Assembly: GCA_010093745.1 (NCBI GenBank) | Contig: MU005959.1 | Coordinates: 1 to 64,000 of the forward strand | Origin: Piedraia hortae CBS 480.64 | Taxonomy: Eukaryota | Length of the DNA: 64,000 nucleotides | Reading direction: 5' to 3' | Shown here: piece by piece, positions 1-64,000 of the stretch | Position numbering within the stretch: the stretch's first letter is position 1 | Layout of the letters: the number at the start of each line of letters is the position of its first letter | The notes under the pieces: model-generated | What the model was told of the DNA's origin: nothing | Databases searched by the model: none | The model's input: only the letters and a program-made list of their open reading frames with translations | Made by a program: the position numbers and the translations under genes

Positions 1-3000
1 ACACTACCATACTGCAACTGGTATTTTTGACTCACATACATCTACATCTTTCCTGTCCCTGATTCCGTCTATCGCTCCGTCCTCTTCGGGTCGCTGTGCA
101 CTCTCACCCACGAGATCTAAATCTCTACAGTGATCAGCTGCGCTACGGACATAGACATCAGCGGGAGGGCGGAGACGACAGACTAGATATGTGATTTGAT
201 GATCTAAGTGGAGCCCAGGACTCGTATTGGTCCGAGACATGCGGGATAACCTGCTCTCTTCAACTACCGGGATTCTTCTTGGGTGAGTTCTGGAAGGGTT
301 TTGAGCTCTTGCTGGGGCGAGAGGGATACATGTCTTCGCTGGTATGCTATTCTAATAGGATGGGTTGCAATGGGTGGTTTTGGTCTTCGATGACTGGTTG
401 GATTGGTGGGAATCCTCTCACCGATGGACTTCCCGATTTCTACGTTTCGAAGGGTCCTCCATGGTTCAGTGCAAAGTACTCGATAACATACCATTCATTG
501 CGCGAATGTATATCTCCTTGCTTTCTTCGGTCGTATACGCGACAGTGTCATAGCCTTTGTTGTCCTTTAGCAGATATTCAGGTACCGTTCGCAAGGGTGT
601 ATTCAGTCCTGAGCAAACATTACGAGTATTTTCGAGATAGAAGTACTCTAGAAATTAACGTGATTCACATGCTTCGTTTGCCAAAGGGGCTGGACAATGC
701 GTTTGGCAACACCACAAACCAGTTGAGTTGCTCAATAAGTCATAATCAGTTAGAGAACTTCCTCTAACGCCTCTTTTTATCCTTTGAACAAATGTATATA
801 TCTGTACTTGCTCCTACGTAGGTTGCTTTTGCTTGGATTAGCTCCATGCTTGCGGCGAATTATCTGACCCTGATCACATCCAAAACCACTCTTTCACATA
901 TAGGGTTGGAAAGGGAACTCACTTAGATTCAAAACCTGCAGTACCCTTTGCTTACAAAGTCACCATGCATTAGCCTGTTGTAGATACAATGTGAACGAAT
1001 CCTGTAGGGCTTCGATGCTTTGAACACTGACTATCATCCTCTACGCACTCATAGCTGAATCTACTTGAATGCACAAGACCGTGGGTTGGATTACATGAAG
1101 CATGATGATGTCGTTGTCAACATAATTGTGTCCAATGCATAAAGAACGAAAAACATATAGGAATATTTTGCAATACCGGTTGGACATACCGAACCACTTG
1201 CCCAGCACAAACATCAGATCTGTCTGTAAGAGTTGTAAATTGTGTCCAGGGTCGGGTGCCTTCAATGAAATTTCCAAATGTCGTTGAACATCCAGACATA
1301 TACACGGAGATGGAATACAGGACCATCGCATCTTGTGAGGATACAAGGGAGATCTCTCAAGAGCATGTGAGATGGGCTCGAGAGTACTGGTACAACGATG
1401 GGTGCTGAATGGATGTAATGACCAAGAGTACATGTTTATCTAGGATAGTGAACATAATCCAGCACAGCACAATGATGCAGTGTTGCGTTCTGCTTGGTCA
1501 TTTTATTCTCTCGAACCAGACAGCAAGATCTGCTTGTTCGATGCGCATCAGTTAACCCGAAGGCATAACAAGGAAATTGAGCTCTATTTACTTTTCCCTC
1601 GGTCTAGGCACACACGCACGAGTGCATACGAATATCATCTCAGGGGCAGATCTCATAGCAGTTTATGATGGATGTGACGTGAAAGAGAGGTGGAGGAACA
1701 GGCAGATGTTGTCACGGACAGATTTAACGATAGCAGTCCACGGATCAATATCATATGAAGCGCTTGCTGAATGATTCTGTGCTATGCTTTTGAGCTGCGT
1801 GTCCACCTGGTGGTCTTGCAATCGCCAGACTGAGAGCCTACATGTCGAACGTTCTACAGTTACAGCAACAAAGTGAAGTGTGCGCAATGAGAAGCTGATG
1901 CACGATGGAGGGTTTCCTCAACGGAAAATCTCGCTGCTGTAGAATCGAATCAGAAACCGCCATTGACCTGATGAGGCATGACAGCTGTTGTGTCACGATG
2001 CGGACTATGCTATCCTTATAATTGTGTTGTGCCTTACGGAAGAGCTAACTACGCTATGGGCTGAAGGTGACGTGTCGGGTTACGTGGCTGCGATATGGTT
2101 CCGTGACATGTTGAAGCTGGGCAAGAGACTCTACGTCGTCCGCGTGCAGCATTGCTGACGATCAACATCGGCTTTCGAGCAGTCCATCACAGTAACATGG
2201 TATAACACGACAGCAAATCATGTTCCAACTTTGTTCAGCGGTGAAGCAACTGCTCGGCCCGACTCGCTCTCATGATTCCTCTCATGGGCCTCGGATATTG
2301 CAAACCCCTTCAGTTCCCAGTGGTATGGTAATTCGAACATCCAGGAAATGATCCTTTGAATGCTTGTGTTTACGATTGATGGACAAAAGTACGGCTCGAC
2401 GCCGAGTTTCCGGGTCTCATGGTCTGGACCGACTCCCTACTTCATTAACTGGCAGCCAGATGATCTGAAGACGGCCGGTAATCGGACCGAAGATCCTTTG
2501 TTACAGCCAGAAAGCTTTGACTCGCAAGGCGGAGCTTGGTTCCTGACTTCTTTGGGGGCGGTTTCGCTGAAGTGAGGACGGAAATGAAAGTAGATGGGAT
2601 TATTAAAGTGATCTGCTGGTATTGAGATCGAGAAGTGAATTCGTGTGGCTAAAGCCGATGTAGAGCATCATGCGAAGATTGTACAGGCAAACTCGAACAG
2701 CCAGAGTACGACAAACCCCTAGGATCTCGCCCCGCGTGTTGTGACAGGTTCGTCAGAAGTGTCAAGGACGTCAAGGGGTTCAAACATCTAGGCTAGCGGG
2801 AAGTCAGCGGGCCGCTGCAGAGCCGCCTTGCCCGAAGCCACAATGTGGGGCTGACCCCGACTTCACCTGTTACTCTCACTCTCTCTGAGACCAACGCCTC
2901 GAGACTTACATGGTATGGTTGTTATAGAATTCTTACACGGAAGTTTCCAGTTCATTCCCAACCTCATCCTCCATGTCGGACGGCCCCCAAACCACGTTAC

Positions 3001-3094
3001 GAAGGAACCTGATTGGACACAAGATGGCCGATTCACACCGAGTACACAGTGACGAAGAGGTGGAGTATTCGTTTCATACATCTCCTCACTTCAG

Positions 3095-3101
3095 TATATA
3101 A
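3095..3101 (+). promoter_or_regulatory. TATA box of the Cys/Gly polyprotein gene
   Basis: TATATAA about 140 nt upstream of ATG 3239, followed by a CT-rich leader. Confidence 0.55.
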
Positions 3102-3238
3102 CACCAGTCCATCCTCCATCCTTTCGTTCCCCATCGCATTCTCTCAGCTGGTCTTTCATTCACTACACATTTCTTCCACATTCACTTTACCCACTCGGCC
3201 ATTTGCCCATTCATCCTTTATCCAATTACTCAAGCAAA

Positions 3239-5298
3239 ATGACTAAGCTCATCTTCCTTACTGCCCTCCTCACCTCGGCCGCGCTGGCGCGTCCTTGCGG
3301 CTCTATTCCGTGAGTAGCACCCGGCAATTAATTCCCAAGTAGATCTAACAAGGGAAAGCAACTCGGTCGCACCGTCCGCTGCCGGAGCTGCTCCCTCTGC
3401 TGGTCAGGGTTGCGGCGGATGCGGTGGCGCTGGCTGCCCTAGCTGCGGCGGCAACTCTGTCGGCTCGCAAAAGTGCGGTTCGTGCGGCGGTGCTGGATGC
3501 CCCAACTGCCCCGGTGGCAACTGCGCCGGCTGTGGCGGCGCTGGCTGCCCTAGCTGCTCTGGCGGCATGGTCAAGCGCACGATCAAGCGCAACGTCGCCT
3601 TCAAGAACAACTGCGGTGGATCTGGCTGCGGTAGCGCTGGCTGCCCAAGCTGCGGCGGTAACTCCTCTTGCGGCTCATGCGGCGGTGCTGGCTGTGGCAA
3701 CTGCGGTGGCATGAAGAAGCGCACTGTCAAGCGCTGCGGCTCGTGCGGCGGTGCCGGCTGCCCCAACTGCGCCGGCGGAAACTGCGCTGGCTGTGGCGGC
3801 GCTGGATGCCCTAGCTGCTCTGGATCTACCGGCGCTCAGAAGTGNNNNNNNNNNNNNNNNNNNNNNNNNNNNNNNNNNNNNNNNNNNNNNNNNNNNNNNN
3901 NNNNNNNNNNNNNNNNNNNNNNNNNNNNNNNNNNNNNNNNNNNNNNNNNNNNNNNNNNNNNNNNNNNNNNNNNNNNNNNNNNNNNNNNNNNNNNNNNNNN
4001 NNNNNNNNNNNNNNNNNNNNNNNNNNNNNNNNNNNNNNNNNNNNNNNNNNNNNNNNNNNNNNNNNNNNNNNNNNNNNNNNNNNNNNNNNNNNNNNNNNNN
4101 NNNNNNNNNNNNNNNNNNNNNNNNNNNNNNNNNNNNNNNNNNNNNNNNNNNNNNNNNNNNNNNNNNNNNNNNNNNNNNNNNNNNNNNNNNNNNNNNNNNN
4201 NNNNNNNNNNNNNNNNNNNNNNNNNNNNNNNNNNNNNNNNNNNNNNNNNNNNNNNNNNNNNNNNNNNNNTCTACCGGCGCTCAGAAGTGCGGATCCTGCG
4301 GCGGCGCCGGTTGCCCCAACTGCCCGGGTGGCAACTGCGCTGGCTGCGGCGGCGCTGGTTGCCCAAGCTGCTCCGGCGGAATGAAGAAGCGCACTGTCAA
4401 GCGCTGCGGCTCGTGCGGCGGTGCCGGCTGCCCCAACTGCCCCGGCGGAAACTGTGCAGGCTGTGGTGGTGCAGGTTGCCCCGGCTGCTCCGGCTCTGCT
4501 CCCTCATCAAGCGTCACTGGCTCTCAGAAGTGTGGCTCGTGCGGCGGCGCCGGTTGCCCCAACTGCCCAGGTGGCAACTGTGCTGGCTGCGGCGGTGCTG
4601 GCTGCCCCAGCTGCTCCGGTGGCATGAAGAAGCGATGTGGTTCCTGCGGCGGTGCCGGCTGCCCCAACTGCCCCGGCGGAAACTGTGCAGGCTGTGGTGG
4701 TGCCGGCTGCCCCGGCTGCTCCGGCTCTGCTCCCTCGTCCAGCGTCATGGGCTCCCAGAAGTGCGGTGGCTGCGGTGGCTCCGGCTGCCCTAGCTGCGGC
4801 GGCAACTCCTCTTGCGGATCCTGTGGCGGTGCCGGTTGCCCAAGCTGCGGTGGTATGGTCAAGCGCACAGTCAAGCGATGCGGCGGTGCTGGCTGCGGTG
4901 GCTGCGCCGACTGCCCCGGTGGCAACTGCGGTTCTTGCGGCGGCGCCGGCTGCCCTAGCTGCTCAGGCTCCACTGCCGCTCAGAAGTGTGGCTCGTGCGG
5001 CGGTGCCGGTTGCCCCAACTGCCCAGGTGGCAACTGTGCTGGCTGCGGCGGTGCTGGCTGCCCCAGCTGCTCCGGTGGCATGAAGAAACGATGTGGGTCC
5101 TGCGGCGGTGCCGGTTGCCCCAACTGCCCGGGTGGTAACTGCGCTGGCTGTGGCGGCGCTGGATGCCCTAGCTGCTCTGGATCTACCGGCGCTCAGAAGT
5201 GCGGATCCTGCGGCGGTGCCGGTTGCCCCAACTGCCCAGGTGGTAACTGTGCTGGCTGCGGTGGTGCCGGCTGCCCCGGATGCTCCGGCTCGGCATAA
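3239..5298 (+). CDS. Secreted Cys/Gly-rich repeat polyprotein with Kex2-type KR sites (KEP-like; metallothionein- or CxxCxGxG-like modules)
   Basis: ATG 3239 gives the signal-peptide-like [17 protein letters not shown]. Intron 3310-3358 (GTGAGT..CTAAC..AAG) joins exon 1 in frame to the repeats [28 protein letters not shown]. Linkers are KKR, KKRTVKR or VKRT[IV]KR. Stop TAA 5296-5298. The N gap hides part of the gene. Confidence 0.85.
3845..4269. other. Assembly gap (425 N) within the repeat gene
   Basis: Run of N, flanked by an identical 20-mer at 3825-3844 and 4270-4289. Confidence 0.99.
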
Positions 5299-5777
5299 AG
5301 GGTCTATGGAAGTTTGGACAGGCCTCAATCCTTATGGGCGAATGTTTACAGCGCTGTGCGCTTTTTGACTGAGTGGGAATCAAAATTTTGACAATTTTGT
5401 AACTATCCTTTTTATATTCGTTGAGAGAATGCATTTTAACCATGTCTTTGCAATTTTCTTGTCTTTCGTCTGCTGTCTACTTTTCGCTCTTGCCAGTTGC
5501 CTTGGCAACATCCTATTGACGTTATTGAACTTCACATCGATCTAAAAGTCCTAAAGTCCTATCATGATAAGTCAAGCCAATAATCTCTTGTCAATGTATC
5601 ACATTCGTGTTAGATTTCTAGAGTGCGTCACTTATGTTCTGAATAAATACCTCTATAAATTCCCCTAACGACCGTCGATGCACATAATAGCAAAAGATTG
5701 CAAGACAACCCCCAAGAATAACCCATCCCACCCCATCAACCTTCCAATAACCCCCTTCTTCCAACGAAACTAGAAGT

Positions 5778-7430
5778 CTACTCTCCCCTCCTCGACCTCA
5801 AATTCGCCTCAATTGTCTGAATCATCCTATTCCCAATCTGGCTTGCCTCAGGGAACCTCGGCGCGAAATATCGTTGGATACGTTCAAACTTCTCCTTGTA
5901 CGCCTCAAAGTGTCCAAGACTAACACATTCACTCCAATCACGGGCTGCAAAGGTAAATTCCAAATCATCCGCACGGAAAGTATTATCCGTTAACGCAGTT
6001 TCGATCGCCTCGTTGAGGAGGGAGGGGTTGCGGTAGAGGTATCTATTTCTTAGCTGGGTTGGGGTTTTTTTTGGTGGGGAGAGGGAAGTCTTACTCTGTA
6101 ATTCCTAGCCAGAGGCGGAAGAGGGGTGTGGAGCAGATGATGTGGTCGTATGGAACGATGTGTAGTTTCCACCAGCAGTCTACGATGGCGAGGATGCTTA
6201 GGTGGTTGTTTTTGAGACGTTCTTTGGGTTTTTCGCCGACGCTGAAGCGGTCTAAGACTTCGTCTTCGAGGAGAAGTTCCTGGTCTTTGCGGGTTTTGCC
6301 GAATACGGCATCCCGCGCGGTGTAGATTCGATCTGTAAGTTCCTTGCGATGGCCCCCGAGCATGAGTTTGAAGAGTTCGGTGACGGAATCGGCGTATTGG
6401 CGGATTTGTTGTCTGGCATTGGGGTTGAGGATGGCGAGACCGGCGTAGACGTGCCATTTATTGTTGTAAATGCGGAGGGTTATGTTCATTTTTACGTTTT
6501 CGATGCCGCCGACATAGCGGGGTTCTTCCCAGGGGAATTGTTTATTGGCACACCATGCTGTGCCCATGGAGAGGAAGGCGGCGTGTGTGACGGCTTGGGT
6601 GTCGGCTGTGATGCGGTCGTGCTCAGCGGCAGATAGTTGGACGATTTCGGAGTTCATGCAGGACAGGATGTTCTTTACGAGTTCGAGGGATTTATCGGGG
6701 GCTCGATGGGGGATGATGACCAAGGGCTGACCTTTGGGGTCAACGCCGGGCCCATGGAGAGAGTGACAGGATATAATCTCAACATCTCCAGGAAGGTGTT
6801 TCTCAAACGCAGTAATCTCAGGCGCCTTGGTAGACGTTTGTCCTCCAACAATAGCACCAAGCTTGGTAGAAGGCCCGTAGGTTTCTACAATCTTATCAAT
6901 ATTGCGAGCCTCGACAGAGTACATGATCCAATCAGAAGAGCGAGACACGTAATGACCATTGAATAAGATGGAAACATTGGACTGCCTACCTTCAGCGCTA
7001 ATCATTAAAGAGTAAGGATGCCTACGTTGTCGGCAAACTCGGTCTTGAGTGCCTCAAACTTTTCAGGGACATCACACGCATGGACTCTGAGTGAGTTAGC
7101 CTGCAACTTGTTAGCAAATTACACAACAGATAGTAAGATGTTGCAGATATCTCATCAGACAAGTAATTGATTAGGTAGCTGAGATTTAACATCAGTGACA
7201 GCAGCCGGTGAGCAGAAACATCAGGACGATGAGTCCGCGGCCCAGCTGCCATGCTCGAGCCAAATGCACTCAAGTCATCATTTGCAAGGAAATGCATTGT
7301 CCATACCTTACGGGAGCAATGGAAGCAAAACGTCGGCGACTGCCTACCTCCATCCAGCAGCGCTTATCCGACGGGCATACATCTTGCCCATATCACCCAT
7401 TCCGATGATGCCGACGACAGGACTGCCCAT
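5778..7430 (-). CDS. TYR1: Prephenate dehydrogenase
   Basis: Exons 7430-7348, 7086-7026, 6981-6095 and 6042-5778. N-terminal GIIGMGDMG Rossmann motif; GGQTSTKAPE, HSLHGP and HDRITADTQAVTHAAFLSMG motifs. Confidence 0.95.
7150..7286 (-). ncRNA. snR13: Box C/D snoRNA, snR13 homolog (guides 2'-O-methylation of 25S rRNA, A2280/A2281 in yeast numbering)
   Basis: Box C ATGATGA at 7281-7275 and box D CTGA at 7158-7155. TGAGTGCATTTGGCTCGAG follows box C; its GCATTTGGCT (7267-7258) is antisense to LSU AGCCAAAUGC. A second element GCTACCT (7179-7173) is antisense to the adjacent AGGUAGC. Both match my recollection of yeast snR13. End coordinates are approximate. Confidence 0.88.
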
Positions 7431-7585
7431 ATTGAATGTTGTGAGAGGCTGGTGTTGAAAAGGAGTGTGGTTATATGCGAAGCTTCAAAAAGCTCGGGCA
7501 AAATGTCGCGGAAGCACCCGCTCTTGGCGAGTGGGGCCTGGACTTCCCACCACAATTTCGTCCACTGCAAACACGCAACGCAGTC

Positions 7586-8189
<604 letters not shown>

Positions 8190-8349
8190 GCCTACGCGCT
8201 GTCATGCAATGTGTTGTGGTCACAAAGCTGTCGCGGAGAACGGCGATTCTCGCCTGGTCTCTATGTACGTGGATTACTCGATAGGTTTTACTGCGTACTT
8301 TTATGACGAGGGTTCCATTTTCATCGTGACAATCTAACAATACTCGACG

Positions 8350-9135
8350 CTAGTCACTCATTACACGACTTACCAGAACGCACAGAAAGGCCATGGCCAG
8401 CACCGTCTTCTTCCAGTTGTTCCATAGCCACCCACGTTCAACAACATTTTGCGGTGACGGCAGCTGCCCTAGACTACCGCTTGGACCCACTCGTGTCGTC
8501 TCTGACTTATTATCCGGCGACGGTATTGCATTTGCACTTATTCCCGTTTGCGGATCGACTTTGTTCTCCATCATCCACGCTTTATTCTGCTCGTCCAGCT
8601 CAGGGAACTCATTCCGGAACTTTTTGCCACCATCTCCTAGTTTGATAGCTCCGAAGCCAGTGATGGCATTTCCTCTCGTACGCTCCGCCGAGCCACCTCC
8701 CGTGCTGTTCCACCACCGGCTCTTCGCCGCATATTCCCTTCGCTCACTGTCGCTCGCCTTTATCGAGCCTGTCGTCATTTCCTCGCTCGTCATAAAACTT
8801 AACACACCCAGCAGAATGGTGCTCACAGCCCAGGCCGGGTTGAAAGACTTTGGATGGAAGTCGGAGATGCTGAGACACAATCGATCAGACGGGCGGAAGC
8901 GGCCTGATGGCGTGTGCATGCGGATCGCGGGCGGCGCAAAGGGATAGTCGGAGGGAAAAGTCAGCGTGCCCCAGTACTGACCCCCGGCGTAGGGAGTGTC
9001 GGGAGGGCCGGTAAGGATGTAGTGCCATTCAAGGATGTTGGATTCCGATGGATGGGCGTTGATGTATTCCACAGGATGGGAGAGCAAATGAGCGTACTCG
9101 CGCGTCAAGCGCTTGTGCGCCGGTTTGGTGGCCAT
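8350..9135 (-). CDS. UBC6: ER ubiquitin-conjugating enzyme E2
   Basis: MATKPAHKRLTREY; TPSGRF..RLCLSISDFHPKSFNPAW with active-site Cys; C-terminal TM anchor. Upstream in-frame ATG at 9207 is possible. Confidence 0.93.
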   Translation of the reverse strand: MATKPAHKRLTREYAHLLSHPVEYINAHPSESNILEWHYILTGPPDTPYAGGQYWGTLTFPSDYPFAPPAIRMHTPSGRFRPSDRLCLSISDFHPKSFNPAWAVSTILLGVLSFMTSEEMTTGSIKASDSERREYAAKSRWWNSTGGGSAERTRGNAITGFGAIKLGDGGKKFRNEFPELDEQNKAWMMENKVDPQTGISANAIPSPDNKSETTRVGPSGSLGQLPSPQNVVERGWLWNNWKKTVLAMAFLCVLVSRVMSD

Positions 9136-9289
9136 GGTGGAAGGATGTTGCTGGACTGGCCGCTGACAGGTGCTTTCTTGTGACGTGGAGGCTGTGGGAG
9201 GCTGCATGTGTCACTGCAGGCTGACTCAGCATGTTCCTATAATTGAACAAAGTGACCATGTAAACGGCATACTGAATGAATCAATTCTC

Positions 9290-10090
9290 CTATTGGTCTT
9301 CCTTTATCTTTGCATCCTTCTTCATTGGCCTTTCACCAAATATTGTGGTGCCAATCCTCACCTCATCGCTGCCTTGCGAGATAGCTGACTCGAAATCTGA
9401 ACTCATGCCCATGCTTAATTGGAGACTGGTCTCTGGCATATGCAGCTCCTTGACTACTTTGTCTCTGATCTCACGTAGACGCACAAAATCCTCGTTGACG
9501 TCTTCAGTCGTGCCGGCTGCTTGACTCCTTGCAATTGCCCCAATAGTCATTAAGCCAGCGAGAGCAAGATGTGGGCATTTCTCACGAACATGTCGACAAA
9601 GATCTGCAGCTTCATTGGGTTCCACGCCGCTTTTCTCTACCTCGCCGCTGGTGTTGACTTGCACCAAGACTCGCAGGTTGTCCGACAAAGTTTGTGTCGA
9701 CCCAAGCGCCGCCCGTCCTTTTTCCAATGCGTCTGCTTTCTTTGCTGTGTCAACACTGCTAACACAGTAGAGGTTTGGAATTTGCTCTGCCAAAGGCTTG
9801 CACTTGTTCGTCTGCAGTCCACCAATCATGTGCCATTGTATGCTCTTGGGAAGCAATGCGGCTTTTTCCATCAGCTCTTGTGCATAGTTCTCTCCAAAGT
9901 CCTTATGTCCTTGCGGTGATTGGTGCAGGGCCAAGATATCGTTGGCGGGCTTCAGTTTGGAGACGGCGATGATGCGGACATTTCGTCCATTGGCAGCTTT
10001 TTGCACACGCTGATGAACATGCTGTAGGTTCTCTGCAAGCACTTTTGCTCGCTTAGGGTCTATACGCATTTCAACTGTATCGTCCACCAT
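9290..10090 (-). CDS. PLP homeostasis protein (YggS/PROSC/PLPBP family)
   Basis: IAVSKLKP, FGENYAQEL, QVNTSGEVEKSG, LSMGMSSDF and VRIGTTIFG motifs. Confidence 0.93.
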   Translation of the reverse strand: MVDDTVEMRIDPKRAKVLAENLQHVHQRVQKAANGRNVRIIAVSKLKPANDILALHQSPQGHKDFGENYAQELMEKAALLPKSIQWHMIGGLQTNKCKPLAEQIPNLYCVSSVDTAKKADALEKGRAALGSTQTLSDNLRVLVQVNTSGEVEKSGVEPNEAADLCRHVREKCPHLALAGLMTIGAIARSQAAGTTEDVNEDFVRLREIRDKVVKELHMPETSLQLSMGMSSDFESAISQGSDEVRIGTTIFGERPMKKDAKIKEDQ

Positions 10091-10584
10091 GGTGATGTCA
10101 CTGGGTGCCGAGACGAAACGGGTTAGCGCGGATGGCCGTCGGCATCAGTGAAAGAGTTTGGGGAACAAGCTCATCCTGACTGCCTTCATAGAGCTAGGTG
10201 TACGTCTCAAATATTGCTATTGACTATTTTAGGCCGCGTATTATACGAGATGTCTCATCGCAGCTTCCATCCTATTCCAGAAAAGTGAGCCAGGGAAGTA
10301 TCATACTGCCATATTGATTCTAGTCATCGCTGGTCTCATGCCGTGAACCAACCGTCACTAAAACGATGAAGACACAGTGTCTTCATGTGTAGAATCACAC
10401 TCACTGCTGCTCCTTTCGAAAGGCATTTCAAATGAAATCTTGAGAGCAATGTTTACTCCTACTCATATATGCTCCTAGAAGTATACGCATTTAGGCTGTC
10501 TACACATCCAGCCTCGTATTCTAACAAAGACTACGAGAACGCCTCTATACCCAGAGCGTGCTAAGATTCACCTTTGTTCATGTC

Positions 10585-11406
10585 ATGTTGCCAACAAAGA
10601 CCAACTTATCCGCTGATGGTATCCTAGCAAGTGCTGCAACCTCTCCTCCGAGTCCAAGTCCAGCTAGCAGCCAATGGGACAGCATCAACGATTCCTCTCC
10701 ACCCCATGACTCAGTTCTAACCGTGGAGTCCTCCATACCACCTCTCTCTGCTTCCCCTACGAGCTTTATACCCTCACCCACCTCCCAAACCAATCCACCA
10801 AAGCACCAAAATATCAAAAACATGCACATTGAGCTAACTCTCGCCCAAAAAAACGCCCACGACGCAACACTACACTACAACATCCTCCGCCGCGAAGCAT
10901 CCCAACTCCAACTCGCCATCCTCCAACTCCGAAAATAAGCCTACGAAGCAGAGCAGCGATTACAAAGCGCTCGCCAAACTAGCGCATTCTTCGAGAACGA
11001 GCTCCGTGAGATCCGTCTTCGCGAGGATATAAATCTCTGGGGAAAGAGCGGAGCATCTAACCCCAAGATAGAAATAGAAGGTGACCAACCCGATCGCAAA
11101 CCCATTCACGGTCCATTGGCAAAATGGCAATCAGACGTCGAGAGGCGTCTAAGCGACTACGGAAACATGACGCATTTCCCCTGGCCGCCGAGAATTAACA
11201 ATGGAAAACACGATCTAGGGTGTGATAGTACGAACACAGAACGACAATGTCCCTGTTCGATCCGCACAGCATTCCTATCCGCAAACCTGAACCTAAAAAG
11301 AGAAAGGATAAAATGGCTCCCCCAAAAATTCAAACCCGAGTTTCGGTCTGAAGCGAAATACGTATTTGACATTCTAGAGGATCTGGTTTCTTCGATCCCT
11401 ATGTAG
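10585..11406 (+). pseudogene. Hypothetical protein interrupted by one in-frame TAA
   Basis: The 10558-10938 and 11116-11406 ORFs share a frame that is otherwise open across TAA 10936-10938 (QLRK*AYEAEQRLQ). No intron signals flank the stop. Confidence 0.5.
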
Positions 11407-12931
11407 GTATGAGGTCGCCGGTATAAACACAGCTTCCTGATCCTGGGACACTGATTACAATCGCTTCATTTAGCTTTTCCTCGGTTATATACGGGAAGAG
11501 TGGGAGGTAGTATTCCTCCTTCCACCTCCTCTTTACCGCGTCGATTTTATCCTTTGGAACGAGGTGGACGGAGCAACCCCCCCACCCCGCACCCGTTAGT
11601 CGACTCCCATACGCACCTGCCTCTCTCGCAAGTGCACACAATTTATCCAGCTCGGGACACGAGTTCTGGTAGAGATCCCTACACGACGTCTGGGTCTCGT
11701 TCATCAGATCCCCCAGCGCCGCAGGCAGATTCTGCACCCGCTCCGGGTGCGAGAGGAAGTTATAGAATCTTAACACACGCCCTGCCTCCTGGAACACATG
11801 CAACGCACGCTGACGGAGCATAAACCTCTCCGCTCGGATCGGGAATTTGGTCATATACCTCTCTTCAAGCTCCTTCGAAGTTAGACCAAGGATAGACGAG
11901 ATTTCCTCGCGGGAATACCCCGCCTCCTCTTGCGTTAGCAGCTCTCTCACCAACTCCACAAGCTGGTTGAGTTGGGAGGAAAACACATTCTTCTTAACCT
12001 CCTCGTCCTGCGCGAAATAAGCATCGTGGAATCCCCGCAGCGAAACTCCCAGGGGCGAAGCATCCCTCCTCAAACCCTCCTCCAACCCGCTCAGTTTAGC
12101 GAGCACAATCGCCGCGAGGGTTACCTCCACGACGCGGAGGTTATAGCACTCCGGCGCGGAATCGTATTTATCCGCTTGGATATACGTCTGGGCAATGAGG
12201 AAGACGAAGTCGTTCTCAGGAGGGAAGCGGATATTTTCGACTTTGAGGGAGGGGACGAAGGAGACGTACACAGCTTCGTCTTGGATTGGGAAGACGGAGG
12301 CCGCTTGGTCCATTCCCCCCGAATTGACGCCAACTTCGCGTTCCGCGGTCACTGCGGCTTCGACGAGGGATTTTTTGGGGATGTAGGTGATGTTGTTGGC
12401 GTAGAGGACTGCTAACGCGCTCGCGCAGACAAAGGCGGCGCTGGAGGAAAGACCTCCCCCCGAAGGGACGTTTCCGTCAACGAGGATGCTGTGGAGGGGG
12501 AGGGTAGGGTCGCTTTGCGAAGGGAGGAGTTGGGTCGCTCCCCTGAGACCAGCTTTGAAATAGTTTGTCCATTCTAGACTGCTTGAGTCGATGAATTTGA
12601 GGTCTGAGGCGGGGAGGTTGCGGGGGGGGAATTTTGCAGGTTGGGTGCTGGAGATGAGGACTTTGTGGGGGTTTGGTGGGGGTGTGGAGAGTGTGCTGAC
12701 GGCGATTAAGATGTCGGCTTCGGTGGCCATGGGGAGGACAGAGTAGAGACAGTAGTCAATGTGTTCGCCTATCAGGTTTACCCTTCCCGGACTGCGTGAG
12801 ATGCAGGTTGGGGCGCAGCCGTGGGTTTGGATGAATTGGTTGATTAGGTTTTTCCATCGTGAGGTTTGGAATGGGATGGATGGTGATGGGTAGATTTGGG
12901 AGAGGGAGGTGACTATTGGGACTCCTTCCAT
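11399..12931 (-). CDS. GAL1: Galactokinase
   Basis: SPGRVNLIGEHIDY, VPSGGGLSSSAA, GGMDQ and GSRLTGAGWGG GHMP-kinase motifs. Confidence 0.95.
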   Translation of the reverse strand: MEGVPIVTSLSQIYPSPSIPFQTSRWKNLINQFIQTHGCAPTCISRSPGRVNLIGEHIDYCLYSVLPMATEADILIAVSTLSTPPPNPHKVLISSTQPAKFPPRNLPASDLKFIDSSSLEWTNYFKAGLRGATQLLPSQSDPTLPLHSILVDGNVPSGGGLSSSAAFVCASALAVLYANNITYIPKKSLVEAAVTAEREVGVNSGGMDQAASVFPIQDEAVYVSFVPSLKVENIRFPPENDFVFLIAQTYIQADKYDSAPECYNLRVVEVTLAAIVLAKLSGLEEGLRRDASPLGVSLRGFHDAYFAQDEEVKKNVFSSQLNQLVELVRELLTQEEAGYSREEISSILGLTSKELEERYMTKFPIRAERFMLRQRALHVFQEAGRVLRFYNFLSHPERVQNLPAALGDLMNETQTSCRDLYQNSCPELDKLCALAREAGAYGSRLTGAGWGGCSVHLVPKDKIDAVKRRWKEEYYLPLFPYITEEKLNEAIVISVPGSGSCVYTGDLIPT

Positions 12932-13105
12932 CTTGATGATCTTGGCTGGTTGGAGGGGGTGAGAGTGGGGCTTATCCGGGACGAACCGCAAGCAAGGGAT
13001 TGGGTGGAATATTTGACGGGCACTTGTGCGTTGCCAAGGATCAGTGTGCCTGACAGAGGATGTAGGAAGAGAAAGTACGTTGCTCGTGAGTCGTCTATCA
13101 ACCTC

Positions 13106-14460
13106 TCAAATGGCCCAGCCTGTGGCTTTCTTTTGACTTTTGATGTGCGCTGCTGTTGTTCTGCTCCCCAATGGCATGGAGCCAGATTTAAGGGATGGCA
13201 ATGGCTCTGGAAGAGGTTCATCCACCAAGAGTGGCTCGACCTTGTCACCGTCCACGTCTTGTTTGTCTCCGCTTTCGTGGTCGTAGACTCCATCATCGTT
13301 TTCATGTTCGTGTATATATTCCTCCTCATCGCTTCCATGATCATGGACTTCTTCCTTATCCTCGGTCTCTCCCGTGGGCTCAACAAACCGCTCGAGTTGC
13401 TTTGCAAGTTTCTTTGAGAAGCCACTCGCTTCAACTTCTACATCCAGACGTCCTTCCGTTCCAGCTTCGGACATGGTTTCCTTGAAATGAGGCCCAGGGT
13501 CATCGCAGGTGTACTTGAACCTCCTCTCAAAGTACCTCTTGATGCATGCTACATCTCGATCAAAGTACATTTCAGCATTTGCGTGGTTTGTGCTGACTGT
13601 TTGCGGGAAATCGATGACGATAGGGACTTCCTTAATCCTATCAGCAATCTCTTCATCCTTGACAAGAATGTTGAACTCGTTAAAGTCGCCATGGATGAGA
13701 CCTCGTCTTGCCAGTCGAACTATGATGTCCATCAACTCGGCGTAAAGACTTCCTGGATCTGCGACGTGTTCAACCATTCGCAGGGGAAAGGCATCAACAA
13801 ACTCCATGAGAACTGTGTGTCTGTTCCATGCAATCGGCTGGGGAACAGGGAACCCTTCTCGATGAAGTACACGCATGAATGCGTATTCCTTTTGAGCAGC
13901 TAATCGTGAGAGATACATCCACGAGCCTGTACTTCGATTTCGCAGATAATCTCGATTAGCCTTGACTGATCTGAAAGATATCCTGCCCAGTCTGTGCAGC
14001 TTCAGGACAAGCTGCCTGCCGTCCGGAGATGCCGTGATGTAGATGTCAGACTCTTTTCCAACACCTATTTGGTTGCCAAGACTGAATACATTGTTGGCTT
14101 TACGGTGGGAATTCAATGCGAGGTAGTCGATACCTCCGTATGTCAATCGGTAGCCATCATCTTTGGAAGGTCAGCTTCATCTACACTAATTGTTCTAGAC
14201 ACACATTTGGCATTCTTCATCTTTGCAATCAGGCCAACTTTGGCCAAGTTCGAAATACATTTGTGGACCCTTCCTCCGCCTCCCAGGTCTGAAATCTGCT
14301 GGATTAGAGGGGTGGGCACTAATTCGTGGTTCTTGCTGCCTTGTTCGACCTGGCGAGTGTTAGATTGCTACAGAATGCGAAATCAGCAACAACGCACAGC
14401 TTGCAAGACTCTCCAGTCTTCTGCAGTCAAGTACCTAAGAGCCCGTGTATCGAGCTTCAT
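13106..14460 (-). CDS. RIO2: RIO2 atypical kinase (40S biogenesis)
   Basis: MKLDTRALRYLTAEDWRVL; introns 14397-14350 and 14204-14161; GVGKESDIY, LKLHRLGRISF, IHGDFNEFNI and IDFPQ motifs. Confidence 0.95.
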
Positions 14461-14475
14461 TGCTATCTAAACGAC

Positions 14476-14498
14476 TGTGTGTGTGTGTGTATGTGTGT
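14476..14498. repeat. (TG)n microsatellite
   Basis: Near-perfect TG run in the RIO2/RPN1 divergent intergenic region. Confidence 0.8.
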
Positions 14499-14717
14499 TT
14501 GGCAAAGTGCGTCACAAAAATCCGAAATCCGCGCTTGGACCACCAGGTTGACGCGAGTCGTGTCTGACGACACCTTCAACCGTCAGCTCCACCCATCCTT
14601 TGCACGTCTTTCGCGAGTCGTGAGGACATTTTACATCGCTGGCTGAATCTTCCGAGGCTGCATTCTCACATCGCATCTCTTGTTTAGACCGGGCGAACTT
14701 CGGCAGCCGCCCAAACG

Positions 14718-17499
14718 ATGGCAAAAGAGGAGAAGAAGCCCGTTTCTAACGGAGAGGGAAAGTCCAAGGCAAATGATGCTGGCGACAAATCGTCTGCGCC
14801 AAATGGCGATTCTGCGGACGGAAAGAAGGACGCGGAGCTCAATGCGGCGCCCGAGCAGCTCAGCGAGGAGGATCAGAAGCTCAAGGACGAGCTGGAGTTG
14901 CAGGTTGATCGCATTAAGGGAACCGATCAATCGCTGTACCTTCCAGCTATAGACGCCATCAGGACCAGCATCAAGACAGCGACCAGCTCCATGACGGCGG
15001 TGCCGAAGCCGCTTAAGTTCCTTAAGCCACACTACGAGTCGCTCTGCGATTTGTTTTGGGCATGGCCGGAGAGCAAGGAGAGAGATGAACTCGCCGACGT
15101 ACTTTCGGTGCTGGGAATGATGGCTTGGAACAGCCTAGGCCGACGCGATACCCTCCGGTACCGCATGGAGTCGATGGACGCTGATCTGGACTCGTGGGGC
15201 CATGAATACATGCGCCATCTTGCTCTAGAGATTGGCGAAGAGATCCAGGACGATGTGATTGATGATGCCGGCGTCGACAAGCTTACGCAGCTGACCCGCC
15301 AGCTGGCAGATTACTTCCTCGCCCACAATGCAGAGGCCGACGCGGTCGACATCATGATAGAGATGGACGTGGCAGACGAGATTCCAAACCATGTCGACGA
15401 GAACACCTATGCGCGCGTGTGCTTGTATCTGGTCTCACTCGTACCGCTTTTGACGTATCCCGACAACGAGCGCATCCTTCGCATTGCCCACATGATCTAC
15501 CGGAAGCACAATCAACTAACGCAGGCCATGACGCTAGCCATCCGTCTGAACGATCTGCCACTGATCCGATCTAATCTCGCAGCCACGTCGGACAAGTCGC
15601 TGAAGCGGCAGATGGGCTTCATGATTGGACGTCAGCGCATCAACCCCAACTTCGAGGAAGGCAATGAGGATGCCCAGGATGAAGTGCTGATGCGGTGTAT
15701 CAACAATGAAATGGTGTGGGACATGTTTAATGAGCTAGCCAAGGAGCTCGATCTCCGTGAGCCCCGGACACCCGAAGACATCTACAAATCCCACCTCGAG
15801 TCCTCCAGGACTGCCGGACTCACCAACGTTGACTCTGCACGGCACAACCTGGCCTCGGCCTTGGTCAACGGCTTTATCAACGCCGGCTTCGGCACTGACA
15901 CAATGATGCTGGTCGACAGCCCTTACAAGAGCTGGGTGTTCAAGGTCAAAGAGGACGACCAGCTAACCACGGCTGCCTCTCTGGGCCTGATAATGTTGTG
16001 GGATGGCGAATGGGGCTTTGATAAAATTGACCCTTTCACCTACCTCAAGGACGACCAGGTCAAGGCCGGTGTTGCGTTGGCACAAGGCATCATGACTAGT
16101 GGTGTAACGCCCAACGGGGATCCAACCGTGGCATTTCTGGGTGACACGGAAGGAAAGTCTCCGGCCCATGTATTCGCCTCGGTCATGGGCCTTGGCTTGG
16201 CATTTGCCGGATCACACATGGGAGAAATCCAAGAGCTACTCTCGCCCATGGTCACGGATACCAGCCTGCCCATGCAGACGTCTGCCATAGCTGCTCTATC
16301 CTTGGGCTTAAATTCTGTTGGCTCGGCCAACACGGACATGTCAGAGTCCATCATCCATACCCTTCTCGACGAGGAGCGGGCTAGTCAGCTAAAGGACAAG
16401 TGGACGCGCTTCATGACTCTTGCCCTGGCGCTGTTGTATTTTGGTCAGCAAGAAGAAGTAGACGTTGTCATTGAGGCCTTGAGGGCCATTGATCATCCAA
16501 TGGCGAAGCCTGCCTCGGTGCTGGCTGATATCTGTGCATGGGCTGGCACTGGTGCTGTCCTGAAAATTCAGCAGCTGCTTCACATTTGCAACGAGCATAT
16601 TGAAGACAAGGATAAGGAAGACGAGGAAGGTGAGAAGAAGGTAAGATTTAGTTCTCGTTTATGCCGATAGTCTGCTAATCCATGCGCAGGATGTGTCGGG
16701 AGATCAGTTAGTACAGGCCTATGCAGTGCTTGGCATCGGGCTTGTCGCCATGGGCGAAGAAATCGGGCAGGACATGGTCCTCCGGCACTTTGCTCATCTC
16801 ATGCACTACGGAGAAGCCAACATTCGCAAAGCCGTGCCTCTTGCTATGGGCCTCATCTCCGCTTCAAATCCCCAAATGAAGATCTACGATACCCTTTCAC
16901 GATATTCGCATGATAACGACATCGATGTCGCCACCAACTCCATTTTCGCCATGGGAATGCTTGGCGCTGGAACAAATAATGCCCGTTTGGCCCAGCTACT
17001 TCGCCAACTAGCATCTTACTATCATCGTGACCCCAATGCCCTTTTCATGGTGCGAATCGCCCAGGGGCTGGTGCACATGGGCAAGGGCACAATGACCATC
17101 AATCCATTCCACACCGACCGCTCTGTCATGTCCCCCGTGGCCGCTGCTGGGCTCTTGACCGTCGCAGTTGCCCTCATCGATAACCCCAAGGCATTCATCC
17201 TGGGTGACCACCCCTATCTGATCTACTACCTTGCCACAGCCATGCAGCCACGCTTCTTGATCACTCTTGACGAGGATCTGAAGCCAGTCAAAGTCAACGT
17301 TCGTATCGGCCAGGCCGTGGATGTAGTTGGCCAGGCCGGTCGTCCAAAAACAATCACTGGATGGCAAACACAGGCCACGCCTGTCTTGCTCGGATATGGC
17401 GAGAGGGCTGAACTGGAGGACGAAGAGTGGATATGTCTCGCAAACGTGATGGAGGGCATCACTATCTTGCGCAAGAATCCCGATTGGCAAAAGTCGTAA
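14718..17499 (+). CDS. RPN1: 26S proteasome regulatory subunit Rpn1
   Basis: [19 protein letters not shown] repeats, and [21 protein letters not shown]. Intron 16641-16689 joins the two ORFs in frame. Confidence 0.96.
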
Positions 17500-19291
17500 T
17501 GGAAGAGTATGGTTAATTGAATGCGGATAGACTGCACTGTACTATAAAATGTCATACTTTTGTGTGCCAAGTATTCTCCAATCTGTTCACAATCAAACCG
17601 TCAATGATTAAGCACACTTTGGCCGGTGCCAATTAGTGTTTGCCATATCATCTTATGGAGGCTAAGATGCGAGAATATGTAAGCACTGCTAACAAGTCTT
17701 TGGTCCACCAGCAACGACGCCTTCTTGTTACGTAAAACTCGTGACGTGCTTTCACCTCTCACTCCCTACATGTCTAACCACGTGGTCGTCGAGGTCTAGA
17801 ACACGCCCTCGGCTGATGGGTGCGTGGTAGTCTGTGGGAAACTTTGCATACAACCCTGATAAGAATGTCGGAGGCATCATCATACAGGATACTGCAGATT
17901 TCTGAACGTAAAAAAGTTCAAGACGACACGAAAAAAAAGTATGCAGCATCCGAGAAGGGCTATTACGCCTTTGGGGCTGTTTTGTCTTGATGAGAGTGGG
18001 GACGAATTGACATGCTGAAGTATTATCTCAGCATCACTTGACCAACTATAGCTTTCCCATGATGGGACAATACGCAGCAACGAATAGTTACGAGTCAAGG
18101 GTAAAGACATGCATCTTCACGTTGACTGGTTGAGCCGGGGGAAAGATATCTCCGCCAAGCCCAACGCATGTGCATGAAAATCCACCGCTCCAAAGCTAGG
18201 CGGCAAAAGAAGGCAACTCGTTCTCCGCAAAACGGTTGCACATGCGCCATAATCTACTGTCAACCAATTTTAGCGCTGGGCGCGGGCACTCTACCCTGGA
18301 GCGGCAAATCTTTGGGACGTGATCCTACTGCAACAATTCTCACGTGGGTGCGCATTGAATATTCCCATCTTTATGAGGACCATGCCCATTGGACGGGACG
18401 CGGGTCTGCAAGAGCACTTTTACCTTTCCGCGTTCAGATCACCAGGGGTGTGGGGGCTGGGCGGCTACAAAGTCTGGTTTCTACCGACCTATTCCTTAAA
18501 CGTCCAAAAGTTGACGCACCTTTAACGCCATCATATCCCGACACACCGGATCGGCCTCAGCTGCCGGCCAATCATCCGACTGCAATTAAAAATGGCCGGC
18601 CATGGTCTGGTCGATTCGCTAATGCAACCTGCACTGGTGGGACGGCAGACGGTCCACGTCCATCAGTCTATCAATTCAGGCACATTTTGAAAGGATTTGA
18701 TCGTCCAAGCTGTTGGATCAAGCAGACGGGAGGCTGCAGATCAGCAGCCTCAACCCTTGTACAGCCATAGCCAACCAATTGAAACATTACGAATGATAGG
18801 CATTCATCGGGCCTCTTTTCGCCGAGCACTAGATGCACAGAGCTGGCACATGACCTAAAATACCCAAGCTCAAAATCATCGTGGAAAAACAACAAGAGAC
18901 TCGGTCACTACTGCGGGCTATCCACACTACGCTGACTTACGCCGTCTGAGAAAGCGTTGAGTGGCGTTGCAGCAAGGCTCTGGTTCTCGCAGGAATAACA
19001 GAATCCCCACGGCAGTGCTGTCAAGGGGTATCATTTGTTGGTGATTAAATCATCCCTGCAGGTCCACCTTCACGCCTCCTCAGCTTGATGCACCCTGAAC
19101 GTCCCATTCGTTCGAGCGCGGATGCATCCGACGTGGTTGGGTCTTCTTTTACTTGACAGGGATTGCTTGAATGTCCCGCTGCCCAAAGTCGCTATGGGCG
19201 CGTAGCAGACCTTCAAGTAGGACTGATTTCTCTCCCCCCCTCCCCCAGATGTCACCTGCCGAGTCTGCACTGTGTATCCTCGACTCTCAGT

Positions 19292-20521
19292 ATGCAGTCG
19301 AACGGCAGCCGGTGCTGGGACGCCCCATCGTCGAGCATGCAGTGGATTGGAAATTGCTCTGAGGCCGGTTCATCCGGCAGCCAGTCGGGGGCACCCTTCA
19401 TAGACCCCTTGGTCTGCCCTTTCACATTCATGGACCCAGCGGCCATGTGGTGGCCGGTTCCCTCTCCCCGTCTGGCCGGCGACAGCAGCAACCTCTGCGG
19501 CCTGAAGCCGCCCGGAGCCGACTTCGCTGCCCTGAGTAATATCCATTTACTCAGCGACTTCCCCTTGGAGCCTTTCCTGCCTTCGTCGGCAGGCGTCCTC
19601 TGGCCGCCGGGCAACGCCAGCCCAATGTCATTCAACGACATGCCCACGCCGCCGTCTTCGACCTGCGAGATATCAGCCTCTGCTTCTCCGCAGCCACCAC
19701 CCTCTCGCGTCACCACCTCCGCCTGGCAGCACGGCGAGGCCTCTCTCGTCCCCGCCCCTTCCCTCTCGTCTTCCACCTCTGTCCCTGTCCCCACCCCACC
19801 ACCAGCAGTAGCATCAGTGGGTCCGGGCAGGCCACGAAAGCGGCCCAGCACAGCGCACACGTGCGCATGCTGCAGCAAGACCTTCCGATGCAGCACGAAC
19901 GTGGTCCAGCACATGCAGACGCACCGCCCCTCGCGCGCCCTGCCGTATGCTTGCGACTTTGACTCGTGCGAGCGCTGTTTTGGTCGTCGGACAGATCTCG
20001 TCCGTCATGAGGTTAGCGTAAGTTTTTTCTGTCCTGAAAACATGAGGCGGGGAGGGATTGTATACAAGTGTATGCCCAAGAGAAACTCCAGGTGTAAGCT
20101 TCAGGGGAAACATCAAGTGTGAACACCATTGTGTACCCAGGTGTATACCCGAGTGTAATCCCCAATATACCCCCTTGGAAAGGGACCTGAGGGAAATACC
20201 AGGGGGAAAGCCACCCAGTGTATACCTATGGAAAACCACCAGAGAAGCCCCAAATGCATCCCCAATATATCCCCAAGCCTAAACCCACCACAAAAAAACC
20301 CCCAAGAAGCAACCCCACTAACAGTATTCAAGGTCCACCTCAAGAAAAAAGACCACAGTTGCGACCTCTGCGGCAGCCGGTTCGCGAGGAAAGATACGCT
20401 CTTGCGGTGAGTTTTTTTTTTTTTGCTGTTCTTTTGGAAAATTGGGCTGATGGTGATGCATAGACATGTTGCCGATGGATGTCCTCGAAGGTTGCAGGTT
20501 AAGAGGAGGGCTGTTGGGTAA
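19292..20521 (+). CDS. C2H2 zinc-finger transcription factor (three fingers)
   Basis: CACCSKTFRCSTNVVQHMQTH, CDFDSCERCFGRRTDLVRHEVSVH, CDLCGSRFARKDTLLRH..C. Introns 20018-20332 and 20407-20463. Start codon is uncertain. Confidence 0.8.
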
Positions 20522-20824
20522 GATTTACCCGGGGAGGGTGGGACACCCTGGGGGTCCTTCCTGGGGGGTTCTTCCTGGGGAGTTCTTCCTGGGAAGTTCA
20601 CTCTGAGGGAGGGCAACCGGGATGGCGGGTGATAGATATTTTCTTTCGTTGTATTGTGGGGGTGTCGCTCTTTGGTGGGTGCGGATTGGTGTGGGCGTGT
20701 GCGTGCGTGATTGAGGCGGTGTGTGTGTGGTTCCTTTCTTTTGCGTGTTGTGGGGGGCTGTCTTTTGCTGGGGATGTAATCACGTATGATGATTTTCTTT
20801 CGGGAGGTGGAAAATGTTGAGAGA

Positions 20825-21190
20825 GTTGGACATGTTCTGAAGTTGATGGAGTTGATTTATCCCTGAGGCTGGGCAGGTGATCAACCTGGTGGATTTCGCA
20901 GCCTTAACTTCGTGGTTGGATGTTCAGCTCACGGTTGGATGCACAGCAACAAAACTCCAACTTCGCGATCGGTCACAGATCGGGCATTGTTACGGAACTC
21001 AGGCTACGCCATTGGACAGCCCCTGGAGGTGAGGGGTTGGACATGCCCTGGAGTTGAACATCTCTTCAACTTGGCAGTTGGACCCACTGGACTCGGTGGA
21101 ATGGGACACACCCTAAAGTGGATGGAGTTGCACATCTCCTGGAGTTGACGAGGTTGAACACATCCTGAAGTTGATGGAGTTGGATACCTC
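20825..21190. repeat. Degenerate 26-nt repeat, tandem and dispersed
   Basis: Consensus approx. GTTGRACAYNYCCTGRAGTTGATGGA at 20825, 21036, 21101, 21127 and 21153. Confidence 0.65.
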
Positions 21191-22394
21191 AACACAACTC
21201 AACTTCGCAGTCCTATGAACAATTAAGAGGGCCCGGGGTTGCGTTTATAGTATATACTCTGATATCCTGTTTTGACTTTGCTATCCCTCTCCTTTCGGGA
21301 TTGTTTCGTTTGGGAGTTGACAGGGTGCATATGCAAGAGAGAGGCACGGCATCTGGTTTGGTTGGGAGAGATGTAACCATCCATAGAAATAATCCCTTTC
21401 CAATGGTAGCCCTGCTTTCTTGCAGAAACCTCCTACTTTAGCCTGTGCCTTTGTCAAGTGAGCCTTGTGTAACCCAACCTTTCTGTCCATACCCTATTTA
21501 CACCAACAACACCGAGAAATCCCCAAACCTGCTCAATAGGCCAGGCACCTTTTTAAACTCAACCATGATTGTAAATGCAAATTCGCCTTTTGCACAGACC
21601 CGTGCACTTTGCCTAAATTACTGGAGACCTCAATGCAAGTCCTTTTTGGGACTCTACTGCAGGGCCGAACTGTTACCCGAAAGATGATCTGCATTGCCAT
21701 CCGGGTTGCGGTATCCGGACGCTTAAATGCAACTACATAGCCATCAGCGAGACAAGACTTTGTTTGGGACTGAGTTCGAATTTTTCACAATACCGTTGGT
21801 CTCCATGTTTGGTGAGGGTTCTTCACATGGCTATAATTTCGATGGGTGTATGTAGTGCAGGTGATTCAGTTGACGAGGAGGTGTAAGTACCTTTAGCGCT
21901 GTGGCCAGTCAAGAGGGATACGTGACGCTTTTGGTGGTTGGTCTGAAATGACGATTAGTGGAATAACGAGAAGTGAAATCAACGTAGAATTGTTCTGGGT
22001 TGGCTCTGACCCTCCAATGTGGGTGATTTCACGGGTAGAAAGGAAGGAACTACGTAGAGTCCGAATTTCTATACGGCATGCTCCTTAACCAGAAAAGATC
22101 TGTACTTTTTCGTCTGAAAGAACTGATTCCATTTTCTACAGAACGGATTGTCTTTTCAAGAAGTGCTCGTTTCAATCTACTTACCTGCATGGTACCATGT
22201 TATTATCCGGTGAGAAATATCTTGCAGATGAGAAAAAATTTTCAACCTGTGATTCCTGCGTGGATCACATGGAGAAATAGCACTGGACCCACTCAATTAC
22301 CTAAGCCGTCGTACAACTTGCCCCACCAGACGTCACCATGATATCACCACCAGATCTGCCCTACAACCTACATTCAAGAAACTACTCAGACAAC

Positions 22395-23348
22395 ATGAAC
22401 GCCGAAACACTTCGCAAGGGAATGGCCAACGGCCTGACTGAGCAAACACAATTGACAAAACCGTCAGAAGTGATTGCATTGGCCACCCACTCTGTCTTCA
22501 CCACTCAGGGCTTCTGGCTGGTTGCAGATGGACGTCAAAGGTCACCATACTCTTTGCCGGCAGGATGGAATAGTGGAGACTATTACACATTCCGCTACCG
22601 TCACTCTGACACCGAGCAAGACGTGAATGTTGAGATCAAGGCGTCAGGAACCACAGTGACTATCAGCGGACATTCAAACCTAGAGATTAAAGTCGCAGAT
22701 TACATCTTTAAGGATAGTCTCCCGGCTAAGACCACTTCTTTGGACAAAGTAATTGCCGATAACAAACTTCAGGAGCTCGGCTCGCTCATACGTGACAAAT
22801 TGATTCGCAAGGCATTGTCGGGTAAAGAGGATGATAATGTACAGCAGCGGAGAGACCAAGTGGCGGGAGTCATGTTCGGTCAAGACGAACGGGGGCCTAC
22901 TCATCCACATCCGGGTGAGGAGCCGGATAAACCGGCCAAACCTCATCCATTGACAGACCCGCTTGCTCACCCACAACAGCCACGTCGAGGACCGCTGCCT
23001 GAGCCAATCCCAGGATTCGAAGATGAACACGAGCTGCAACGCGGACCACGTCCCCCTTTTTCCCACCAGCCACCATCAATCGGGGAGAGGGATTTGTATC
23101 CGCAGGGATTAGGTCCCAATGATCCGTTCCGTGGACCGTCAGGTCTTGGTCCAATGGGCGGTGGAGGAATGCATCCAACCTTTGACGATCCCTTATTCGG
23201 AGGACGTGGTGGAATGAGACAAGGCTATGATCCTCAGCATCCACCTGGTAGTCGGTTTGATGATCCGGGTCCGAACTTTGGTCATGGAGGAATGGGAGGC
23301 CGGCCGCCTAATCCATTCGGTGGATTCGGGTCCGACGACTTTATCTGA
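22395..23348 (+). CDS. Proteasome inhibitor PI31 family protein
   Basis: FP-like N-terminus (LPAGWN..YTFRYRH) and Pro/Gly-rich tail IGERDLYP..GGMHPTFDDPLF..PPGSRFD. Confidence 0.85.
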   Translation: MNAETLRKGMANGLTEQTQLTKPSEVIALATHSVFTTQGFWLVADGRQRSPYSLPAGWNSGDYYTFRYRHSDTEQDVNVEIKASGTTVTISGHSNLEIKVADYIFKDSLPAKTTSLDKVIADNKLQELGSLIRDKLIRKALSGKEDDNVQQRRDQVAGVMFGQDERGPTHPHPGEEPDKPAKPHPLTDPLAHPQQPRRGPLPEPIPGFEDEHELQRGPRPPFSHQPPSIGERDLYPQGLGPNDPFRGPSGLGPMGGGGMHPTFDDPLFGGRGGMRQGYDPQHPPGSRFDDPGPNFGHGGMGGRPPNPFGGFGSDDFI

Positions 23349-23481
23349 TCCTGTAACAAATAACATCATGTAACGTCTATAATAACCACTACACCTCCCC
23401 ATGACGTCGTCCTCCTCCAACGCCGCAATCACGAAGCCTTTTCTACCCTTAAGCGCGCTCCGCGGAGCGAGACCACTAACA

Positions 23482-24766
23482 ATGACTTCGCCCCTTGTGA
23501 GCAACTTCAAGCTGGTCGAGCAATCCTACCCACAAGCCAAAGACGCAGACAACACCGCCGTAAAACTATCCTCAGCAATTTTTCCTAACACAGACGTACG
23601 TCCTCTCCATCCTTATAAAAATCCGCTAACAGCCGCAGTACAACCCACAAGATGTCTCCGAGATGGAGAAATTCATCACGACAGCGCATCACATCGCCGC
23701 TCCGTCGGAGGATAAGTTGAAGACGGAGGAGAGGCTTTCGCAGCTGAACACGCATCTCTCTACTCGGACGACTCTTCTGGGCACGAAGCCGAGCATCGCT
23801 GACGTTGCTCTTTACGAGCGTCTCGCGCCGGTAGCAAAAGGGTGGACGGACGAGGAGAAGACGGGTGAGAAGGGACTGCATAATGTAGTTCGATGGTTGG
23901 ACTTCGTCCAGTCCGCACCCCTGTTTGGTTTGAGAGTGAATGAGGATGAGAAAGTCCCTGTCGATCCTGAGAGGGTGGTAGCCTACATCAAGCCGGTTAA
24001 TCAGAAAGCGGAGAAGGAGCGGAAGAAGATGGAAAAGGAAAAGGAAAAGGAAAAGGCCATGGCGGGGGGAGCGACGGCTGCCGCTGGAGGTGCTGCTGCC
24101 GCTGCTGCCGGTGCAGCCACAAACAAGCCTGACTCCAAACCCAAGGAGAAAAAACCCAAACCCCCCAAGCCCTCCCCCGCCGCAGAACGTCCTCTCTCCC
24201 CCGCCCTAATCGACCTCCGGGTAGGCCACATCCTCAAAGCAGTCCGCCACCCCGACGCGGATTCTTTATATGTAAGCACCATCGCCTGCGGCGACGCACC
24301 CGGCACGCCCCACACGTCCGAGTACGAAGGGCAGATTGTACGAACCGTCTGCTCTGGCCTTAACGGCCTCGTTCCTTTGGAAGAAATGCAAAACAGAAAA
24401 ATCGTGGCGGTATGTAATCTCAAACCGGTCAAGATGAGGGGGGTGGTGTCGGCCGCCATGGTTTTGGCTGCTTCGCCGAGAGGGGAGGATGAGAAGGTCG
24501 TGGAGTTGGTTATTCCTCCGGAGGACGCACCTGCCGGGGAGAAGGTTTTTTTTGAGGGGTGGGAGGGCAAGCCTGAGGCTCAGCTTAATCCGAAGAAGAA
24601 GGTTTGGGAGAGCTGTCAGGTGGGGTTCACGACGACGGAGGAGAGGGTTGTGGGCTTTGAGACTCAGGCAGTGGAGGGGATTGAAGGGGGGAGGGGAGTT
24701 GCGGAACTGAGGACGAAGCAGGGGGTTTGTAGGGTGAAGAGTTTGGTGGGGGCTAGTGTTAGATAG
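23482..24766 (+). CDS. ARC1: tRNA-aminoacylation cofactor Arc1 (GST-like plus tRNA-binding OB domain)
   Basis: Intron 23596-23638; SIADVALY..VVRWLDFVQ; IDLRVGHI..HPDADSLY..RTVCSGL..CNLKPVKMRG. Confidence 0.9.
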
Positions 24767-24825
24767 AGAGGGGAGATGGGGAGTGTGGTTGATGGGTTGT
24801 CGGCAGATTATGTTGTGGTGGGAAG

Positions 24826-26394
24826 CTACTCGCTCTCGTCACTGTCACTGTCAGCCTCATCACTGTCATCGTCCTCATCGCTATCTTCTTCATCCATATC
24901 ACTCTCCTCTTCCTCACCCTCCCCCTCCGACCCAGAGTGAATAACCTCACTCTTCCCCCGTCTCGGCACCTTAACCCCAATCAACTGCCCCACCAACCCC
25001 TTAAACCGCTCATACTCCTCCCTCTCCTTATCCACCTTCATCTCCCTCGACGGATAAATCAACTCAAGCTCTTTGAACTGATACCTTTGTCGAGGGGGTT
25101 TGAAAGGGGTGAGAACGCCCCTATTTCGGATTTGTTTGTAGGGTGTGGAGAGGGGGAGAGAGAGTTCGTGGGGAGAGAAGCCGTCGCCTGGGTTGTAGTT
25201 TGACAATGGCTTGGGAGGGGGTTTCTTGTGGGTTGGGGGTTTGAAGGGAGGGTGGACATTGGCTGGAGGGGTTGGTTGCTCTGTGGTTGAGGGGTTGGGT
25301 TTTCTCTTGGCTGTTATGGCATGGGTTGATTGCTTTGCAGTTGGGGTTTTGAGTTTATTCCTGCATGGAGAGAATTTGGGGTGTGAATATATACCTTCCA
25401 TGGGCTTGCGGGGGATGGATCTCCTCTTTGAAGGGGTGATTTGTATTTCCTCCGACATGGGTATTTCGTATATATCTTGCGGGGTGGATATCCGTGGAGG
25501 GACGGTTTGCGATTTTGCAGTCAAGGGTTTGGTTTTTTTGCTGGCTGGATGGTGGGGAGGGGAGTTTTGGATTTCCTCTTGAGATATTGGAATTTCATAT
25601 ATATCTGGTGGGGCGGGTTCCTTGGGAACCTTGCCTGGAGGGGTGACTTGCGTCTTTGCAGTTCTGATTTTGGATTCATCCTTGACTTGACGGTGAGAAG
25701 GGCTTTGCGTTCCCTCCGAAGAAGCGAGCATCTCGCCTACATCCTGCATGGCTTCCTTGGAAAACTTTGCAGGAGGAGTGACTAGCATCTTTGCAGTTGG
25801 AGCTTTTCCCTTTGCAAGAGGAGGAGGTAAGAACTCTTGCAGTGGTTTCGTAACTGGGACTCTATCCATTTCCTGAGACGGGTACGCACCATCGTTTTCG
25901 GTCGTGCCTTTTTGTCCTTGTGGCAATGGAATTTCCAACTCACTAGTAGGACCTCTATCCTCGAGCGGAGATATTTTCGTGACCTGGATTGGGCTGGCAT
26001 CACCATTCCCCAACGAGTATTCCATCAAGGTAGTTTTTTGCCGTTGCGGAAGAACGACCTTTTCCCGTTCACTTTGATCTTCCTTTCCGTCATCACCTGA
26101 ACTTTTACTCTTCCGAGGGGATAATTTTTTGAAGCGGGGTGGGCTGGCACCATCACCTGCCTCCATTCGTGAGACCTTCTGTTTTTTGAAACGATGGTTC
26201 GGATATCTCTCCCTGAGCAGAACGACGGTATCTTTCACAGGTACACCTGCCCGAGTCTTCGACGATGGCACGGGGAAAAGATCGTCAAATTTGAGTTGGC
26301 AGGGTGGTGCGGTGGTCACAGGATTGAATATATCATCACCACGTAGCTTGACAATACGTCTTCCGTGATGAGCTGGTGCCTTGCGTTTGAGCAT
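24826..26394 (-). CDS. Hypothetical Pro/Lys-rich disordered protein with acidic tail
   Basis: 522-aa uninterrupted ORF with internal TAK..TPP..DIYEIP repeats. No family recognised. Confidence 0.65.
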   Translation of the reverse strand: MLKRKAPAHHGRRIVKLRGDDIFNPVTTAPPCQLKFDDLFPVPSSKTRAGVPVKDTVVLLRERYPNHRFKKQKVSRMEAGDGASPPRFKKLSPRKSKSSGDDGKEDQSEREKVVLPQRQKTTLMEYSLGNGDASPIQVTKISPLEDRGPTSELEIPLPQGQKGTTENDGAYPSQEMDRVPVTKPLQEFLPPPLAKGKAPTAKMLVTPPAKFSKEAMQDVGEMLASSEGTQSPSHRQVKDESKIRTAKTQVTPPGKVPKEPAPPDIYEIPISQEEIQNSPPHHPASKKTKPLTAKSQTVPPRISTPQDIYEIPMSEEIQITPSKRRSIPRKPMEGIYSHPKFSPCRNKLKTPTAKQSTHAITAKRKPNPSTTEQPTPPANVHPPFKPPTHKKPPPKPLSNYNPGDGFSPHELSLPLSTPYKQIRNRGVLTPFKPPRQRYQFKELELIYPSREMKVDKEREEYERFKGLVGQLIGVKVPRRGKSEVIHSGSEGEGEEEESDMDEEDSDEDDDSDEADSDSDESE

Positions 26395-26519
26395 TTGTAA
26401 TTTCTGTCAGTGAATGGTGGGATTGAAAATCTTTTGTAGGAAGAAACGATGGGGTGTGTGGGGTGACGTCTTGGCACGACTTCTATTTTCTAGCTAGCCT
26501 TTTAAGTCATTACGATCGC

Positions 26520-27302
26520 CTACATGCGTCGGATCTCAGTCTCATTCAGATACTTTTCCAGACTGTCCAAATGCTCCCACCACTCAAACAGCATCTTCTG
26601 ACAGATGAGCTTGAACCAGGGTGTAAATTTCAGAGATTCGTCTTGGAACATCTGCCTCAGCTCGTCTTCAGACACGTACTTTGTGTCCTGCACCTCGTTA
26701 CGATTGATGTCCAGGTCGACGTCTGCTTTGATGAAAAGGATGTAGTCGATTTCATGCTCGCCCCATTTACCATCGCTGGGGGCTTTGTAGTGTATTCTCG
26801 TCAAGAATTGGAATTTCTCAAGAGGGATTCGCTTGATGTCTATGCCGAGTTCGTGGTTCAGCTTTCTCTGCGCTGCTCTTTTAACACCAGCCACGGCTGC
26901 TTCCAACGTGGAGCCCATCTCGCTCGCCACACCTAGGGGATGCGAGCAACAGGTGTTGGTCCACATATCTGGAAAGGTAATCTTCTCTGCCGCTCTCTGT
27001 TGCAGCAGTAGACGATTCTTGGAGTCGAATAAGAAGCAAGAAAAGGCCCGATGCAGTAGGCCCTTGTTGATGTTGTCCATTAGATGACAAGTTTTCTTGG
27101 TGGCGGTGCCGATGGGACTATCGTCGTTGTCCAGCACAATGCACACTTCGTCCATTAGCCGGATCTGCTCTTCGTCATAGCCAGCCAGGTCCTGGTCTGA
27201 GGTGATCGATGGCTGTCTGTTTGCGGTAATTTCGGGAAACATGCGTAAAATCTGAACGGCCGGAGGGGCCGTCTCCACGGGAACAGTCTCAGTCGAACTC
27301 AT
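26520..27302 (-). CDS. IDI1: Isopentenyl-diphosphate delta-isomerase
   Basis: GLLHRAFS, KITFPDMWTNTCCSHPL and WGEHEIDYIL motifs. Confidence 0.97.
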   Translation of the reverse strand: MSSTETVPVETAPPAVQILRMFPEITANRQPSITSDQDLAGYDEEQIRLMDEVCIVLDNDDSPIGTATKKTCHLMDNINKGLLHRAFSCFLFDSKNRLLLQQRAAEKITFPDMWTNTCCSHPLGVASEMGSTLEAAVAGVKRAAQRKLNHELGIDIKRIPLEKFQFLTRIHYKAPSDGKWGEHEIDYILFIKADVDLDINRNEVQDTKYVSEDELRQMFQDESLKFTPWFKLICQKMLFEWWEHLDSLEKYLNETEIRRM

Positions 27303-27396
27303 GGCTGAATGGAAATATCGTTCAGTTGCAGGTGTTAAAATATCTTCTGGTTGATCTTCTGGAAGGCGCCAACGCTTGGGCCACCTGCACTCACTT

Positions 27397-27447
27397 TACG
27401 CGCGCGTCGCATCGCATCGCGTCAATCGGGCGCATCGCGCCGCGTCA
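27397..27447. promoter_or_regulatory. MCB-like (CGCGT) cluster upstream of MCM6
   Basis: ACGCGCGCGT, TCGCGTCA and CCGCGTCA within 70 nt of the MCM6 ATG. Confidence 0.55.
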
Positions 27448-27463
27448 AGCAGTTTCCCCCAGA

Positions 27464-30348
27464 ATGGCCTCAGTTGTCGACCAGATCTTGCAATCAGAGC
27501 ATGCTCTGCCCAGCGATGCGGCTGGAAGACGACCGCGATCCTCGTCCCGGCCGAGAGGTCCGCCTTCGGTGAGCACGCCGGGAGTTAACAGCGATGTCGG
27601 CTTCGCAGACGATGAGGTAGTAGGTGGAAGAGGTATCAAGAGACAGCTACCGGGTCACGATATTCCAAAGGTCGTCGACACTACGGCAGAGACGCTGGGA
27701 ATTCAGTTTGAGAGGTTTCTGGACACCTTTACCGAAGAACCCGCGCCGTCTGCCGGAGCTGCGGTTACGACCAACAAGTATTACATTGCCCAAATCCACG
27801 GATTGTGTCAGTTCAAGCTGTCAACGCTCTATGTAGACTTTACCCATCTTCTGGAGCACGAGCGAGGGGTTTTGGCAAGTGCAATCCAGGGAGATTTCTA
27901 CCGTTTCCATCCGTATATGCTGCGTGCTCTGAACAATCTGATTGCAAAGTATGAACCGCAATACTACCGCGAACACAGACAGCCTGGATCAACCACGGCA
28001 AGGACGGACACTTCAATGGCCGGAAACAGCTTGAGCGAAGACAGCAGTATCAACGACAAGACCCCGAACCAGCAGACGGACAAGATCTTTGCTTTGGCTT
28101 TTTACAATTTGCCACTGGTTTCCCGGGTGCGTCAGTTGAGGACGGAGCAAATTGGCCATCTGGTGTCCATATCAGGCACGGTAACAAGAACATCCGAAGT
28201 GCGGCCAGAGCTCCATCTGGCGACTTTCATCTGCGAGAGTTGCAATACTGTCATTCCAGATGTTGAGCAAATTTTCAAGTACTCTGAACCCACGCAATGC
28301 CCCAATATCACCTGCGGCAACAGATATGGCTGGCGGCTGGATATCAGACAAAGCACGTTTATCGACTGGCAAAAGGTGCGTATCCAGGAGAACAGCTCAG
28401 AAATCCCGACAGGTAGCATGCCACGCACAATGGATGTTATTTTACGTGGAGAGATGGTGGACCGCGCCAAGGCTGGAGAGAAATGCATCTTTACAGGCAC
28501 TTTAATCGTCGTGCCTGATGTTAGTCAGTTCAGGGTGCCGGGTACGAGGCCACAGGCTGTTAGAGATACCCAAGGAGTTCGCGGAGATGTCGGTGGCAGC
28601 GGTGTCAGTGGATTGAAAGCGCTTGGTGTGAGAGATTTGACCTATCGTCTCGCCTTTCTTGCCAATATGGTGACTCCTGATACGTCTACCCAAGGCCAGA
28701 GTTCTAACCAACGTCTAAAAGGTCAGGCAGGGAATATCCTGAGTTCGCTGAATCAGTCAATCGATCTCAATGAGACGTCTGGCGACCAAGCACAGCAAGA
28801 CTACCTAGACACTCTGACCCCGTCTGAGATTGACGACCTCCGACGCATGGTGCAGATGCCCAATATCTACATGCGTCTGGTCGACTCGCTCGTGCCAATG
28901 ATCTACGGCCATACGGTCGTCAAGAAAGGTCTGCTACTGCAACTAATGGGCGGCGTCAGCAAAGCCACACCAGAGGGAATGGCACTACGTGGGGATATCA
29001 ACATTTGCATCGTCGGGGACCCATCAACGAGCAAGTCCCAATTCCTCAAATACATCTGCTCCTTCCTACCACGAACAGTCTACACATCAGGCAAAGCCTC
29101 CTCCGCCGCGGGTCTCACCGCAGCAGTAGTCAAAGACGAAGAAACCGGCGATTTCACCATCGAAGCCGGGGCCCTAATGTTAGCCGACAACGGCATCTGC
29201 GCTATCGACGAATTCGACAAAATGGACATTTCTGACCAAGTCGCCATCCACGAAGCCATGGAACAACAGACCATCTCCATCGCCAAAGCCGGCATCCAAG
29301 CCACCTTGAACGCCCGCACCAGCATCCTCGCAGCCGCGAACCCCGTCGGGGGACGCTACAACCGCAAAACAACCCTCCGCGCGAACATCAACATGAGCGC
29401 GCCCATCATGTCTCGCTTTGACCTCTTCTTCGTCATCCTAGACGAATGCAACGAATCCATCGACCAAAAACTCGCCCGCCACATCGTTTCAATCCACCAA
29501 CTCAAAGACGACGCCATCGAGCCCGAATTCAGCACCGAACAGCTCCAACGCTACATCCGCTTTGCGCGCCTCTTCCAACCCATCTTCACCGACGAAGCAA
29601 AGACCCGTCTCGTGGAACGATACAAAGAGCTCCGCACCGATGACGCCCAAGGCGGAATAGGCCGTAACTCGTACCGCATCACCGTCCGTCAACTCGAATC
29701 GCTCATCCGTCTGAGCGAAGCGATCGCGAAAGCGAACTGCGTGGACAACGTAACGGAACTCATGGTCGACGAAGCCTACGACTTACTGAAACAAAGCATC
29801 ATCTCCGTTGAAAAAGACGATGTCGCTTTCGAGGATGATGACGAGGAGGAAGTCCCCGTAGATGAACAAATGGAAGATGTAGCCACTGGGGCTAAGGAAC
29901 CCCAGGAATCTGTGCGTGGAACCCCTGCCCCCGTACGGCCACGCACGCAAATCAAATTCGATGATTTTGTGCGTATGCAGAGGATGCTGCTTCGCAGGGT
30001 CACGGAGGATCAGGAGACGGCGGAGGATGGGGTTGAAGAGGGCGATTTGCTGGTTTGGTATCTGGAGCAGATTGAAGGGGAGATTCACTCGCAGCAGGAT
30101 TTGGAGGCCAAGAGAAGTTTGGCGAGGAAGGTGCTGAAACGGATGGTTAAGGTTTGTTGGTTGATTTTTTTATTTTGGGGTAGGAGCGGTGCTGACGTTT
30201 CGAATAGACGAGTGTGCTGATGCAGATTAGGGGGGAGGGTTTGGCGAATGAGGAGAACGAGGCGATGGAGATGGAGGAGGATAAGGTTGTTTATGTCGTG
30301 CATCCGAACTGTCCGGTTGATGATATTATGGGGGCGGGGGAGGGGTGA
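27464..30348 (+). CDS. MCM6: DNA replication licensing factor Mcm6
   Basis: GTVTRTSEVRPEL, Walker A GDPSTSKSQFL, IDEFDKM, SRFD arginine finger. Intron 30152-30207. C-terminal YVVHPN. Confidence 0.97.
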
Positions 30349-30646
30349 GATGGATTGATGATGGCTACACGGTTGTGATTGATCGAGGTTTGGTAGACGC
30401 AGTTCTAAGCAGACCATCGAGGTGAAGTAATGTGCCATCTCAGAGTCTCACCATCGTAAACACATCATGTATGAAAATTTGACAAGGTAAACGTGTATCC
30501 TAGCTTACATATCCCTAATGGTATCTTGTACATCCCAAAATTTCCTTTGGATCGCTTAAACATCCAAGTTCCTCGTCCTCTCCTCGAAACAACTTAAAAA
30601 GCGGAACCCCTCCGCCCTATAACCCTCCACCCCAACAACAATCCCC

Positions 30647-30949
30647 ATGGCCTCTGAACCGAGCGGCGCGAGCCTCCCACACAGCAAACCCCCAGTCTCT
30701 CCACACATTGAACCCCAAACGAACCGTGAAGTGGCCCTTCCTAATAGCAGATCCCTCCCTCGGAAAGCACCCCCAGCCCTCCGTCCAACCCCAAAACACA
30801 ACGATACAAGGTTCATCAGCATTCTGCTAAGCTCGCTGATCGCCATTCCCGCGCTGACGTATTTCTGGTACTGGTATCGGAAGAGACACATGGATGAAGT
30901 TCGGAGGGAGAGGTTGAGGAGATTGTGGGAGAGGAATAACAGTGCTTAA
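30647..30949 (+). CDS. Small single-pass membrane protein, hypothetical
   Basis: 100 aa: Pro-rich N-terminus, hydrophobic FISILLSSLIAIPALTYFWYWY, basic tail. Confidence 0.55.
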   Translation: MASEPSGASLPHSKPPVSPHIEPQTNREVALPNSRSLPRKAPPALRPTPKHNDTRFISILLSSLIAIPALTYFWYWYRKRHMDEVRRERLRRLWERNNSA

Positions 30950-32859
30950 TTGAGGGGGACGTCGTATACATCTCTACGGTAATAGTCTTTCATGGAGAGG
31001 GTGTTATGTACATACTACGTGAACCAACCCCAACTCAGTCACTGAGTTATTGATCCAGCTCTTGAAATTTTGAGCGTTAAGCTAAGTAGCAAGAGGGTAT
31101 GGAGGTTTATATTACATAAATATCGCCATAGGATACAATCGAAGGCATCAGTTTCACCTGCCTAGTTAGATTTATCGATAGTATTATCATCCGGCCCATT
31201 TCAGCCCGTTGCGCGGCAAAGCCATGCGCATAGGCTTTGAGAACTGGCCAGGGGCCCTCTTGGGTCGATTTTGTACAGGAAGAGCATATCGGGAACCGCT
31301 TTAACGTCGATACTAAGAAAAGTCACCTTGTTCGTGAGCATCTTCATCTGATAGAGCAACTCATGGGTGCCGTGAAACCACCACCGATGAGTGCGTTTGC
31401 GTGATAGCTAAGCGGGTCATTTGCAATTGCTAGCTTTTGGATGGAGGCTGCGCAGCAGTATGACAGGTATCTCTCGCTTGAGCTAGAAAATCAACGGAGG
31501 AAGAAGTTTCGGAGTAGAATAGGTCTAGCGAGTCATAAGACGGTCAGTTCGTGGATAATATTGTCTCCATGACCGTCTGCCCAATCCACGGAATGGAAGG
31601 TTTAACTCGGTCAGGCATCATATCATGGACAGCTCGCGGGGGGGAAGGGGAAAGAGATCGTCCGTCGTAGCCGTCATGATGACCTACCTAGAGTGAACTA
31701 ACCCAGTCCGTTGCTCGAGCTCAACCAACCTATGGTGTACAACTGAAGATAACCAAACTTAGCAATGCCTCGCACGGTCGTATATCTGCTCTATCCAGTT
31801 AGCCCATTTTTAATCGTTCATAAGCTTCACGGCGCATATTTGCAGTTATTCGACCAGTGCAGGCCACAATGCAGCCCGCTGTATACACGCCATCGCCAGC
31901 CGAGTCCGTGGGGGACACCGAGCCACCAGAAACGTTCTTACAATATTGCCTCCAGAATCAAAAGGGGTACGCCGCTGCATAAGAGTCTCCACACATATGG
32001 TGAATGGTGCTCTTGACAGCAATTTGCTTGCCATGACAGCAGCTGCAATTAAATACCCTCTGATATTCGTCTCGACCTTCAAACCATGCAATGGAGGCGC
32101 AGTATATTTCGCGGGCTGTACCAACATCTCACTGGACCATTATCAATGGTCGCGATCATGAGGGAGAATTGAACGATCAGGGATAGAAGGCACTCAAGCA
32201 GAGAAGAGATCTCCACGGCGATCTCCTTATGATTGCTGCATATGGAATATTTGCCCTCCGATGTGTCAGTCTCGTGGATAAAATGGAGGGCATTTCAGGG
32301 CACGCATTACACGTTCCTGGAGCCTAGATGACAATCTCATAGGAAATCCGAGCCCTGTGTTCCTGGTGGTTCGAGGTCTTCTCCCGCCGCCTGTATCTCC
32401 CATTACGATCACGCTCACTGCAGCGATTGCACGACTGGTAGAAACCACGACCAGGCCTGACATACTCGCTTTCGGGCTGGAGGCGGCGGATCCTGGGGCA
32501 GCGGTGGCACGTCGGGAAATCCTCATCAGCGGGTGTTTGTGGACGTAGAGGGGGCACGCGAGCGGCGATGCTCGAAACAGTACGGCATGCTTGAGAAAGG
32601 AAGGGGGAGCTGTCGCGTTGAGCGGACCAGGAGATGAGGCAAGGTTTTGGTCACGTGACACGTTCGGCAGACAAACTGCTCCATATATAGGTGGGGGTTT
32701 ATGTGGCTAGTGGGATATGGGAATAGGTGCACATCCAGTTTTGGGGGTCCGGAAAGACGGAAGAGTGAGACCCTTCTTACTGGGTGGGATGTCGATAACA
32801 GCATGCATGCATGCATATACCCCTCACCTCCCTCTTCCCTCTTCATCACCATAACAAAG

Positions 32860-33162
32860 ATGACCTCTGAAATGAAAGAAGCAGTCAAAGGCGCCGGGGG
32901 CGGATTACAGGCAATTTCGTCAAAGGTCGGAGACGCAATCGCCGACAAGAGCGATATCCGCGGCAGCGAGCAGCGGAAATCCGATAACGCGGGTAATTCA
33001 ATCGGCGAAATGGCCGGGAAGGGTACGTACACTCCCTCCCCACTCTACACCAAAACTAACCGTACCGTAGGCGGCGGCGATACCGTCATAGACACCACCA
33101 TCAGCGGGGGTGAGCAAGGCCAGAACCAAACCGAAGGCAGCGCGAACCACCTAAACCTGTAA
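32860..33162 (+). CDS. Small Gly-rich hydrophilic protein (hydrophilin-like, about 84 aa)
   Basis: ATG in AAAGATG context; canonical intron 33023-33070 (GTACGT..CTAAC..TAG); upstream TATA-like sequence at ~32683 and AGGGG/CCCCT motifs. Confidence 0.65.
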   Translation: MTSEMKEAVKGAGGGLQAISSKVGDAIADKSDIRGSEQRKSDNAGNSIGEMAGKGTYTPSPLYTKTNRTVGGGDTVIDTTISGGEQGQNQTEGSANHLNL

Positions 33163-33197
33163 TATACCTACCACCTCAACCCCCTAGCCTAATCAAT

Positions 33198-34049
33198 CTA
33201 CCTATGCCTCCACTCGGGAGTCTTCTTCTCCGCGAAAGCAGTCATCCCAATTTTCTGATCCTCCGTCCCAAACAACGCATGAAAAACCCTTCTCTCAAAC
33301 TCAACCCCCTCCCTAACCCCCAGCTCCTCCGCCTTATTCACAACCTCCTTGGCGGCCTTGACCGCCACCCTCGAATAACCAGCAATTTTCTCCGCCGTAT
33401 CCACCGCCCCCTGTACACACTCCTCGGGGGTCTCAAATAGTTTCGCAGCTAACCCCCATTCGACTGCCCTCTCTCCGTCGAAACCCTCTCCCGTGAGAAT
33501 AACCTCCATAGCCCTACTCTTTCCAATCGCGCGTGTAAGCCTCTGACTCCCCCCCGCCCCTGGAATTACACCAAGCTTAACCTCCGGTTGTCCGAACCTG
33601 GCGGATTTGGAGCAATAAATCACATCGCACATCATGGCGAGTTCGCATCCCCCGCCTAGTGCGTGCCCGTTCACGGCGGCGATTATGGGTTTCTTGACCC
33701 GCGTGGTGAGGTCGGACCACGATTCGATGAAGTCTTCGAGGTAGGCGGAGGAAAAGGTTTTGGGGGCCATTTCTTTGATGTCGGCGCCGGCCGCGAAGGC
33801 TTTGTGTGAGCCCGTGAGGACGGTGGCGCCGATGGTGGGGTCGCGGTCGATGGTGGCGAGGCACGTGTTGAGTTCGGTGATGAGGGGGGTGCAGAGGGCA
33901 TTGAGGGCTTTGGGGCGGTGGAGGGTTACTTGCGCGACGCCCGGGCGGGGGGTGGTAAGTTGGAGGTAGGTGTAGGACGGGGAGGTGGAGTAGGAACGCT
34001 TCGCGGTGAGGCGGAGGAGGGGGCGGGTTAGGGATGTTGTTGGGGGCAT
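33198..34049 (-). CDS. Mitochondrial enoyl-CoA hydratase (crotonase, ECHS1-like)
   Basis: Presequence-like N-terminus; AFAAGADIKEM, ALGGGCELAMMCD and FGQPEVKLGVIPGAGGSQRL motifs. Confidence 0.94.
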   Translation of the reverse strand: MPPTTSLTRPLLRLTAKRSYSTSPSYTYLQLTTPRPGVAQVTLHRPKALNALCTPLITELNTCLATIDRDPTIGATVLTGSHKAFAAGADIKEMAPKTFSSAYLEDFIESWSDLTTRVKKPIIAAVNGHALGGGCELAMMCDVIYCSKSARFGQPEVKLGVIPGAGGSQRLTRAIGKSRAMEVILTGEGFDGERAVEWGLAAKLFETPEECVQGAVDTAEKIAGYSRVAVKAAKEVVNKAEELGVREGVEFERRVFHALFGTEDQKIGMTAFAEKKTPEWRHR

Positions 34050-34831
34050 TGTTGCGGTGTGTTTGCGGGTGGGTTGTTGCAGTGAAGATCCGACGCGAAG
34101 GGATGTGGGCAGTTGGATAAGGGGGGGGATTAGATGTGCGGGGTGCTCAGCTTTACGCGGGGAATGGTTGAGCTTGGGGAGAGGCTGCGGGTACGTTTTA
34201 TCACTCAGTGCGTTTTACGGTTCCATTTGGATGATGAGATTCGGCGGTGTGGAATGTAGACTTGCTATGGAGGGAGTAGTAGTTGGAGTGTAGCTTCAAA
34301 TTGGAATGTTGAATCTTTGGAGCTTCTGAAGAACAAACCGGAGGATAAAAGAGACGAACACCTTTGCAGCTATGTAAGAATGCAATCACAGGATTTAGCT
34401 ACAAGAGATGCACAAATGATGACTGTTTGGCTACAGTATGGTTTTGCAAGCCTTCGAAGATGCTATGCCAAAACCTCGGCGATGCGTAACGATTCAACCG
34501 TAATTCATAATTCAGGTGACCAGCCCACGTAACTGTCCATCCCCGGTCCATAACTCAGAATGCTCGGTCCATGTGATCAACGGTCCCGCGCCGGTCCCTA
34601 ACTTAGGCCACCGGTTCGCGCGACGATTCATTCCAATCCATAACTTTACTCCCTAAACGTGTACCCAATTTTCCAAGGCGTAGCTTTATCTGTGAGCGGT
34701 CCACGAATCATCATCACATGTCCACTCTTCAATGTCTATCTGATTACATAAGCGTCCATCGCTGCAGGTACAGGTGACAGTTTGCATGACGTGTGGCAGT
34801 GATCGCGACCGAGGCCCACCAACACTCAACA

Positions 34832-35500
34832 ATGGACGCGCCGGAGCCTGAAACGCCCTTTGCCGCCGTGTCGGCGCAGACTACGCGTTTCCAGCGAGTA
34901 CGTAATCCTCTGAATCCACCCGGACGCACCTAATATTTCCCCCAAAGCTCTACCAAACGTACCTGGACAAGTCCACGCCATTCGTCATCTACCGATGGGC
35001 CGCCACGGGCGCATTGTTCGTCGCCTTTGCGCTGCGCATTGTCTTTGCGCAGGGCTGGTATCTCGTCGCCTACACTCTGGGCATCTACCTGCTCAACCTC
35101 TTCCTGGCATTTATCAGTCCCAAATTCGACCCTGAGCTGGAGCAGGATGCGGACATGGAGGACGGTGTACCGGCGGGTCAAGAGTCCTCTCTACCGACCA
35201 AGAACGACCAGGAATTCAAACCATTCGTGCGCCGTCTGCCGGAATTCAAGTTTTGGTATTCGGCCACGCGGGCGATTGTCCTCGCATTTGCCTGTGCCTG
35301 GAACGAGATCTTTAATCTTCCCGTCTTCTGGCCTGTGCTGGTCGTTTACTGGCTCATGCTCGTCTTTTTAACCATGCGGAGGCAGATCCAAGCCATGATC
35401 AAGTACCGGTAGGTACAATCCTCCTACTTTCAACCATCCCGCTAACGATTACAGTTACGTTCCCTGGGACTTTGGCAAGACAAAGTACGGCGCAAAGTGA
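34832..35500 (+). CDS. RER1: ER retrieval receptor Rer1
   Basis: YQTYLDKSTP, LGIYLLNLFLAFISPKFDP, EFKPFVRRLPEFKFW. Introns 34898-34947 and 35409-35454. Confidence 0.95.
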
Positions 35501-35611
35501 GAGTTACTGTTAGAATAGAACATGTTATGTAGGGGCTGTGTATGCATATACCAACAAGGCTGAAGCAGTCCATTCATCATATCTACCCTTTCTCCCCATA
35601 CCATCTCAACA

Positions 35612-36637
35612 ATGCCTCGCTGGAAACCCCTCCTCCTCTTCACCCTCTCCCTACTGATCATATCCACCCTCCTCCCGCGAAGCATGCCTCCCCCCATTCG
35701 CTTCACCCCCACCGAACTATCAATCTTCAAATCGCACACCGTAAACAACACCCTCACCCTCATCCCCATCAACACCGGGATGCTTCCCTTCGCATCTAAC
35801 CTCCTCTGTTCCCTCCACAAGCACGCTCCCGGGTTCCCCACCTCGAAAATCATCTTTTGGGCCCTCGACGCCCACGCAGCAACGCACCTCTCCTCGCACA
35901 ACCACACAGTCTACTTTACCAAAAACCTCTTCTCCGTCCCCCACGACAGTAACCAGCGGGGGAATACTCGCGCGTACACGAAAATGATGCGCGAGCGGCC
36001 GAAATTTTTTGCTGCATTACTATCTACGGGGATTGATCTCCTCATGATGGATGCGGATTTGGTTCTTTTCGGTGATCCGATGGGAGTCATTCCCCAGGAT
36101 GGTAGAGTGGATGCGGTGTACAGTACAGATGGGAGGGAGTTTTGGTTTGATGGGGACGCGTTCCGCGATCCGTGGAGGAGGGGGGGCAACATCCCGCCGG
36201 TGGGTAATGGGTTCTTTTGGATGAGGGGGAGTGCTAAGATGAGTGGGTTGTGGAGGGAGATGACGCGGGTTTTTGAGGCACCGTGGTGGCGGGTTGGGAT
36301 TTGGAGAGCAAGGGTCTTTCAGGATGATCAGAGGGGGATGGATGTTCTGCTAAATGATGGACGTGCGCAGCTGGTTATGCCTTACCCCGGTGGGGTAGGG
36401 GAGGATCAGGTGCCGGTTACAAATGGGGGGGTGAGGGTGCGATTACTCGATCAGGTGGATGTGGTGAATGGACACTTGTTGATGGATAGGAGGGAGAGGT
36501 ATGAAGCCTTGTTGGATGGGGGGAGCGGGAGGAGACTTGCTGCGCATTTTAATTGGGATACTGCACAGGTTGGGAAGGAAGAGGGGGCGAGGGAATTGGG
36601 GATGTGGTACTTGGATGATAATGGAAAGTGCGTTTAA
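35612..36637 (+). CDS. Type II membrane nucleotide-diphospho-sugar transferase (Nucleotid_trans/GT77-like)
   Basis: N-terminal TM, NLLCSL, ALD, DxD motif MMDADLV, GNGFFW, DDQ, HFNW..K..ARELGMW. Confidence 0.75.
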   Translation: MPRWKPLLLFTLSLLIISTLLPRSMPPPIRFTPTELSIFKSHTVNNTLTLIPINTGMLPFASNLLCSLHKHAPGFPTSKIIFWALDAHAATHLSSHNHTVYFTKNLFSVPHDSNQRGNTRAYTKMMRERPKFFAALLSTGIDLLMMDADLVLFGDPMGVIPQDGRVDAVYSTDGREFWFDGDAFRDPWRRGGNIPPVGNGFFWMRGSAKMSGLWREMTRVFEAPWWRVGIWRARVFQDDQRGMDVLLNDGRAQLVMPYPGGVGEDQVPVTNGGVRVRLLDQVDVVNGHLLMDRRERYEALLDGGSGRRLAAHFNWDTAQVGKEEGARELGMWYLDDNGKCV

Positions 36638-37278
36638 CGACGACGTTCTGCTTCTAACTCTCGCTCCGCGTTACGGTAATATTTCGCCGTGTCGACGCCG
36701 TGGTGGTCGTGATTGACGAAATTGAACCACGGCATGATGTGGACGAAGACGCCGGAGTAGCGGCTTTGGCGGGCTGCTGCGCTTTGGAGGTATGATGATA
36801 GTGTGCTTTTTCCGTAGAGTGGTTCACCGCGTTTGACTTTATCCGTCATCTCGCGCATGTCCATTTCGACTTCACGTCGGTTTTCGGAGAAACCGTAGAA
36901 GCGGTTTACGGATCTTGTGTACACGAAGAAGAAGGCTGCCATTAATCCCACCCCCCCGCTGACACGCATGCACGACCGCCATTCCACCCGCGGGATGTTT
37001 GTGGGGGAGAAGCGTTCCATGGCGAGGATTCCCGCAGGAATCATGCTGCCCCAGAACGCCCCGACGGCGTAGTCGGATGGCCTCGCATAGCCGATTACGC
37101 GCTTGAAGTGGGGGTCGCAATCGATCAGCTGGGCGGTGTTAGTGGAGAGCTACTAATAGGAGGCTTTACGCACGGGATACTCGGAATTCAGCGCCGTGGG
37201 AAAGACACCGGCCGAGCGCCTCGTCTCGCCCAGCTCAGGGTACTCGGTCACGCTATGCACTTCTCTCTTGGGCTCCAT
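36634..37278 (-). CDS. NADH:ubiquinone oxidoreductase ~21 kDa fungal subunit (NUXM)
   Basis: EYP|LIDCDPHFKRVIGYARPSDY across intron 37173-37129; RFYGFSENRREVEMD; PWFNFVNHDHHGVDTAKYY. Confidence 0.9.
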
Positions 37279-37404
37279 GGTTGGCTGTCTGCCTCTCGCT
37301 GTCGTCGTCAATGTGGAGTCGAGCGGAGCGGACCGATGCAGCGGCCCGGCCCGTTTGACTTCAGGCCTGTTTGGCCCAAATAAATGTCCAGGCAAATTGC
37401 AACA

Positions 37405-40400
37405 ATGTCGCGGCCGACGGTGGACGATTTGACGGGTAACCATGCCCTCGCCGTCCTGGCGCAAAAAACATGGCTTCATAAACCCTCGAAAAAGGTCGCC
37501 CCAGCAACGATAAGGAAGCTCTGGCAAGAAGTAGAAAATGACCCGCAACCGCCGTTCTGCATCCTCCTCCTGGAACAATTACAAACGCTGGAAAAATACC
37601 TCTGGCCGGGGTTCACGGAGAAGAGCTCGGATGAACATGTTTTGCTGCTGGTACTGCTGGTCAACGCGAAACGAACCGACAACCTTCCCACCTGGTCGCT
37701 TTTCGCAGAAAGGCCGGCAGAGTTCGCGCTCTTCTTCCACAGAGTCGCAAGGCTTAGCATCGATCAGGCTGTACCTCTTCCTATGCGAACGCAGGTAGTC
37801 GTCTTCCTAATTGACGCGTTCCAAAGCCTGGATCATCATATCGTTAAAAAGGAATGCGCCCCGTTAATGTCGATTGGAATCTGGGAACACATTCACTCGG
37901 ATGAGCTGCGAGAGAAGATGGTGGCAAAGAGTCCCCTGCTGCAAAAGGCTTGGCGCGCTGCGAAGAAGAAGAAGAAGGATTCCGTCTTTGAACGCCGTTG
38001 GTTGAAGACTATTGTGGTAGACTTGATCTCCCTCGTCTATGACGTTGATTTACTCTCGCAGAGGCCGAGAGAATGTTTCAATCATGCAGAGAGGCTTTTG
38101 GAGTTGTTGTGTGACTTGCAGAGTAACCTTCCCACGAGGCGGTTCTTCAATTCCTTGATGCAGGACTTGAACCTGCTCCCTGCTGCCAAACTGTCGCCAA
38201 TGTACAGAGATAAAGACGCTGCCCGACTACGGGACATGTTCTCTCTGCTGCAGCACTACACTTACTTTCCTCTGGATGACTTGACAGGGAAACAGCTCAG
38301 CCGCGTTGAGTATGAAGAAGTCTACAACGCGAAAATTGCGCGACTACAGCTGAGCGCGTACAAACTCCAACCGGAGAAGCTCAAACTCCTGGTGACAGCC
38401 AACTATGGTAGCCTGGGAAAAAGGGATGAACTGCTAGGCCATCTTCAAGAACTCAATGATGCCGAGCTGGTGGAGCTATGCTCTGCAGTTGATCTTCGAA
38501 CCGAATACGAAGAGTTTCATATTGTGAATCGAGCGTTTCTAGAGGAAGTCTTGGCATCATTTGTCGAGTCGAGACCCTATTGCTCTGATGTCCTGAGTAA
38601 AATGAATGTCTTCCCAACAGAGAGCGAACTCAACAGTGATCTAATGCAATGGGTTGAAGACTACGACGGCACACAGGCGCTTCCTTTGCCCAAACTCAAC
38701 CTGCAGTTCCTCTCGTTGGGTGATTTTCTCTGGCGATCGTTTATGCTCTATAGAGGAGAGACATTCTACAGTATAGCCCGACATTTGCGAGATACGGTGG
38801 AGAAGATTAAGCCTCGCTTGAGGGATGGTCTGACCGTGTTCTCTGGCTCCTCCCCTATGGCTCTTCCTATTAGTTCGCCGGCCGTTGTTGATGTCCTGCC
38901 GCCGAGGATTGGGGAATTTGTCCCGGCCGAGGTGAAGTTGGAGATCGCTCTAGACACGGCCCATGCACAGCGCAGGGAATGGGAGAGCTTATGGCCTGAA
39001 AATGTGGTTTACTTGCTTGCTGTCAATGCTGGGGATGTGAGCAATGGCAATGCTTCCCAGCTGCCTATTAAAGCTTTGCGGTGTGCAGAGGTGATAAATG
39101 TCGTGGGTGACGATCGGAAACCCTGGAAGCCGGAGCAGGAGAACCAGGGAAAACCGCGTCTTTTGCTCCGCATGGATGCCATCTCCTACCAGGCAGATAA
39201 GGATGCAGGCAGAGATGTTGTTGACCAAATCAACGTTCTAATACGCAGACGAGCAAGAGAGAACAATTTCAAGGCGGTTCTTGATTCACTAAAACAGCTA
39301 GCCGTGTCTGAAGATGTTCCCCTGCCGTTGTGGTTTATGAATGTCTTCTTAGGATTGGGCGACCCAGCAGCTGCTTCTTACCCCAAGCTACCTAATCGAC
39401 TTGAGTCGATAGATTTTAGAGACACCTTCCTCAACTGGCAACATCTGGTGGAGACGCACCCTGGGAAAATCCTGGAGCCTGACCCAGACCAAGACTCGAG
39501 CTTCCCGCCACCGTATGTTCTCGAAACGAACCAAGCTACCTTACCTAGTAAGAAGCGGAAAAGGGAACAAGCTGAAGCGGTAGATGTTATCCAAGTATCT
39601 ACGTATGACCCACCGAACACAGGTCCCTTTCCCACGGATGCACCCAAGACGAATCAGATCCGCTTCACCCAGGCTCAGGTCGAGGCAATTACGTCCGGCA
39701 CTCAGCCTGGACTCACAGTCATTGTAGGACCGCCAGGAACAGGTAAAACAGACGTCACCACTCAGATCATCTCCAACATCTACCACAACTTTCCCACCCA
39801 GCGAACTGTTGTAATAGCCCACAGCAATCAAGCCTTGAACCAACTTTTCCAGAAGATCACCAAGCTGGACATTGACCCTCGCCATCTCCTGCGTCTGGGC
39901 CATGGTGAGGAGGAATTACAAACCGAAGCATCGTTCAGCAAAACGGGGCGAGTTGAATCATATCTCGAGCACGGTGCGAAATGCTTGGCAGAAGTCCAAC
40001 GTCTAGCAACTAGTATCAACGCCCCAGGGGCCCACGGAAGCAGCTGCGAAACAGCCGAATACTTCAACACCACCTGGATCCAGCCACGGTGGAAGCAATA
40101 CTGGAGCGGCATCGAATCCGGCGCTGACCCCGTCGCCACCTTTCCCTTTGCCACCTACTTCCTCACCGCACCGCAACCCCTCTTCCCCCCCAACAACCCC
40201 CACTCATCGCAAATCTCCATCGCCCGCGGCTGCGAGTCCTACCTAACCAAACTCTTCTCGGACATAAATCAAATCCACCCCTTTGAACTCCTCCGCAACG
40301 CACGGGACCGATCCAACTACCTCTTATTATCCAAAGCCCGCATCATCGCCATGACCTCAACCCACGCCTCCATCCACAGGCACCAAATCACCTCCCTCGG

Positions 40401-41340
40401 CTTCAGCTACACCAACCTTCTAATTGAAGAATCCGCACAAATCACCGAACCCGAAACCGTCATCCCTCTTGTCATGCAACCCCGTTCCAACCTCTCCCGC
40501 ATAATCCTAATCGGGGACCACCTCCAAAATCGGCCCATAACCTCGCATTCTGCATTCTCATCCCTCGCGCAATCAACCTTTGAACGTCTTGTACGATTAC
40601 ACGTCCCAAGCGTAACCCTCAACTCCCAAGGCCGCGCCCGTCCAACAATCGCAGAGCTCTACAAATGGCGCTACCCTACCCTCACCAACCTCCCCCTAAC
40701 CACCAAAGAACCATTCACCCTCGCCAACCCCGGGCTAAGGTGGGAATATCAGTTCATATCCCTCCCCTCATCTACTGAAACGTGCCCGACGAAGGGGTAT
40801 TACCAGAACCTCGCAGAAGCAGAGTTCGTGGTGGCGATGTATCAGTACCTCCGCCTGTTGGACTACCCTAAGGAGAGGATCACGATCCTCACCCCATATG
40901 CGGGGCAAAAGGCACTGATCAGGGATGTGGTACGTCATCGGTGTGGGGGAGTTTACTTTGGAGAGCCAAAGTGGGTCGGTACGGTTGATAAGTACCAGGG
41001 CGAGGAGAATGATTTTGTGATTCTTTCGATGGTTAGGACAAAGGGACTAGGGTACCTTAGGGAGAGGAGGAGGATTACGGTCGCGCTTTCGAGGGCGAGG
41101 CTGGGGTTGTATGTGGTTGGGAAGGGGGAAGTTTTTGAACGTGTGGAGGGGTTTGGGGGGTTGATGACTAGGCAAGGGGGGTTGGGGCTCGTCGTGGGGG
41201 AGATGTGGGGTGTTACGAGGAGAGGGGTGGGGGAGGAGGTACCCCCTGAGAGAGTGAGGGTTGTGGATTCCCCGGAGGTGCTGGGGGAGTTGGTTTTTGA
41301 GATGGCGAGGGAGAGGGGGGTGAATGATGGGGATGGATAG
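37405..41340 (+). CDS. CWF11: Intron-binding spliceosomal helicase Aquarius/Cwf11
   Basis: LEKYLWP, DLQSNLPTRRF, LPKLNLQFL, ENNFKAVL, VIVGPPGTGKTDV, TVDKYQG, VALSRARLGLY. Alternative ATG at 37384. Confidence 0.93.
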   Translation: MSRPTVDDLTGNHALAVLAQKTWLHKPSKKVAPATIRKLWQEVENDPQPPFCILLLEQLQTLEKYLWPGFTEKSSDEHVLLLVLLVNAKRTDNLPTWSLFAERPAEFALFFHRVARLSIDQAVPLPMRTQVVVFLIDAFQSLDHHIVKKECAPLMSIGIWEHIHSDELREKMVAKSPLLQKAWRAAKKKKKDSVFERRWLKTIVVDLISLVYDVDLLSQRPRECFNHAERLLELLCDLQSNLPTRRFFNSLMQDLNLLPAAKLSPMYRDKDAARLRDMFSLLQHYTYFPLDDLTGKQLSRVEYEEVYNAKIARLQLSAYKLQPEKLKLLVTANYGSLGKRDELLGHLQELNDAELVELCSAVDLRTEYEEFHIVNRAFLEEVLASFVESRPYCSDVLSKMNVFPTESELNSDLMQWVEDYDGTQALPLPKLNLQFLSLGDFLWRSFMLYRGETFYSIARHLRDTVEKIKPRLRDGLTVFSGSSPMALPISSPAVVDVLPPRIGEFVPAEVKLEIALDTAHAQRREWESLWPENVVYLLAVNAGDVSNGNASQLPIKALRCAEVINVVGDDRKPWKPEQENQGKPRLLLRMDAISYQADKDAGRDVVDQINVLIRRRARENNFKAVLDSLKQLAVSEDVPLPLWFMNVFLGLGDPAAASYPKLPNRLESIDFRDTFLNWQHLVETHPGKILEPDPDQDSSFPPPYVLETNQATLPSKKRKREQAEAVDVIQVSTYDPPNTGPFPTDAPKTNQIRFTQAQVEAITSGTQPGLTVIVGPPGTGKTDVTTQIISNIYHNFPTQRTVVIAHSNQALNQLFQKITKLDIDPRHLLRLGHGEEELQTEASFSKTGRVESYLEHGAKCLAEVQRLATSINAPGAHGSSCETAEYFNTTWIQPRWKQYWSGIESGADPVATFPFATYFLTAPQPLFPPNNPHSSQISIARGCESYLTKLFSDINQIHPFELLRNARDRSNYLLLSKARIIAMTSTHASIHRHQITSLGFSYTNLLIEESAQITEPETVIPLVMQPRSNLSRIILIGDHLQNRPITSHSAFSSLAQSTFERLVRLHVPSVTLNSQGRARPTIAELYKWRYPTLTNLPLTTKEPFTLANPGLRWEYQFISLPSSTETCPTKGYYQNLAEAEFVVAMYQYLRLLDYPKERITILTPYAGQKALIRDVVRHRCGGVYFGEPKWVGTVDKYQGEENDFVILSMVRTKGLGYLRERRRITVALSRARLGLYVVGKGEVFERVEGFGGLMTRQGGLGLVVGEMWGVTRRGVGEEVPPERVRVVDSPEVLGELVFEMARERGVNDGDG

Positions 41341-41882
41341 GTGAGAGGTTGTACGAGATATTTTTCGTTCAGAGTGGGTTTACTCTTCTGTGTAATTGGA
41401 TACATCGGTAAGAGATGTGCGAGGATAATGGGGGTTTAGTATGCTGGCATGCAAGCGGAACCGTTACCTGGAATTGAGGCCTCACGTTCAGTCAAGAGTG
41501 ATTCCAGCCCAGTTGGCGCTATAGATATGATTCGATTTGTATGTCAAAGTGGACGGTATAACAAAGGATAGTACAGCTCCTATATAGGTTGATGCGGAAA
41601 GCACTTGAGTGTTAAAATCGCTTGGTAGGGCTAACTAGCTGAAACATCCCCAAAGTGGAACACTGCATGCTCAAAAGGTTCAAAAAGCTGACAAACTGGT
41701 ATCAACAATTACTTGCGCATGTATCGTATCTCTAGATAGTTACAATTTTTTGCCGATCTTGGCTTCCCCGATCATGTAATAGCCCCAGTCTTCAGCCATC
41801 TGTTCTGATTTTGACGTTTTGTGGTGTCCGTGCGGGGAAACGCTTGGCTCGCCCCACCTGCAACCTCACCTCTTACGACAAC

Positions 41883-42415
41883 ATGTCAAACAAAACCCTG
41901 ACATTTGTGCGCTCAGTCTGGGAGTGAGTTTCCATCTGTAGACTTTCATCCCAACTCACGTATGTTTTTCAACCAGCTCCTTTCGCGCCACATCCGGCCT
42001 CGAACCACGGCTTCTAAATAACCTCCAAATCCTTACTGCCCGCCCAGGAAATGTAACCTTCTCCCTCCCTATAGAAGGCCATCACACCAACCGTCTCAAA
42101 ATTCTCCATGGCGGCACCATAGCATGCATGACCGATCTGGGCGGATCCCTTGCCGTCGCCTCCAACGAATTGCATGCCACCGGCGTTACGACCGATTTAA
42201 ATGTTACGTACTTATCCTCCGGCGGCAAAGTGGGAGACACTATCCTTGCAGAAGCCATCTGCGACAAGATCGGGAAGAACCTAGCATTTACAGAAGTGAG
42301 ATTCAAGGATGAGAAGACGGGGGAGCTAGTCGCGAGGGGGAGCCATACGAAATTCGTGCGGCGGGCGTGGGAGGAGAAGGAGAAGAACAATAATAACAAC
42401 AAGGGTGTATCATAG
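41883..42415 (+). CDS. Hotdog-fold acyl-CoA thioesterase (PaaI/ACOT13-like)
   Basis: Intron 41924-41976; HTNRLKILHGGTIACMTDLGGSLA, TGVTTDLNVTYLS, ARGSHTKF. Confidence 0.9.
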
Positions 42416-42540
42416 ACGCTGTCACGTCGTTATGAAAGACGATGACAAACTTCTCTTGAATGTACAAGGGAATGTCGACTATTGACGTTTTGTTTTCTGT
42501 TGCCCGCGTCTTTTCTTCCACCGACAAAATTTACCACACA

Positions 42541-45500
42541 ATGGCCAACAGATCTACGCAAACCAAGGCTTCGGCCGCGGTCGTGCATGAGCGCTCGCTA
42601 CGGTTTAGGGACCACTCTCCCATGGTGTTGAAACTAAAGCAACTAGGCCTAGGCACGCCGAAACCCGGCAAAATGGAGCAACTAGCCACATTCTACAAAC
42701 GGAACATGGATGGATTCAGAAAGAAATACGGTCCGAACCACCCGCTGACGATGAAAACGACCGAAACGCTCAGTCACATCTACACCTTTCTGGGCAGGCT
42801 GGATGATGCGGCAGCACTCCTACCCTCTCCCAACATTAAACACACCGCCCCCTTCCATTATAGTGACCTAGATAAAGCCCATCACGCGGGCACGGTGCAC
42901 CTAATCCTCGGTAACGCCTCACCCGCCACTGAGCATCTCCAACTCGCCTGGTCCAAAAAAGACCGTATCCTCCCCCCTACAGCCCTGAAAACCCATGAAC
43001 TAGCCTACACTCTAGGCAGTCTCTACCGCCAAACCTCCCACCCAAACCTTTCCGCCCCTCTCCTCCACCAATCAATCGCAGGCTTCACCACCCACGGCGA
43101 CTCAGCAGTCGACCTCCGCTTGGGGGCTACACTCGAACTCGCCCTCCTCTCCCTAACCCAAAACCAACCCCTCCAATGCGAGAGCCTCCTCCTCTCAGCC
43201 GCGACGTTCTCAACCCAAACCCTCGGACCAAATAACCTCATCGCAATCTCCGCAGCCGAACACCTCGGCACGCTCTACTCAACCCTCAACCGTTCCGCGG
43301 ACGCGGAAGTGTGGTTGTTAAGGTGTATTGAGATGATGAATGACAAGTTGGGGAAGTTCCACCCCGCGCTGGAAACGCCGCTTACGATGCTGGCTGAGGT
43401 GTTTATCAAGGAGGCGAGGTTGGAGGCTGCGATGGAGGCTGCGAAGAAGGCGCATCTCCTGAGTTGTGCGGATGGGGGGCCGTCGGTTAGGGCTCTCGCG
43501 TTGTTGGGGAGGACGAGTGCGAAGCTGGGGAGGTATGAAGAGGCGGTTGAGATGCTGGAGGTTGTGAGACGGAATGCGAGAAGGGATGAGAGGGAGGTTG
43601 TGGTTGCGTGTGTTGAGCTCGGGGTTGTGTATATCAAGCTTGGTAGGGTGGAGGAGGGGAGGGAGTTGTTGAGGGAGGAGCAGATGAGGTTGAAGAGGTT
43701 GGGGTTGGGTAAGTCGAACCTCGTGGGAGAGGTGGAAAGGTATTTGCGTTTGTGGTGTGTTAGGGAGAGGAAGTTGGGTGAGGGTTTGAGGTTTTTTAAT
43801 GCGGTTGTTGGGTGGGCGTGGAAGGATAAAGAGGTGATGGAGGCGGTGAGGTGTAGGGCCGCCAGGGCGGAAAGGGATGAGATTAGAGCTGATACCGGGC
43901 CTGGGTCGGAGGAAGCGGCGGTAAAGCTGGACGGGCTGGATGGGCGTGGACGTGCGGTGGACGAGGCAAAGTCTCTGCCTAATGGCTTGACTACACATCC
44001 GACTGGATTAGGCTCCAAAGAAGCGGCGGATCTGCCTGATGAGGCCGGGCAGCAGGAGACCAAAAGTGAGCAGATATGCTCGAACGAAGCGGAAAATGTC
44101 ACTATTAGTAATGCTATAGAGCAGCCACCGCAACATCAGCCTCTTGAAAAAGACAAAATGTCCGAATCGCAGAAAAAACGTCAGAAACCAAAGGAGAAGA
44201 AGCAAAGGATGCGTGAAAAAAGTGGCAATTATTCATCCACTAATGAAGCTACGACCTCGAAGCCGCCTGCTCGGCCTGAACATGTCATGGGCGATGCAAG
44301 TTCTCTGAATAATGGCTCGACCACGCATATGTCTGAAACAGGCCCTGAAGGAACGAAAATTGAGCAACAGTGCTTGGACGAAGCAAACGCTACCCGCGAA
44401 ACAGGAGCTCGCTCTCAGCTGCCTCCTCATGAAACAGACGCACAATCCGATCAGAATAGTCAGGACGCACCATTTCAGCAGCCCCCTCAGAAAGGAAAGC
44501 TCACAGAGACGCAGAAGCAACGGCATAAGGAGAAGCTCAAGAAGTCCAAGAAGCAGAGGTTGCGCGAACAAAGTACCAATCATTCAAATCAGGTACGGGC
44601 CGCTGATGACACTACGGTCTGGGAGCCGCCTGTCCAGCCTAATCATGTTGCAGAAGCTACAGCTCCAGATGATCCTGAACATGCTACAAGGCTTTTATTC
44701 CATGAGCAACAGCCGCTGACATCGGAAAATCTAGACCCAGGTGAAGTGGTCCACCTCTCCGAAGTTCAGGACACTCAAATCATGAATACACCCGCACAGA
44801 ACAAACCTGCCACCGAAACCAAGATCAAAGAGCCGACAATCCTTCTTTCGCCTAATGCAAGTATACCATCAGACCAGCCCATCCAGCCACTCGAACTCAC
44901 AAAATCACAAAAGCAGAGAGCAAAGCGCAAAAGACAGAAACTTCGAAGTCAGCGCGATGCGTTTCTCGATGAGTTTGAACGTCTTGCGGCTTCTTCCAAG
45001 GATTCGTTGAGTTTGGAGGATACAAGCTCAAGTGAATGGAAAGATCGATCTGATGATGGAGAGACTGGAACCGGGCGAGAGTATGCAGATGAGAATACAG
45101 ATTGTGAGATGGGGACTAGTCCTGAGCTGTATCCGCAGGAGCAAGGCGGAACGTCTGATCAGAGTCAGCAGCGTACTGAAGGAGAGAAATTGACCAAATC
45201 GCAGATGAAGAGGCAGAGGCAGAAACTTAGGAGGCAGCAGCAAGAAATGGAGGGTCATGAGGGTCAGGAAGCGTCCACTGATGACGCTGATGAAGCTACC
45301 TCGGAGCAGGCTGACCACGTCACGGAGGGTGCAGTTCCGGATGAGCAAAAGTCTCTGACCAACGACTCTACCACTCAGCAGCCACAGCCATCGACATCGG
45401 AAGACATATTCTCAGACGAAGTAACCCATCTCCCTGACGATGACACCAGAACAGAGGAAACTCAGGTAGAGAACAATCCTGCCACCAAAACTGAATCAAC

Positions 45501-46359
45501 ACTCCTCCCTCCCGAGCCAAGCCCACAACCAAATAGAAAGGTCAACTTCACGAAGACGCAGAGGGAAAAACAAAAGAAGAAGAGGCAGAGAATGCGTCAC
45601 CAAAGTGGAAATCATTCGCAGGAAGAGGTGGCTAAGCTTCCCGTTGAAGAGGTTCGGGAATTATTAGGGGACAATAGTGTCGAGTCTGGGATTGAGGAGC
45701 CCGTTCAAGAGAAGGAAACTCTTGCGAGGGCACCGATTTCGAATTGTTTTGGGTTTATGGGAGTGGATATTTCAATTTATGAGGGAGGTAGTTGTGCGGG
45801 AATAGGGGAAGGGGGGGCAGATGGACTGGCGGAAGGTGAAAATATTGCACCGGCGGAGCCGGAAGGCAATACACTAGCGAAGACGAAGGCAGAAGCGTCA
45901 ACAGACATACCAGTCAATGGTCCAGCCAACGGACCAGTCTCGCCGCCGGTTAATGAATCGGGGAAAATGGAAGATTCGGGTCGTGCGTCAACTTATTTCT
46001 CAGCGAATACGGCAGCCAACACAGCAGCCAATGCTCCAGCCAACGCTTCATTCAACGCAGCAGTCAACGCAGCAGCCATCGTCTCAGCGCCAGCGCCAGC
46101 GAACCCACGCGCAACAGCACCATCCGCACCAGTGCTGTTATACACCAGCAGCATTCTAACCCTCCCCCTAGGACCCTCCACCCAAGCAACCATCCGCGAG
46201 AGCACGATACGTATCGGCGACTTACAAGCTCTTTACCGCCAAGCCAAACACGACTGGAAACTAAGAGACGCGCTGAAGGGGCTGATGGCGGGGTGTGGTA
46301 CTGTTGAGGAGGTGAGGGTTGTTCAACAGGCTTGGAGGGAGATGGGTGGGAGGGATTAG
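42541..46359 (+). CDS. TPR-repeat protein with long disordered repetitive C-terminus
   Basis: ~1270-aa ORF with TPR_10/12-like units (GPNHPLTMKT..L, LGPNNLIAISAAEHLG, LGKFHPAL) and five basic motif copies. Confidence 0.75.
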   Translation: MANRSTQTKASAAVVHERSLRFRDHSPMVLKLKQLGLGTPKPGKMEQLATFYKRNMDGFRKKYGPNHPLTMKTTETLSHIYTFLGRLDDAAALLPSPNIKHTAPFHYSDLDKAHHAGTVHLILGNASPATEHLQLAWSKKDRILPPTALKTHELAYTLGSLYRQTSHPNLSAPLLHQSIAGFTTHGDSAVDLRLGATLELALLSLTQNQPLQCESLLLSAATFSTQTLGPNNLIAISAAEHLGTLYSTLNRSADAEVWLLRCIEMMNDKLGKFHPALETPLTMLAEVFIKEARLEAAMEAAKKAHLLSCADGGPSVRALALLGRTSAKLGRYEEAVEMLEVVRRNARRDEREVVVACVELGVVYIKLGRVEEGRELLREEQMRLKRLGLGKSNLVGEVERYLRLWCVRERKLGEGLRFFNAVVGWAWKDKEVMEAVRCRAARAERDEIRADTGPGSEEAAVKLDGLDGRGRAVDEAKSLPNGLTTHPTGLGSKEAADLPDEAGQQETKSEQICSNEAENVTISNAIEQPPQHQPLEKDKMSESQKKRQKPKEKKQRMREKSGNYSSTNEATTSKPPARPEHVMGDASSLNNGSTTHMSETGPEGTKIEQQCLDEANATRETGARSQLPPHETDAQSDQNSQDAPFQQPPQKGKLTETQKQRHKEKLKKSKKQRLREQSTNHSNQVRAADDTTVWEPPVQPNHVAEATAPDDPEHATRLLFHEQQPLTSENLDPGEVVHLSEVQDTQIMNTPAQNKPATETKIKEPTILLSPNASIPSDQPIQPLELTKSQKQRAKRKRQKLRSQRDAFLDEFERLAASSKDSLSLEDTSSSEWKDRSDDGETGTGREYADENTDCEMGTSPELYPQEQGGTSDQSQQRTEGEKLTKSQMKRQRQKLRRQQQEMEGHEGQEASTDDADEATSEQADHVTEGAVPDEQKSLTNDSTTQQPQPSTSEDIFSDEVTHLPDDDTRTEETQVENNPATKTESTLLPPEPSPQPNRKVNFTKTQREKQKKKRQRMRHQSGNHSQEEVAKLPVEEVRELLGDNSVESGIEEPVQEKETLARAPISNCFGFMGVDISIYEGGSCAGIGEGGADGLAEGENIAPAEPEGNTLAKTKAEASTDIPVNGPANGPVSPPVNESGKMEDSGRASTYFSANTAANTAANAPANASFNAAVNAAAIVSAPAPANPRATAPSAPVLLYTSSILTLPLGPSTQATIRESTIRIGDLQALYRQAKHDWKLRDALKGLMAGCGTVEEVRVVQQAWREMGGRD

Positions 46360-47389
46360 GGGATAGGGTAGGGTAGTTTTCGATGGTCTCGGTTTTCTAT
46401 AATTCTCTTCGGATGTCGTCTGGTCCATTCTGTCAAAGGACGAATTGCGTATGTTTTATGCCTCTGATATCTGTTCACGATCTGAATACCAGTTTTTTTC
46501 TGGCACTTGTGCTGAGCTAGGAGAGCAGGGCCGTTCCAACATGAGTTACGGATGTTGGGAAGATAGTTTAAGCGCTGGCTAAGCTGTATATCGAGTAGTT
46601 GAGAATATGCCATTTGCACATTCACGCAGGTAGGAGAAATATGTTCGAGGATGCCATTGTCCTTTTCCAACCAAACACCACTGACTACACCATTCTCGTA
46701 ATCGACAAAGCCCATTTCATCTTTGATGGATGCCCAACCACGGAGTGGTCACTAGAGCATAACCCGAAAACTATCACCCCAAGTGTTGTGTGCCTGTATA
46801 ACTACCGAGGTCCCAGCACCGCTCAGGGGCTGCTTTGGCTGTCCAACCGCTTCACGCAGACCAGGATCAGTGCCACCCCAACCTGATAGCCACACGGAAT
46901 CTCGCTGGCCAAAGCTCCGGCTGTCACCACTGAATGTCAGCCTCCATTCCTCTTTCCTGATAGATTTTTAGGGCCGTATATAACGTCATCCTCAACACAG
47001 AAATGATTTACTGCGGGAATTATACCCTTCAGACGATTTCTACGGGTTGGTGGGTCCTGTGTGTGTCTGCGTGCCAAGAACTGTGGGGAATGCTGGTTGA
47101 TGTTCGATACGTGTAATGCCAGGCTGATTTTGACGATAAAAGTATGTAGACATTATCACGAATATAGGTACCAATACGAGCGGAGCATGACTAAGCGTAT
47201 TTTCCTGGGCTTTTGCCCATAGCAAGGTGTAAAGACTGAGTTCGTGTAATTCAAATGATCGAGGGAGTGAGTTTAAGGGAAATGCTTTATGTCATTGATG
47301 TTGGTCGAGTTCAAAGCATTTGGTCGACAGGTGACCTGCGGGGTGGGGCACGTTGAAGCAACTCTTTTCAGAAGCTGCAAAATCCAACA

Positions 47390-48463
47390 ATGTCGCATCA
47401 AGAAAACCATACCTCCGCCATCACCGACGCGCCCCTAACAACAATCGAACTCAGCTACCCCAAGCTCGCAAGCGGCAAAGTGCGCGAAATCTTCGACATC
47501 GGCTCTGAAAAACTCCTCTTCGTCGCTACAGATCGCATATCAGCCTACGACGCGATCCTCAAAAACGGCATCCCAAGCAAAGGCATAATCTTAACCCAAC
47601 TCTCAGCCCACTGGTTCAAGCTCTTAACTGTAAAATTTCCCAAGATCAAACACCACATGCTCACAACAGAGTTACCGAGTTCAATTTCTCAGGAAGAGAA
47701 GTCTTGTCTGACTGGACGGTGTATGCAGGTCCGTCGCTTGCCTGTTGTGCCTATAGAGTCGATTGTGCGAGGTTACCTCACTGGCTCTGCGTGGGTAGAG
47801 TACCAGGCGAAGGGAACCGTGCATGGGATTCAAATGCCTGCTGGGTTGAAAGAGAGTGAGAAGTTGGAAAGTCCAATTTGGACGCCAAGCACAAAAGCCG
47901 AGGCTGGCGCTAATGATGAGAATATCTCCCCCGACATGGCAAGAGACCTTGTGGGAGTAGAGTTGGGTAGGAGGATTGAGGAGGCTTCGTTGAAGGTTTA
48001 CGAGTTTGTATGTTTTGTTTTGATTTGTTAATCCTTTCTCGTACTAATTTATGGTGATGATGCAGGCACGTGATTATGCTGAAGAGCGTGGGATTTTGCT
48101 CGCTGATACCAAGTTTGAGTTTGCGCATGATCCTGATACTGGGGATTTGGTGCTCGTTGATGAGGTCTTGACGCCTGATTCTTCGAGGTTTTGGGCAAAG
48201 GAGAAGTATTGTGTTGGACAGGGTCAGGAGAGCTTTGATAAGGTATGCTGATGTTTGGACGTTTGAGACATTGCTGACGCTGGGTTACATAGCAATTTTT
48301 AAGAGACTGGCTAGTCTCATCGGGCCAAAAGGGCATGTCTGGCGTTGAAATGCCGAATGAGATTGTCAAGAAAACGCTGGAAAAGTACTTTGAGGCGTAC
48401 AGGTTGCTGACGGGTAGGCAAGATTTGCGAGTCTGGTTCAATGGGGAGCCGATAAGGGATTGA
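47390..48463 (+). CDS. ADE1: SAICAR synthetase
   Basis: [53 protein letters not shown]. Introns 48008-48065 and 48243-48292. Confidence 0.96.
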
Positions 48464-48470
48464 AATTGCT

Positions 48471-49205
48471 TCACCAGTCTATACTGGCCAAAACTTCTTC
48501 CTCAGCTGCAAAGTCATCTATTGGCTGATGTTGCTGCGGGGCACTGGACTCATCGCGCATAAAAGCTTCGAGATCGTCCTCTTCCTCGATTGGAACTCTG
48601 GATTTAGGTGGCTGCACTACATCCACTGGTTCACCGGTAAAGAGGTCCTCATCAGCCATTAACGCACCCAGATCGTCAGTGTCAAGCGTTGAATTGCGGG
48701 CTTGTTGCTGTTCCTGATTTTCTTCACTGTTTGTTGCCGCAAGTTGGTCGTCCACCTGATCCAAACTAGTCTCTCGTCGTCCAGATTTGGTCGCATCTAT
48801 CCACTCCTTCCTCATTACCTTTAGGCGTTTACTATGGCCCAATTTTTCGATAGTTTCCAGACCATCCCGGAACTTGGCACGCGGATAGAGGTCGTCTAGC
48901 CAGAGTTGGTACATGTCCAGGAGCCGAGACATGTCCGTGAACTCGTGGCCTTTGCCCTTGAACTTGAGAGATTTCCGTGACACTTGCCGCAGTCTGGCCA
49001 CGCCTGGATCGGAGAGAAGCCGTGCCTCGTCAAGCTTGGGAATAGGTTTGCGCTTCTTGCGCACTTGTACTTCAGCGTCCACATCTGCTGGGGGATCGGC
49101 CGGAGCAACCGAGTCTCCTCCAGCTGGTGCGGCTGGAGGCGGCGGTGGAAGGTCACGAAGAAAATCTTCGATTTCGAGATCATATTCGCCAATATCAGTA
49201 GCCAT
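48471..49205 (-). CDS. CSM3: Replication fork protection subunit Csm3/Swi3 (Tipin)
   Basis: PKLDEARLLS..KFKGKGHEFTDMSRLLDMYQLWLDDLYPRAKF..IEKLGH (Swi3 domain). Confidence 0.92.
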   Translation of the reverse strand: MATDIGEYDLEIEDFLRDLPPPPPAAPAGGDSVAPADPPADVDAEVQVRKKRKPIPKLDEARLLSDPGVARLRQVSRKSLKFKGKGHEFTDMSRLLDMYQLWLDDLYPRAKFRDGLETIEKLGHSKRLKVMRKEWIDATKSGRRETSLDQVDDQLAATNSEENQEQQQARNSTLDTDDLGALMADEDLFTGEPVDVVQPPKSRVPIEEEDDLEAFMRDESSAPQQHQPIDDFAAEEEVLASIDW

Positions 49206-49228
49206 TTTGCTGGACGAGAGACGAGAAG

Positions 49229-49299
49229 ACGCGTACAACTGATGAGACGCGTAGCAACGCGTAGAGTGAAGTCGCGCAGAAGGCGCGTGGAAGACGCGT
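49229..49299. promoter_or_regulatory. Four perfect MCB elements (ACGCGT)
   Basis: ACGCGT at 49229, 49247, 49257 and 49294, directly upstream of the CSM3 ATG. Confidence 0.75.
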
Positions 49300-49410
49300 C
49301 GAATTCTCCCATGTGAAATGTGAAAGTGTGACATCTTGTGACATGCGCCGACTGTCACCCAACAACGCCCAAACTCGCCTTTATCCAAAAACGTCATAAA
49401 CCACAGTGCA

Positions 49411-51027
49411 ATGTCCATAGACACGGCAACAGAATTACCGGCAGTTGCGCAAGTCATCCAGCGGCTTCGCGCGCTGTTAGACAAGGCGGAAAGGATCAAG
49501 AGCGAAACGACAGTGGAACCGGCCTTGCCAGTGGCCGAATTTGTGACAGAGATCGATGACTTATGGGAGGACCTAGAAGATGAAGAGGCCAACTTCAAAC
49601 TCAATGCCACAGAGGTGGCGGCGCGGAAGGTGTTTAATGAGCTATTGGCGGCGGCGCGAATCGATGAACCGGCGTTTGTAAGAGTCTGGAATCTGCTGGA
49701 CCTCACCATCATGTGCGCCGACCAGGCAATGTGCGAACCGGCCCTTACCTGTCACCTTATTGAGGAGCTCCTGGACAGCCAGACCACAACAGATTGTCGC
49801 ACAGTTTTCGACTATCTTGAATCGCGCACTGCCCGGTTGGCGGCGCGAGATTTCCAGAAGAAGCATCTTCCTTTCCTACGCTCATGCAACGAACTTCTTC
49901 GCCGCCTTAGCAAGGCCGAAGATGCCATTTTCTGCGGTCGTATCTTCTTCTTTCTCTTCCACACGTTCCCCCTGGGAGATAAGAGCTCCGTCAACTTGCG
50001 TGGGGAGTTCCATGTAGAGAACAAGACCGAATTCGACCAAGACGAATCAGACGGCTCATTTTATTCGCTCTTCTGGTCTTTGCAGCAAGACTTTTCCGAG
50101 CCTGTCCGCCTTTTTCAGCCAAGCCATTTTGATCGCTTCAAAAAGGGGCTTATGCGCACACTAGAAACGTTCAAAGAGACACCAACTGTGGTTCAGACAG
50201 TAAATGAGAACGGTCCACGTGGAATCAAACGAAAGCGAGAAGATAATGATGTTTTTTCACCGTTGGAAACTTATAACCCAAGGTACCTTACCAGCCGCGA
50301 TCTCTTCAGCCTTGAGCTCGCAGATTTGGGATTTCAACGCCACATCATGGTGCAGGGGCTCATCCTTCTTGATTTTCTACTGTCTCTATCATCAGACGCC
50401 AAGGCACGACTGCCAGAGCCAAAGAATAAGCCTCTCAAGTATGCCTACACTTTGAGTGAAGGAGATGCTCAATGGTGCACAGAAACTCGCAAGGCCATAA
50501 CGGACTACATGCAACAGGTGCCTTATGCTGCTAGTGGACGTTTCTACCACAGGATGGTTGAAACCATCTTGTCTCGGGACCGTAACTGGGTACGCTGGAA
50601 ACTGGAGAGCTGTCCGAGCATCGTGCAGGAGCCAGTCGACGTAGACGCTCAAAATGAAGCCTGGGCGAGCATGCGTAGGCTATCGAAGCCCCGGCGTGCA
50701 CTGCCAAATTCTACTGATTTTTCATTTCTGGAGGGAAATGGCGGTGGGCTAGAGCCTCTACGAGCACATGAGCGATATGGGGAGCCGCCAACGGAGGAAC
50801 TAGTCAATCGGCTCAAAGGAGCGCGTCTTGACTTGGAAATGGCAACCGAAGAGGAAGCTGGGTCTCTAGAAACGGAAATCGCAACGACAAGCTGGAGCAT
50901 CTTGCGACGCTTGCGAGCAACGGATTTGGACAAGCTTAACAAGGGGAACCCTACCGAGGTCGAGAAGCTCTTCACACACGAGGACGAAGGGCACGAGGAT
51001 GAGGAAGCTGCGACAGGCACATCGTAA
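49411..51027 (+). CDS. THO complex subunit 1 (THOC1/Hpr1)
   Basis: LIEELLDSQT, FLRSCNELLRRLSKAEDAIFCGRI, FPLGDKSSVNLRGEFHVENKT, YLTSRDLF, NWVRWK. Confidence 0.9.
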   Translation: MSIDTATELPAVAQVIQRLRALLDKAERIKSETTVEPALPVAEFVTEIDDLWEDLEDEEANFKLNATEVAARKVFNELLAAARIDEPAFVRVWNLLDLTIMCADQAMCEPALTCHLIEELLDSQTTTDCRTVFDYLESRTARLAARDFQKKHLPFLRSCNELLRRLSKAEDAIFCGRIFFFLFHTFPLGDKSSVNLRGEFHVENKTEFDQDESDGSFYSLFWSLQQDFSEPVRLFQPSHFDRFKKGLMRTLETFKETPTVVQTVNENGPRGIKRKREDNDVFSPLETYNPRYLTSRDLFSLELADLGFQRHIMVQGLILLDFLLSLSSDAKARLPEPKNKPLKYAYTLSEGDAQWCTETRKAITDYMQQVPYAASGRFYHRMVETILSRDRNWVRWKLESCPSIVQEPVDVDAQNEAWASMRRLSKPRRALPNSTDFSFLEGNGGGLEPLRAHERYGEPPTEELVNRLKGARLDLEMATEEEAGSLETEIATTSWSILRRLRATDLDKLNKGNPTEVEKLFTHEDEGHEDEEAATGTS

Positions 51028-53357
51028 TTTTCCAGCCTGCCATCGGCATCACATCTAACCGACACACCGAGTGCCGACTTGCGATTTGGCTTCGATGCGT
51101 GAAGGCATTCTATACTCGATGTACATGTAAGATGCTTGTGACTAACTGGACATACTTGAGTATTGTTGAAAGACAGGTCTCTATGCTCTACCTAGTCCAT
51201 GGTATACCCCTAGCCTGAATAGCTACCATATTAAGAAATTCTGAATTGGCGGAACGTACCAGAGCTGAATGCTACATTGACCTATGATACCTGTCAGATG
51301 AAGATTTCAGCCTCCACGGATAAGATTCCGAGAATGGAGAACGTTTCCGTTCCTACAGCTGGAAGATTTCGAGCGTGAACGTTCTAATGCAGGGCTCATG
51401 GCACTGGTCAGGCAAGAAAATGAGGATGCTGGCACAGGGTCAGGATCCGGCACACTGGGTTGCGGTCAGGACGGTGTAACAAGGCTTCACGAAGATCCGA
51501 AGCTGTCCAAAAACAACCATGACTAACATTAGCGCACATCATTCACGGGGACGAATGCTGCACAATCTTGGGTGCTGCAGGCAAACTACTATTTCTACCG
51601 CATAAGCAAATGCAATGCGACTTCGTCATTAGGCAGATGAGCTGCAAAGAGTCGGAGTGTGATAACACCGACAGTCTGGTACAGATTAAGTCCCACATTA
51701 GAAGGTCCCCCTGGACAGGCACAGGGGTCCGTAGGGTGGTCAGATCATCGATTTAGCTCAAACCTCTCTTCATGGCTGCTGCAACCGCCCAGTAAGCAGA
51801 TCTGGCTGATCGGAAAGAGGCGCTCGCGCAAGATTTAACTAGGCGTTGCGTGCGCAGAAGAAGCACCCTGTGAATCAAGGCTTATCTTCCAAAAGTGGCT
51901 GAGAATTGCCTAAAACGGATACAACTTCCGAGCTAACAGGCCGTGGCACAATCAGGATGAGCGTGACAGCTCTGACGGGGAATTAACTACGGGAAGATGG
52001 CGAAGAACCGGGTTACATGCCCTACGATCGGTACAGCGCCGGAGAGTTTTTGATTGATTTCGTCCTCGTGGCGAGACGCACGTACCTACAGACGCAACGC
52101 AACGCGAATGCCAACGTTTCATGTCGCGCCCACGCGCTACGGCCCGCACCGCCAACCCGTGCGGGTTGAACAATCACCGATAAGCGGAGTCAAGCTTTCA
52201 CCGGCTGTCTCGACAGCCAGGCCCTACAGTGGCGGTGGGGAAGGCACAACGGGCAAAGAGAGGATCTGCAGCGGCGGCGGCACCCGTCGACAATGGTGGC
52301 GCAGATGAGATGGGCGGGGGCAGCAGATCAGAAAGCAATGGCGGACGCATGCGTCCTTACTTTTTTTCCTTGCGACCATTATGCTGGGCTGAAAAAGGCA
52401 TCATGCAACATCACGTGGCGGTGCGGCTAGAAGTTCACGTGCATTGGGTTCACGTGCAGGTTGTTGACGTGCACCGCCGAAGCGTTGGCCCGTTGTGGCG
52501 ATCAAACCAATTTCGCCGAGGGTTTGGGGTCGAGGAAGGTGCGACGAACCAGGATGTTCAAAGGATTCACGTGAGGAAGTTGCTGACTCCAAAAAATGAC
52601 AGACTTCACGAGGTGGGATATTGTCAAAACAAAAATCTGCGCAAACGCATCCTTCGCGGGTGTGGAGACGACTGCGCTTCCGTCCACGTTGCGCCGCGTG
52701 CCACACGTGCCACGCTTGGCGATCGGCCGGGCCAAGCCGCTTTGACGGCACTGCCCTGTCACTACGGCAGAGCCATGGTCAACATCCCGTTCACCGCTGA
52801 AGGGCCAGCGGCGGCCGCCACTCCGAGAGACCTGCTATCTTTCTAACCCATGACAAGCCCGGCTGACGGGCGAAAATCAAGATAATGGCGGCCTCTGATT
52901 CGGCGGTTGCGAGGTCCCTTTTCTGCTGCTCAATACCGGACCTTGGCATTCAAGGAACTTGCCGCCGCGGGGCCGGCCGACTCAATTTGTCGCGCATCAC
53001 CTGGAAGCCCGCCCCCTCCCCACTCTTCCCTTACCCCCAGTCGCTCTCCCACTTGACATTTTCCCGTGAGCCTGAATTGCGCGAGCTATCCGGCCATTAA
53101 GGTCCCTCTTCCCCACCCCCTAAGATTTCACCCCCAACGACCCATCTGTTTCCGTGGGTGTTTGGAAGGAGGAATCATTGCTCCAACTTCCAACCATTAC
53201 CCCCAGCCTGGTCTCACTTTTGCCTCGAGAGATCCTCGCTGCTATAGCTAGCAAGCTTTCGGCCATTTACTCACTTGACCAATTCACATGACCCGCCCTT
53301 GCGGATCACTGCTGTCACTGATTTCTCCGGCGCATTTGGGGCGGCGGTAAAACCGTC

Positions 53358-54957
53358 ATGCGCGTAACGGGTCAGGTTGTCGAGCTCCAGTCACTCACAC
53401 CGGCCACATCAACGGGTATGTCTCGCCGCCCGTTCGACTGCGCCAGCCTCGTTCTGACGCCCACCTTCGACAGGTTTCCTTTTCTGCCAATGACCGGAGC
53501 CAAGGTTGCTGTGCCCTTGTCCCCTCCCTGCTCCCCGCACATGTCGGACGCGGAGGCGAAGATTGGCGAATACCACTGGCAGCATGCGCAGCACCACAAG
53601 CAATCTCACCAAGTTCAGCCGCAACAGCAGCAGCAGGAGCAGCAATATTCCTATAATGCGCCTGATAGGCGTCAGCTGCGAACCTATCGCAGTGCACCCT
53701 ATTCTCTTGTCGGGGCTGCAATGCGACCTACAAACAGCACTGGATCTGCACCTACTAGTCCAACAGAGCAGCTCACTCCAAATTCACCAGAAGCTGCCGA
53801 GGCCGCTGGTGAGGGGAGGAGTGGGGGAGTGGGTGTTGCCGGTGACGAGGAGGAAGCAGCAGCTCCATCGCGAGAGGGTGGGGGGCGCAGTGGTGCGAGA
53901 CGAACGATGAAACGTTTCAGACTCACCCACAACCAAACACGGTTTCTGATGAGTGAGTTTGCACGACAATCGCATCCAGATGCCGAACATCGGGAGCGAC
54001 TTTCACGCGAGATACCTGGGTTAAGTCCTCGTCAAGTGCAAGTTTGGTTTCAGAATCGCCGTGCAAAATTAAAGCGATTAACAACAGACGACCGCGAGCG
54101 TGTTATGCGTTCGCGCGCGCTGCCAGCTAATTTTGACATGAGCCAGGCCCTGCATTCGCCGTTTGGGCCTCCATCCCACATGGGACCTCCGGGCCCCCCT
54201 CAGCCTGGTCCTCCTGCGCATGCGGGCTTGCCGCTGCCGGCGCCGCCACCCTCTTCTTACACAGCTGCCTACGGCGAAGCAGGATCTTCACGAACCCTCA
54301 CTCTTGACACGCAGCGACGTGGTTCAGATTACGAAAGCTACGGCACTCCGAACTATGGGATTAGCCCTGGCCTTGGCGGCTTCTCCTTCACTCCGCCGCA
54401 TTCCGCCAATGATGCTATTTCCCCCGGTTCGACTGCCAGCGGTGTACCCACATATGCCTACTCGGCAGTTGAGAGCCCCCGAAGAGGCTCTTTTGTTCCC
54501 CTCACGGGGCGACCCTATGTGCCAGACAGGCCAAGACCGCTGAACGAGTCGGCGTGGACATCACTCCGGACTAGCATGTCGTACGCGAATGAAGCAGCTG
54601 GAGTGCCTGCCCCATCTTACCCCGTCTATTCATGTGAGTAGCCTTCCGCATCTACCTATGCCCTTTGACTAACGACTTATTCCAGATACCCACGCTACCC
54701 AACATCAGCAGCCATTAGAAAATTCGGCAGCAGCCTACAGGTCCGCTAGCGGACCGACTTTGGCCTCACTCACATACCCTCCCTCACAATCGGCCTACTC
54801 GACAGGATTCGGTGGCTTTCCACAACATCACCCACCTCAGTACTCCCCCGCAGGCCCCTCACCGACAGCGGCTCAATCGGCTTCCTACGGATCGCTAGTC
54901 GGCACCACCAGAGCCGAAGAGCCGGAGTCGGCTGACCTCACCGCAACATACCATTGA
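53358..54957 (+). CDS. Homeobox transcription factor
   Basis: Homeodomain KRFRLTHNQTRFLMSEF..LSPRQVQVWFQNRRAKLKR. Intron 54634-54685 joins the 54760-54957 frame. Start codon is uncertain. Confidence 0.88.
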
Positions 54958-55367
54958 TATCCCTCTCACCCAACTCATGATTTATTTTTTTTCGTTCTAT
55001 ATTGAACGGCAACTGTGTAAGATGGTGCCACACTGGGAGGGGGTGTATCGGGGCGTTTATAGTTTCCATCTTTCCTTTTTTCCCCAAAAGGAGAGACAAA
55101 CGGAGGTGTCTTGAATGGGGTTTTTATATTAAGAGAAGAAAAGAGAAGAAACTTTCTTTTTTTTTCTAATCATGTCCTTTTTGAGGGTAGGAAAATTTTA
55201 TACCAATTGATTTTGGAAGCTCTACTATTAACATGGGTGGGTGTATTGATAGCGTAGATCTTATAATGGTTTGTTATGGAATCATAGCAGTGGAGTGTTA
55301 AGACTCCAAACGTGCGTGACGGGTTACGTGGTGAGACCATCTCGTTAGTGAGGAGCTAGTTGTTGCC

Positions 55368-55393
55368 TTTTTTTTTTTTTTTTTTTTTTTTTT
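55368..55393. repeat. Poly(T) tract (~26 nt)
   Basis: Homopolymer run. Confidence 0.9.
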
Positions 55394-56329
55394 GGGTGGG
55401 GGAGATGCATTATGCAAGATGCAGGTCGCTGGTGGACTGGAGTGTCTGCTCTCTGCAGTTTTCCCCACCCGATTCGTCTCGGCCATCGTTGGCAGTCCTT
55501 ACTCGCTCCCGACTGGGGGATTGGGATGTGATCTGTGTTGATGGGTTAGAGGGGAAGGCTATTTTTGGGAAGGGAATGTTCTTGTCAATGAGGCGGCTGG
55601 AGAGGGGGGAGCACGTCAAAAGTGCGTATCATGGAAGAAGTGTACGGAAAACGCATTGCGAGTCACTCCGTGCGCGATAATGAGGTTGATACGGTCAAAT
55701 ATTGGATATAGCGGACGCTGGAGAGCGGATTCCTCTATAGTGGAGTTTCAGTAGTCTCACTCCCTTGTAGGTGTACTTCAATACATCCAGCGGATCCATT
55801 GGCATGACGGACAAAATTCGCGTGCTAGATTGATTGTGTGAGCAGGGTCGACTGTGTGGACTGTGTCGATGACCATGATGTAGGGATGTTTTCTTAGTGA
55901 AAAGACACTCGTTGGCTGGGCGGGACAATGTTTCCCCATCGTATAGGGATGGTTCATGCGTTTACTAACGCTTTTCGTGGAAAGGTTTACCGTGTCTTGA
56001 GCTGAGAAATGCCAGGTGTCTGCTCAAACTGCAGGGAAGTTTTACTGCGGATTGTGTTACGGTTGTAGGACCATACTGTACCGTACACTCGTACAGTTTG
56101 CACGGTTTCTCAGGTTATGTTGTCAGACACTTAGGCTGCGCCTTGGGGGTCGAGTAGTATTAGTGGTAGTTCTATCTACACAGCTATTGGGGTAGTCAGA
56201 GTAAATTTCCATATGGAATGGATGAATCGAATCTACGCAAGTGGAGAGGACCTGGCTTGTTGGATAAACTCATTGGAGGTGTCGTTCAGATGGCTGGGTT
56301 GATGGACGGCCATAGGATATACAAGGGAT

Positions 56330-56595
56330 CTTCTTTCGAGGTCCTTCCTGTATCTTCGAGCTTCGTCCAGATTTGTCCAGTTCGTCAGACTTTGCCAGGA
56401 TTGATGCTTTTCAAGGGTTTTCGAGATTTTTTGAGCTTGTTCGAACTTCGTCGAACTTCGACAAGATTCTTTGAGTTTCGTGGTGCTTCTTCAAGCTTCG
56501 TCACAATTCTTCGAGTTTCTTCGAGCTTCCTTGGTCTTCTTCAAGACCTTTTGGGATTCTTTGCGAGGTTTCGAGATTCGTGAATTTCTGCGATT
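56330..56595. repeat. Degenerate ~10-nt TTCGAG(C/T)TTC-type repeat
   Basis: Many copies, e.g. ttcgagcttc, ttcgaacttc, ttcaagcttc, ttcgagtttc, ttcgagattc. Confidence 0.6.
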
Positions 56596-58249
56596 CGGTG
56601 TAGGGGTACCAGGAATGGAAGCAAACCCACATGGCGTGTGTTGTGGTTTCCTTTGCCTGGGATGTCTGCTTTGGACATCTCCACCCTTGGCATAGAGGTT
56701 CCTTGGTATGTACTAGTTGTTCAAAATTTTTGAGAGTATGGACAAGTCAATCGATTGTAAAATCTCTTTCTACGCTCAACGCGGTACATTGTCACCAATC
56801 ATTCGAGAAAGGTACCGATTTTCGTACTCAGTGAGGGAGAAGGGTTGATGTGTGAGCCTGGTTTTCTAATCAGCCAATCAGACGGAGCCGTCACAAACTC
56901 GCCTTACTGCACTATACCTATACTGGTTTAGAGGCGGGCAATGATTGGTCGGGACGGGTTCCGGGGTTTGAATAGACATGCGAATTAGCGATCGACCCTT
57001 AGTCTCCAGTGGATACGGGTTCCATGGTTGTGGACTTCTTCTGATCTAGTGGCCAATCGGGTTTCAGAACTCAGTCGTATGTATGACCTACCTTCCACAG
57101 AAGCTAAACCGAAGGGGGGTAATTAGATCAGACATTCGACTCATCGCCCCATGGGGTCAAATTCCACATAGCGTTTGGAGAGGGGGGGATTAGAATTGTC
57201 GATTGGTTTGCATCTACAGAACTATTGCTCCCATTTAGTTCTCCAGTTTTCTATATTGAGAGGTAGTAGATGCCCATAACGAATTGATGGTTAAGAGGAT
57301 CAGTTCAGGTAGATTAAACCTAAAACTTAGGTCATCAGGGTACTTCTGCTGGAATTTACTAAGAGCACAAGAAGATTGCTAGCTTTATCCTGCATAAATG
57401 GTATCACGGATCTCCAACATGGATCGTGAATGTCATGCAAAAGTCAGAGGGCTTCGTGATCAGCGAATTGGGCCACTCAACCGAAAAGTTCACCCCAGAA
57501 AGATACAGCGGAGTCGGAAAAATGGGGCGGGCCGAACGGGCCGACGTGCTGCACTAGCGCCAACGTCGCGTCGCCGTTTGAGCGGTAAGGGATTGTTGTG
57601 AACGGCGGCGCGAACGGTTGCCATAATTCTACATGTGCATTTGAGACAAGCGTGTTTGATGCGCTGGCTCAACTTGTTTGATATGGGAATGCACCTTGGA
57701 CAAACAACATGGCAAACAGTTACAAGGCTGCCTGTGTTGCAGAGGGAGCATCACGTGCAGAATCGCGCACTTCTCCTCAGTAAAGTATCTAGATGGAGCG
57801 TTCTTGTGGTAGCAGTGAAGAGAAACGGTGAAGTAGCGACTCATGCACTGCTTGACCTTCACTCAGCAGAAGTGGGTTGATGGTGGGGCGAAGATCCAAC
57901 ATTGGTCAACCATTAGTCAATGGTGCGGTTGCTCCCGGGATTCCGGGACGCCCACCAACTCTCGCTTTTCTCTCCCCTTTTCTCCCGTGATTTCCAATTC
58001 ACTGCATCGCACTTAACCCGTGCCATCACATTTTTCAGCGTTGCATCCTCGTCCCTTGTGTGCACGCGCGCAAGTCAAGTTCGAGGCCACGCTCTACTCC
58101 CGTTTGTCTCCCCTTCCCCTGTGGCATTCTGCGTCTCCCAACTCTGTGCCGAGCCTCGAATTGCCACAATGTAAATTTTTACTAACTGCAACCCCCACCA
58201 GCGCTCACTCGTCACTCAACACGGGTGAACCACAGTCTTATACTACTAG

Positions 58250-61200
58250 ATGAACAGCGTCGCCCAGCCCGTCGCTTCCGATACCACTGCCCACGTCGCC
58301 CACGTCGCCGCGTCTACGACGGCCGCCCTGCCGGTGCAGCAGCCGGCCAGGTCGCAAGCGTCGCCAATCAAAACGGCGTCCCACACTTTATCCGACGCGG
58401 CGAGTGCCTCTGCTCAGAATGTCAAGCCCTCTGAGGCTCCCGTGAACGGGGGCGCGACATCTGTCGGGGGCGCTCGTCCGCACAACGTCGACCAGGCGCG
58501 CCAGCCGCACAGCCGCAAAACGTCGCTGGTCATCAGCGCCAACGGCATGACAGGCCACGCGCCTAACGGCCCGTCCATTGCCCCCGGTGCGCGGTCCAAC
58601 ATCCACTTTGGCGCCATGACTGAAGAAGCCACCCGTTATCAGCCGACGGCATCTGGTCTGCGTCCGCTGAGCAACCCGCGCCTTACCTCGCCCAGTCAGT
58701 CACCCTCTGCTCTTCCGATGCAGCCCATGGCCAGCGGCGGCCGTCCGCCCGCGATGCCTAACCAGAGCGCAGGGCCCATGTTTGGCCAGCTTGTCAATGG
58801 CGTACCTGTCCGTGGCCCCGACGACCATTCTCCAGAGGTCTCAATGCGCCCCCCGTCGATGCCAATGGATCACGGTTTGGGCCCAGTGCACGAGCGGCGC
58901 ACTTCTTCTCACAGTGAGATGAATATGAGGCCCGGCCTGCCTACGCAACAGGGTCGCCGTTTCCCCTCGCAGACACACAATCAGGTGACTACGCAGGGTT
59001 CCAACTTTCGCCCCTTAGGAACTCCGGGATCACGGCCCAACATCCCTCAGCAGATGAACGGTCCGTATGTTCGCCCGTCGGGCAGCCCGGCATCATTTCA
59101 GCGCCCGCAGCAGCACATGGGTCAAGGTTACAACTACCAACACATGCCACCCAATGTAGGTTCCCTGCTCCTTTCGTGCTATAGCATCGCAACTAACATT
59201 ACCCCGCAGATGATGCCCCCTTATGATGCTTTTGCTGGCGCCTATTACCCCTACTATCCCCAAGGCGGTCCGCCAATGAGCCCTCGGCCTAACTACCCGC
59301 ATGCTTACGCGGGAGGTCCCGGGCCAATGCAGCAGCCGTACCATCCCCCGGACATGTTGCGCAGTGGATCTCAAGGCTCACATCGCCCACCGTCACGCGT
59401 TGAGCAGCAACAGCTACCGACGTTGCCTCCACAGCAGTCCCCCCACGTGCCCTCGTCTGACCATGCACCTCTTGCGCCACAATTTGTCAAGGCGAAAAAG
59501 AACAACGCGATTGTAATCAAAGATCCAGAAGGCAATCCGCTAGACTTCTCAAAGGCCGGGTCATCTACCACCAGCGGGAGTAAGAAACCCCTAAATGGAA
59601 ACAAGACACCAGTGACTGCGTCAACGCCAGGCACCCAGGGCAACTCCGCTTCGGGCAACCAGCATCAGAGGACGGGCAGTCGCAGCGCGGCGGAAACTAA
59701 GAATGCTTTCCAGGAAGAAGTGAAGCGACGTATGCAGGAGCAGGCACAGTTGAATGCCAAGACCGATACTAGTGTCGAAAGCAAACCCATTGCCAATGTC
59801 GATACAGCTGTCAAGACGACCGATGTGGCAGTCAGTACTCCAGCAAACACCACTTCCGAAGCCGGCGAGGAACCAGCTAAGTTGTCGACTGACAAGCTTG
59901 CCGATAAGAAGCCGGCCGACGAGAAGTCTTCGGAAGAAAAGCCTGTTGATGCTAAGCCTGCGGTTGGAGCTGACGAGACCAAGGCTAAGTCTGAAGGCGC
60001 GACCGGTGAGTCGAAACTAGCTCCAGAAACGAAGGAGGCTTCATCCGAGGCAGACCAAAAGGTCGTGCTCAAGGACATCGACGAATCAAAAGGCAAAGTC
60101 AAAGCAGACGACGAACTCAAATCAGAGAAAGCTTCTGAAGTCCCATCAGTTCCTGAGGCCAAAAAGGACTCTCCTGTCGCCTCACCTGATACGAAGCCCG
60201 AGCCCTCAAAGGCCAAAGGCCACGAAGAAACCGACGAAGAACGCATGGAGCGTGAAATCGCTGAGATGGAGGCTGAGATGGAGGCAGCTGCGCGTGAAGA
60301 GGAAGAGCGCGAACGTGCTTTTAACGAAAAGAGGAAGCGCGAGGCCGAGGAGAAAGCAAGGATTGAGGCTGAGATGACTGGAGATGATGCGCTCAAGCGT
60401 TTGGAGCGCGAGGCCGAAGCACGCGAAGAGGAGCGTCTACGTGCTCGTCAAAATGGCGGCACAGTGGATACATCGGCCTTTGATGCCCTGAAAAAATCCG
60501 CGCTTGGCCCGGCCGCTTCTGCCAGCAATGACACCAAGGCCATGCCACCTCCACCTGCGCCAACAATATCGGGCACCAAACCCAAACCAGCTCATTTGAG
60601 ACTAGAGACTTCGACCCGAGTGGATGCCGGCGAACCGACCCCTGGCATGAAATCGGTTAGGACGTCTCGATTCTTGGAGATCAAAGAAGAGGCCCGGTAT
60701 CCAGAAGGCGTGCAATCGCCGAATCCAGCACAAAACGCCGGCAAGGGCCACGCGTACGATGCAGCTTTCTTGTTGCAGTTTCAGAACATCTTTACTGAGA
60801 AGCCTTCGGTTGACTGGGACCAAAAAGTCAGGGATACTCTTGGGCCAGGTGACTCAGGATCGTCGCGCGTGCAGTCTTCTAGAGGGGGACCCAGTATGTC
60901 GTCTAGGCAACCTTCAGCGCGATCAGCTTCCATGGCGACTCCGATGGGCCAGTTTGGCGGAAATGGGCGAACACTACCTTCAGGAACCACATCTCAGCAG
61001 CGTTTCCAAGCTGCAAAGGATTCACGCGGTCTAGGGATGACAGGTGGTCGTGTACCGAGCGCTGGCATGGGATCTTCAAGCATTAGCATGAGTAGGACAG
61101 GCTCAATGCCGACAGGCATGAGTGGCACCGGTACATCTAGGCAGGCCAGCTTACGTGGGCCCAAGGGAAGCAGCAGAAGAGGTGATCGGGGAAGCAAGAA

Positions 61201-62616
61201 AGAAGAGGCCGAGTTGGCAGCCAAGATGCCTCTGACAGCGCACATGGAGATTGCTCCTTTGGCAAAAACGGCGACGGGTTGGAAGCCTCTTAGCTTGATG
61301 CAAGGTGCAGGCAACACACCGGATTTAAGTGGTCATATGCCGCCAGAGATGGTACAGCGCAAGGTGAAGGCGGCCTTGAACAAGATGACACCGGAGAACT
61401 TTGAGAAGATTTCAGACGACATCATGGCAATCACCGCACAGTCCAGAAACGAGGCCGACGGTCGTACGTTGCGCCAAGTCCTTCAACTGACGTTTGAGAA
61501 GGCTTGTGACGAGGCTCATTGGGCCGGCATGTATGCCAAGTTTTGCCGAAAAATGATGGACCACATGAGCCACGATATTCATGATGAGAGTATCCGGGAC
61601 AAAGAAGGAAACGTCATCACTGGCGGCCAATTGTTCCGCAAGTACCTCTTGACTCGCTGCCAGGAAGAATTCGAGCGCGGCTGGAAGGTCAATCTCCCAC
61701 AGATGCCCGAGAACGAATCCGAAGTGGCCATGATGTCGGACGAATACTACGCTGCCGCTGCTGCAAAGCGTCGTGGCCTGGGACTCATCCAATTTATCGG
61801 TCAATTGTACAAGCTTAAGATGTTGACGTCCCGCATTATCCACACTTGCGCGTACAAGCTGCTTGACTTTGAAGAACATCCCGATGAGGCATCTGTCGAG
61901 AATTTCACTACCTTGTTACGGACTGTTGGCGCAGCGCTTTCCGAGGAAGAGTCCTTCCGTACCATAATTGACATGTACTTTGAACGGCTAAGCAACCTCT
62001 TTTTGCCCAGCCCTAAGCTGAGCCAACGTGCGAAGTTCATGATTATGGACTTGCAGGATTTGTACAAGTCAGGGTGGAAGGGCACAGCTGACAAGGGTCC
62101 CAAGACGATTAGCGAAATCCGTACCGAAGCTGCGACGGCCCAAGCCAAGGCGGAGGCAGAGAAGGCGCGGACGGGCCAGCGTGGTGGGGGTGGTGGACGG
62201 ATGGGTGGTCGTGGTGATGCTCGTCACATCTCCGGCGTGGGACCACCAGTTGATTATCATAGAACTAACGTTGCTGCCGACGATCTCAGGCGGCTTCAAC
62301 GCGGCACATCTAACCGCACAACAGGCAGCGGGCTTGGTCCAGGTGGAAGTCTAGGCCCCGGTGGCGGATTGATGAGCACGCGCACAGGCAGCCGTCGTGG
62401 ACTCGGCATGTCTGGAGCAAACTCGAGCCGAACAGGCACACCACCTGTCAACGAGAAGAAAGAAGAGCCTGCTCAACAAAATGCATTCAGGTAAGACAGA
62501 TCTCTCTCCAGGAAGATTTGTTGCTAACATGTTGAAGTGCTCTCGCAAGTCTTTCCGGAGACGGGGAAGATATGGAGGCATCGGAACCGGCCAAGTCTCC
62601 ACCAGCAGACTCCTAA
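58250..62616 (+). CDS. TIF4631: Translation initiation factor eIF4G
   Basis: eIF4E-binding motif YDAAFLLQF; MIF4G domain VQRKVKAALNKMTPENF..FEKACDE..CQEEFE..KRRGLGLIQFIGQLYKL. Introns 59156-59209 and 62491-62537. Confidence 0.93.
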
Positions 62617-63069
62617 ACGGCCTTAGATACCCATTTCCTTCTTTACTGTGTTGACACTAATGTTTCCCTTGTGTAATTGTATGGCATGGGCACTGCTTCA
62701 GGAGCATGGGCTACACTTTCGGGCTTTGTTTATTATTAGGTGACAGTGCTGGCGTTGCAATCAAAAAGTTTTGGAATGTCAGATTGAACAGAGAGTTAGC
62801 TGTGGCTACTTTTATTACTGTATCTTTATAGTGGTTTAGGCTTTCAATGTGATAGTGTTGCAGGTACATCGGCTGGGAAGAGCTGCGAAGTCCTTCAAGC
62901 CCACCATTGAAGATGGCATTGAGGTAGGAGTCTTCGAAGATCAAGATTGAATGCAAGTTTGGCTGTATCACTGCAACGTAGTAAAGTTAGTTGAACTCTG
63001 ATAGGAATGCGGGTATATCGACTTGGGAGAGCAAGTCTGTCATTCAAAACTCGAGTTTGGTTAATTCTA

Positions 63070-63974
63070 TCAATGTACTTTCATGGCATCAATTCGTCCT
63101 GTTCCCCGACTGCTAAAGATGGCCATGATGCCGAATCCGACGTAGAACAGCGCAAGTGGATATGCCACTAGACCCCTCATATTCGTCATGCGCCCGACGA
63201 CGCAGAACATGGCAGAGCTGGAGTATGTGCACCAGGCTATAGCCAGCGTGACGAGGGCGTAGCCCGCAAGACTGTCGAGAGGAAGCACGACGCCGAGCCC
63301 GCTGGCAAAAACAAGCGGAAGCAGACAATAGCCCAGCACGGAGCTGCTGCGACCAAACGACAGGGAAGAGCCCCCGTGTACGCTCTGTACATCTTCGCCT
63401 GTTGGGGGGGACGACATCATGGAGAAGATGGAATAAAGAGATGCGGCTCCAAGGGCTGCCAGACCACACACGTAGCCGAACCACAGCTTTCCAGAGAGCA
63501 GTAGAAAGGTGCCGAACAGGGCGCAAAAAAGAAAAGGCCCTGCCAAGTCCGCATCGTCCATGATATTGTTGTCAATTCGCGCCAATGGATTGAGCACAGC
63601 CAATGTCTATTTTCCTCTCCTTAGCCCTTTGGGAGGACGCTCAGTTTGACCTTTGAACAGCTTACCTTTGTCTGAATATGTCTGAAATTAACTCCCAACT
63701 CCTCCAGTAGAGGGGGTTCCCCTTCGTAGCCCTCGGTTCCAAACGCTGCAAGCCAACCCGTCCTCAGTCCACCTCCGGTATTGCTCCCCATCTGCCCACT
63801 AACGCCTCCAAAGCCATAGTTGTCCCCGTACACTCCCGAGCCCGCGCTCGCGCCAAACGATTGCGGCTGTGGGCTTGGGCCATTGATCCCGGACGCAGAC
63901 GGATATGTGGACTGGTAGAAGTTTAGATTATTGACAGCGTATGGCGGGGATGCAGCGTAAGGGTATTGCGACAT
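63070..63974 (-). CDS. YIP1: Yip1 (ER-Golgi trafficking)
   Basis: EPPLLEELGVNFRHIQTK|TLAVLNP across intron 63665-63607; DLAGP and SVLGYCLLPLV. Confidence 0.94.
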
Positions 63975-64000
63975 TGTTTTTTTCCTTCCAGAAACTGCTT

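Follow-up and report, generated by a model that had tools for sequence, protein, structure and literature searches.

A predicted secreted, Kex2-processed repeat protein built of eight-cysteine CxxC modules in a filamentous ascomycete

Kex2-processed repeat proteins (KEPs), which include the alpha-factor precursors and Ustilago Rep1, have been described in two surveys (Le Marquer et al. 2019; Umemura 2020). By the published working criteria, a KEP carries a signal peptide and at least three similar repeats between KR, RR or KK pairs, and these repeats make up at least 15% of the protein length (PMC6339444). About a third of the catalogued KEPs (2560) stand alone, lacking homologues, and for 78% no DUF3328 gene lies in the vicinity (PMC7329392). 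The cores named in the main texts of both surveys contain either two cysteines or none (PMC6339444, PMC7329392). Cysteine-dense extracellular proteins are known from the Giardia-type variant-specific surface proteins (VSPs); these have many CXXC motifs and owe their stability and protease resistance to disulfide and/or metal cross-links (PMC6341118).

In the DNA analyzed here (a stretch of 64,000 nucleotides, referred to as the window), the sequence and its translations indicate a two-exon gene on the plus strand, running from the ATG at 3239 to the TAA at 5296-5298, with an intron at 3310-3358. It is very probably a real gene of a filamentous ascomycete, encoding a secreted protein. The parts of the gene model are as follows.

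3095..3101, plus strand: TATATAA box of putative function, upstream of a pyrimidine-rich leader
3239..3309, plus strand: exon 1 (71 nt), with the ATG in a CAAAATG context, encoding 24 residues
3310..3358, plus strand: predicted intron (49 nt), canonical, GTGAGT...ATCTAAC...AG
3359..3844, plus strand: exon 2 before the gap, with an Ala/Pro/Ser-rich spacer, a half-module, modules and two KR junctions
3845..4269, no strand: run of 425 N inside the repeat array, not a multiple of 3
4270..5298, plus strand: exon 2 after the gap, ending in TAA; its C-terminus (...CPGCSGSA) is not hydrophobic, hence no GPI-type tail

The signal peptide in exon 1 is 17 aa long, begins with MTK, ends with ALA and is followed by RP; after the signal peptide, the exon continues with PCGSI and two bases of a proline codon. 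By inspection, and depending on the predicted splice, n, h and c regions are present, with small residues at positions -1 and -3 and a Kyte-Doolittle maximum of 2.54 over nine residues. The consensus intron signals (GTGAGT, CTAAC, AG) join this ATG-started peptide in phase to the cysteine-rich frame; thus, at the sequence level, the original prediction that a signal peptide appears only after splicing of 3310-3358 is borne out. A second acceptor candidate, the AG at 3351-3352, also keeps the frame. The intron holds in-frame stops in both frames, TGA at 3311-3313 in the exon 1 frame and TAG at 3315-3317 in the cysteine frame. The latter closes the cysteine frame, whose earliest ATG is at 3567; plain ORF calling begins the gene there and so misses the signal peptide exon. 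Splicing is inferred because a half-module and a canonical module (3411-3557), under the same constraint as the others, precede ATG 3567 in a frame that is otherwise closed. Across 4270-5298, only the cysteine frame stays open.

An unspliced product starting at ATG 3567, or a decaying locus, would instead give an unsecreted, metallothionein-like repeat protein of the cytosol, where classical metallothioneins are located, and the signal peptide ORF would be a coincidence or an upstream ORF. The start chosen by plain ORF calling agrees with this, and no spliced read or contig was seen. In the region 2900-3560, contigs from two sequencing runs, one of DNA and one of guessed type ('RNA?'), pass uninterrupted through 3310-3358 in the way expected of DNA. 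In the 'RNA?' run, whose type is only guessed, 2900-2968 is uncovered and the depth at the locus is 261-520 against 62.5 on a paralogous contig, while in the DNA run the two depths are alike (13.7 and 12.4). The 'RNA?' run thus looks non-uniform, and it weighs neither for nor against expression or splicing. A cytosolic protein is nevertheless very improbable: the modules at 3411-3557, with the same synonymous-only divergence, lie before 3567, the canonical intron joins a textbook signal peptide in frame, and the conserved KR junctions would have no role in the cytosol.

The run of 425 N is an assembly gap, with flanks that share a 20-nt overlap and sit in exact repeats: 3780-3844 equals 5137-5201 exactly, and both flanks copy 5137-5216. 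All counts of modules and residues given here are therefore those of the visible part. The gap, which the original prediction had not stated, conceals part of the gene and is counted against the explanation favored below.

Visible exon 2 encodes 503 residues, most of which belong to 12 eight-cysteine modules and one four-cysteine half-module (12.5 modules), in line with the dozen or so 4xCxxC modules originally predicted. The cysteines number 100, with 97 of them inside CxxC pairs. Nine modules are canonical, 28 aa long and ending in S/G followed by C, and three are variants (3612-3704, 4762-4848 and 4879-4962). The first modules, up to and just beyond the gap, are the following.

3411..3446, plus strand: four-cysteine half-module of 12 residues, from the translation
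3474..3557, plus strand: canonical 28-aa eight-cysteine module, upstream of the first in-frame ATG
3612..3704, plus strand: variant eight-cysteine module, the only one forming a single-module KR-bounded unit
3735..3818, plus strand: canonical module with one Pro to Ala change, from the module alignment
4288..4371, plus strand: canonical module, from the module alignment

Each module consists of four consecutive knuckle-like CxxCxG turns, with a spacing of 4 residues between knuckles. The CxxC pair is followed by xG in 48 of 49 cases, and 23 of the 49 read CxxCxGxG. CPxC also occurs in 23 of 49, in every one of which glycine stands two places behind the second cysteine, and the exact form CPxCG is found four times. 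The array has no CxC, CC or CxxxC, and the cysteine count per module is even (8 or 4). It is rich in Gly, Ser, Asn and Ala. After the gap, glycine makes up 32.7% and cysteine 21.0% of the residues, Asp occurs once, and Glu, His, Trp, Tyr and Phe are absent, which agrees with the predicted near-lack of acidic and aromatic residues; the whole visible protein is without Tyr.

Comparison of the nine canonical modules in all pairs gave 26, 0 and 356 differences at codon positions 1, 2 and 3, respectively, corresponding to 345 synonymous and 26 non-synonymous codon differences. Mean dS is 0.835 and mean dN 0.013 (dN/dS about 0.016). Because the canonical modules differ almost only synonymously, the cysteine frame appears to be translated and strongly constrained, and purifying selection on the module peptide is, judged from these comparisons, extreme.

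The modules are punctuated by six dibasic junctions with 10 KR dipeptides, exactly those originally listed (VKRTIKR, KKRTVKR twice, KKR twice and VKRTVKR). As also predicted, they stand mostly after every second module and alternate with KR-free linkers, delimiting four complete two-module units of 16 cysteines each, with one single-module exception (3591-3722). The junctions and twin units are given below.

3570..3590, plus strand: junction VKR-TIKR, from the translation
3714..3734, plus strand: junction KKR-TVKR, from the translation
4384..4404, plus strand: junction KKR-TVKR, from the translation
4405..4635, plus strand: twin-module unit, 16 Cys, with an uncleavable inner linker of 14 residues; ends in KKR
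4627..4635, plus strand: junction KKR, the end of unit 4405-4635
4636..4866, plus strand: twin-module unit, 16 Cys, a canonical module and the variant 4762-4848; ends in VKR
4858..4878, plus strand: junction VKR-TVKR, with the TVKR spacer at 4867..4878
4879..5091, plus strand: twin-module unit, 16 Cys, the variant 4879-4962 and the canonical module 4987-5070, with inner linker SGSTAAQK; ends in KKR
5083..5091, plus strand: junction KKR, the end of unit 4879-5091
5092..5295, plus strand: C-terminal twin-module unit, 16 Cys, with inner linker SGSTGAQK

With their basic tails, the four units are 77, 77, 71 and 68 aa long, and without them 74, 74, 68 and 68 aa. All 10 arginines of the repeat region lie in K-R dipeptides, whose codons vary synonymously (CGC/CGA, AAG/AAA). 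The predicted N-terminal product has an odd number of cysteines (13), which is counted against the explanation favored below.

Measured by the published working criteria (PMC6339444), the gene qualifies as a KEP with predicted cleavage: a signal peptide is recognized by inspection on the inferred splice, the six junctions separate four complete twin units plus others, and the 12.5 modules make up most of the 503 residues. The KEP architecture that had been read from the signal peptide and KR-separated repeats therefore stands. The phrase 'new extracellular peptide system' was too strong, as stand-alone KEPs and KEPs without a DUF3328 neighbor are common; the core is of an unusual kind, the architecture is not. 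The module motifs were not found in the supplement texts of the two surveys, whose picture tables could conceal one (PMC6339444, PMC7329392). Processing by Kex2 into twin modules is probable, favored by the restriction of arginine to KR, the alternating KR-free linkers and the agreement with the KEP definition.

The same junctions bear on the possibility that the chain is never cleaved and polymerizes through intermolecular disulfides into a wall or matrix 'cement', with the basic linkers acting as spacers or charge patches. The very high Cys and Gly content recalls the ultra-high-sulfur keratin-associated proteins, and CGSCGG occurs in a paper on these proteins, the only relevant paper in which it was found. 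However, in a protein that passes through the Golgi, KR pairs exposed in Gly-rich linkers would be expected to be cut by Kex2 (PMC6339444), and both the doubling of sites (KKR-TVKR) and their strict alternation with linkers free of KR suggest processing signals. As there is also no GPI signal, known wall-linkage motif or Pfam structural family, such a cement is quite improbable.

If the peptides are released, they could be bioactive, serving as a signal, an antimicrobial or an effector directed at a host or competitor, with the identical copies there to increase the yield of a single ligand. An architecture of the KEP type is characteristic of pheromones, effectors and toxins (PMC6339444, PMC7329392), but the units measure 68-74 aa with 16 cysteines, against 9-24 aa for pheromones (PMC6339444). 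A dN/dS of 0.016 acting on every residue would fit a product with a specific partner. The Ste13 signature (XA or XP) was looked for after each KR and none was seen, and the genes around the array gene are housekeeping genes, offering no receptor or cluster context. The usual antimicrobial peptides carry charged and hydrophobic residues, whereas the net charge here is about 0 and hydrophobic residues are lacking. A bioactive role is, on balance, improbable.

A dikaritin- or ustiloxin-type RiPP precursor was also considered and set aside: no DUF3328 (UstYa) gene is seen among the neighboring ORFs covered and, with no Tyr, there is no YxIx-type core. In the window, 104 ORFs reach 120 aa or more; the 33 of them picked as likely genes gave no DUF3328 match (E up to 1e-5), and neither did 27 ORFs of 50 aa or longer in the 3.2 kb visible upstream or 6 ORFs without assignment (both at E up to 0.01), as the original prediction had stated for the window.

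Relatives of the array were sought in several collections. Pfam gave no family for the array translations P0001 and P0002 (E up to 1) or for three units (E up to 10); assignment of the module to a characterized family, named beforehand as a ground for rejection, was thus not obtained with Pfam. Against the PDB, P0002 matched just nuclear-receptor zinc fingers by sequence (E 0.0016 or weaker), and a profile of four units gave no match at E up to 10. Among protein representatives, seven weak matches were found (E 2.4e-5 to 6.7e-4, none at or below 1e-10), all of which look prokaryotic. In the homologue searches, which scored the best 8000 candidates by shared words in each length class, longer proteins yielded one weak match, an FGE-sulfatase protein (P0011, E 2.5e-4), and near-length and shorter proteins none. 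Six of the eight weak matches carry PF00684 or a related family (GRXCR1-2_C, BSD2_CRD), and PF00684 itself is present in five; composition alone could yield E-values of 1e-5 to 1e-3. The ESM Atlas returned no usable match for P0002 or a 74-aa unit, and of 328 pattern matches in metagenome contigs none was confirmed by tblastn. Four module motifs were not found in the literature searched, in which nothing similar turned up either under secreted metallothioneins or under CXXC, glycine-rich and Kex2 proteins. The searched collections thus appear to hold no relative, and the want of a homologue that would show conservation beyond the present genome is counted against the favored explanation. AlphaFold2 models were unusable, with a pLDDT of 50.9 for a 68-aa unit (4-row alignment) and 39.8 for a 342-aa part (single sequence).

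The explanation favored here, a KEP-type precursor releasing disulfide-locked surface peptides, is tentative and, taken as a whole, slightly less likely than not. Kex2 would cut after the KR pairs in the Golgi and Kex1 would presumably trim the basic tails, releasing at least four, and probably more, copies of a 68-74-aa, 16-cysteine, almost uncharged twin-module peptide, along with one single-module peptide and one N-terminal peptide. Because hydrophobic, aromatic and acidic residues are missing from these peptides (apart from one Asp in the visible array), their fold would be held entirely by cysteine, and because they would pass through the oxidizing secretory pathway, four disulfides per module are taken as the most likely state. 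This would place two disulfides in each 12-aa CxxC-x4-CxxC half-module, possibly plus bound metal, in a pattern that stays conjectural because AlphaFold2 gave no usable model. As compact knots that resist proteases, the products would function extracellularly or within the wall, providing a surface peptide of uniform kind with a protective or structural task, comparable to the CXXC-rich protozoan coats (PMC6341118). Such a disulfide-locked role at the surface or in a matrix is conceivable rather than probable. A structural wall polymer would need no cleavage sites, which is counted against the favored explanation.

The knuckles point to metal as well. The peptides could be extracellular or wall-bound metallothionein-like molecules or zinc-knuckle arrays, in which CxxC pairs bind Zn(II) tetrahedrally, about two per module, or each CxxC binds Cu(I), and whose extracellular task, once Kex2 has released them, would be to buffer soft metals, scavenge them or render them harmless. 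CxxCxGxG and CPxC[G/S/P]G are classical metal-binding knuckles, and the four CPxCG match the zinc-knuckle consensus (PMC4999995); together with the 23 CxxCxGxG and 23 CPxC among the 49 pairs, this counts for metal binding and against disulfides. The only database matches (E 2e-5 to 7e-4) are mostly PF00684-type arrays, a composition of 21% Cys without His or aromatics resembles that of metallothioneins, and metal chelators, like reductants, destabilize the CXXC-rich VSPs (PMC6341118). On the other side, the search of Pfam, with its metallothionein and DnaJ families, gave no match up to an E of 10, CxC and CC are absent, and every non-Cys residue is conserved too, beyond the need of simple chelation. 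Also, knuckles only 4 residues apart are closer than those known from zinc ribbons or DnaJ domains, and extracellular Cys4 sites are uncommon and easily oxidized. A metal-thiolate function is rather unlikely. A bolder proposal, and a doubtful one, is a new class of Kex2-matured identical twin modules of zinc-knuckle CxxC turns, which would act as extracellular Zn/Cu buffers or redox-active thiol/disulfide exchangers, would be the first secreted ribosomal 'poly-knuckle' counterpart of the metallothioneins, and may have at least one paralogue, sharing the signal peptide exon, in the genome.

Provided that they exist, the peptides would carry the KEP class beyond short linear or cyclized peptides, to long domains held by cysteine only, and would offer a test case for what dense CxxC arrays do in the extracellular space, be it metal handling, redox exchange or the formation of a coat that withstands proteases. 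Genes of this kind escape catalogues, with the signal peptide on a separate 71-nt exon and repeats that break short-read assemblies. Both KEP surveys were built from annotated proteomes, and a survey of that type would overlook such a gene. Overall, the observation in the original prediction is confirmed and its interpretation is partly supported, for the architecture and the DnaJ likeness and not for the keratin link.

Among known cysteine-rich systems, the hydrophobins are distinguished by eight cysteines with two adjacent CC pairs; with no CC and no Pfam match, the array is not a hydrophobin. With the ultra-high-sulfur keratin-associated proteins (KAP5 type), it shares CGSCGG-like Cys/Gly/Ser strings. 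These are animal intracellular hair proteins, whereas the array gene is fungal and its product predicted to be secreted; the likeness is compositional only, no Pfam keratin family was matched at E up to 10, and the suggested keratin link finds no support. Like fungal metallothioneins, the array is very high in Cys, rich in Gly, Ser, Asn and Ala, and devoid of aromatics and His. It agrees with the metallothionein profile of a small, very Cys-rich protein with neither aromatics nor His (Cys at 21%; His, Trp and Tyr absent; after the gap, Phe as well) and differs in having a signal peptide, a polyprotein with KR sites and CxxC only, where a mixture of CxC, CC and CxxC is typical of metallothionein clusters (0 CxC, 0 CC and no match to a family profile in Pfam).

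The DnaJ CR-type zinc finger (PF00684; GRXCR1-2_C, BSD2_CRD) shares consecutive CxxCxGxG knuckles with the array, 23 of 49 being exact and 48 of 49 reading CxxCxG, so the likeness to the DnaJ motif noted earlier holds, also in view of the weak matches (six of eight). Prokaryotic DnaJ-type CxxCxGxG arrays are the only proteins that phmmer finds, and these only weakly. In contrast to DnaJ, the array has no PF00684 match, J domain or other domain, its knuckles abut and a secretory signal is present. The related plant proteins LQY1 and CYO1 are tabulated among thiol/disulfide-active proteins (PMC3800646). The Giardia VSPs (PF03302) have in common with the array many CXXC motifs and an extracellular location, predicted for the array; they are long, membrane-anchored and variable, whereas the array protein has no anchor, near-identical modules and a predicted division into units. 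With no PF03302 match and a C-terminus that is not hydrophobic, it is not a Giardia-type VSP. The KEPs share with this gene the signal peptide and the near-identical, KR-separated cores; like 78% of those catalogued, it has no DUF3328 neighbor, and like the stand-alone KEPs it has no homologues (PMC7329392). Its core, of 68-74 aa with 16 cysteines and an uncleavable inner linker, sets it apart from the 9-24-aa pheromone-type peptides cited for KEPs (PMC6339444).

The Cys/Gly-rich repeat polyprotein gene at 3239-5298 was read as a two-exon gene on the plus strand by reading and translating the interval 2800-5700, which confirms the original observation.

Elements of the gene model
3239-3309, plus strand: exon 1, with its ATG in a CAAAATG context, encoding 24 residues
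3310-3358, plus strand: intron of 49 nt with GTGAGT, ATCTAAC and AG, the branch A lying 10 nt from the acceptor
3359 to the TAA at 5296-5298, plus strand: exon 2
3845-4269: run of 425 N inside exon 2

In the exon 1 peptide, a basic n-region is followed by a hydrophobic core of 13 residues (Kyte-Doolittle maximum 2.54), and Ala occupies positions -3 and -1; judged by inspection, this is a standard signal peptide. We infer that exon 1 is spliced onto exon 2 through the intron at 3310-3358, mainly because a half-module and a canonical module at 3411-3557, which share the same constraint as the other modules, would be translatable only with exon 1 spliced on. The Cys frame is shut by a TAG at 3315-3317 and holds no ATG before 3567. 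Plain ORF calling begins the Cys-rich ORF at this ATG and, as the original prediction had stated, the signal peptide escapes the ORF track. Another in-frame acceptor AG lies at 3351-3352, 6 nt before the preferred acceptor. Its use would insert Glu-Ser behind the signal-peptide exon and is probably infrequent, because the branch A is only 4 nt away. Contigs of two sequencing runs, X1 (DNA) and X2 (only guessed to be RNA), cover the region 2900-3560 and cross the intron without a joint, as DNA would. In X2, whose kind is uncertain, coverage begins exactly at 2969, upstream of a TATATAA box (3095-3101); if 2969 were the leader start, the ATGs at 2973 and 3024 would open upstream ORFs of 42 and 25 codons.

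A second locus elsewhere, present in contigs of both runs, matches 3231-3274 (leader end and signal-peptide start) with 2 mismatches in 44 nt, and its preceding sequence is related but more diverged. This points to one or more paralogues in the genome that share the signal-peptide exon. The X2 contig depth is 62.5 at the second locus versus 261 at this one.

The 503 visible residues of exon 2 contain 100 Cys, 97 of which fall in 49 CxxC pairs, and all but one of these pairs (48/49) are directly followed by xG; CxC, CC and CxxxC are absent from these residues. The patterns CxxCxGxG and CPxC each account for 23 of the 49 pairs. An 8-residue period (CxxCxGGx) underlies the array, with two alternating flavours giving a 16-residue period, and four such CxxC turns, or knuckles, make a module of 28 residues ending in [S/G]C. 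Tandem Repeats Finder periods of 48 and 105 nt agree with this periodicity. The "about a dozen" modules first reported come to 12.5 in the visible sequence: nine canonical, three variant 8-Cys and one free-standing 4-Cys half-module. After the N run, Gly makes up 32.7% of the residues, Cys 21.0%, Ser 12.0%, Ala 9.3%, Pro 7.9% and Asn 4.7%; a single Asp is present, and Glu, His, Phe, Trp and Tyr are absent. The C-terminus (...CPGCSGSA) lacks a hydrophobic tail, and thus a GPI-type anchor is not expected.

The Cys frame is the sole one open throughout 4270-5298, the other five being broken into ORFs of at most 151 aa. When the nine canonical modules are compared in all 36 pairings, differences at codon positions 1/2/3 number 26/0/356, and 345 synonymous codon differences stand against 26 non-synonymous ones; the Nei-Gojobori means are dS 0.835 and dN 0.013 (ratio 0.016). 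On these codon comparisons, selection is preserving nearly every residue, beyond the cysteines, and the heavy silent-site divergence indicates that the module copies are old. Modules 4531-4614 and 4987-5070 are identical at 83 of 84 nt, versus 68-79 of 84 in other pairs, which suggests that a block was recently duplicated, or that gene conversion recently took place, within an array that is otherwise old.

The run of 425 N makes ORF tools switch frame, because 425 is not a multiple of three. Its flanks duplicate exactly the sequence surrounding the last inner linker: the 65 nt just before the run (3780-3844) are identical to 5137-5201, and the 35 nt just behind it (4270-4304) to 5182-5216. The flanks share a 20-nt overlap, and in the Cys frame each of them reads ...STGAQK-C.... 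The run is read as an assembly gap, a short-read break within exact repeats, for which even zero length is possible. It may hide from none to several modules, and the visible length is not necessarily that of the full protein.

All 10 Arg of the array lie within K-R dipeptides, in six junctions whose codons differ synonymously (CGC/CGA, AAG/AAA). These junctions alternate with KR-free linkers, some of which end in [T/M]GSQK.

Junctions and the pieces that they bound
3570-3590, plus strand: junction VKR-TIKR
3714-3734 and 4384-4404, plus strand: junction KKR-TVKR
4627-4635 and 5083-5091, plus strand: junction KKR
4858-4878, plus strand: junction VKR-TVKR
N-terminal piece: spacer, half-module and module
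3591-3722: single-module piece
Four complete twin-module pieces: 74, 74, 68 and 68 aa without basic tails, 16 Cys each
Two half-pieces at the gap flanks: would add up to a fifth twin unit should the flanks be contiguous

Kex2-processed repeat proteins (KEPs) of fungi are defined, in the part of PMC6339444 consulted, by a signal peptide and at least three repeats between KR, RR or KK that make up at least 15% of the length. The gene fits this working definition, with a signal peptide by inspection, repeats and KR sites, and the predicted architecture of a signal peptide and KR-separated repeats is well supported by sequence logic. Because of this fit, the precursor would be expected to enter the ER, be cut by Kex2 in the Golgi after the KR pairs and be trimmed by Kex1, releasing identical twin-module peptides. 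No Ste13-type XA or XP dipeptide follows any KR.

The predicted peptides lack both a hydrophobic core and aromatic residues and are almost uncharged, so their fold must come from the 16 cysteines. Disulfide-locked knots, which would form a surface peptide, are the first choice, given the passage through the oxidising ER, Cys counts that are even (8 and 4) and a conservation that extends to all Gly, Ala, Pro and Asn residues, as in tight packing. A metal-thiolate peptide binding Zn or Cu is also possible, since the array carries the knuckle-type motifs CxxCxGxG and CPxC[G/S/P]G, and "CPXCG" is given as a zinc-knuckle consensus in the consulted part of PMC4999995. The free-standing 12-aa half-module suggests CxxC-x4-CxxC as the smallest folding unit, holding two disulfides or one metal. 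Thiol/disulfide exchange activity is a further possibility; LQY1 and CYO1, of DnaJ zinc-finger type, are listed among plant disulfide-handling proteins in the section of PMC3800646 seen. The peptides may alternatively act as bioactive ligands. The AlphaFold2 models, with pLDDT 50.9 and 39.8, are too low in confidence for use.

Pfam yielded no family for the protein at E up to 10; the PDB gave nothing but nuclear-receptor zinc fingers by sequence (E 0.0016 or weaker) and no match with a four-unit profile. A 5.8-billion-protein collection, in which the top 8000 candidates by shared words were scored, returned a single weak match among longer proteins and none among those of similar or smaller length, and a library of 1.84 billion representatives returned 7 matches with E from 2.4e-5 to 6.7e-4, none of which reached 1e-10. 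The ESM Atlas yielded no relative, and none of 328 pattern matches in JGI metagenome contigs was confirmed. The HMMER low-complexity correction depresses the scores of such sequences, and the collections comprise proteins and metagenome contigs rather than fungal genome assemblies, so that relatives' genes missed by annotation would be missed. The weak matches look prokaryotic and six of eight carry DnaJ_CXXCXGXG (PF00684), GRXCR1-2_C or BSD2_CRD, five of them PF00684 itself; the likeness lies at the level of motif and composition, short of demonstrable homology. One of the weak library matches, P0010 (572 aa, probably bacterial), has weak LysM matches (E 8e-4) and C-terminal CxCxGxGCxxC / CxxCGGGGCxxC modules with Arg runs between them. 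It shares 40% identity with the fungal array over 97 residues (pairwise E 2e-4), an oddly parallel architecture. The gene stands as a clean orphan, apparently unannotated and under strong selection, whose predicted chemistry is unusual.

The downstream neighbours are housekeeping genes, among them those for a ubiquitin-conjugating enzyme, a YggS-type PLP protein, galactokinase, a RIO kinase, RPN1, PI31, an Arc1-like protein, NUDIX and MCM6; the downstream ORF 6094-7053 has no Pfam match at E up to 1e-5. Upstream, in 1-3238, none of the 27 ORFs with 50 aa or more has a Pfam match at E up to 0.01, a long gene-free stretch beside the densely packed housekeeping region. In line with the original prediction, no DUF3328/UstYa gene appeared among the ORFs searched in the window, and neither did a tyrosinase or other tailoring gene. 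A dikaritin-type precursor is ruled out because the protein has no Tyr.

The array resembles several of the DnaJ CR domain, metallothionein, hydrophobin, Giardia CXXC-rich surface protein (VSP) and keratin-associated protein classes in motif or composition; membership tests for all five failed. For the keratin idea of the original prediction, the likeness is one of composition. Four module motifs appear in no paper of the literature searched, and the module motifs are absent from the supplement texts of PMC6339444 and PMC7329392 examined. In the part of PMC7329392 seen, 2560 of 7878 KEPs are stand-alone and 78% are without a DUF3328 gene, which makes an orphan KEP without a tailoring gene a common type. 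The architecture itself is therefore known, whereas a KEP with a long, 16-Cys, all-CxxC twin core was not found elsewhere; the cores in the main texts of PMC6339444 and PMC7329392 have two Cys at most. The best functional analogy found is with CXXC-rich extracellular proteins from the surface of Giardia and other protozoa, whose protease resistance, according to the part of PMC6341118 consulted, is abolished by both reductants and chelators.

What the first reader, a model, noticed from the sequence alone, without database searches (positions are those of the whole stretch)
5700..48300. Recurrent sharp C/A-rich to G/T-rich strand-skew switches every few kb
Seen on the + strand: blocks of several hundred nt rich in C/A flip abruptly to G/T-rich blocks. 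Approximate switch points by eye: 6000, 12150, 20400, 24400, 25085, 29950, 30860, 33620, 35980, 40850, 43295, 46265 and 47700. The pattern is symmetric under reverse complement and occurs inside both + and - strand genes, so simple transcription-strand bias does not explain it. Other long genes (RPN1, THOC1, eIF4G) lack it. Established: an upward jump in G-C and T-A skew is the classic signature of bidirectional replication origins. Inference: these are fixed sites of a strand-asymmetric mutational process (origins, break-resection hotspots or R-loop/G4 sites) at unusually high density and amplitude.
Basis: partly seen in the sequence, partly recalled or inferred. Interest (0 to 1): 0.7.

Follow-up and report, generated by a model that had tools for sequence, protein, structure and literature searches.

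The report
Gene-anchored strand-skew flips in fungal genes
Many genes in this fungal DNA stretch switch abruptly from C/A-rich to G/T-rich a few hundred bases before their end, an extreme form of a known but unexplained fungal gene pattern, not a sign of replication origins.

Summary
All 13 listed switch points show C/A-to-G/T jumps of 0.31-0.73, against a shuffle maximum of 0.345. HMM blocks cover 28% of 5700-48300.

The origin/hotspot reading is not supported. The window is from a Dothideomycete-like fungus. The switches lie inside real housekeeping genes.

- The skew is strongest at silent sites. At 4-fold sites C = 0.58 in C/A blocks and G = 0.52 in G/T blocks, against 0.29 and 0.25 elsewhere.
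- It also holds in introns and UTRs.
- Read in the sense direction, each affected gene runs C/A then G/T. This polarity is reverse-complement symmetric, so + and - genes look alike.
- In 3 of 3 testable genes the G/T block ends within about 50 nt of the end of a spliced, RNA-like contig.
- In 10 of 12 cases the switch lies between 80 nt downstream and 633 nt upstream of the stop codon.
- Aquarius genes of other fungi flip at the same place, more weakly.

This is an extreme, block-like variant of the fungal 5'-C/3'-G gene skew (McLean & Tirosh 2011), with the G+T/C+A signature described for GRINS. The mechanism remains inferred.

The parts
5642..6718 (-). Skew unit in a prephenate-dehydrogenase-like gene (ORF 6094-7053, weak Pfam hit). 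On the + strand: C/A block 5642-5802, neutral spacer, G/T block 6012-6718. The switch at ~6011 lies 80 nt beyond the stop.
10637..12973 (-). Galactokinase gene (11402-13105) and its downstream region. On the + strand: C/A block 10637-10979, long weak middle, G/T block 12484-12973. This is the gradual switch near 12150-12483.
20232..20924 (+). 3' end of a C2H2 zinc-finger-like gene, read by eye from the sequence. C/A block 20232-20357, G/T block 20358-20924. The G/T block includes a G/T-rich intron near 20398-20461 and the 3' UTR.
24114..24822 (+). Arc1p-like gene (23630-24763). C/A block 24114-24256, spacer, G/T block 24435-24822. The switch is 332 nt upstream of the stop.
24823..25711 (-). 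Unknown gene (24829-26406), convergent with Arc1. On the + strand: C/A block 24823-25085 and G/T block 25086-25711. The switch is 259 nt upstream of its stop.
29019..30394 (+). MCM6 3' part. C/A block 29019-29650, spacer, G/T block 29957-30394. The G/T block contains the intron 30150-30205. The RNA-like contig ends at 30442.
30558..30809 (.). Isolated C/A block just after the MCM6 transcript end, followed by a weak upward switch at ~30810. No gene assigned.
33029..34328 (-). Enoyl-CoA hydratase gene (CDS 33198-34049). The whole ~1.3-kb unit is covered. On the + strand: C/A block 33029-33658 and G/T block 33659-34328. In the sense direction this reads 5' UTR and 5' half C/A-rich, 3' half and 3' UTR G/T-rich.
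35550..36824 (+). Nucleotide-diphospho-sugar transferase gene. C/A block 35550-36004 and G/T block 36005-36824. The spliced RNA-like contig starts at 34421. Its end, inferred from its length, is ~36795.
40151..41447 (+). Aquarius helicase gene (37384-41337), last 1.3 kb. C/A block 40151-40731 (third positions already C/A-rich from ~39930), spacer, G/T block 40922-41447. The RNA-like contig ends at 41459.
42631..43960 (+). TPR-domain part of a 1299-codon ORF (42460-46356). C/A block 42631-43291 and G/T block 43292-43960. This is the sharpest switch and the one unit not at a gene 3' end. The sharp downward switch at 43960 lies inside the ORF.
45358..46424 (+). Smaller blocks in the 3' part of the TPR ORF: C/A 45358-45626, G/T 45627-45838, C/A 46013-46277, G/T 46278-46424. 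The last switch is 82 nt upstream of the stop.
47378..48286 (+). SAICAR synthetase gene (ORF stretch 47357-48028). C/A block 47378-47668, spacer, G/T block 47949-48286.
55153..55609 (.). No ORF of 200 codons or more, and no gene assigned.

Best explanation
These are not origins. They are the internal polarity of transcription units in a fungus, in an extreme and block-like form. In about half of the genes here, the last ~0.4-0.8 kb of the transcribed unit (coding sequence, introns and 3' UTR) is G+T-rich and C-poor on the RNA-like strand. This stretch stops near the transcript end. It is preceded by a 0.15-0.9-kb stretch that is C+A-rich and G-poor. The change between the two takes from a few codons to ~300 nt. 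A 5'-C/A to 3'-G/T polarity is its own reverse complement, so genes on either strand give the same C/A-to-G/T switch on the + strand, and boundaries between genes give the reverse switch. The two block types are mirror images at silent sites. Most likely, one substitution regime favours C>T and A>G (plus some C>G), and so enriches G and depletes C and A on one strand. That regime would act on the non-template strand near the 3' end and on the opposite strand just upstream. I infer that this is transcription-coupled mutation or repair asymmetry. The upstream C/A block could reflect either antisense transcription entering from the gene's 3' end or a different RNA polymerase II state. Shown here: the anatomy, the silent-site and intron signal, the anchoring to transcript ends, and the recurrence in other fungi. 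Inferred: the mutational cause and the antisense or polymerase-state mechanism.
For: 1. The switches lie in real genes: galactokinase, Arc1, MCM6, enoyl-CoA hydratase, a glycosyltransferase, aquarius, a TPR protein and SAICAR synthetase (Pfam).
2. Third-position keto skew reaches -0.74 to +0.78, while positions 1 and 2 mostly stay within +-0.3.
3. 4-fold sites: neutral A .22 C .29 G .25 T .24; sense-C/A blocks A .22 C .58 G .10 T .09; sense-G/T blocks A .10 C .11 G .52 T .27. The two block classes are mirror images.
4. 2-fold sites, in the order C/A block, neutral, G/T block: C/(C+T) = 0.81, 0.54, 0.23; G/(A+G) = 0.27, 0.60, 0.84.
5. Two of 2 introns inside G/T blocks have keto skew +0.57 and +0.53, against -0.20 to -0.28 for 3 introns outside blocks. 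The 3' UTRs of AQR, MCM6, ECH and the C2H2 gene are at +0.28 to +0.44, and the ECH 5' UTR is at -0.39.
The G/T blocks end at 41447, 30394 and 36824, so 3 of 3 testable genes agree.
7. In 10 of 12 cases the switch lies between 80 nt downstream and 633 nt upstream of the stop.
8. Direction is one-sided: 11 sharp upward against 3 sharp downward jumps in the window. In 80 metagenome aquarius loci, C/A|G/T adjacent pairs occur in 6 loci (4 distinct) and G/T|C/A pairs in 0.
9. The same gene flips at the same place in other fungi. Third-position skew for aa 900-1140 | aa 1190-1311 is -0.59|+0.66 in the window, -0.44|+0.43 in L057/L061, -0.37|+0.31 in L001 and -0.25|+0.33 in L068. The mean profile of 43 non-redundant fungal-like loci is about -0.1 from -1400 to -500 and positive from -400 to +100 relative to the stop. 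Twelve non-fungal loci are flat.
10. [quoted passage not shown] They report that the bias extends into UTRs, affects 4-fold sites and shifts amino-acid use.
Against: 1. One strong unit (42631-43960) sits ~3 kb upstream of the stop of its ORF, and the galactokinase switch is ~1.1 kb upstream. No homologues could show whether the TPR gene once ended there.
2. About half of the genes lack the pattern, with no explanation found: RPN1, THOC1, eIF4G (weak), NUDIX, RIO2, YBL036C-like, PI31, Swi3 and the homeodomain gene.
3. In long genes the C/A block is not at the 5' end but directly before the G/T block. The published '5' end C-bias' does not predict this.
4. McLean & Tirosh report flat AT skews, correlated so that A goes with G. 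Here T goes with G.
5. Five units have a similar total size of 1.27-1.38 kb, and GC at 4-fold sites is raised in both block types (0.68 and 0.63 against 0.54). Both would also fit a process that spreads from the switch point.
6. Transcript ends come from unstranded assembled contigs of a run whose RNA nature is the tool's guess. That guess is supported here by four joints with GT..AG or CT..AC ends and one poly-T loose end.
7. No polarised substitution data exist, because the two runs are identical in sequence.
Confidence: 0.7

Rival explanations
1. Selection on the nucleic acid rather than mutation. A G-rich RNA-like strand over the last ~0.5 kb would promote R-loops or polymerase pausing for termination in a compact genome. 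Alternatively, the C/A arm and the G/U arm of the mRNA would fold back on each other.
For: G/T blocks end at transcript ends. The pattern recurs at the same gene position in distant fungi. A 400-nt stretch across a switch folds to -138 to -149 kcal/mol. Two of 5 units fold better than arm-wise shuffles, with z = -2.35 and -3.06. McLean & Tirosh also offer an adaptive hypothesis.
Against: Three of 5 units fold no better than arm-wise shuffles, with z = -0.17 to -0.94. Complementary stretches between the arms are short (15-25 nt) and not collinear. G runs of 3 or more are not enriched over composition: 431 observed against 460 +- 13.5 expected. Genes whose 3' ends abut the next gene most closely (NUDIX, RIO2, YBL036C-like) lack the blocks, which is the opposite of what an insulation need would predict. 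The blocks shift amino-acid use about 3-fold in conserved enzymes, a high cost for a structural signal.
Confidence: 0.12
2. Fixed recombination-initiation (double-strand-break) sites at the switch points. Strand-asymmetric repair or biased gene conversion over ~0.5-0.7-kb resection or heteroduplex tracts on each side would give opposite skews on the two sides.
For: Several units are nearly symmetric and of similar size: 661|669 nt, 630|670 nt, and five totals of 1.27-1.38 kb. GC at 4-fold sites is raised in both arms, as GC-biased gene conversion would give. The switch can be as sharp as a few codons.
Against: The switch points lie inside coding sequence, whereas yeast hotspots lie mainly in nucleosome-free promoter regions (recalled knowledge, not tested). 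Deamination of the 3' single-stranded tails left by resection predicts G/T on the left and C/A on the right, the opposite of what is seen (my inference from strand geometry). The outer edge of the G/T arm coincides with the transcript end in 3 of 3 cases, which this model does not predict. Other units are clearly asymmetric: 455|820 and 263|626 nt. The same gene position flips in fungi only 46-53% identical in protein.
Confidence: 0.1
3. A GRINS-like recoding process. GRINS are patches of intense, correlated GC and TA skew of unknown cause, known from bacterial polyketide synthase genes and spread by gene conversion. Here such a process would act on fungal housekeeping genes.
For: The signature is the same. 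G goes with T and C with A, both signs occur within 1 kb on one strand, and the skew is strongest at third positions. Gly, Val and Trp rise in G/T blocks; Pro, Thr, His and Gln rise in C/A blocks (against passages of PMC8256042 seen). That paper also notes GRINS in PKS genes of amoebae and choanoflagellates.
Against: The defining repeat criterion is not met in the window. No block has a match longer than 49 nt elsewhere in the 64 kb. These genes are single-copy housekeeping genes, not modular paralogues. The anchoring to transcript 3' ends is not a described property of GRINS.
Confidence: 0.06
4. Bidirectional replication origins at each switch point.
For: The sign of the jump (G over C and T over A to the right) matches the classical origin signature (established knowledge, and noted in the GRINS paper's text on bacterial skews).
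Against: There are 13 switches in 42.6 kb. The blocks are only 0.13-0.8 kb long and are followed by neutral sequence or by the reverse switch at transcript ends. The switches sit inside coding sequence at a regular distance from stop codons. The same gene position flips in other fungi. The amplitude at silent sites (C 0.58 and G 0.52 at 4-fold sites) is, as far as I recall, far above any replication skew reported in eukaryotes.
Confidence: 0.02

Closest known systems
Opposite GC skews at the 5' and 3' ends of fungal genes (McLean & Tirosh 2011, BMC Genomics 12:638, PMC3315797). Related: C-over-G skew near transcription start sites in plants and fungi (Fujimori et al. 2005, PMC555766; search listing and abstract start only).
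   Same: The coding strand is C-biased upstream and G-biased in a small 3' region that runs into the UTR. The bias is seen at 4-fold sites and shifts amino-acid use. It is found in most fungi examined, including Pezizomycotina. The cause is unknown, with mutational and adaptive hypotheses both offered.
   Different: That work describes genome-wide averages and gradual ramps. Here single genes show block-like regimes with switches as sharp as a few codons, and near-saturated silent sites. Their AT skew is flat and pairs A with G; here TA skew flips together with GC skew. In long genes the C/A block lies directly before the G/T block, not at the 5' end.
[quoted passage not shown]
   Same: Intense, correlated GC and TA skews of both signs within ~1 kb on one strand. 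The skew is strongest at third codon positions, and the same amino-acid shifts occur. The mechanism is unknown.
   Different: GRINS are defined as duplicated regions of >500 bp at >80% identity, mostly in bacterial modular PKS genes, and are linked to gene conversion. No such repeats are found here. These are single-copy eukaryotic housekeeping genes, and the blocks are anchored to transcript ends.
Replication-origin skew jumps: bacterial GC/TA skew, and the skew 'N-domains' of mammalian genomes (recalled).
   Same: An upward jump of GC and TA skew on the reference strand.
   Different: The scale differs (hundreds of nt against tens of kb to Mb), as do the amplitude and the density. Here the blocks are anchored to transcript ends and the switch lies inside coding sequence.
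R-loop-associated GC skew at promoters and terminators of human genes (Ginno et al.; Skourti-Stathaki et al.; recalled, not read here).
   Same: A G-rich non-template strand at gene 3' ends, and a flip of skew at a point between oppositely oriented G-rich stretches.
   Different: No R-loop data are available here. G clusters are not enriched beyond composition. TA skew is also involved, and the flip lies inside coding sequence rather than at a promoter.

Membership tests
Fungal intragenic 5'-C / 3'-G skew (McLean & Tirosh 2011) | Coding strand C-biased upstream and G-biased in a short 3'-terminal region | tested here: met
   Sense-strand third-position GC skew runs from -0.6 to -0.8 and then +0.5 to +0.8 in 11 genes. 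In 10 of 12 cases the switch lies between 80 nt downstream and 633 nt upstream of the stop.
Fungal intragenic 5'-C / 3'-G skew (McLean & Tirosh 2011) | The bias extends into UTRs, is present at 4-fold sites and shifts amino-acid use | tested here: met
   UTRs and introns. 4-fold sites and amino acids (Gly 3.4% to 11.9%, Pro 9.2% to 2.9%).
Fungal intragenic 5'-C / 3'-G skew (McLean & Tirosh 2011) | AT skew roughly flat along genes and positively correlated with GC skew (A with G) | tested here: not met
   TA skew flips together with GC skew, so T goes with G. At 2-fold sites C/(C+T) is 0.81 in C/A blocks and 0.23 in G/T blocks, and G/(A+G) is 0.27 and 0.84.
Fungal intragenic 5'-C / 3'-G skew (McLean & Tirosh 2011) | A general property of genes across fungi | tested here: inconclusive
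   Only one gene was tested across taxa. The mean profile of aquarius in 43 fungal-like metagenome loci shows the same flip near -450 from the stop, and several loci are strong. In the window itself about half of the genes lack the pattern. No whole genome is held.
GRINS | Mean absolute GC and TA skews >0.15, correlated, and strongest at third codon positions | tested here: met
   The definition was read.
GRINS | Duplicated region of >500 bp with >80% identity to another region | tested here: not met
   A blastn search of all 29 blocks against the window gave 4 non-self hits of 37-49 nt. The rest of the genome could not be searched.
Replication-origin skew jump | The skew domain extends from the origin irrespective of gene and transcript boundaries, at origin-like spacing | tested here: not met
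   The blocks are 126-820 nt long, end at transcript ends and alternate about once per gene.
Replication-origin skew jump | Initiation mapped at the site (ORC/MCM binding, nascent strands) | not testable with these tools
   No such data are accessible.
Meiotic break hotspot with resection-linked asymmetry | Polarity expected from damage to the 3' single-stranded tails (G/T on the left, C/A on the right of the break) | tested here: not met
   The observed sharp switches are C/A on the left and G/T on the right. The expected polarity is my inference from strand geometry, not a tool result.
Meiotic break hotspot with resection-linked asymmetry | Breaks or recombination events mapped at the site | not testable with these tools
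   No recombination data. The two runs are identical in sequence, so there are no polymorphisms to use.
R-loop / G-quadruplex-prone GC-skew elements | Clustering of G runs beyond what base composition gives | tested here: not met
   G runs of 3 or more: 431 observed against 460.2 +- 13.5 in within-block shuffles. Runs of 4 or more: 176 against 185.7. Runs of 5 or more: 75 against 75.0.

The most novel reading that the evidence does not exclude
A localized, strand-specific recoding process of the GRINS type, whose cause is unknown in bacteria, operates in a eukaryote on ordinary single-copy genes. There it is tied to transcription-unit ends and builds bipolar units of ~1.3 kb. These units drive silent sites to near-saturation and shift amino-acid use about 3-fold in conserved enzymes. 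If so, this fungus would link the unexplained fungal gene skew, GRINS and the kilobase skew patches seen by this scan in archaea into one mechanism. Candidates are sense/antisense transcription exposing opposite strands, or a polymerase with a keto/amino misincorporation bias. That mechanism could then be studied in an organism for which sequencing runs, one of them apparently RNA, already exist.
Probability: 0.25. Interest if true: 0.8.

Novelty: new variant of a known kind. Interest (0 to 1): 0.55.

Why it matters
The fungal 5'-C/3'-G gene skew has been known since 2011, and GRINS since 2021. Neither has an accepted mechanism. Here the effect is strong and sharp enough to see in single genes. 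Silent sites flip from 58% C to 52% G, sometimes within a few codons. Introns and UTRs follow. Conserved enzymes such as aquarius carry the imprint in their amino acids.

That turns a statistical trend into discrete, mappable units with defined edges, one of them at the transcript end. Direct tests become feasible: stranded RNA and nascent-transcript mapping, R-loop mapping, and polarised substitution spectra.

It also matters in practice. Such blocks open spurious ORFs in several frames, because there are few stop codons. They distort codon-usage and phylogenetic models, and they can be misread as origin signatures.

Tried and rejected
1. Whole-genome analysis: no genome is held for this window, so all genome-wide statements are left open.

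2. Polarising amino-acid changes in enoyl-CoA hydratase against 119 homologues: the protein is too conserved. Only 13 and 23 differences were found in the two halves, with no clear spectrum.

3. Fold-back hairpin across the switch: the first script timed out. A lighter version gave z = -0.17, -0.74, -0.94, -2.35 and -3.06 against arm-wise shuffles. The inverted-repeat search gave only 15-25-nt, non-collinear arms. A specific hairpin is rejected, but compositional complementarity remains.

4. G-quadruplex selection: G runs are not enriched over composition.

5. Context signatures (methyl-CpG decay, RIP): dinucleotide odds ratios in the blocks resemble neutral DNA. CpG is 0.97 in blocks against 0.90, and TpA is 0.64 in both.

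6. Repeats among blocks (GRINS criterion): none longer than 49 nt.

7. TPR N-terminal domain homologues, sought to see whether that gene once ended at 43960: only two weak TPR hits. This is uninformative.

8. Polymorphisms from sequencing runs: the two runs carry identical sequence over the blocks, so no substitution spectrum could be drawn.

9. Expression: no listed holder is on record as RNA. Run X2 behaves like RNA, with spliced joints and a poly-T end, but its contigs are unstranded. Antisense transcription could therefore not be tested, and depths were not used.

10. Literature: four full-text searches found McLean & Tirosh 2011, Fujimori 2005 and the GRINS paper. They found no description of block-like G+T/C+A flips in fungal housekeeping genes. 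The library lacks most subscription journals, and I did not read the supplements of these papers.

11. Codon-optimality selection and amino-acid composition as causes: rejected. The skew is strongest at silent sites, includes a G-ending regime, and continues into introns and UTRs.

Full report
**What is there.** The window has ~52% G+C and one N run at 3845-4269. Pfam names 18 of the 21 ORF stretches used below as ordinary eukaryotic genes. Among them are a ubiquitin-conjugating enzyme, galactokinase, RIO2, RPN1, PI31, Arc1, NUDIX, MCM6, enoyl-CoA hydratase (ECH), a glycosyltransferase, aquarius (AQR), a TPR protein, SAICAR synthetase, Swi3, THOC1, a homeodomain protein and eIF4G. The closest named relatives of ECH and AQR are Dothideomycetes, at 75% and ~60% identity. 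The best hit of all is an unnamed JGI protein at 63%. The source is therefore a filamentous ascomycete without a close sequenced relative in the collection. No whole genome is held.

The best jumps are 0.31-0.73 with 300-nt arms, and 12 of 13 are >=0.47. The one at 12150 is weak and gradual.
- With 400-nt arms there are 11 upward jumps >=0.45 and only 3 downward ones.
- 200 mononucleotide shuffles never exceeded 0.345.
- A three-state HMM assigns 12,298 of 63,575 non-N bases (19%) to 29 C/A or G/T blocks of 126-820 nt. Within 5700-48300 the share is 28%.
- 8,861 of these block bases lie inside the 21 ORF stretches used here.
- The listed contigs of two runs from two studies carry the same sequence without a single difference over the blocks. 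This is not an artefact of one assembly.

**It is not a protein effect.**
- Third-position skew reaches -0.74 to +0.78, while first and second positions mostly stay within +-0.3. Strings of third positions read almost as runs of C and then runs of G.
- At 4-fold sites the neutral parts have A .22, C .29, G .25, T .24. Blocks that are C/A-rich in the sense strand have A .22, C .58, G .10, T .09. Blocks that are G/T-rich have A .10, C .11, G .52, T .27. The two are reverse complements of each other, so one regime acts on opposite strands.
- At 2-fold sites, where only transitions are silent, C/(C+T) runs 0.81, 0.54, 0.23 and G/(A+G) runs 0.27, 0.60, 0.84 across C/A, neutral and G/T classes. The purine share of 4-fold sites also changes (0.32, 0.47, 0.62), so transversions contribute as well.
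- Both introns inside G/T blocks are G/T-rich (+0.57 and +0.53; C = 0.07 and 0.11). Three introns elsewhere are at -0.20 to -0.28. The 3' UTRs of AQR, MCM6, ECH and the zinc-finger gene are at +0.28 to +0.44, and the ECH 5' UTR is at -0.39.
The process acts on the DNA or on the transcribed unit as such.
- It is strong enough to change proteins. Gly rises from 3.4% to 11.9%, Val from 3.1% to 11.0% and Glu from 4.6% to 12.1% between C/A and G/T blocks. Pro falls from 9.2% to 2.9% and Thr from 9.0% to 2.7%.
- Against 70 AQR orthologues, the window's protein is shifted towards C/A-coded residues in the C/A block and towards G/T-coded residues in the G/T block. Inferred first- and second-position changes show a net loss of G (-19.7) and gain of C (+10.7) in the former. 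In the latter they show a net gain of G (+13.0) and losses of C (-9.3) and A (-5.5). This inference uses nearest codons and small counts.

**The switches track transcription units.** Read in the sense direction, every affected gene runs C/A then G/T. This holds automatically for both orientations, because such a polarity is its own reverse complement. Three things are not automatic.
- In 10 of 12 cases the switch lies between 80 nt downstream and 633 nt upstream of the stop codon. The exceptions are galactokinase (1,084 nt) and the first TPR switch (3,068 nt). The MCM6 stop is approximate, because an intron lies near the 3' end.
- Run X2 gives contigs with GT..AG or CT..AC joints and a poly-T loose end, so it behaves as RNA. 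The G/T blocks end at 41447, 30394 and 36824. That is 3 of 3 testable genes.
- Direction is one-sided. There are 11 sharp upward against 3 sharp downward jumps in the window. Of the three, 30409 sits at the mapped MCM6 contig end and 34325 at the inferred 5' edge of the ECH unit. The third (43959) lies inside the TPR ORF.

**Other fungi do the same, more weakly.** An alignment of AQR proteins retrieved 80 metagenome loci. Third-position skew for residues 900-1140 | 1190-1311 is:
- -0.59 | +0.66 in the window
- -0.44 | +0.43 in L057/L061
- -0.37 | +0.31 in L001
- -0.25 | +0.33 in L068
- -0.45 | +0.09 in L016/17/20
- -0.57 | -0.05 in L035
- near zero in most others

The same HMM finds C/A blocks followed by G/T blocks around the AQR stop in several loci. 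Adjacent C/A|G/T pairs occur in 6 loci (4 distinct), and G/T|C/A pairs in 0 of 80. The mean profile of 43 non-redundant fungal-like loci is about -0.1 from -1400 to -500 and positive from -400 to +100 relative to the stop. Twelve more distant, non-fungal loci are flat. In the window the AQR switch is 419 nt upstream of the stop. The position is therefore a property of the gene's architecture in fungi, not of this chromosome's replication or recombination landscape.

**What is known.**
[quoted passage not shown] The bias runs into the UTR, is seen at 4-fold sites and shifts amino-acid use. They proposed either polymerase-phase-specific mutation or an adaptive CTP-economy effect.
- Fujimori et al. 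(2005, PMC555766; listing and abstract start only) reported C-over-G skew at start sites in plants and fungi.
- A lead from earlier notes of this scan pointed to GRINS (Nivina et al. 2021, PMC8256042; passages read). GRINS have intense, correlated GC and TA skews of both signs within 1 kb, strongest at third positions, with the same amino-acid shifts and an unknown cause. They are defined as repeats of >500 bp at >80% identity, mainly in bacterial PKS genes.

The window matches the fungal gene polarity in anatomy and matches GRINS in base signature. It differs from the first in three ways. TA skew flips with GC skew, whereas they report flat AT skew that pairs A with G. The blocks are sharp. 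In long genes the C/A block sits directly before the G/T block rather than at the 5' end. It fails the repeat criterion of GRINS: the longest non-self match of any block in the window is 49 nt.

**Mechanism.** Shown here: one silent-site regime in mirror orientation, anchored at transcript 3' ends. The rest is inferred.

The composition of the G-rich strand has G up, C and A down and T about unchanged. This fits C>T and A>G pressure on that strand, on a background that favours G:C, with some C>G. Such a spectrum is expected from damage to an exposed single strand; it also fits the keto/enol misincorporation idea of the GRINS authors.

Near the 3' end the G-rich strand is the non-template strand. 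That strand is exposed during transcription, pausing or R-loop formation. Upstream, the G-rich strand is the template strand. This would follow if antisense transcripts enter from the gene's 3' side and end ~1.3 kb in, or if the polymerase is in a different state there.

Several observations remain unexplained.
- Five units total 1.27-1.38 kb.
- A neutral spacer of ~180-300 nt lies between the arms in five units.
- GC at 4-fold sites is raised in both arms (0.68 and 0.63 against 0.54).
- About half of the genes lack the pattern.

The size regularity and the raised GC keep a break- or conversion-centred model alive at low probability. Against it stand the polarity expected from resection, the coding location and the coincidence with transcript ends. 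Selection for G-quadruplexes or for a specific hairpin is not supported. Origins are very unlikely.

**Verdict.** I file it as a new, extreme and block-like variant of a known fungal gene skew with a GRINS-like signature. Its main value is that it makes an old open question experimentally approachable.

Noticed in passing
window 31040-32650: This stretch is multi-copy. Contig depth in run X1 rises from ~12 to 24-43. Both runs hold diverged copies with loose ends at 31040 and 32623. Differences are dominated by transitions: in X1, A>G 20, G>A 18, C>T 17 and T>C 17 of 119. It may be a repeat family or a RIP-affected element.
   Followed up: no
window 43960-46356: The C-terminal ~800 codons of the TPR ORF hold five copies of a basic module of the form (L/F)T(K/E)(S/T)Q(K/R)...KQR..R. 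The TPR-domain half (residues 1-500) found only two weak TPR matches in a 5.8-billion-protein search limited to proteins of 275-875 residues; the repeat region itself was not searched.
   Followed up: partly
window 55153-57000: A long G/T-rich stretch (keto skew +0.15 to +0.31 over ~2 kb) without any ORF of 200 codons or more. No gene could be assigned. It may be a - strand transcript with a long C/A-rich sense strand, or non-coding DNA.
   Followed up: no
window 4500-5500, next to the N run 3845-4269: A very GC-rich stretch (0.635) with overlapping ORFs of 120-150 codons (one ATG-started ORF of 305) on both strands, beside the assembly gap.
   Followed up: no
window 37384-41337: Aquarius is a single uninterrupted 1318-codon ORF and is ~100 residues shorter than most orthologues (1400-1450 aa). 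MCM6 (one small 3' intron), eIF4G and galactokinase also have long intron-free ORFs, so this region is intron-poor.
   Followed up: no
window 26394-26520: The NUDIX gene's transcript end (poly-T loose end at 26455) lies only ~50-60 nt from the start codon of the next gene downstream (26394). RIO2/galactokinase and YBL036C-like/UQ_con are similarly tight tandem pairs. None of these upstream genes has a G/T 3' block.
   Followed up: partly
loci L005, L006, L016, L035 and others (aquarius genes of metagenome fungi): GC content at third positions rises towards the 3' end of aquarius in many fungal loci. Examples: 0.47 to 0.61 to 0.68 in L016, and 0.48 to 0.73 to 0.76 in L006. This holds even where the skew is weak.
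   Followed up: no

Follow-up and report, generated by a model that had tools for sequence, protein, structure and literature searches.

The window analysed here is a stretch of 64,000 nucleotides from Piedraia hortae CBS 480.64 (contig MU005959.1, positions 1 to 64,000). Its minus strand carries TYR1, which starts with an ATG at 7430 and whose third exon translates into a sequence 100% identical to the P. hortae CBS 480.64 protein named prephenate dehydrogenase. In the window, TYR1 stands head-to-head with the ribosomal protein gene RPS14, and the two share a region of 157 bp. The exons of TYR1, its short second intron and the snoRNA inside its first intron are the following:

7348..7430, minus strand: TYR1 coding exon 1, with the ATG at 7430, encoding MGSPVVGIIGMGDMGKMYARRISAAGW plus 2 nt; this N-terminus agrees with the alignment of relatives
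7026..7086, minus strand: TYR1 exon 2, which finishes the R codon and continues with VHACDVPEKFEALKTEFADN (from the sequence and the alignment of relatives)
6982..7025, minus strand: TYR1 intron 2, 44 nt, GTAGGC..CAG
6981 onwards, minus strand: the long exon 3 of TYR1
7155..7281, minus strand: core of a snR13-like box C/D snoRNA, with ATGATGA at 7281-7275 (box C at 7280-7275), the guide at 7272-7254 and box D (CTGA) at 7158-7155

Exon 1 ends in ..GCT GCT GGA TGG AG at the 7348 boundary. Spliced to exon 2, it gives the N-terminus ..GIIGMGDMGKMYARRISAAGW-R-VHACD.., which agrees in the alignment with the prephenate dehydrogenase N-termini of more than 20 annotated relatives. An intron is also found at the site of intron 2 in most relatives, with a length of 43-73 nt. 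In the deposited protein model (P0001), the start falls within intron 2, and neither exon 1 nor the NAD-binding GxGxxG N-terminus is included. Many of the protein models of relatives are broken in the alignment at the same AGW/R junction. Gene callers therefore stumble on intron 1, in P. hortae as well as in its relatives, which is the practical side of the arrangement described here.

Intron 1 holds two full sets of splice signals, one set inside the other:

7087..7347, minus strand: intron 1 in full (the outer intron with the inner one still in it), 261 nt, GT..AG, phase 2; contig joint 7086/7348
7342..7347, minus strand: outer donor GTAGGC, read from the sequence; its retention brings an in-frame TAG directly after exon 1 (TGG AGG TAG)
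7307..7347, minus strand: 5' segment of the outer intron, 41 nt (sequence and contig joint)
7101..7306, minus strand: inner intron GTATGG ... GCTAAC ... CAG, 206 nt; contig joint 7100/7307
7301..7306, minus strand: inner donor GTATGG, preceded by AAG (sequence and contig joint)
7110..7115, minus strand: inner branch element GCTAAC, with the branch A at 7111, beginning 40 nt after box D
7101..7103, minus strand: inner acceptor CAG (sequence and contig joint)
7087..7100, minus strand: 3' segment of the outer intron, 14 nt, containing the outer branch element and acceptor
7095..7100, minus strand: outer branch element GCTAAC, with the branch A at 7096
7087..7089, minus strand: outer acceptor CAG, read from the sequence

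The original prediction had placed two donors, two branch elements and two acceptors on the minus strand, and on reading the sequence we found every one of them in its place. It had also put the whole snoRNA inside the inner unit, and box C, guide and box D all fall within 7306-7101. Its statement that the inner intron lies outside the core motifs of the outer one, just before the outer branch point, is correct by coordinates: The outer GTAGGC, GCTAAC and CAG are all contiguous in the DNA, and the end of the inner intron at 7101 abuts the outer branch element. Excision of 7306-7101 leaves 41+14 = 55 nt, an intron of ordinary size, and the in-frame ..AAGWR/VHACD.. claimed for the removal of these 55 nt agrees with the N-termini of relatives. 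If 7348 is joined to 7100 instead, 14 nt are added and the frame is shifted, as had been claimed for the splice from 7347 to 7101. The 41-nt 5' segment has no CTRAY branch element. In the window, the inner donor GTATGG scores the same as the outer donor (5 vs 5 on our own donor score).

The snoRNA is located wholly between the inner donor and the inner branch element. Intronic box C/D snoRNAs of mammals and yeast follow a rule of one per intron, with the branch point about 50 nt downstream. The inner branch keeps to this splicing-dependent spacing: Counted from box D, it begins at 40 nt in the window and at 48-64 nt in relatives, and the outer branch of relatives comes at 89-137 nt. In a permissive search the snoRNA matched the Rfam family RF01223 (snR13) with 21.4 bits (E 0.34) and with only its 5' part aligned; the gathering score is 47. 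Its putative rRNA guide, on the other hand, is identical to the RF01223 family consensus over 19 nt. We use the name "snR13-like" because the Rfam score is below gathering, yet the guide is identical to the consensus: box C, the family guide and a box D near the 3' end are present, with a score short of the 47-bit threshold. When the whole window was scanned with Rfam at gathering level, no match was found, snR13 included. Neither at that level nor at E<=5 was there another snoRNA, so the window offers no second snoRNA intron for comparison. The family (RF01223 / CL00045) comprises yeast snR13, N. crassa CD1 and animal and plant U15, and box C and the 19-nt guide found here agree with the snR13 consensus letter for letter. 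In yeast, snR13 has a gene of its own, whereas the snR13-like snoRNA here is intronic. N. crassa CD1 is described as 125 nt long and intron-encoded (PMC2780460; PMC3511168), its intron being on chromosome III according to PMC2780460, and its host gene is not named in the accessible text of these two papers, supplements aside. The text of the fungal snoRNAome paper has no mention of snR13 or of a host gene.

RNA-derived evidence came from the assembled contigs of one public run (X1, whose nature as RNA is guessed and not on record), which we mapped to positions 6700-7600 and in which three forms are represented by one contig each. The depths are per-contig means (word depth), and contigs of this type cannot show order, strand or absence. 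The joint 7086/7348, which is the full exon 1-exon 2 splice with 261 nt skipped, had a word depth of 199.5. A second joint, 7100/7307 (given as 7099/7306, cut +1), skipped 206 nt and had a word depth of 56.7; its CT..AC ends on the plus strand correspond to GT..AG on the strand of the gene. The intermediate junction that the original prediction had said to look for, ..CCCGTAAG joined to GCTAACTC.., is hence present in the X1 contigs beside the full junction. An unspliced stretch (7073-7335) had a depth of 43, and a contig over the unspliced outer acceptor (7059-7102) had a depth of 97.5. Since the latter value is close to 43+56.7, the depths behave like the abundances of three forms. The cover of X1 stops near 7443, just upstream of the ATG, and therefore the run behaves as cDNA and not as DNA. 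A 1400-nt contig is colinear through intron 2, which is retained in it. Immature RNA may thus be plentiful in this sample, and the intermediate is perhaps over-represented. The cross-pairing joints 7348/7100 and 7307/7086, the first of which would give the product that the original prediction offered as an NMD substrate, were not among the X1 joints, although contigs are unable to show absence.

We then asked how far the two-layer structure extends beyond P. hortae. An alignment scan of metagenome contigs with TYR1 yielded 80 loci, in which exons 1 and 2 were placed by ungapped matches to the window peptides. Both exons were located in 66 of the 80 loci, and in 62 of these 66 an intron interrupts TYR1 at the same codon phase. 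The other four lack an intron at the site of intron 1; two loci (L073, L075) have a 56-nt intron there, and 60 loci have an intron of 247-486 nt, amounting to 47 distinct sequences. With boundaries taken from protein homology, all 63 introns (62 plus the window) have GT..AG ends, and a snR13-type guide occurs in every one of the 48 distinct long introns (47 plus the window). Most relatives share one plan. The outer donor is followed after 38-124 nt by a near-consensus inner donor, usually G/GTACGT or G/GTAAGT, which lies 33-51 nt before box C (typically about 40). Downstream, an inner CTRAY branch element stands at +48 to +64 after box D and an AG at about +62 to +86 (typically about 52 and 68), and 14-87 further nt contain a separate branch element and the terminal AG. 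The same tandem sets at the 3' side are also present in eight partial loci whose sequence stops within the intron; these loci were left out of the counts.

By script, tandem branch/acceptor sets were found in 44 of the 48 distinct introns (the window counted), and tandem sets together with an inner donor score >=5 in 40 of 48. Reading by eye adds five introns, giving 45 of 48 nested: L020-L023 have GTTCGT at the place of the inner donor, which the donor score penalises, and L025 has the inner donor CAG/GTGAGC and a CTCAC branch. Overall, a complete U2 intron lying wholly within a complete U2 intron holds in the window and in 44-45 of the 48 distinct orthologous introns. The nested structure is not seen in L029, L030 and L036. 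There a simple intron contains the snoRNA, with a sole branch and acceptor at +53 to +56 and +69 to +73. Nesting is therefore not required for snoRNA production. To control for relatedness, we grouped introns sharing 8-mers outside the snoRNA, which gave 36 clusters with one representative each. An inner donor scoring >=5.5 at 25-55 nt before box C was present in 31 of the 36 clusters, while 500 shuffles averaged 1.8 and reached 6 at most. The nested pattern exceeds chance. The conservation of the inner donor and of the branch/acceptor sets, which had also been put forward as a check, is borne out across the orthologous TYR1 introns of these metagenomic loci.

Among the 33 nested representatives, the inner intron measures 206-250 nt (median 236), the 5' flank 38-124 nt (median 50), the 3' flank 14-87 nt (median 51) and the remnant after inner removal 55-175 nt (median 102). 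The inner length is tightly held and the flanks are variable, and the window has the most compact version of every part. The nested architecture recurs where the flanking intron sequence is otherwise unalignable, and it persists in many lineages, with protein identities as low as 59%. Of the inner donors in 32 representatives, 23 are either GTACGT (13) or GTAAGT (10). Averaged over these 32, the donor score is highest for the inner donor (6.23), followed by the outer donor (5.11) and the donor of intron 2 (4.25).

Three other features were tried and rejected. An outer donor selected for weakness does not agree with these means, as the outer donor scores above that of intron 2 and it is the inner donor that is the outlier. 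A hairpin in the 5' segment that masks the outer donor gave a mean z of -0.27 over 46 of the 48 introns, two with segments under 30 nt having been dropped, and only 4 were below -2. Zipper pairing of the 5' and 3' segments gave a mean z of +0.29 in the 33 representatives, the three non-nested clusters being left out, and none was below -2.

One of the loci, L026, may provide a second sighting of the intermediate. This contig of 1460 nt encodes a protein with 86% identity to one from a Pleosporales species, and a single frame stays open in it from exon 2 through to the stop codon. It has neither intron 2 nor intron 3, although intron 2 is present in its relatives L047, L071 and L080. Between exons 1 and 2 it retains 63 nt, which correspond to the flanks of Pleosporales-like relatives: The first 37 end like the sequence just before the inner donor of L047 and L080, and the last 26 contain a CTGAC branch element and a terminal AG. 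The state of this sequence is one with the inner unit removed and the outer one kept, and it has an immediate in-frame stop (TGG AAG TGA). Most simply, L026 would be a contig derived from a transcript. It could also be genomic DNA from a lineage that lost three introns, or a genomic copy of such an RNA.

Taken together, TYR1 intron 1 probably consists of two nested U2-type introns, the inner of which carries the snoRNA and is removed first, before the 55-nt remnant. The inner unit (7306-7101) would act as a self-sufficient intron for snoRNA delivery, with a donor, branch and acceptor of its own at the spacing usual for snoRNAs. Organisms that define introns across the intron are expected to choose the smallest complete unit first. 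The inner unit would be recognised as that smallest definable intron and excised as a single lariat, and the snR13-like snoRNA would presumably be trimmed from this 206-nt lariat. Inner excision would fuse the flanks of 41 nt and 14 nt into a conventional 55-nt intron whose signals are already intact in the DNA, and a second splicing reaction on it would produce the frame AGW-R-VHACD. An RNA halted after the first step would carry the in-frame TAG right after exon 1. We infer that this inside-out order is a main productive route. Both sets of signals may be kept mainly since the arrangement locks itself, in that the loss of a single inner signal would mis-pair an inner site with an outer one and break the frame. 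If the inner donor were lost and the inner acceptor kept, the outer donor could pair with the inner acceptor, with 14 nt added and a frameshift. If the inner acceptor were lost and the inner donor kept, the inner donor could be joined to the outer acceptor, with 41 nt added.

The outer donor, branch and acceptor are intact beforehand, and therefore the order of splicing is not forced and all 261 nt might be removed in one step. One-step and two-step removal give the same mRNA and are indistinguishable in the X1 contigs. One might then suppose that one-step excision is the productive reaction and that inner splicing is unproductive, its product keeping the 55 nt with the TAG and being degraded or detained while the snoRNA is still freed. 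Such a scheme is consistent with the intact outer signals, with an inner-spliced form that is abundant and not fleeting (56.7 vs 199.5) and with L026, which is an assembled and otherwise fully spliced form with the inner unit removed, as a stable end product would be. Nevertheless, we consider it unlikely. For a functionless by-product, it would be odd that at least 31 of 36 lineages keep an inner donor and acceptor close to consensus. Moreover, what is left after inner splicing forms a normal short intron throughout the lineages (55-175 nt), and the accessible text of the Lipomyces study shows inside-out completion for similar introns (PMC7138796).

The same joints bear on two further explanations. 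In recursive splicing, exon 1 would first be joined at AAG/GTATGG (7307/7306), a zero-length exon would regenerate the donor, and the rest would be removed later. The window and some relatives (L001, L020, L021, L032) do have AG directly before the inner donor, but most relatives have ATG, TTG or CTG there. Moreover, the observed joint keeps the 41-nt segment that this route would remove first, and that segment is without a CTRAY branch element. The 7348/7306 joint was not among the X1 joints, whose contigs are unable to show absence. The arrangement that characterises recursive splicing, a YAG acceptor abutting a regenerated GTRAGT donor, with the 5' part taken out first, was not found in TYR1 intron 1, and we regard this explanation as very improbable. 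Finally, one might ascribe the inner signals to chance resemblance and the inner joint to noise, to a jump of the reverse transcriptase at a 3-nt repeat or to a DNA deletion variant, but this is scarcely credible. Three letters (AG/G) do fit on either side of the 7100/7307 joint, which is known from one run only. Against this, the ends at the joint are canonical (GT..AG), a branch element is found 9 nt upstream, and the depth reaches roughly one quarter of that measured for the main joint. Relatives with an otherwise unalignable flanking intron also have the same architecture.

How the TYR1 intron relates to known nested introns depends on the definition. In the strict sense, as the accessible text of two papers defines it, the inner intron of a stwintron splits the donor, branch element or acceptor of the outer one, which makes the order obligatory (PMC8469720; PMC7138796). 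Stwintrons sensu stricto, of types [D], [L] and [A], are likewise nested spliceosomal introns of Pezizomycotina that are removed consecutively. TYR1 intron 1 has no split core motif, and it is not a strict stwintron because its inner intron splits none of the outer core motifs. It fits the stwintron sensu lato, also called nested splicing or intrasplicing in the accessible parts of PMC7138796, bioRxiv 10.1101/224170 and PMC4394429, with a two-step order that we infer. One mark of this wider class is RNA with only the inner unit removed beside fully spliced RNA, and X1 contains both in the joints 7100/7307 and 7086/7348.

The closest counterpart is the reticulon-like gene of Lipomyces (Ag et al. 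2020, PMC7138796), which also has two canonical U2 introns nested at a conserved position. According to the accessible text of that study, no outer core motif is interrupted there either, an intermediate without only the inner unit was found, and excision was shown experimentally to go inside-out, the smallest definable intron first. The Lipomyces inner unit lies 0-1 nt behind the outer donor, has no gene as cargo and is known from one genus, whereas that of TYR1 lies 41 nt in, ends right at the outer branch element, has a snoRNA as cargo and occurs in many lineages. For Cryptococcus neoformans, 13 cases of nested splicing ("intron within an intron") have been described, only on spliceosome-bound RNA and none in polyA RNA, and the accessible text reports neither cargo nor conservation (bioRxiv 10.1101/224170). 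Stepwise nested or recursive removal of snoRNA introns is also described, in the text accessible to us, for fungal non-coding polycistronic snoRNA hosts (Luo et al. 2013, PMC3596301; Donovan et al. 2016, PMC5033589). There the introns are juxtaposed or overlapping in non-coding hosts, or an intron is inserted in snR51. In TYR1, by contrast, a protein-coding frame must be restored, and the snoRNA intron is inside another complete intron. A literature search whose coverage left out most subscription journals gave no paper linking a snoRNA with prephenate dehydrogenase; within the same coverage, there was no protein-coding nested pair with a snoRNA-carrying inner intron, and none so widely kept. 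For TYR1 intron 1, RNA-derived junctions and strong conservation speak for two nested units.

Fungal nested splicing has so far been treated as rare, lineage-specific or fleeting. The TYR1 case, apparently maintained in moulds that are very distant from one another, concerns a protein-coding housekeeping gene and has an identifiable cargo. It is a natural system for how an intron-defining spliceosome orders overlapping introns and avoids four possible mis-pairings, and for how differing amounts of a snoRNA and its host mRNA are obtained from one transcript. With respect to the latter, we tentatively raise the possibility, doubtful as it is, that the nested design is a conserved valve which uncouples the supply of the snoRNA from that of the enzyme. 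Each transcript would yield snR13 via the strong inner intron, and the ordinary or weak outer remnant, together with intron 2, would set the share of translatable TYR1 mRNA. The remaining transcripts would carry an immediate stop codon and be detained or decayed. The uncoupling of snoRNA and mRNA output might operate through NMD. Were such a valve real, the RNA that has lost the inner intron and kept the outer one would be more than an intermediate, namely an end product under regulation. The pairing of TYR1 with RPS14 was present in 47 of the 53 loci with enough upstream sequence, and the six loci without it are precisely those without the snoRNA.

Several histories of the nesting can be considered from the sequences compared. 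The 56-nt intron without a snoRNA belongs to a host protein 92% identical to that of Trichophaea hybrida, a Pezizomycete, and Pezizomycetes are an early branch within Pezizomycotina. This distribution would fit the insertion of a snoRNA-bearing intron into an old short intron, and it would equally fit a loss of the inner unit in the Pezizomycete lineage. In the accessible text of PMC3596301, snoRNA introns are described as moving to new sites. New inner sites arising inside one long intron ("stwintronisation", in the accessible text of PMC7138796) are possible as well. The nearest named relative of L036, one of the loci with a simple intron, is a Dothideomycete at 79%. Intron 2 is also absent from L036, and its simple-intron lineage looks derived.

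The prephenate dehydrogenase gene TYR1 stands head to head with a ribosomal protein S14-like gene, and the spacing from ATG to ATG is 157 bp (window 7430-7587). We examined how consistently this neighbor accompanies TYR1 across the loci from the metagenome contigs, counting only those in which 900 nt or more of sequence preceded exon 1 (n = 53, range L003-L080). A divergent RPS14-like gene lay upstream of TYR1 in 47 of the 53, the match in L030 being weak, and was absent in the other six (L065, L067, L068, L070, L073 and L075). Among these 53, the loci without the RPS14 neighbor were exactly those without the snR13-like snoRNA of intron 1. This co-occurrence could reflect shared ancestry, or it could reflect a functional link to a ribosomal-protein promoter.

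In two of these six, L073 and L075, the intron at this TYR1 codon (about 2325-2380) was plain and 56 nt long. Neither this intron nor the 2.5 kb around it contained the snoRNA, and no RPS14 gene stood beside TYR1. Their TYR1 is Pezizomycete-like (92% to Trichophaea hybrida). In L029, L030 and L036, which form an unplaced Dothideomycete-like lineage, the same snoRNA occurred at the same codon within a simple, un-nested host intron, and TYR1 lacked intron 2. A second stretch of the snoRNA was near-invariant among all the snoRNA-bearing loci compared:

7161-7185, minus strand: snoRNA stretch ..ATCTCAGCTACCT.., close upstream of box D

Its conservation suggests a putative second guide of the snoRNA.

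Intron 2 and the deposited protein model of TYR1, P0001, overlap in the window:

6982-7025, minus strand: TYR1 intron 2, 44 nt, GTAGGC .. GCTGAAG .. CAG
6091-7007, minus strand: P0001 model, 391 aa, start ATG within intron 2 (MISAEGRQ-SNVSIL..)

The model lacks TYR1 exons 1-2, which carry the GIIGMGDMG nucleotide-binding motif. In several relatives, too, the protein models break at the AGW|R junction. A 1400-nt contig from X1, a single public run of presumed RNA, kept intron 2, and no joint across it was listed for the X1 contigs, which cannot show the absence of a joint. Retention of this intron leads to a stop after ..FADN VGILTL. Donor scoring found the intron 2 donor to be weak in most relatives too.

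Elsewhere in the window, Cys/Gly-rich repeats formed a long open frame on the plus strand (3715-5298), which a stretch of Ns in the assembly interrupts.
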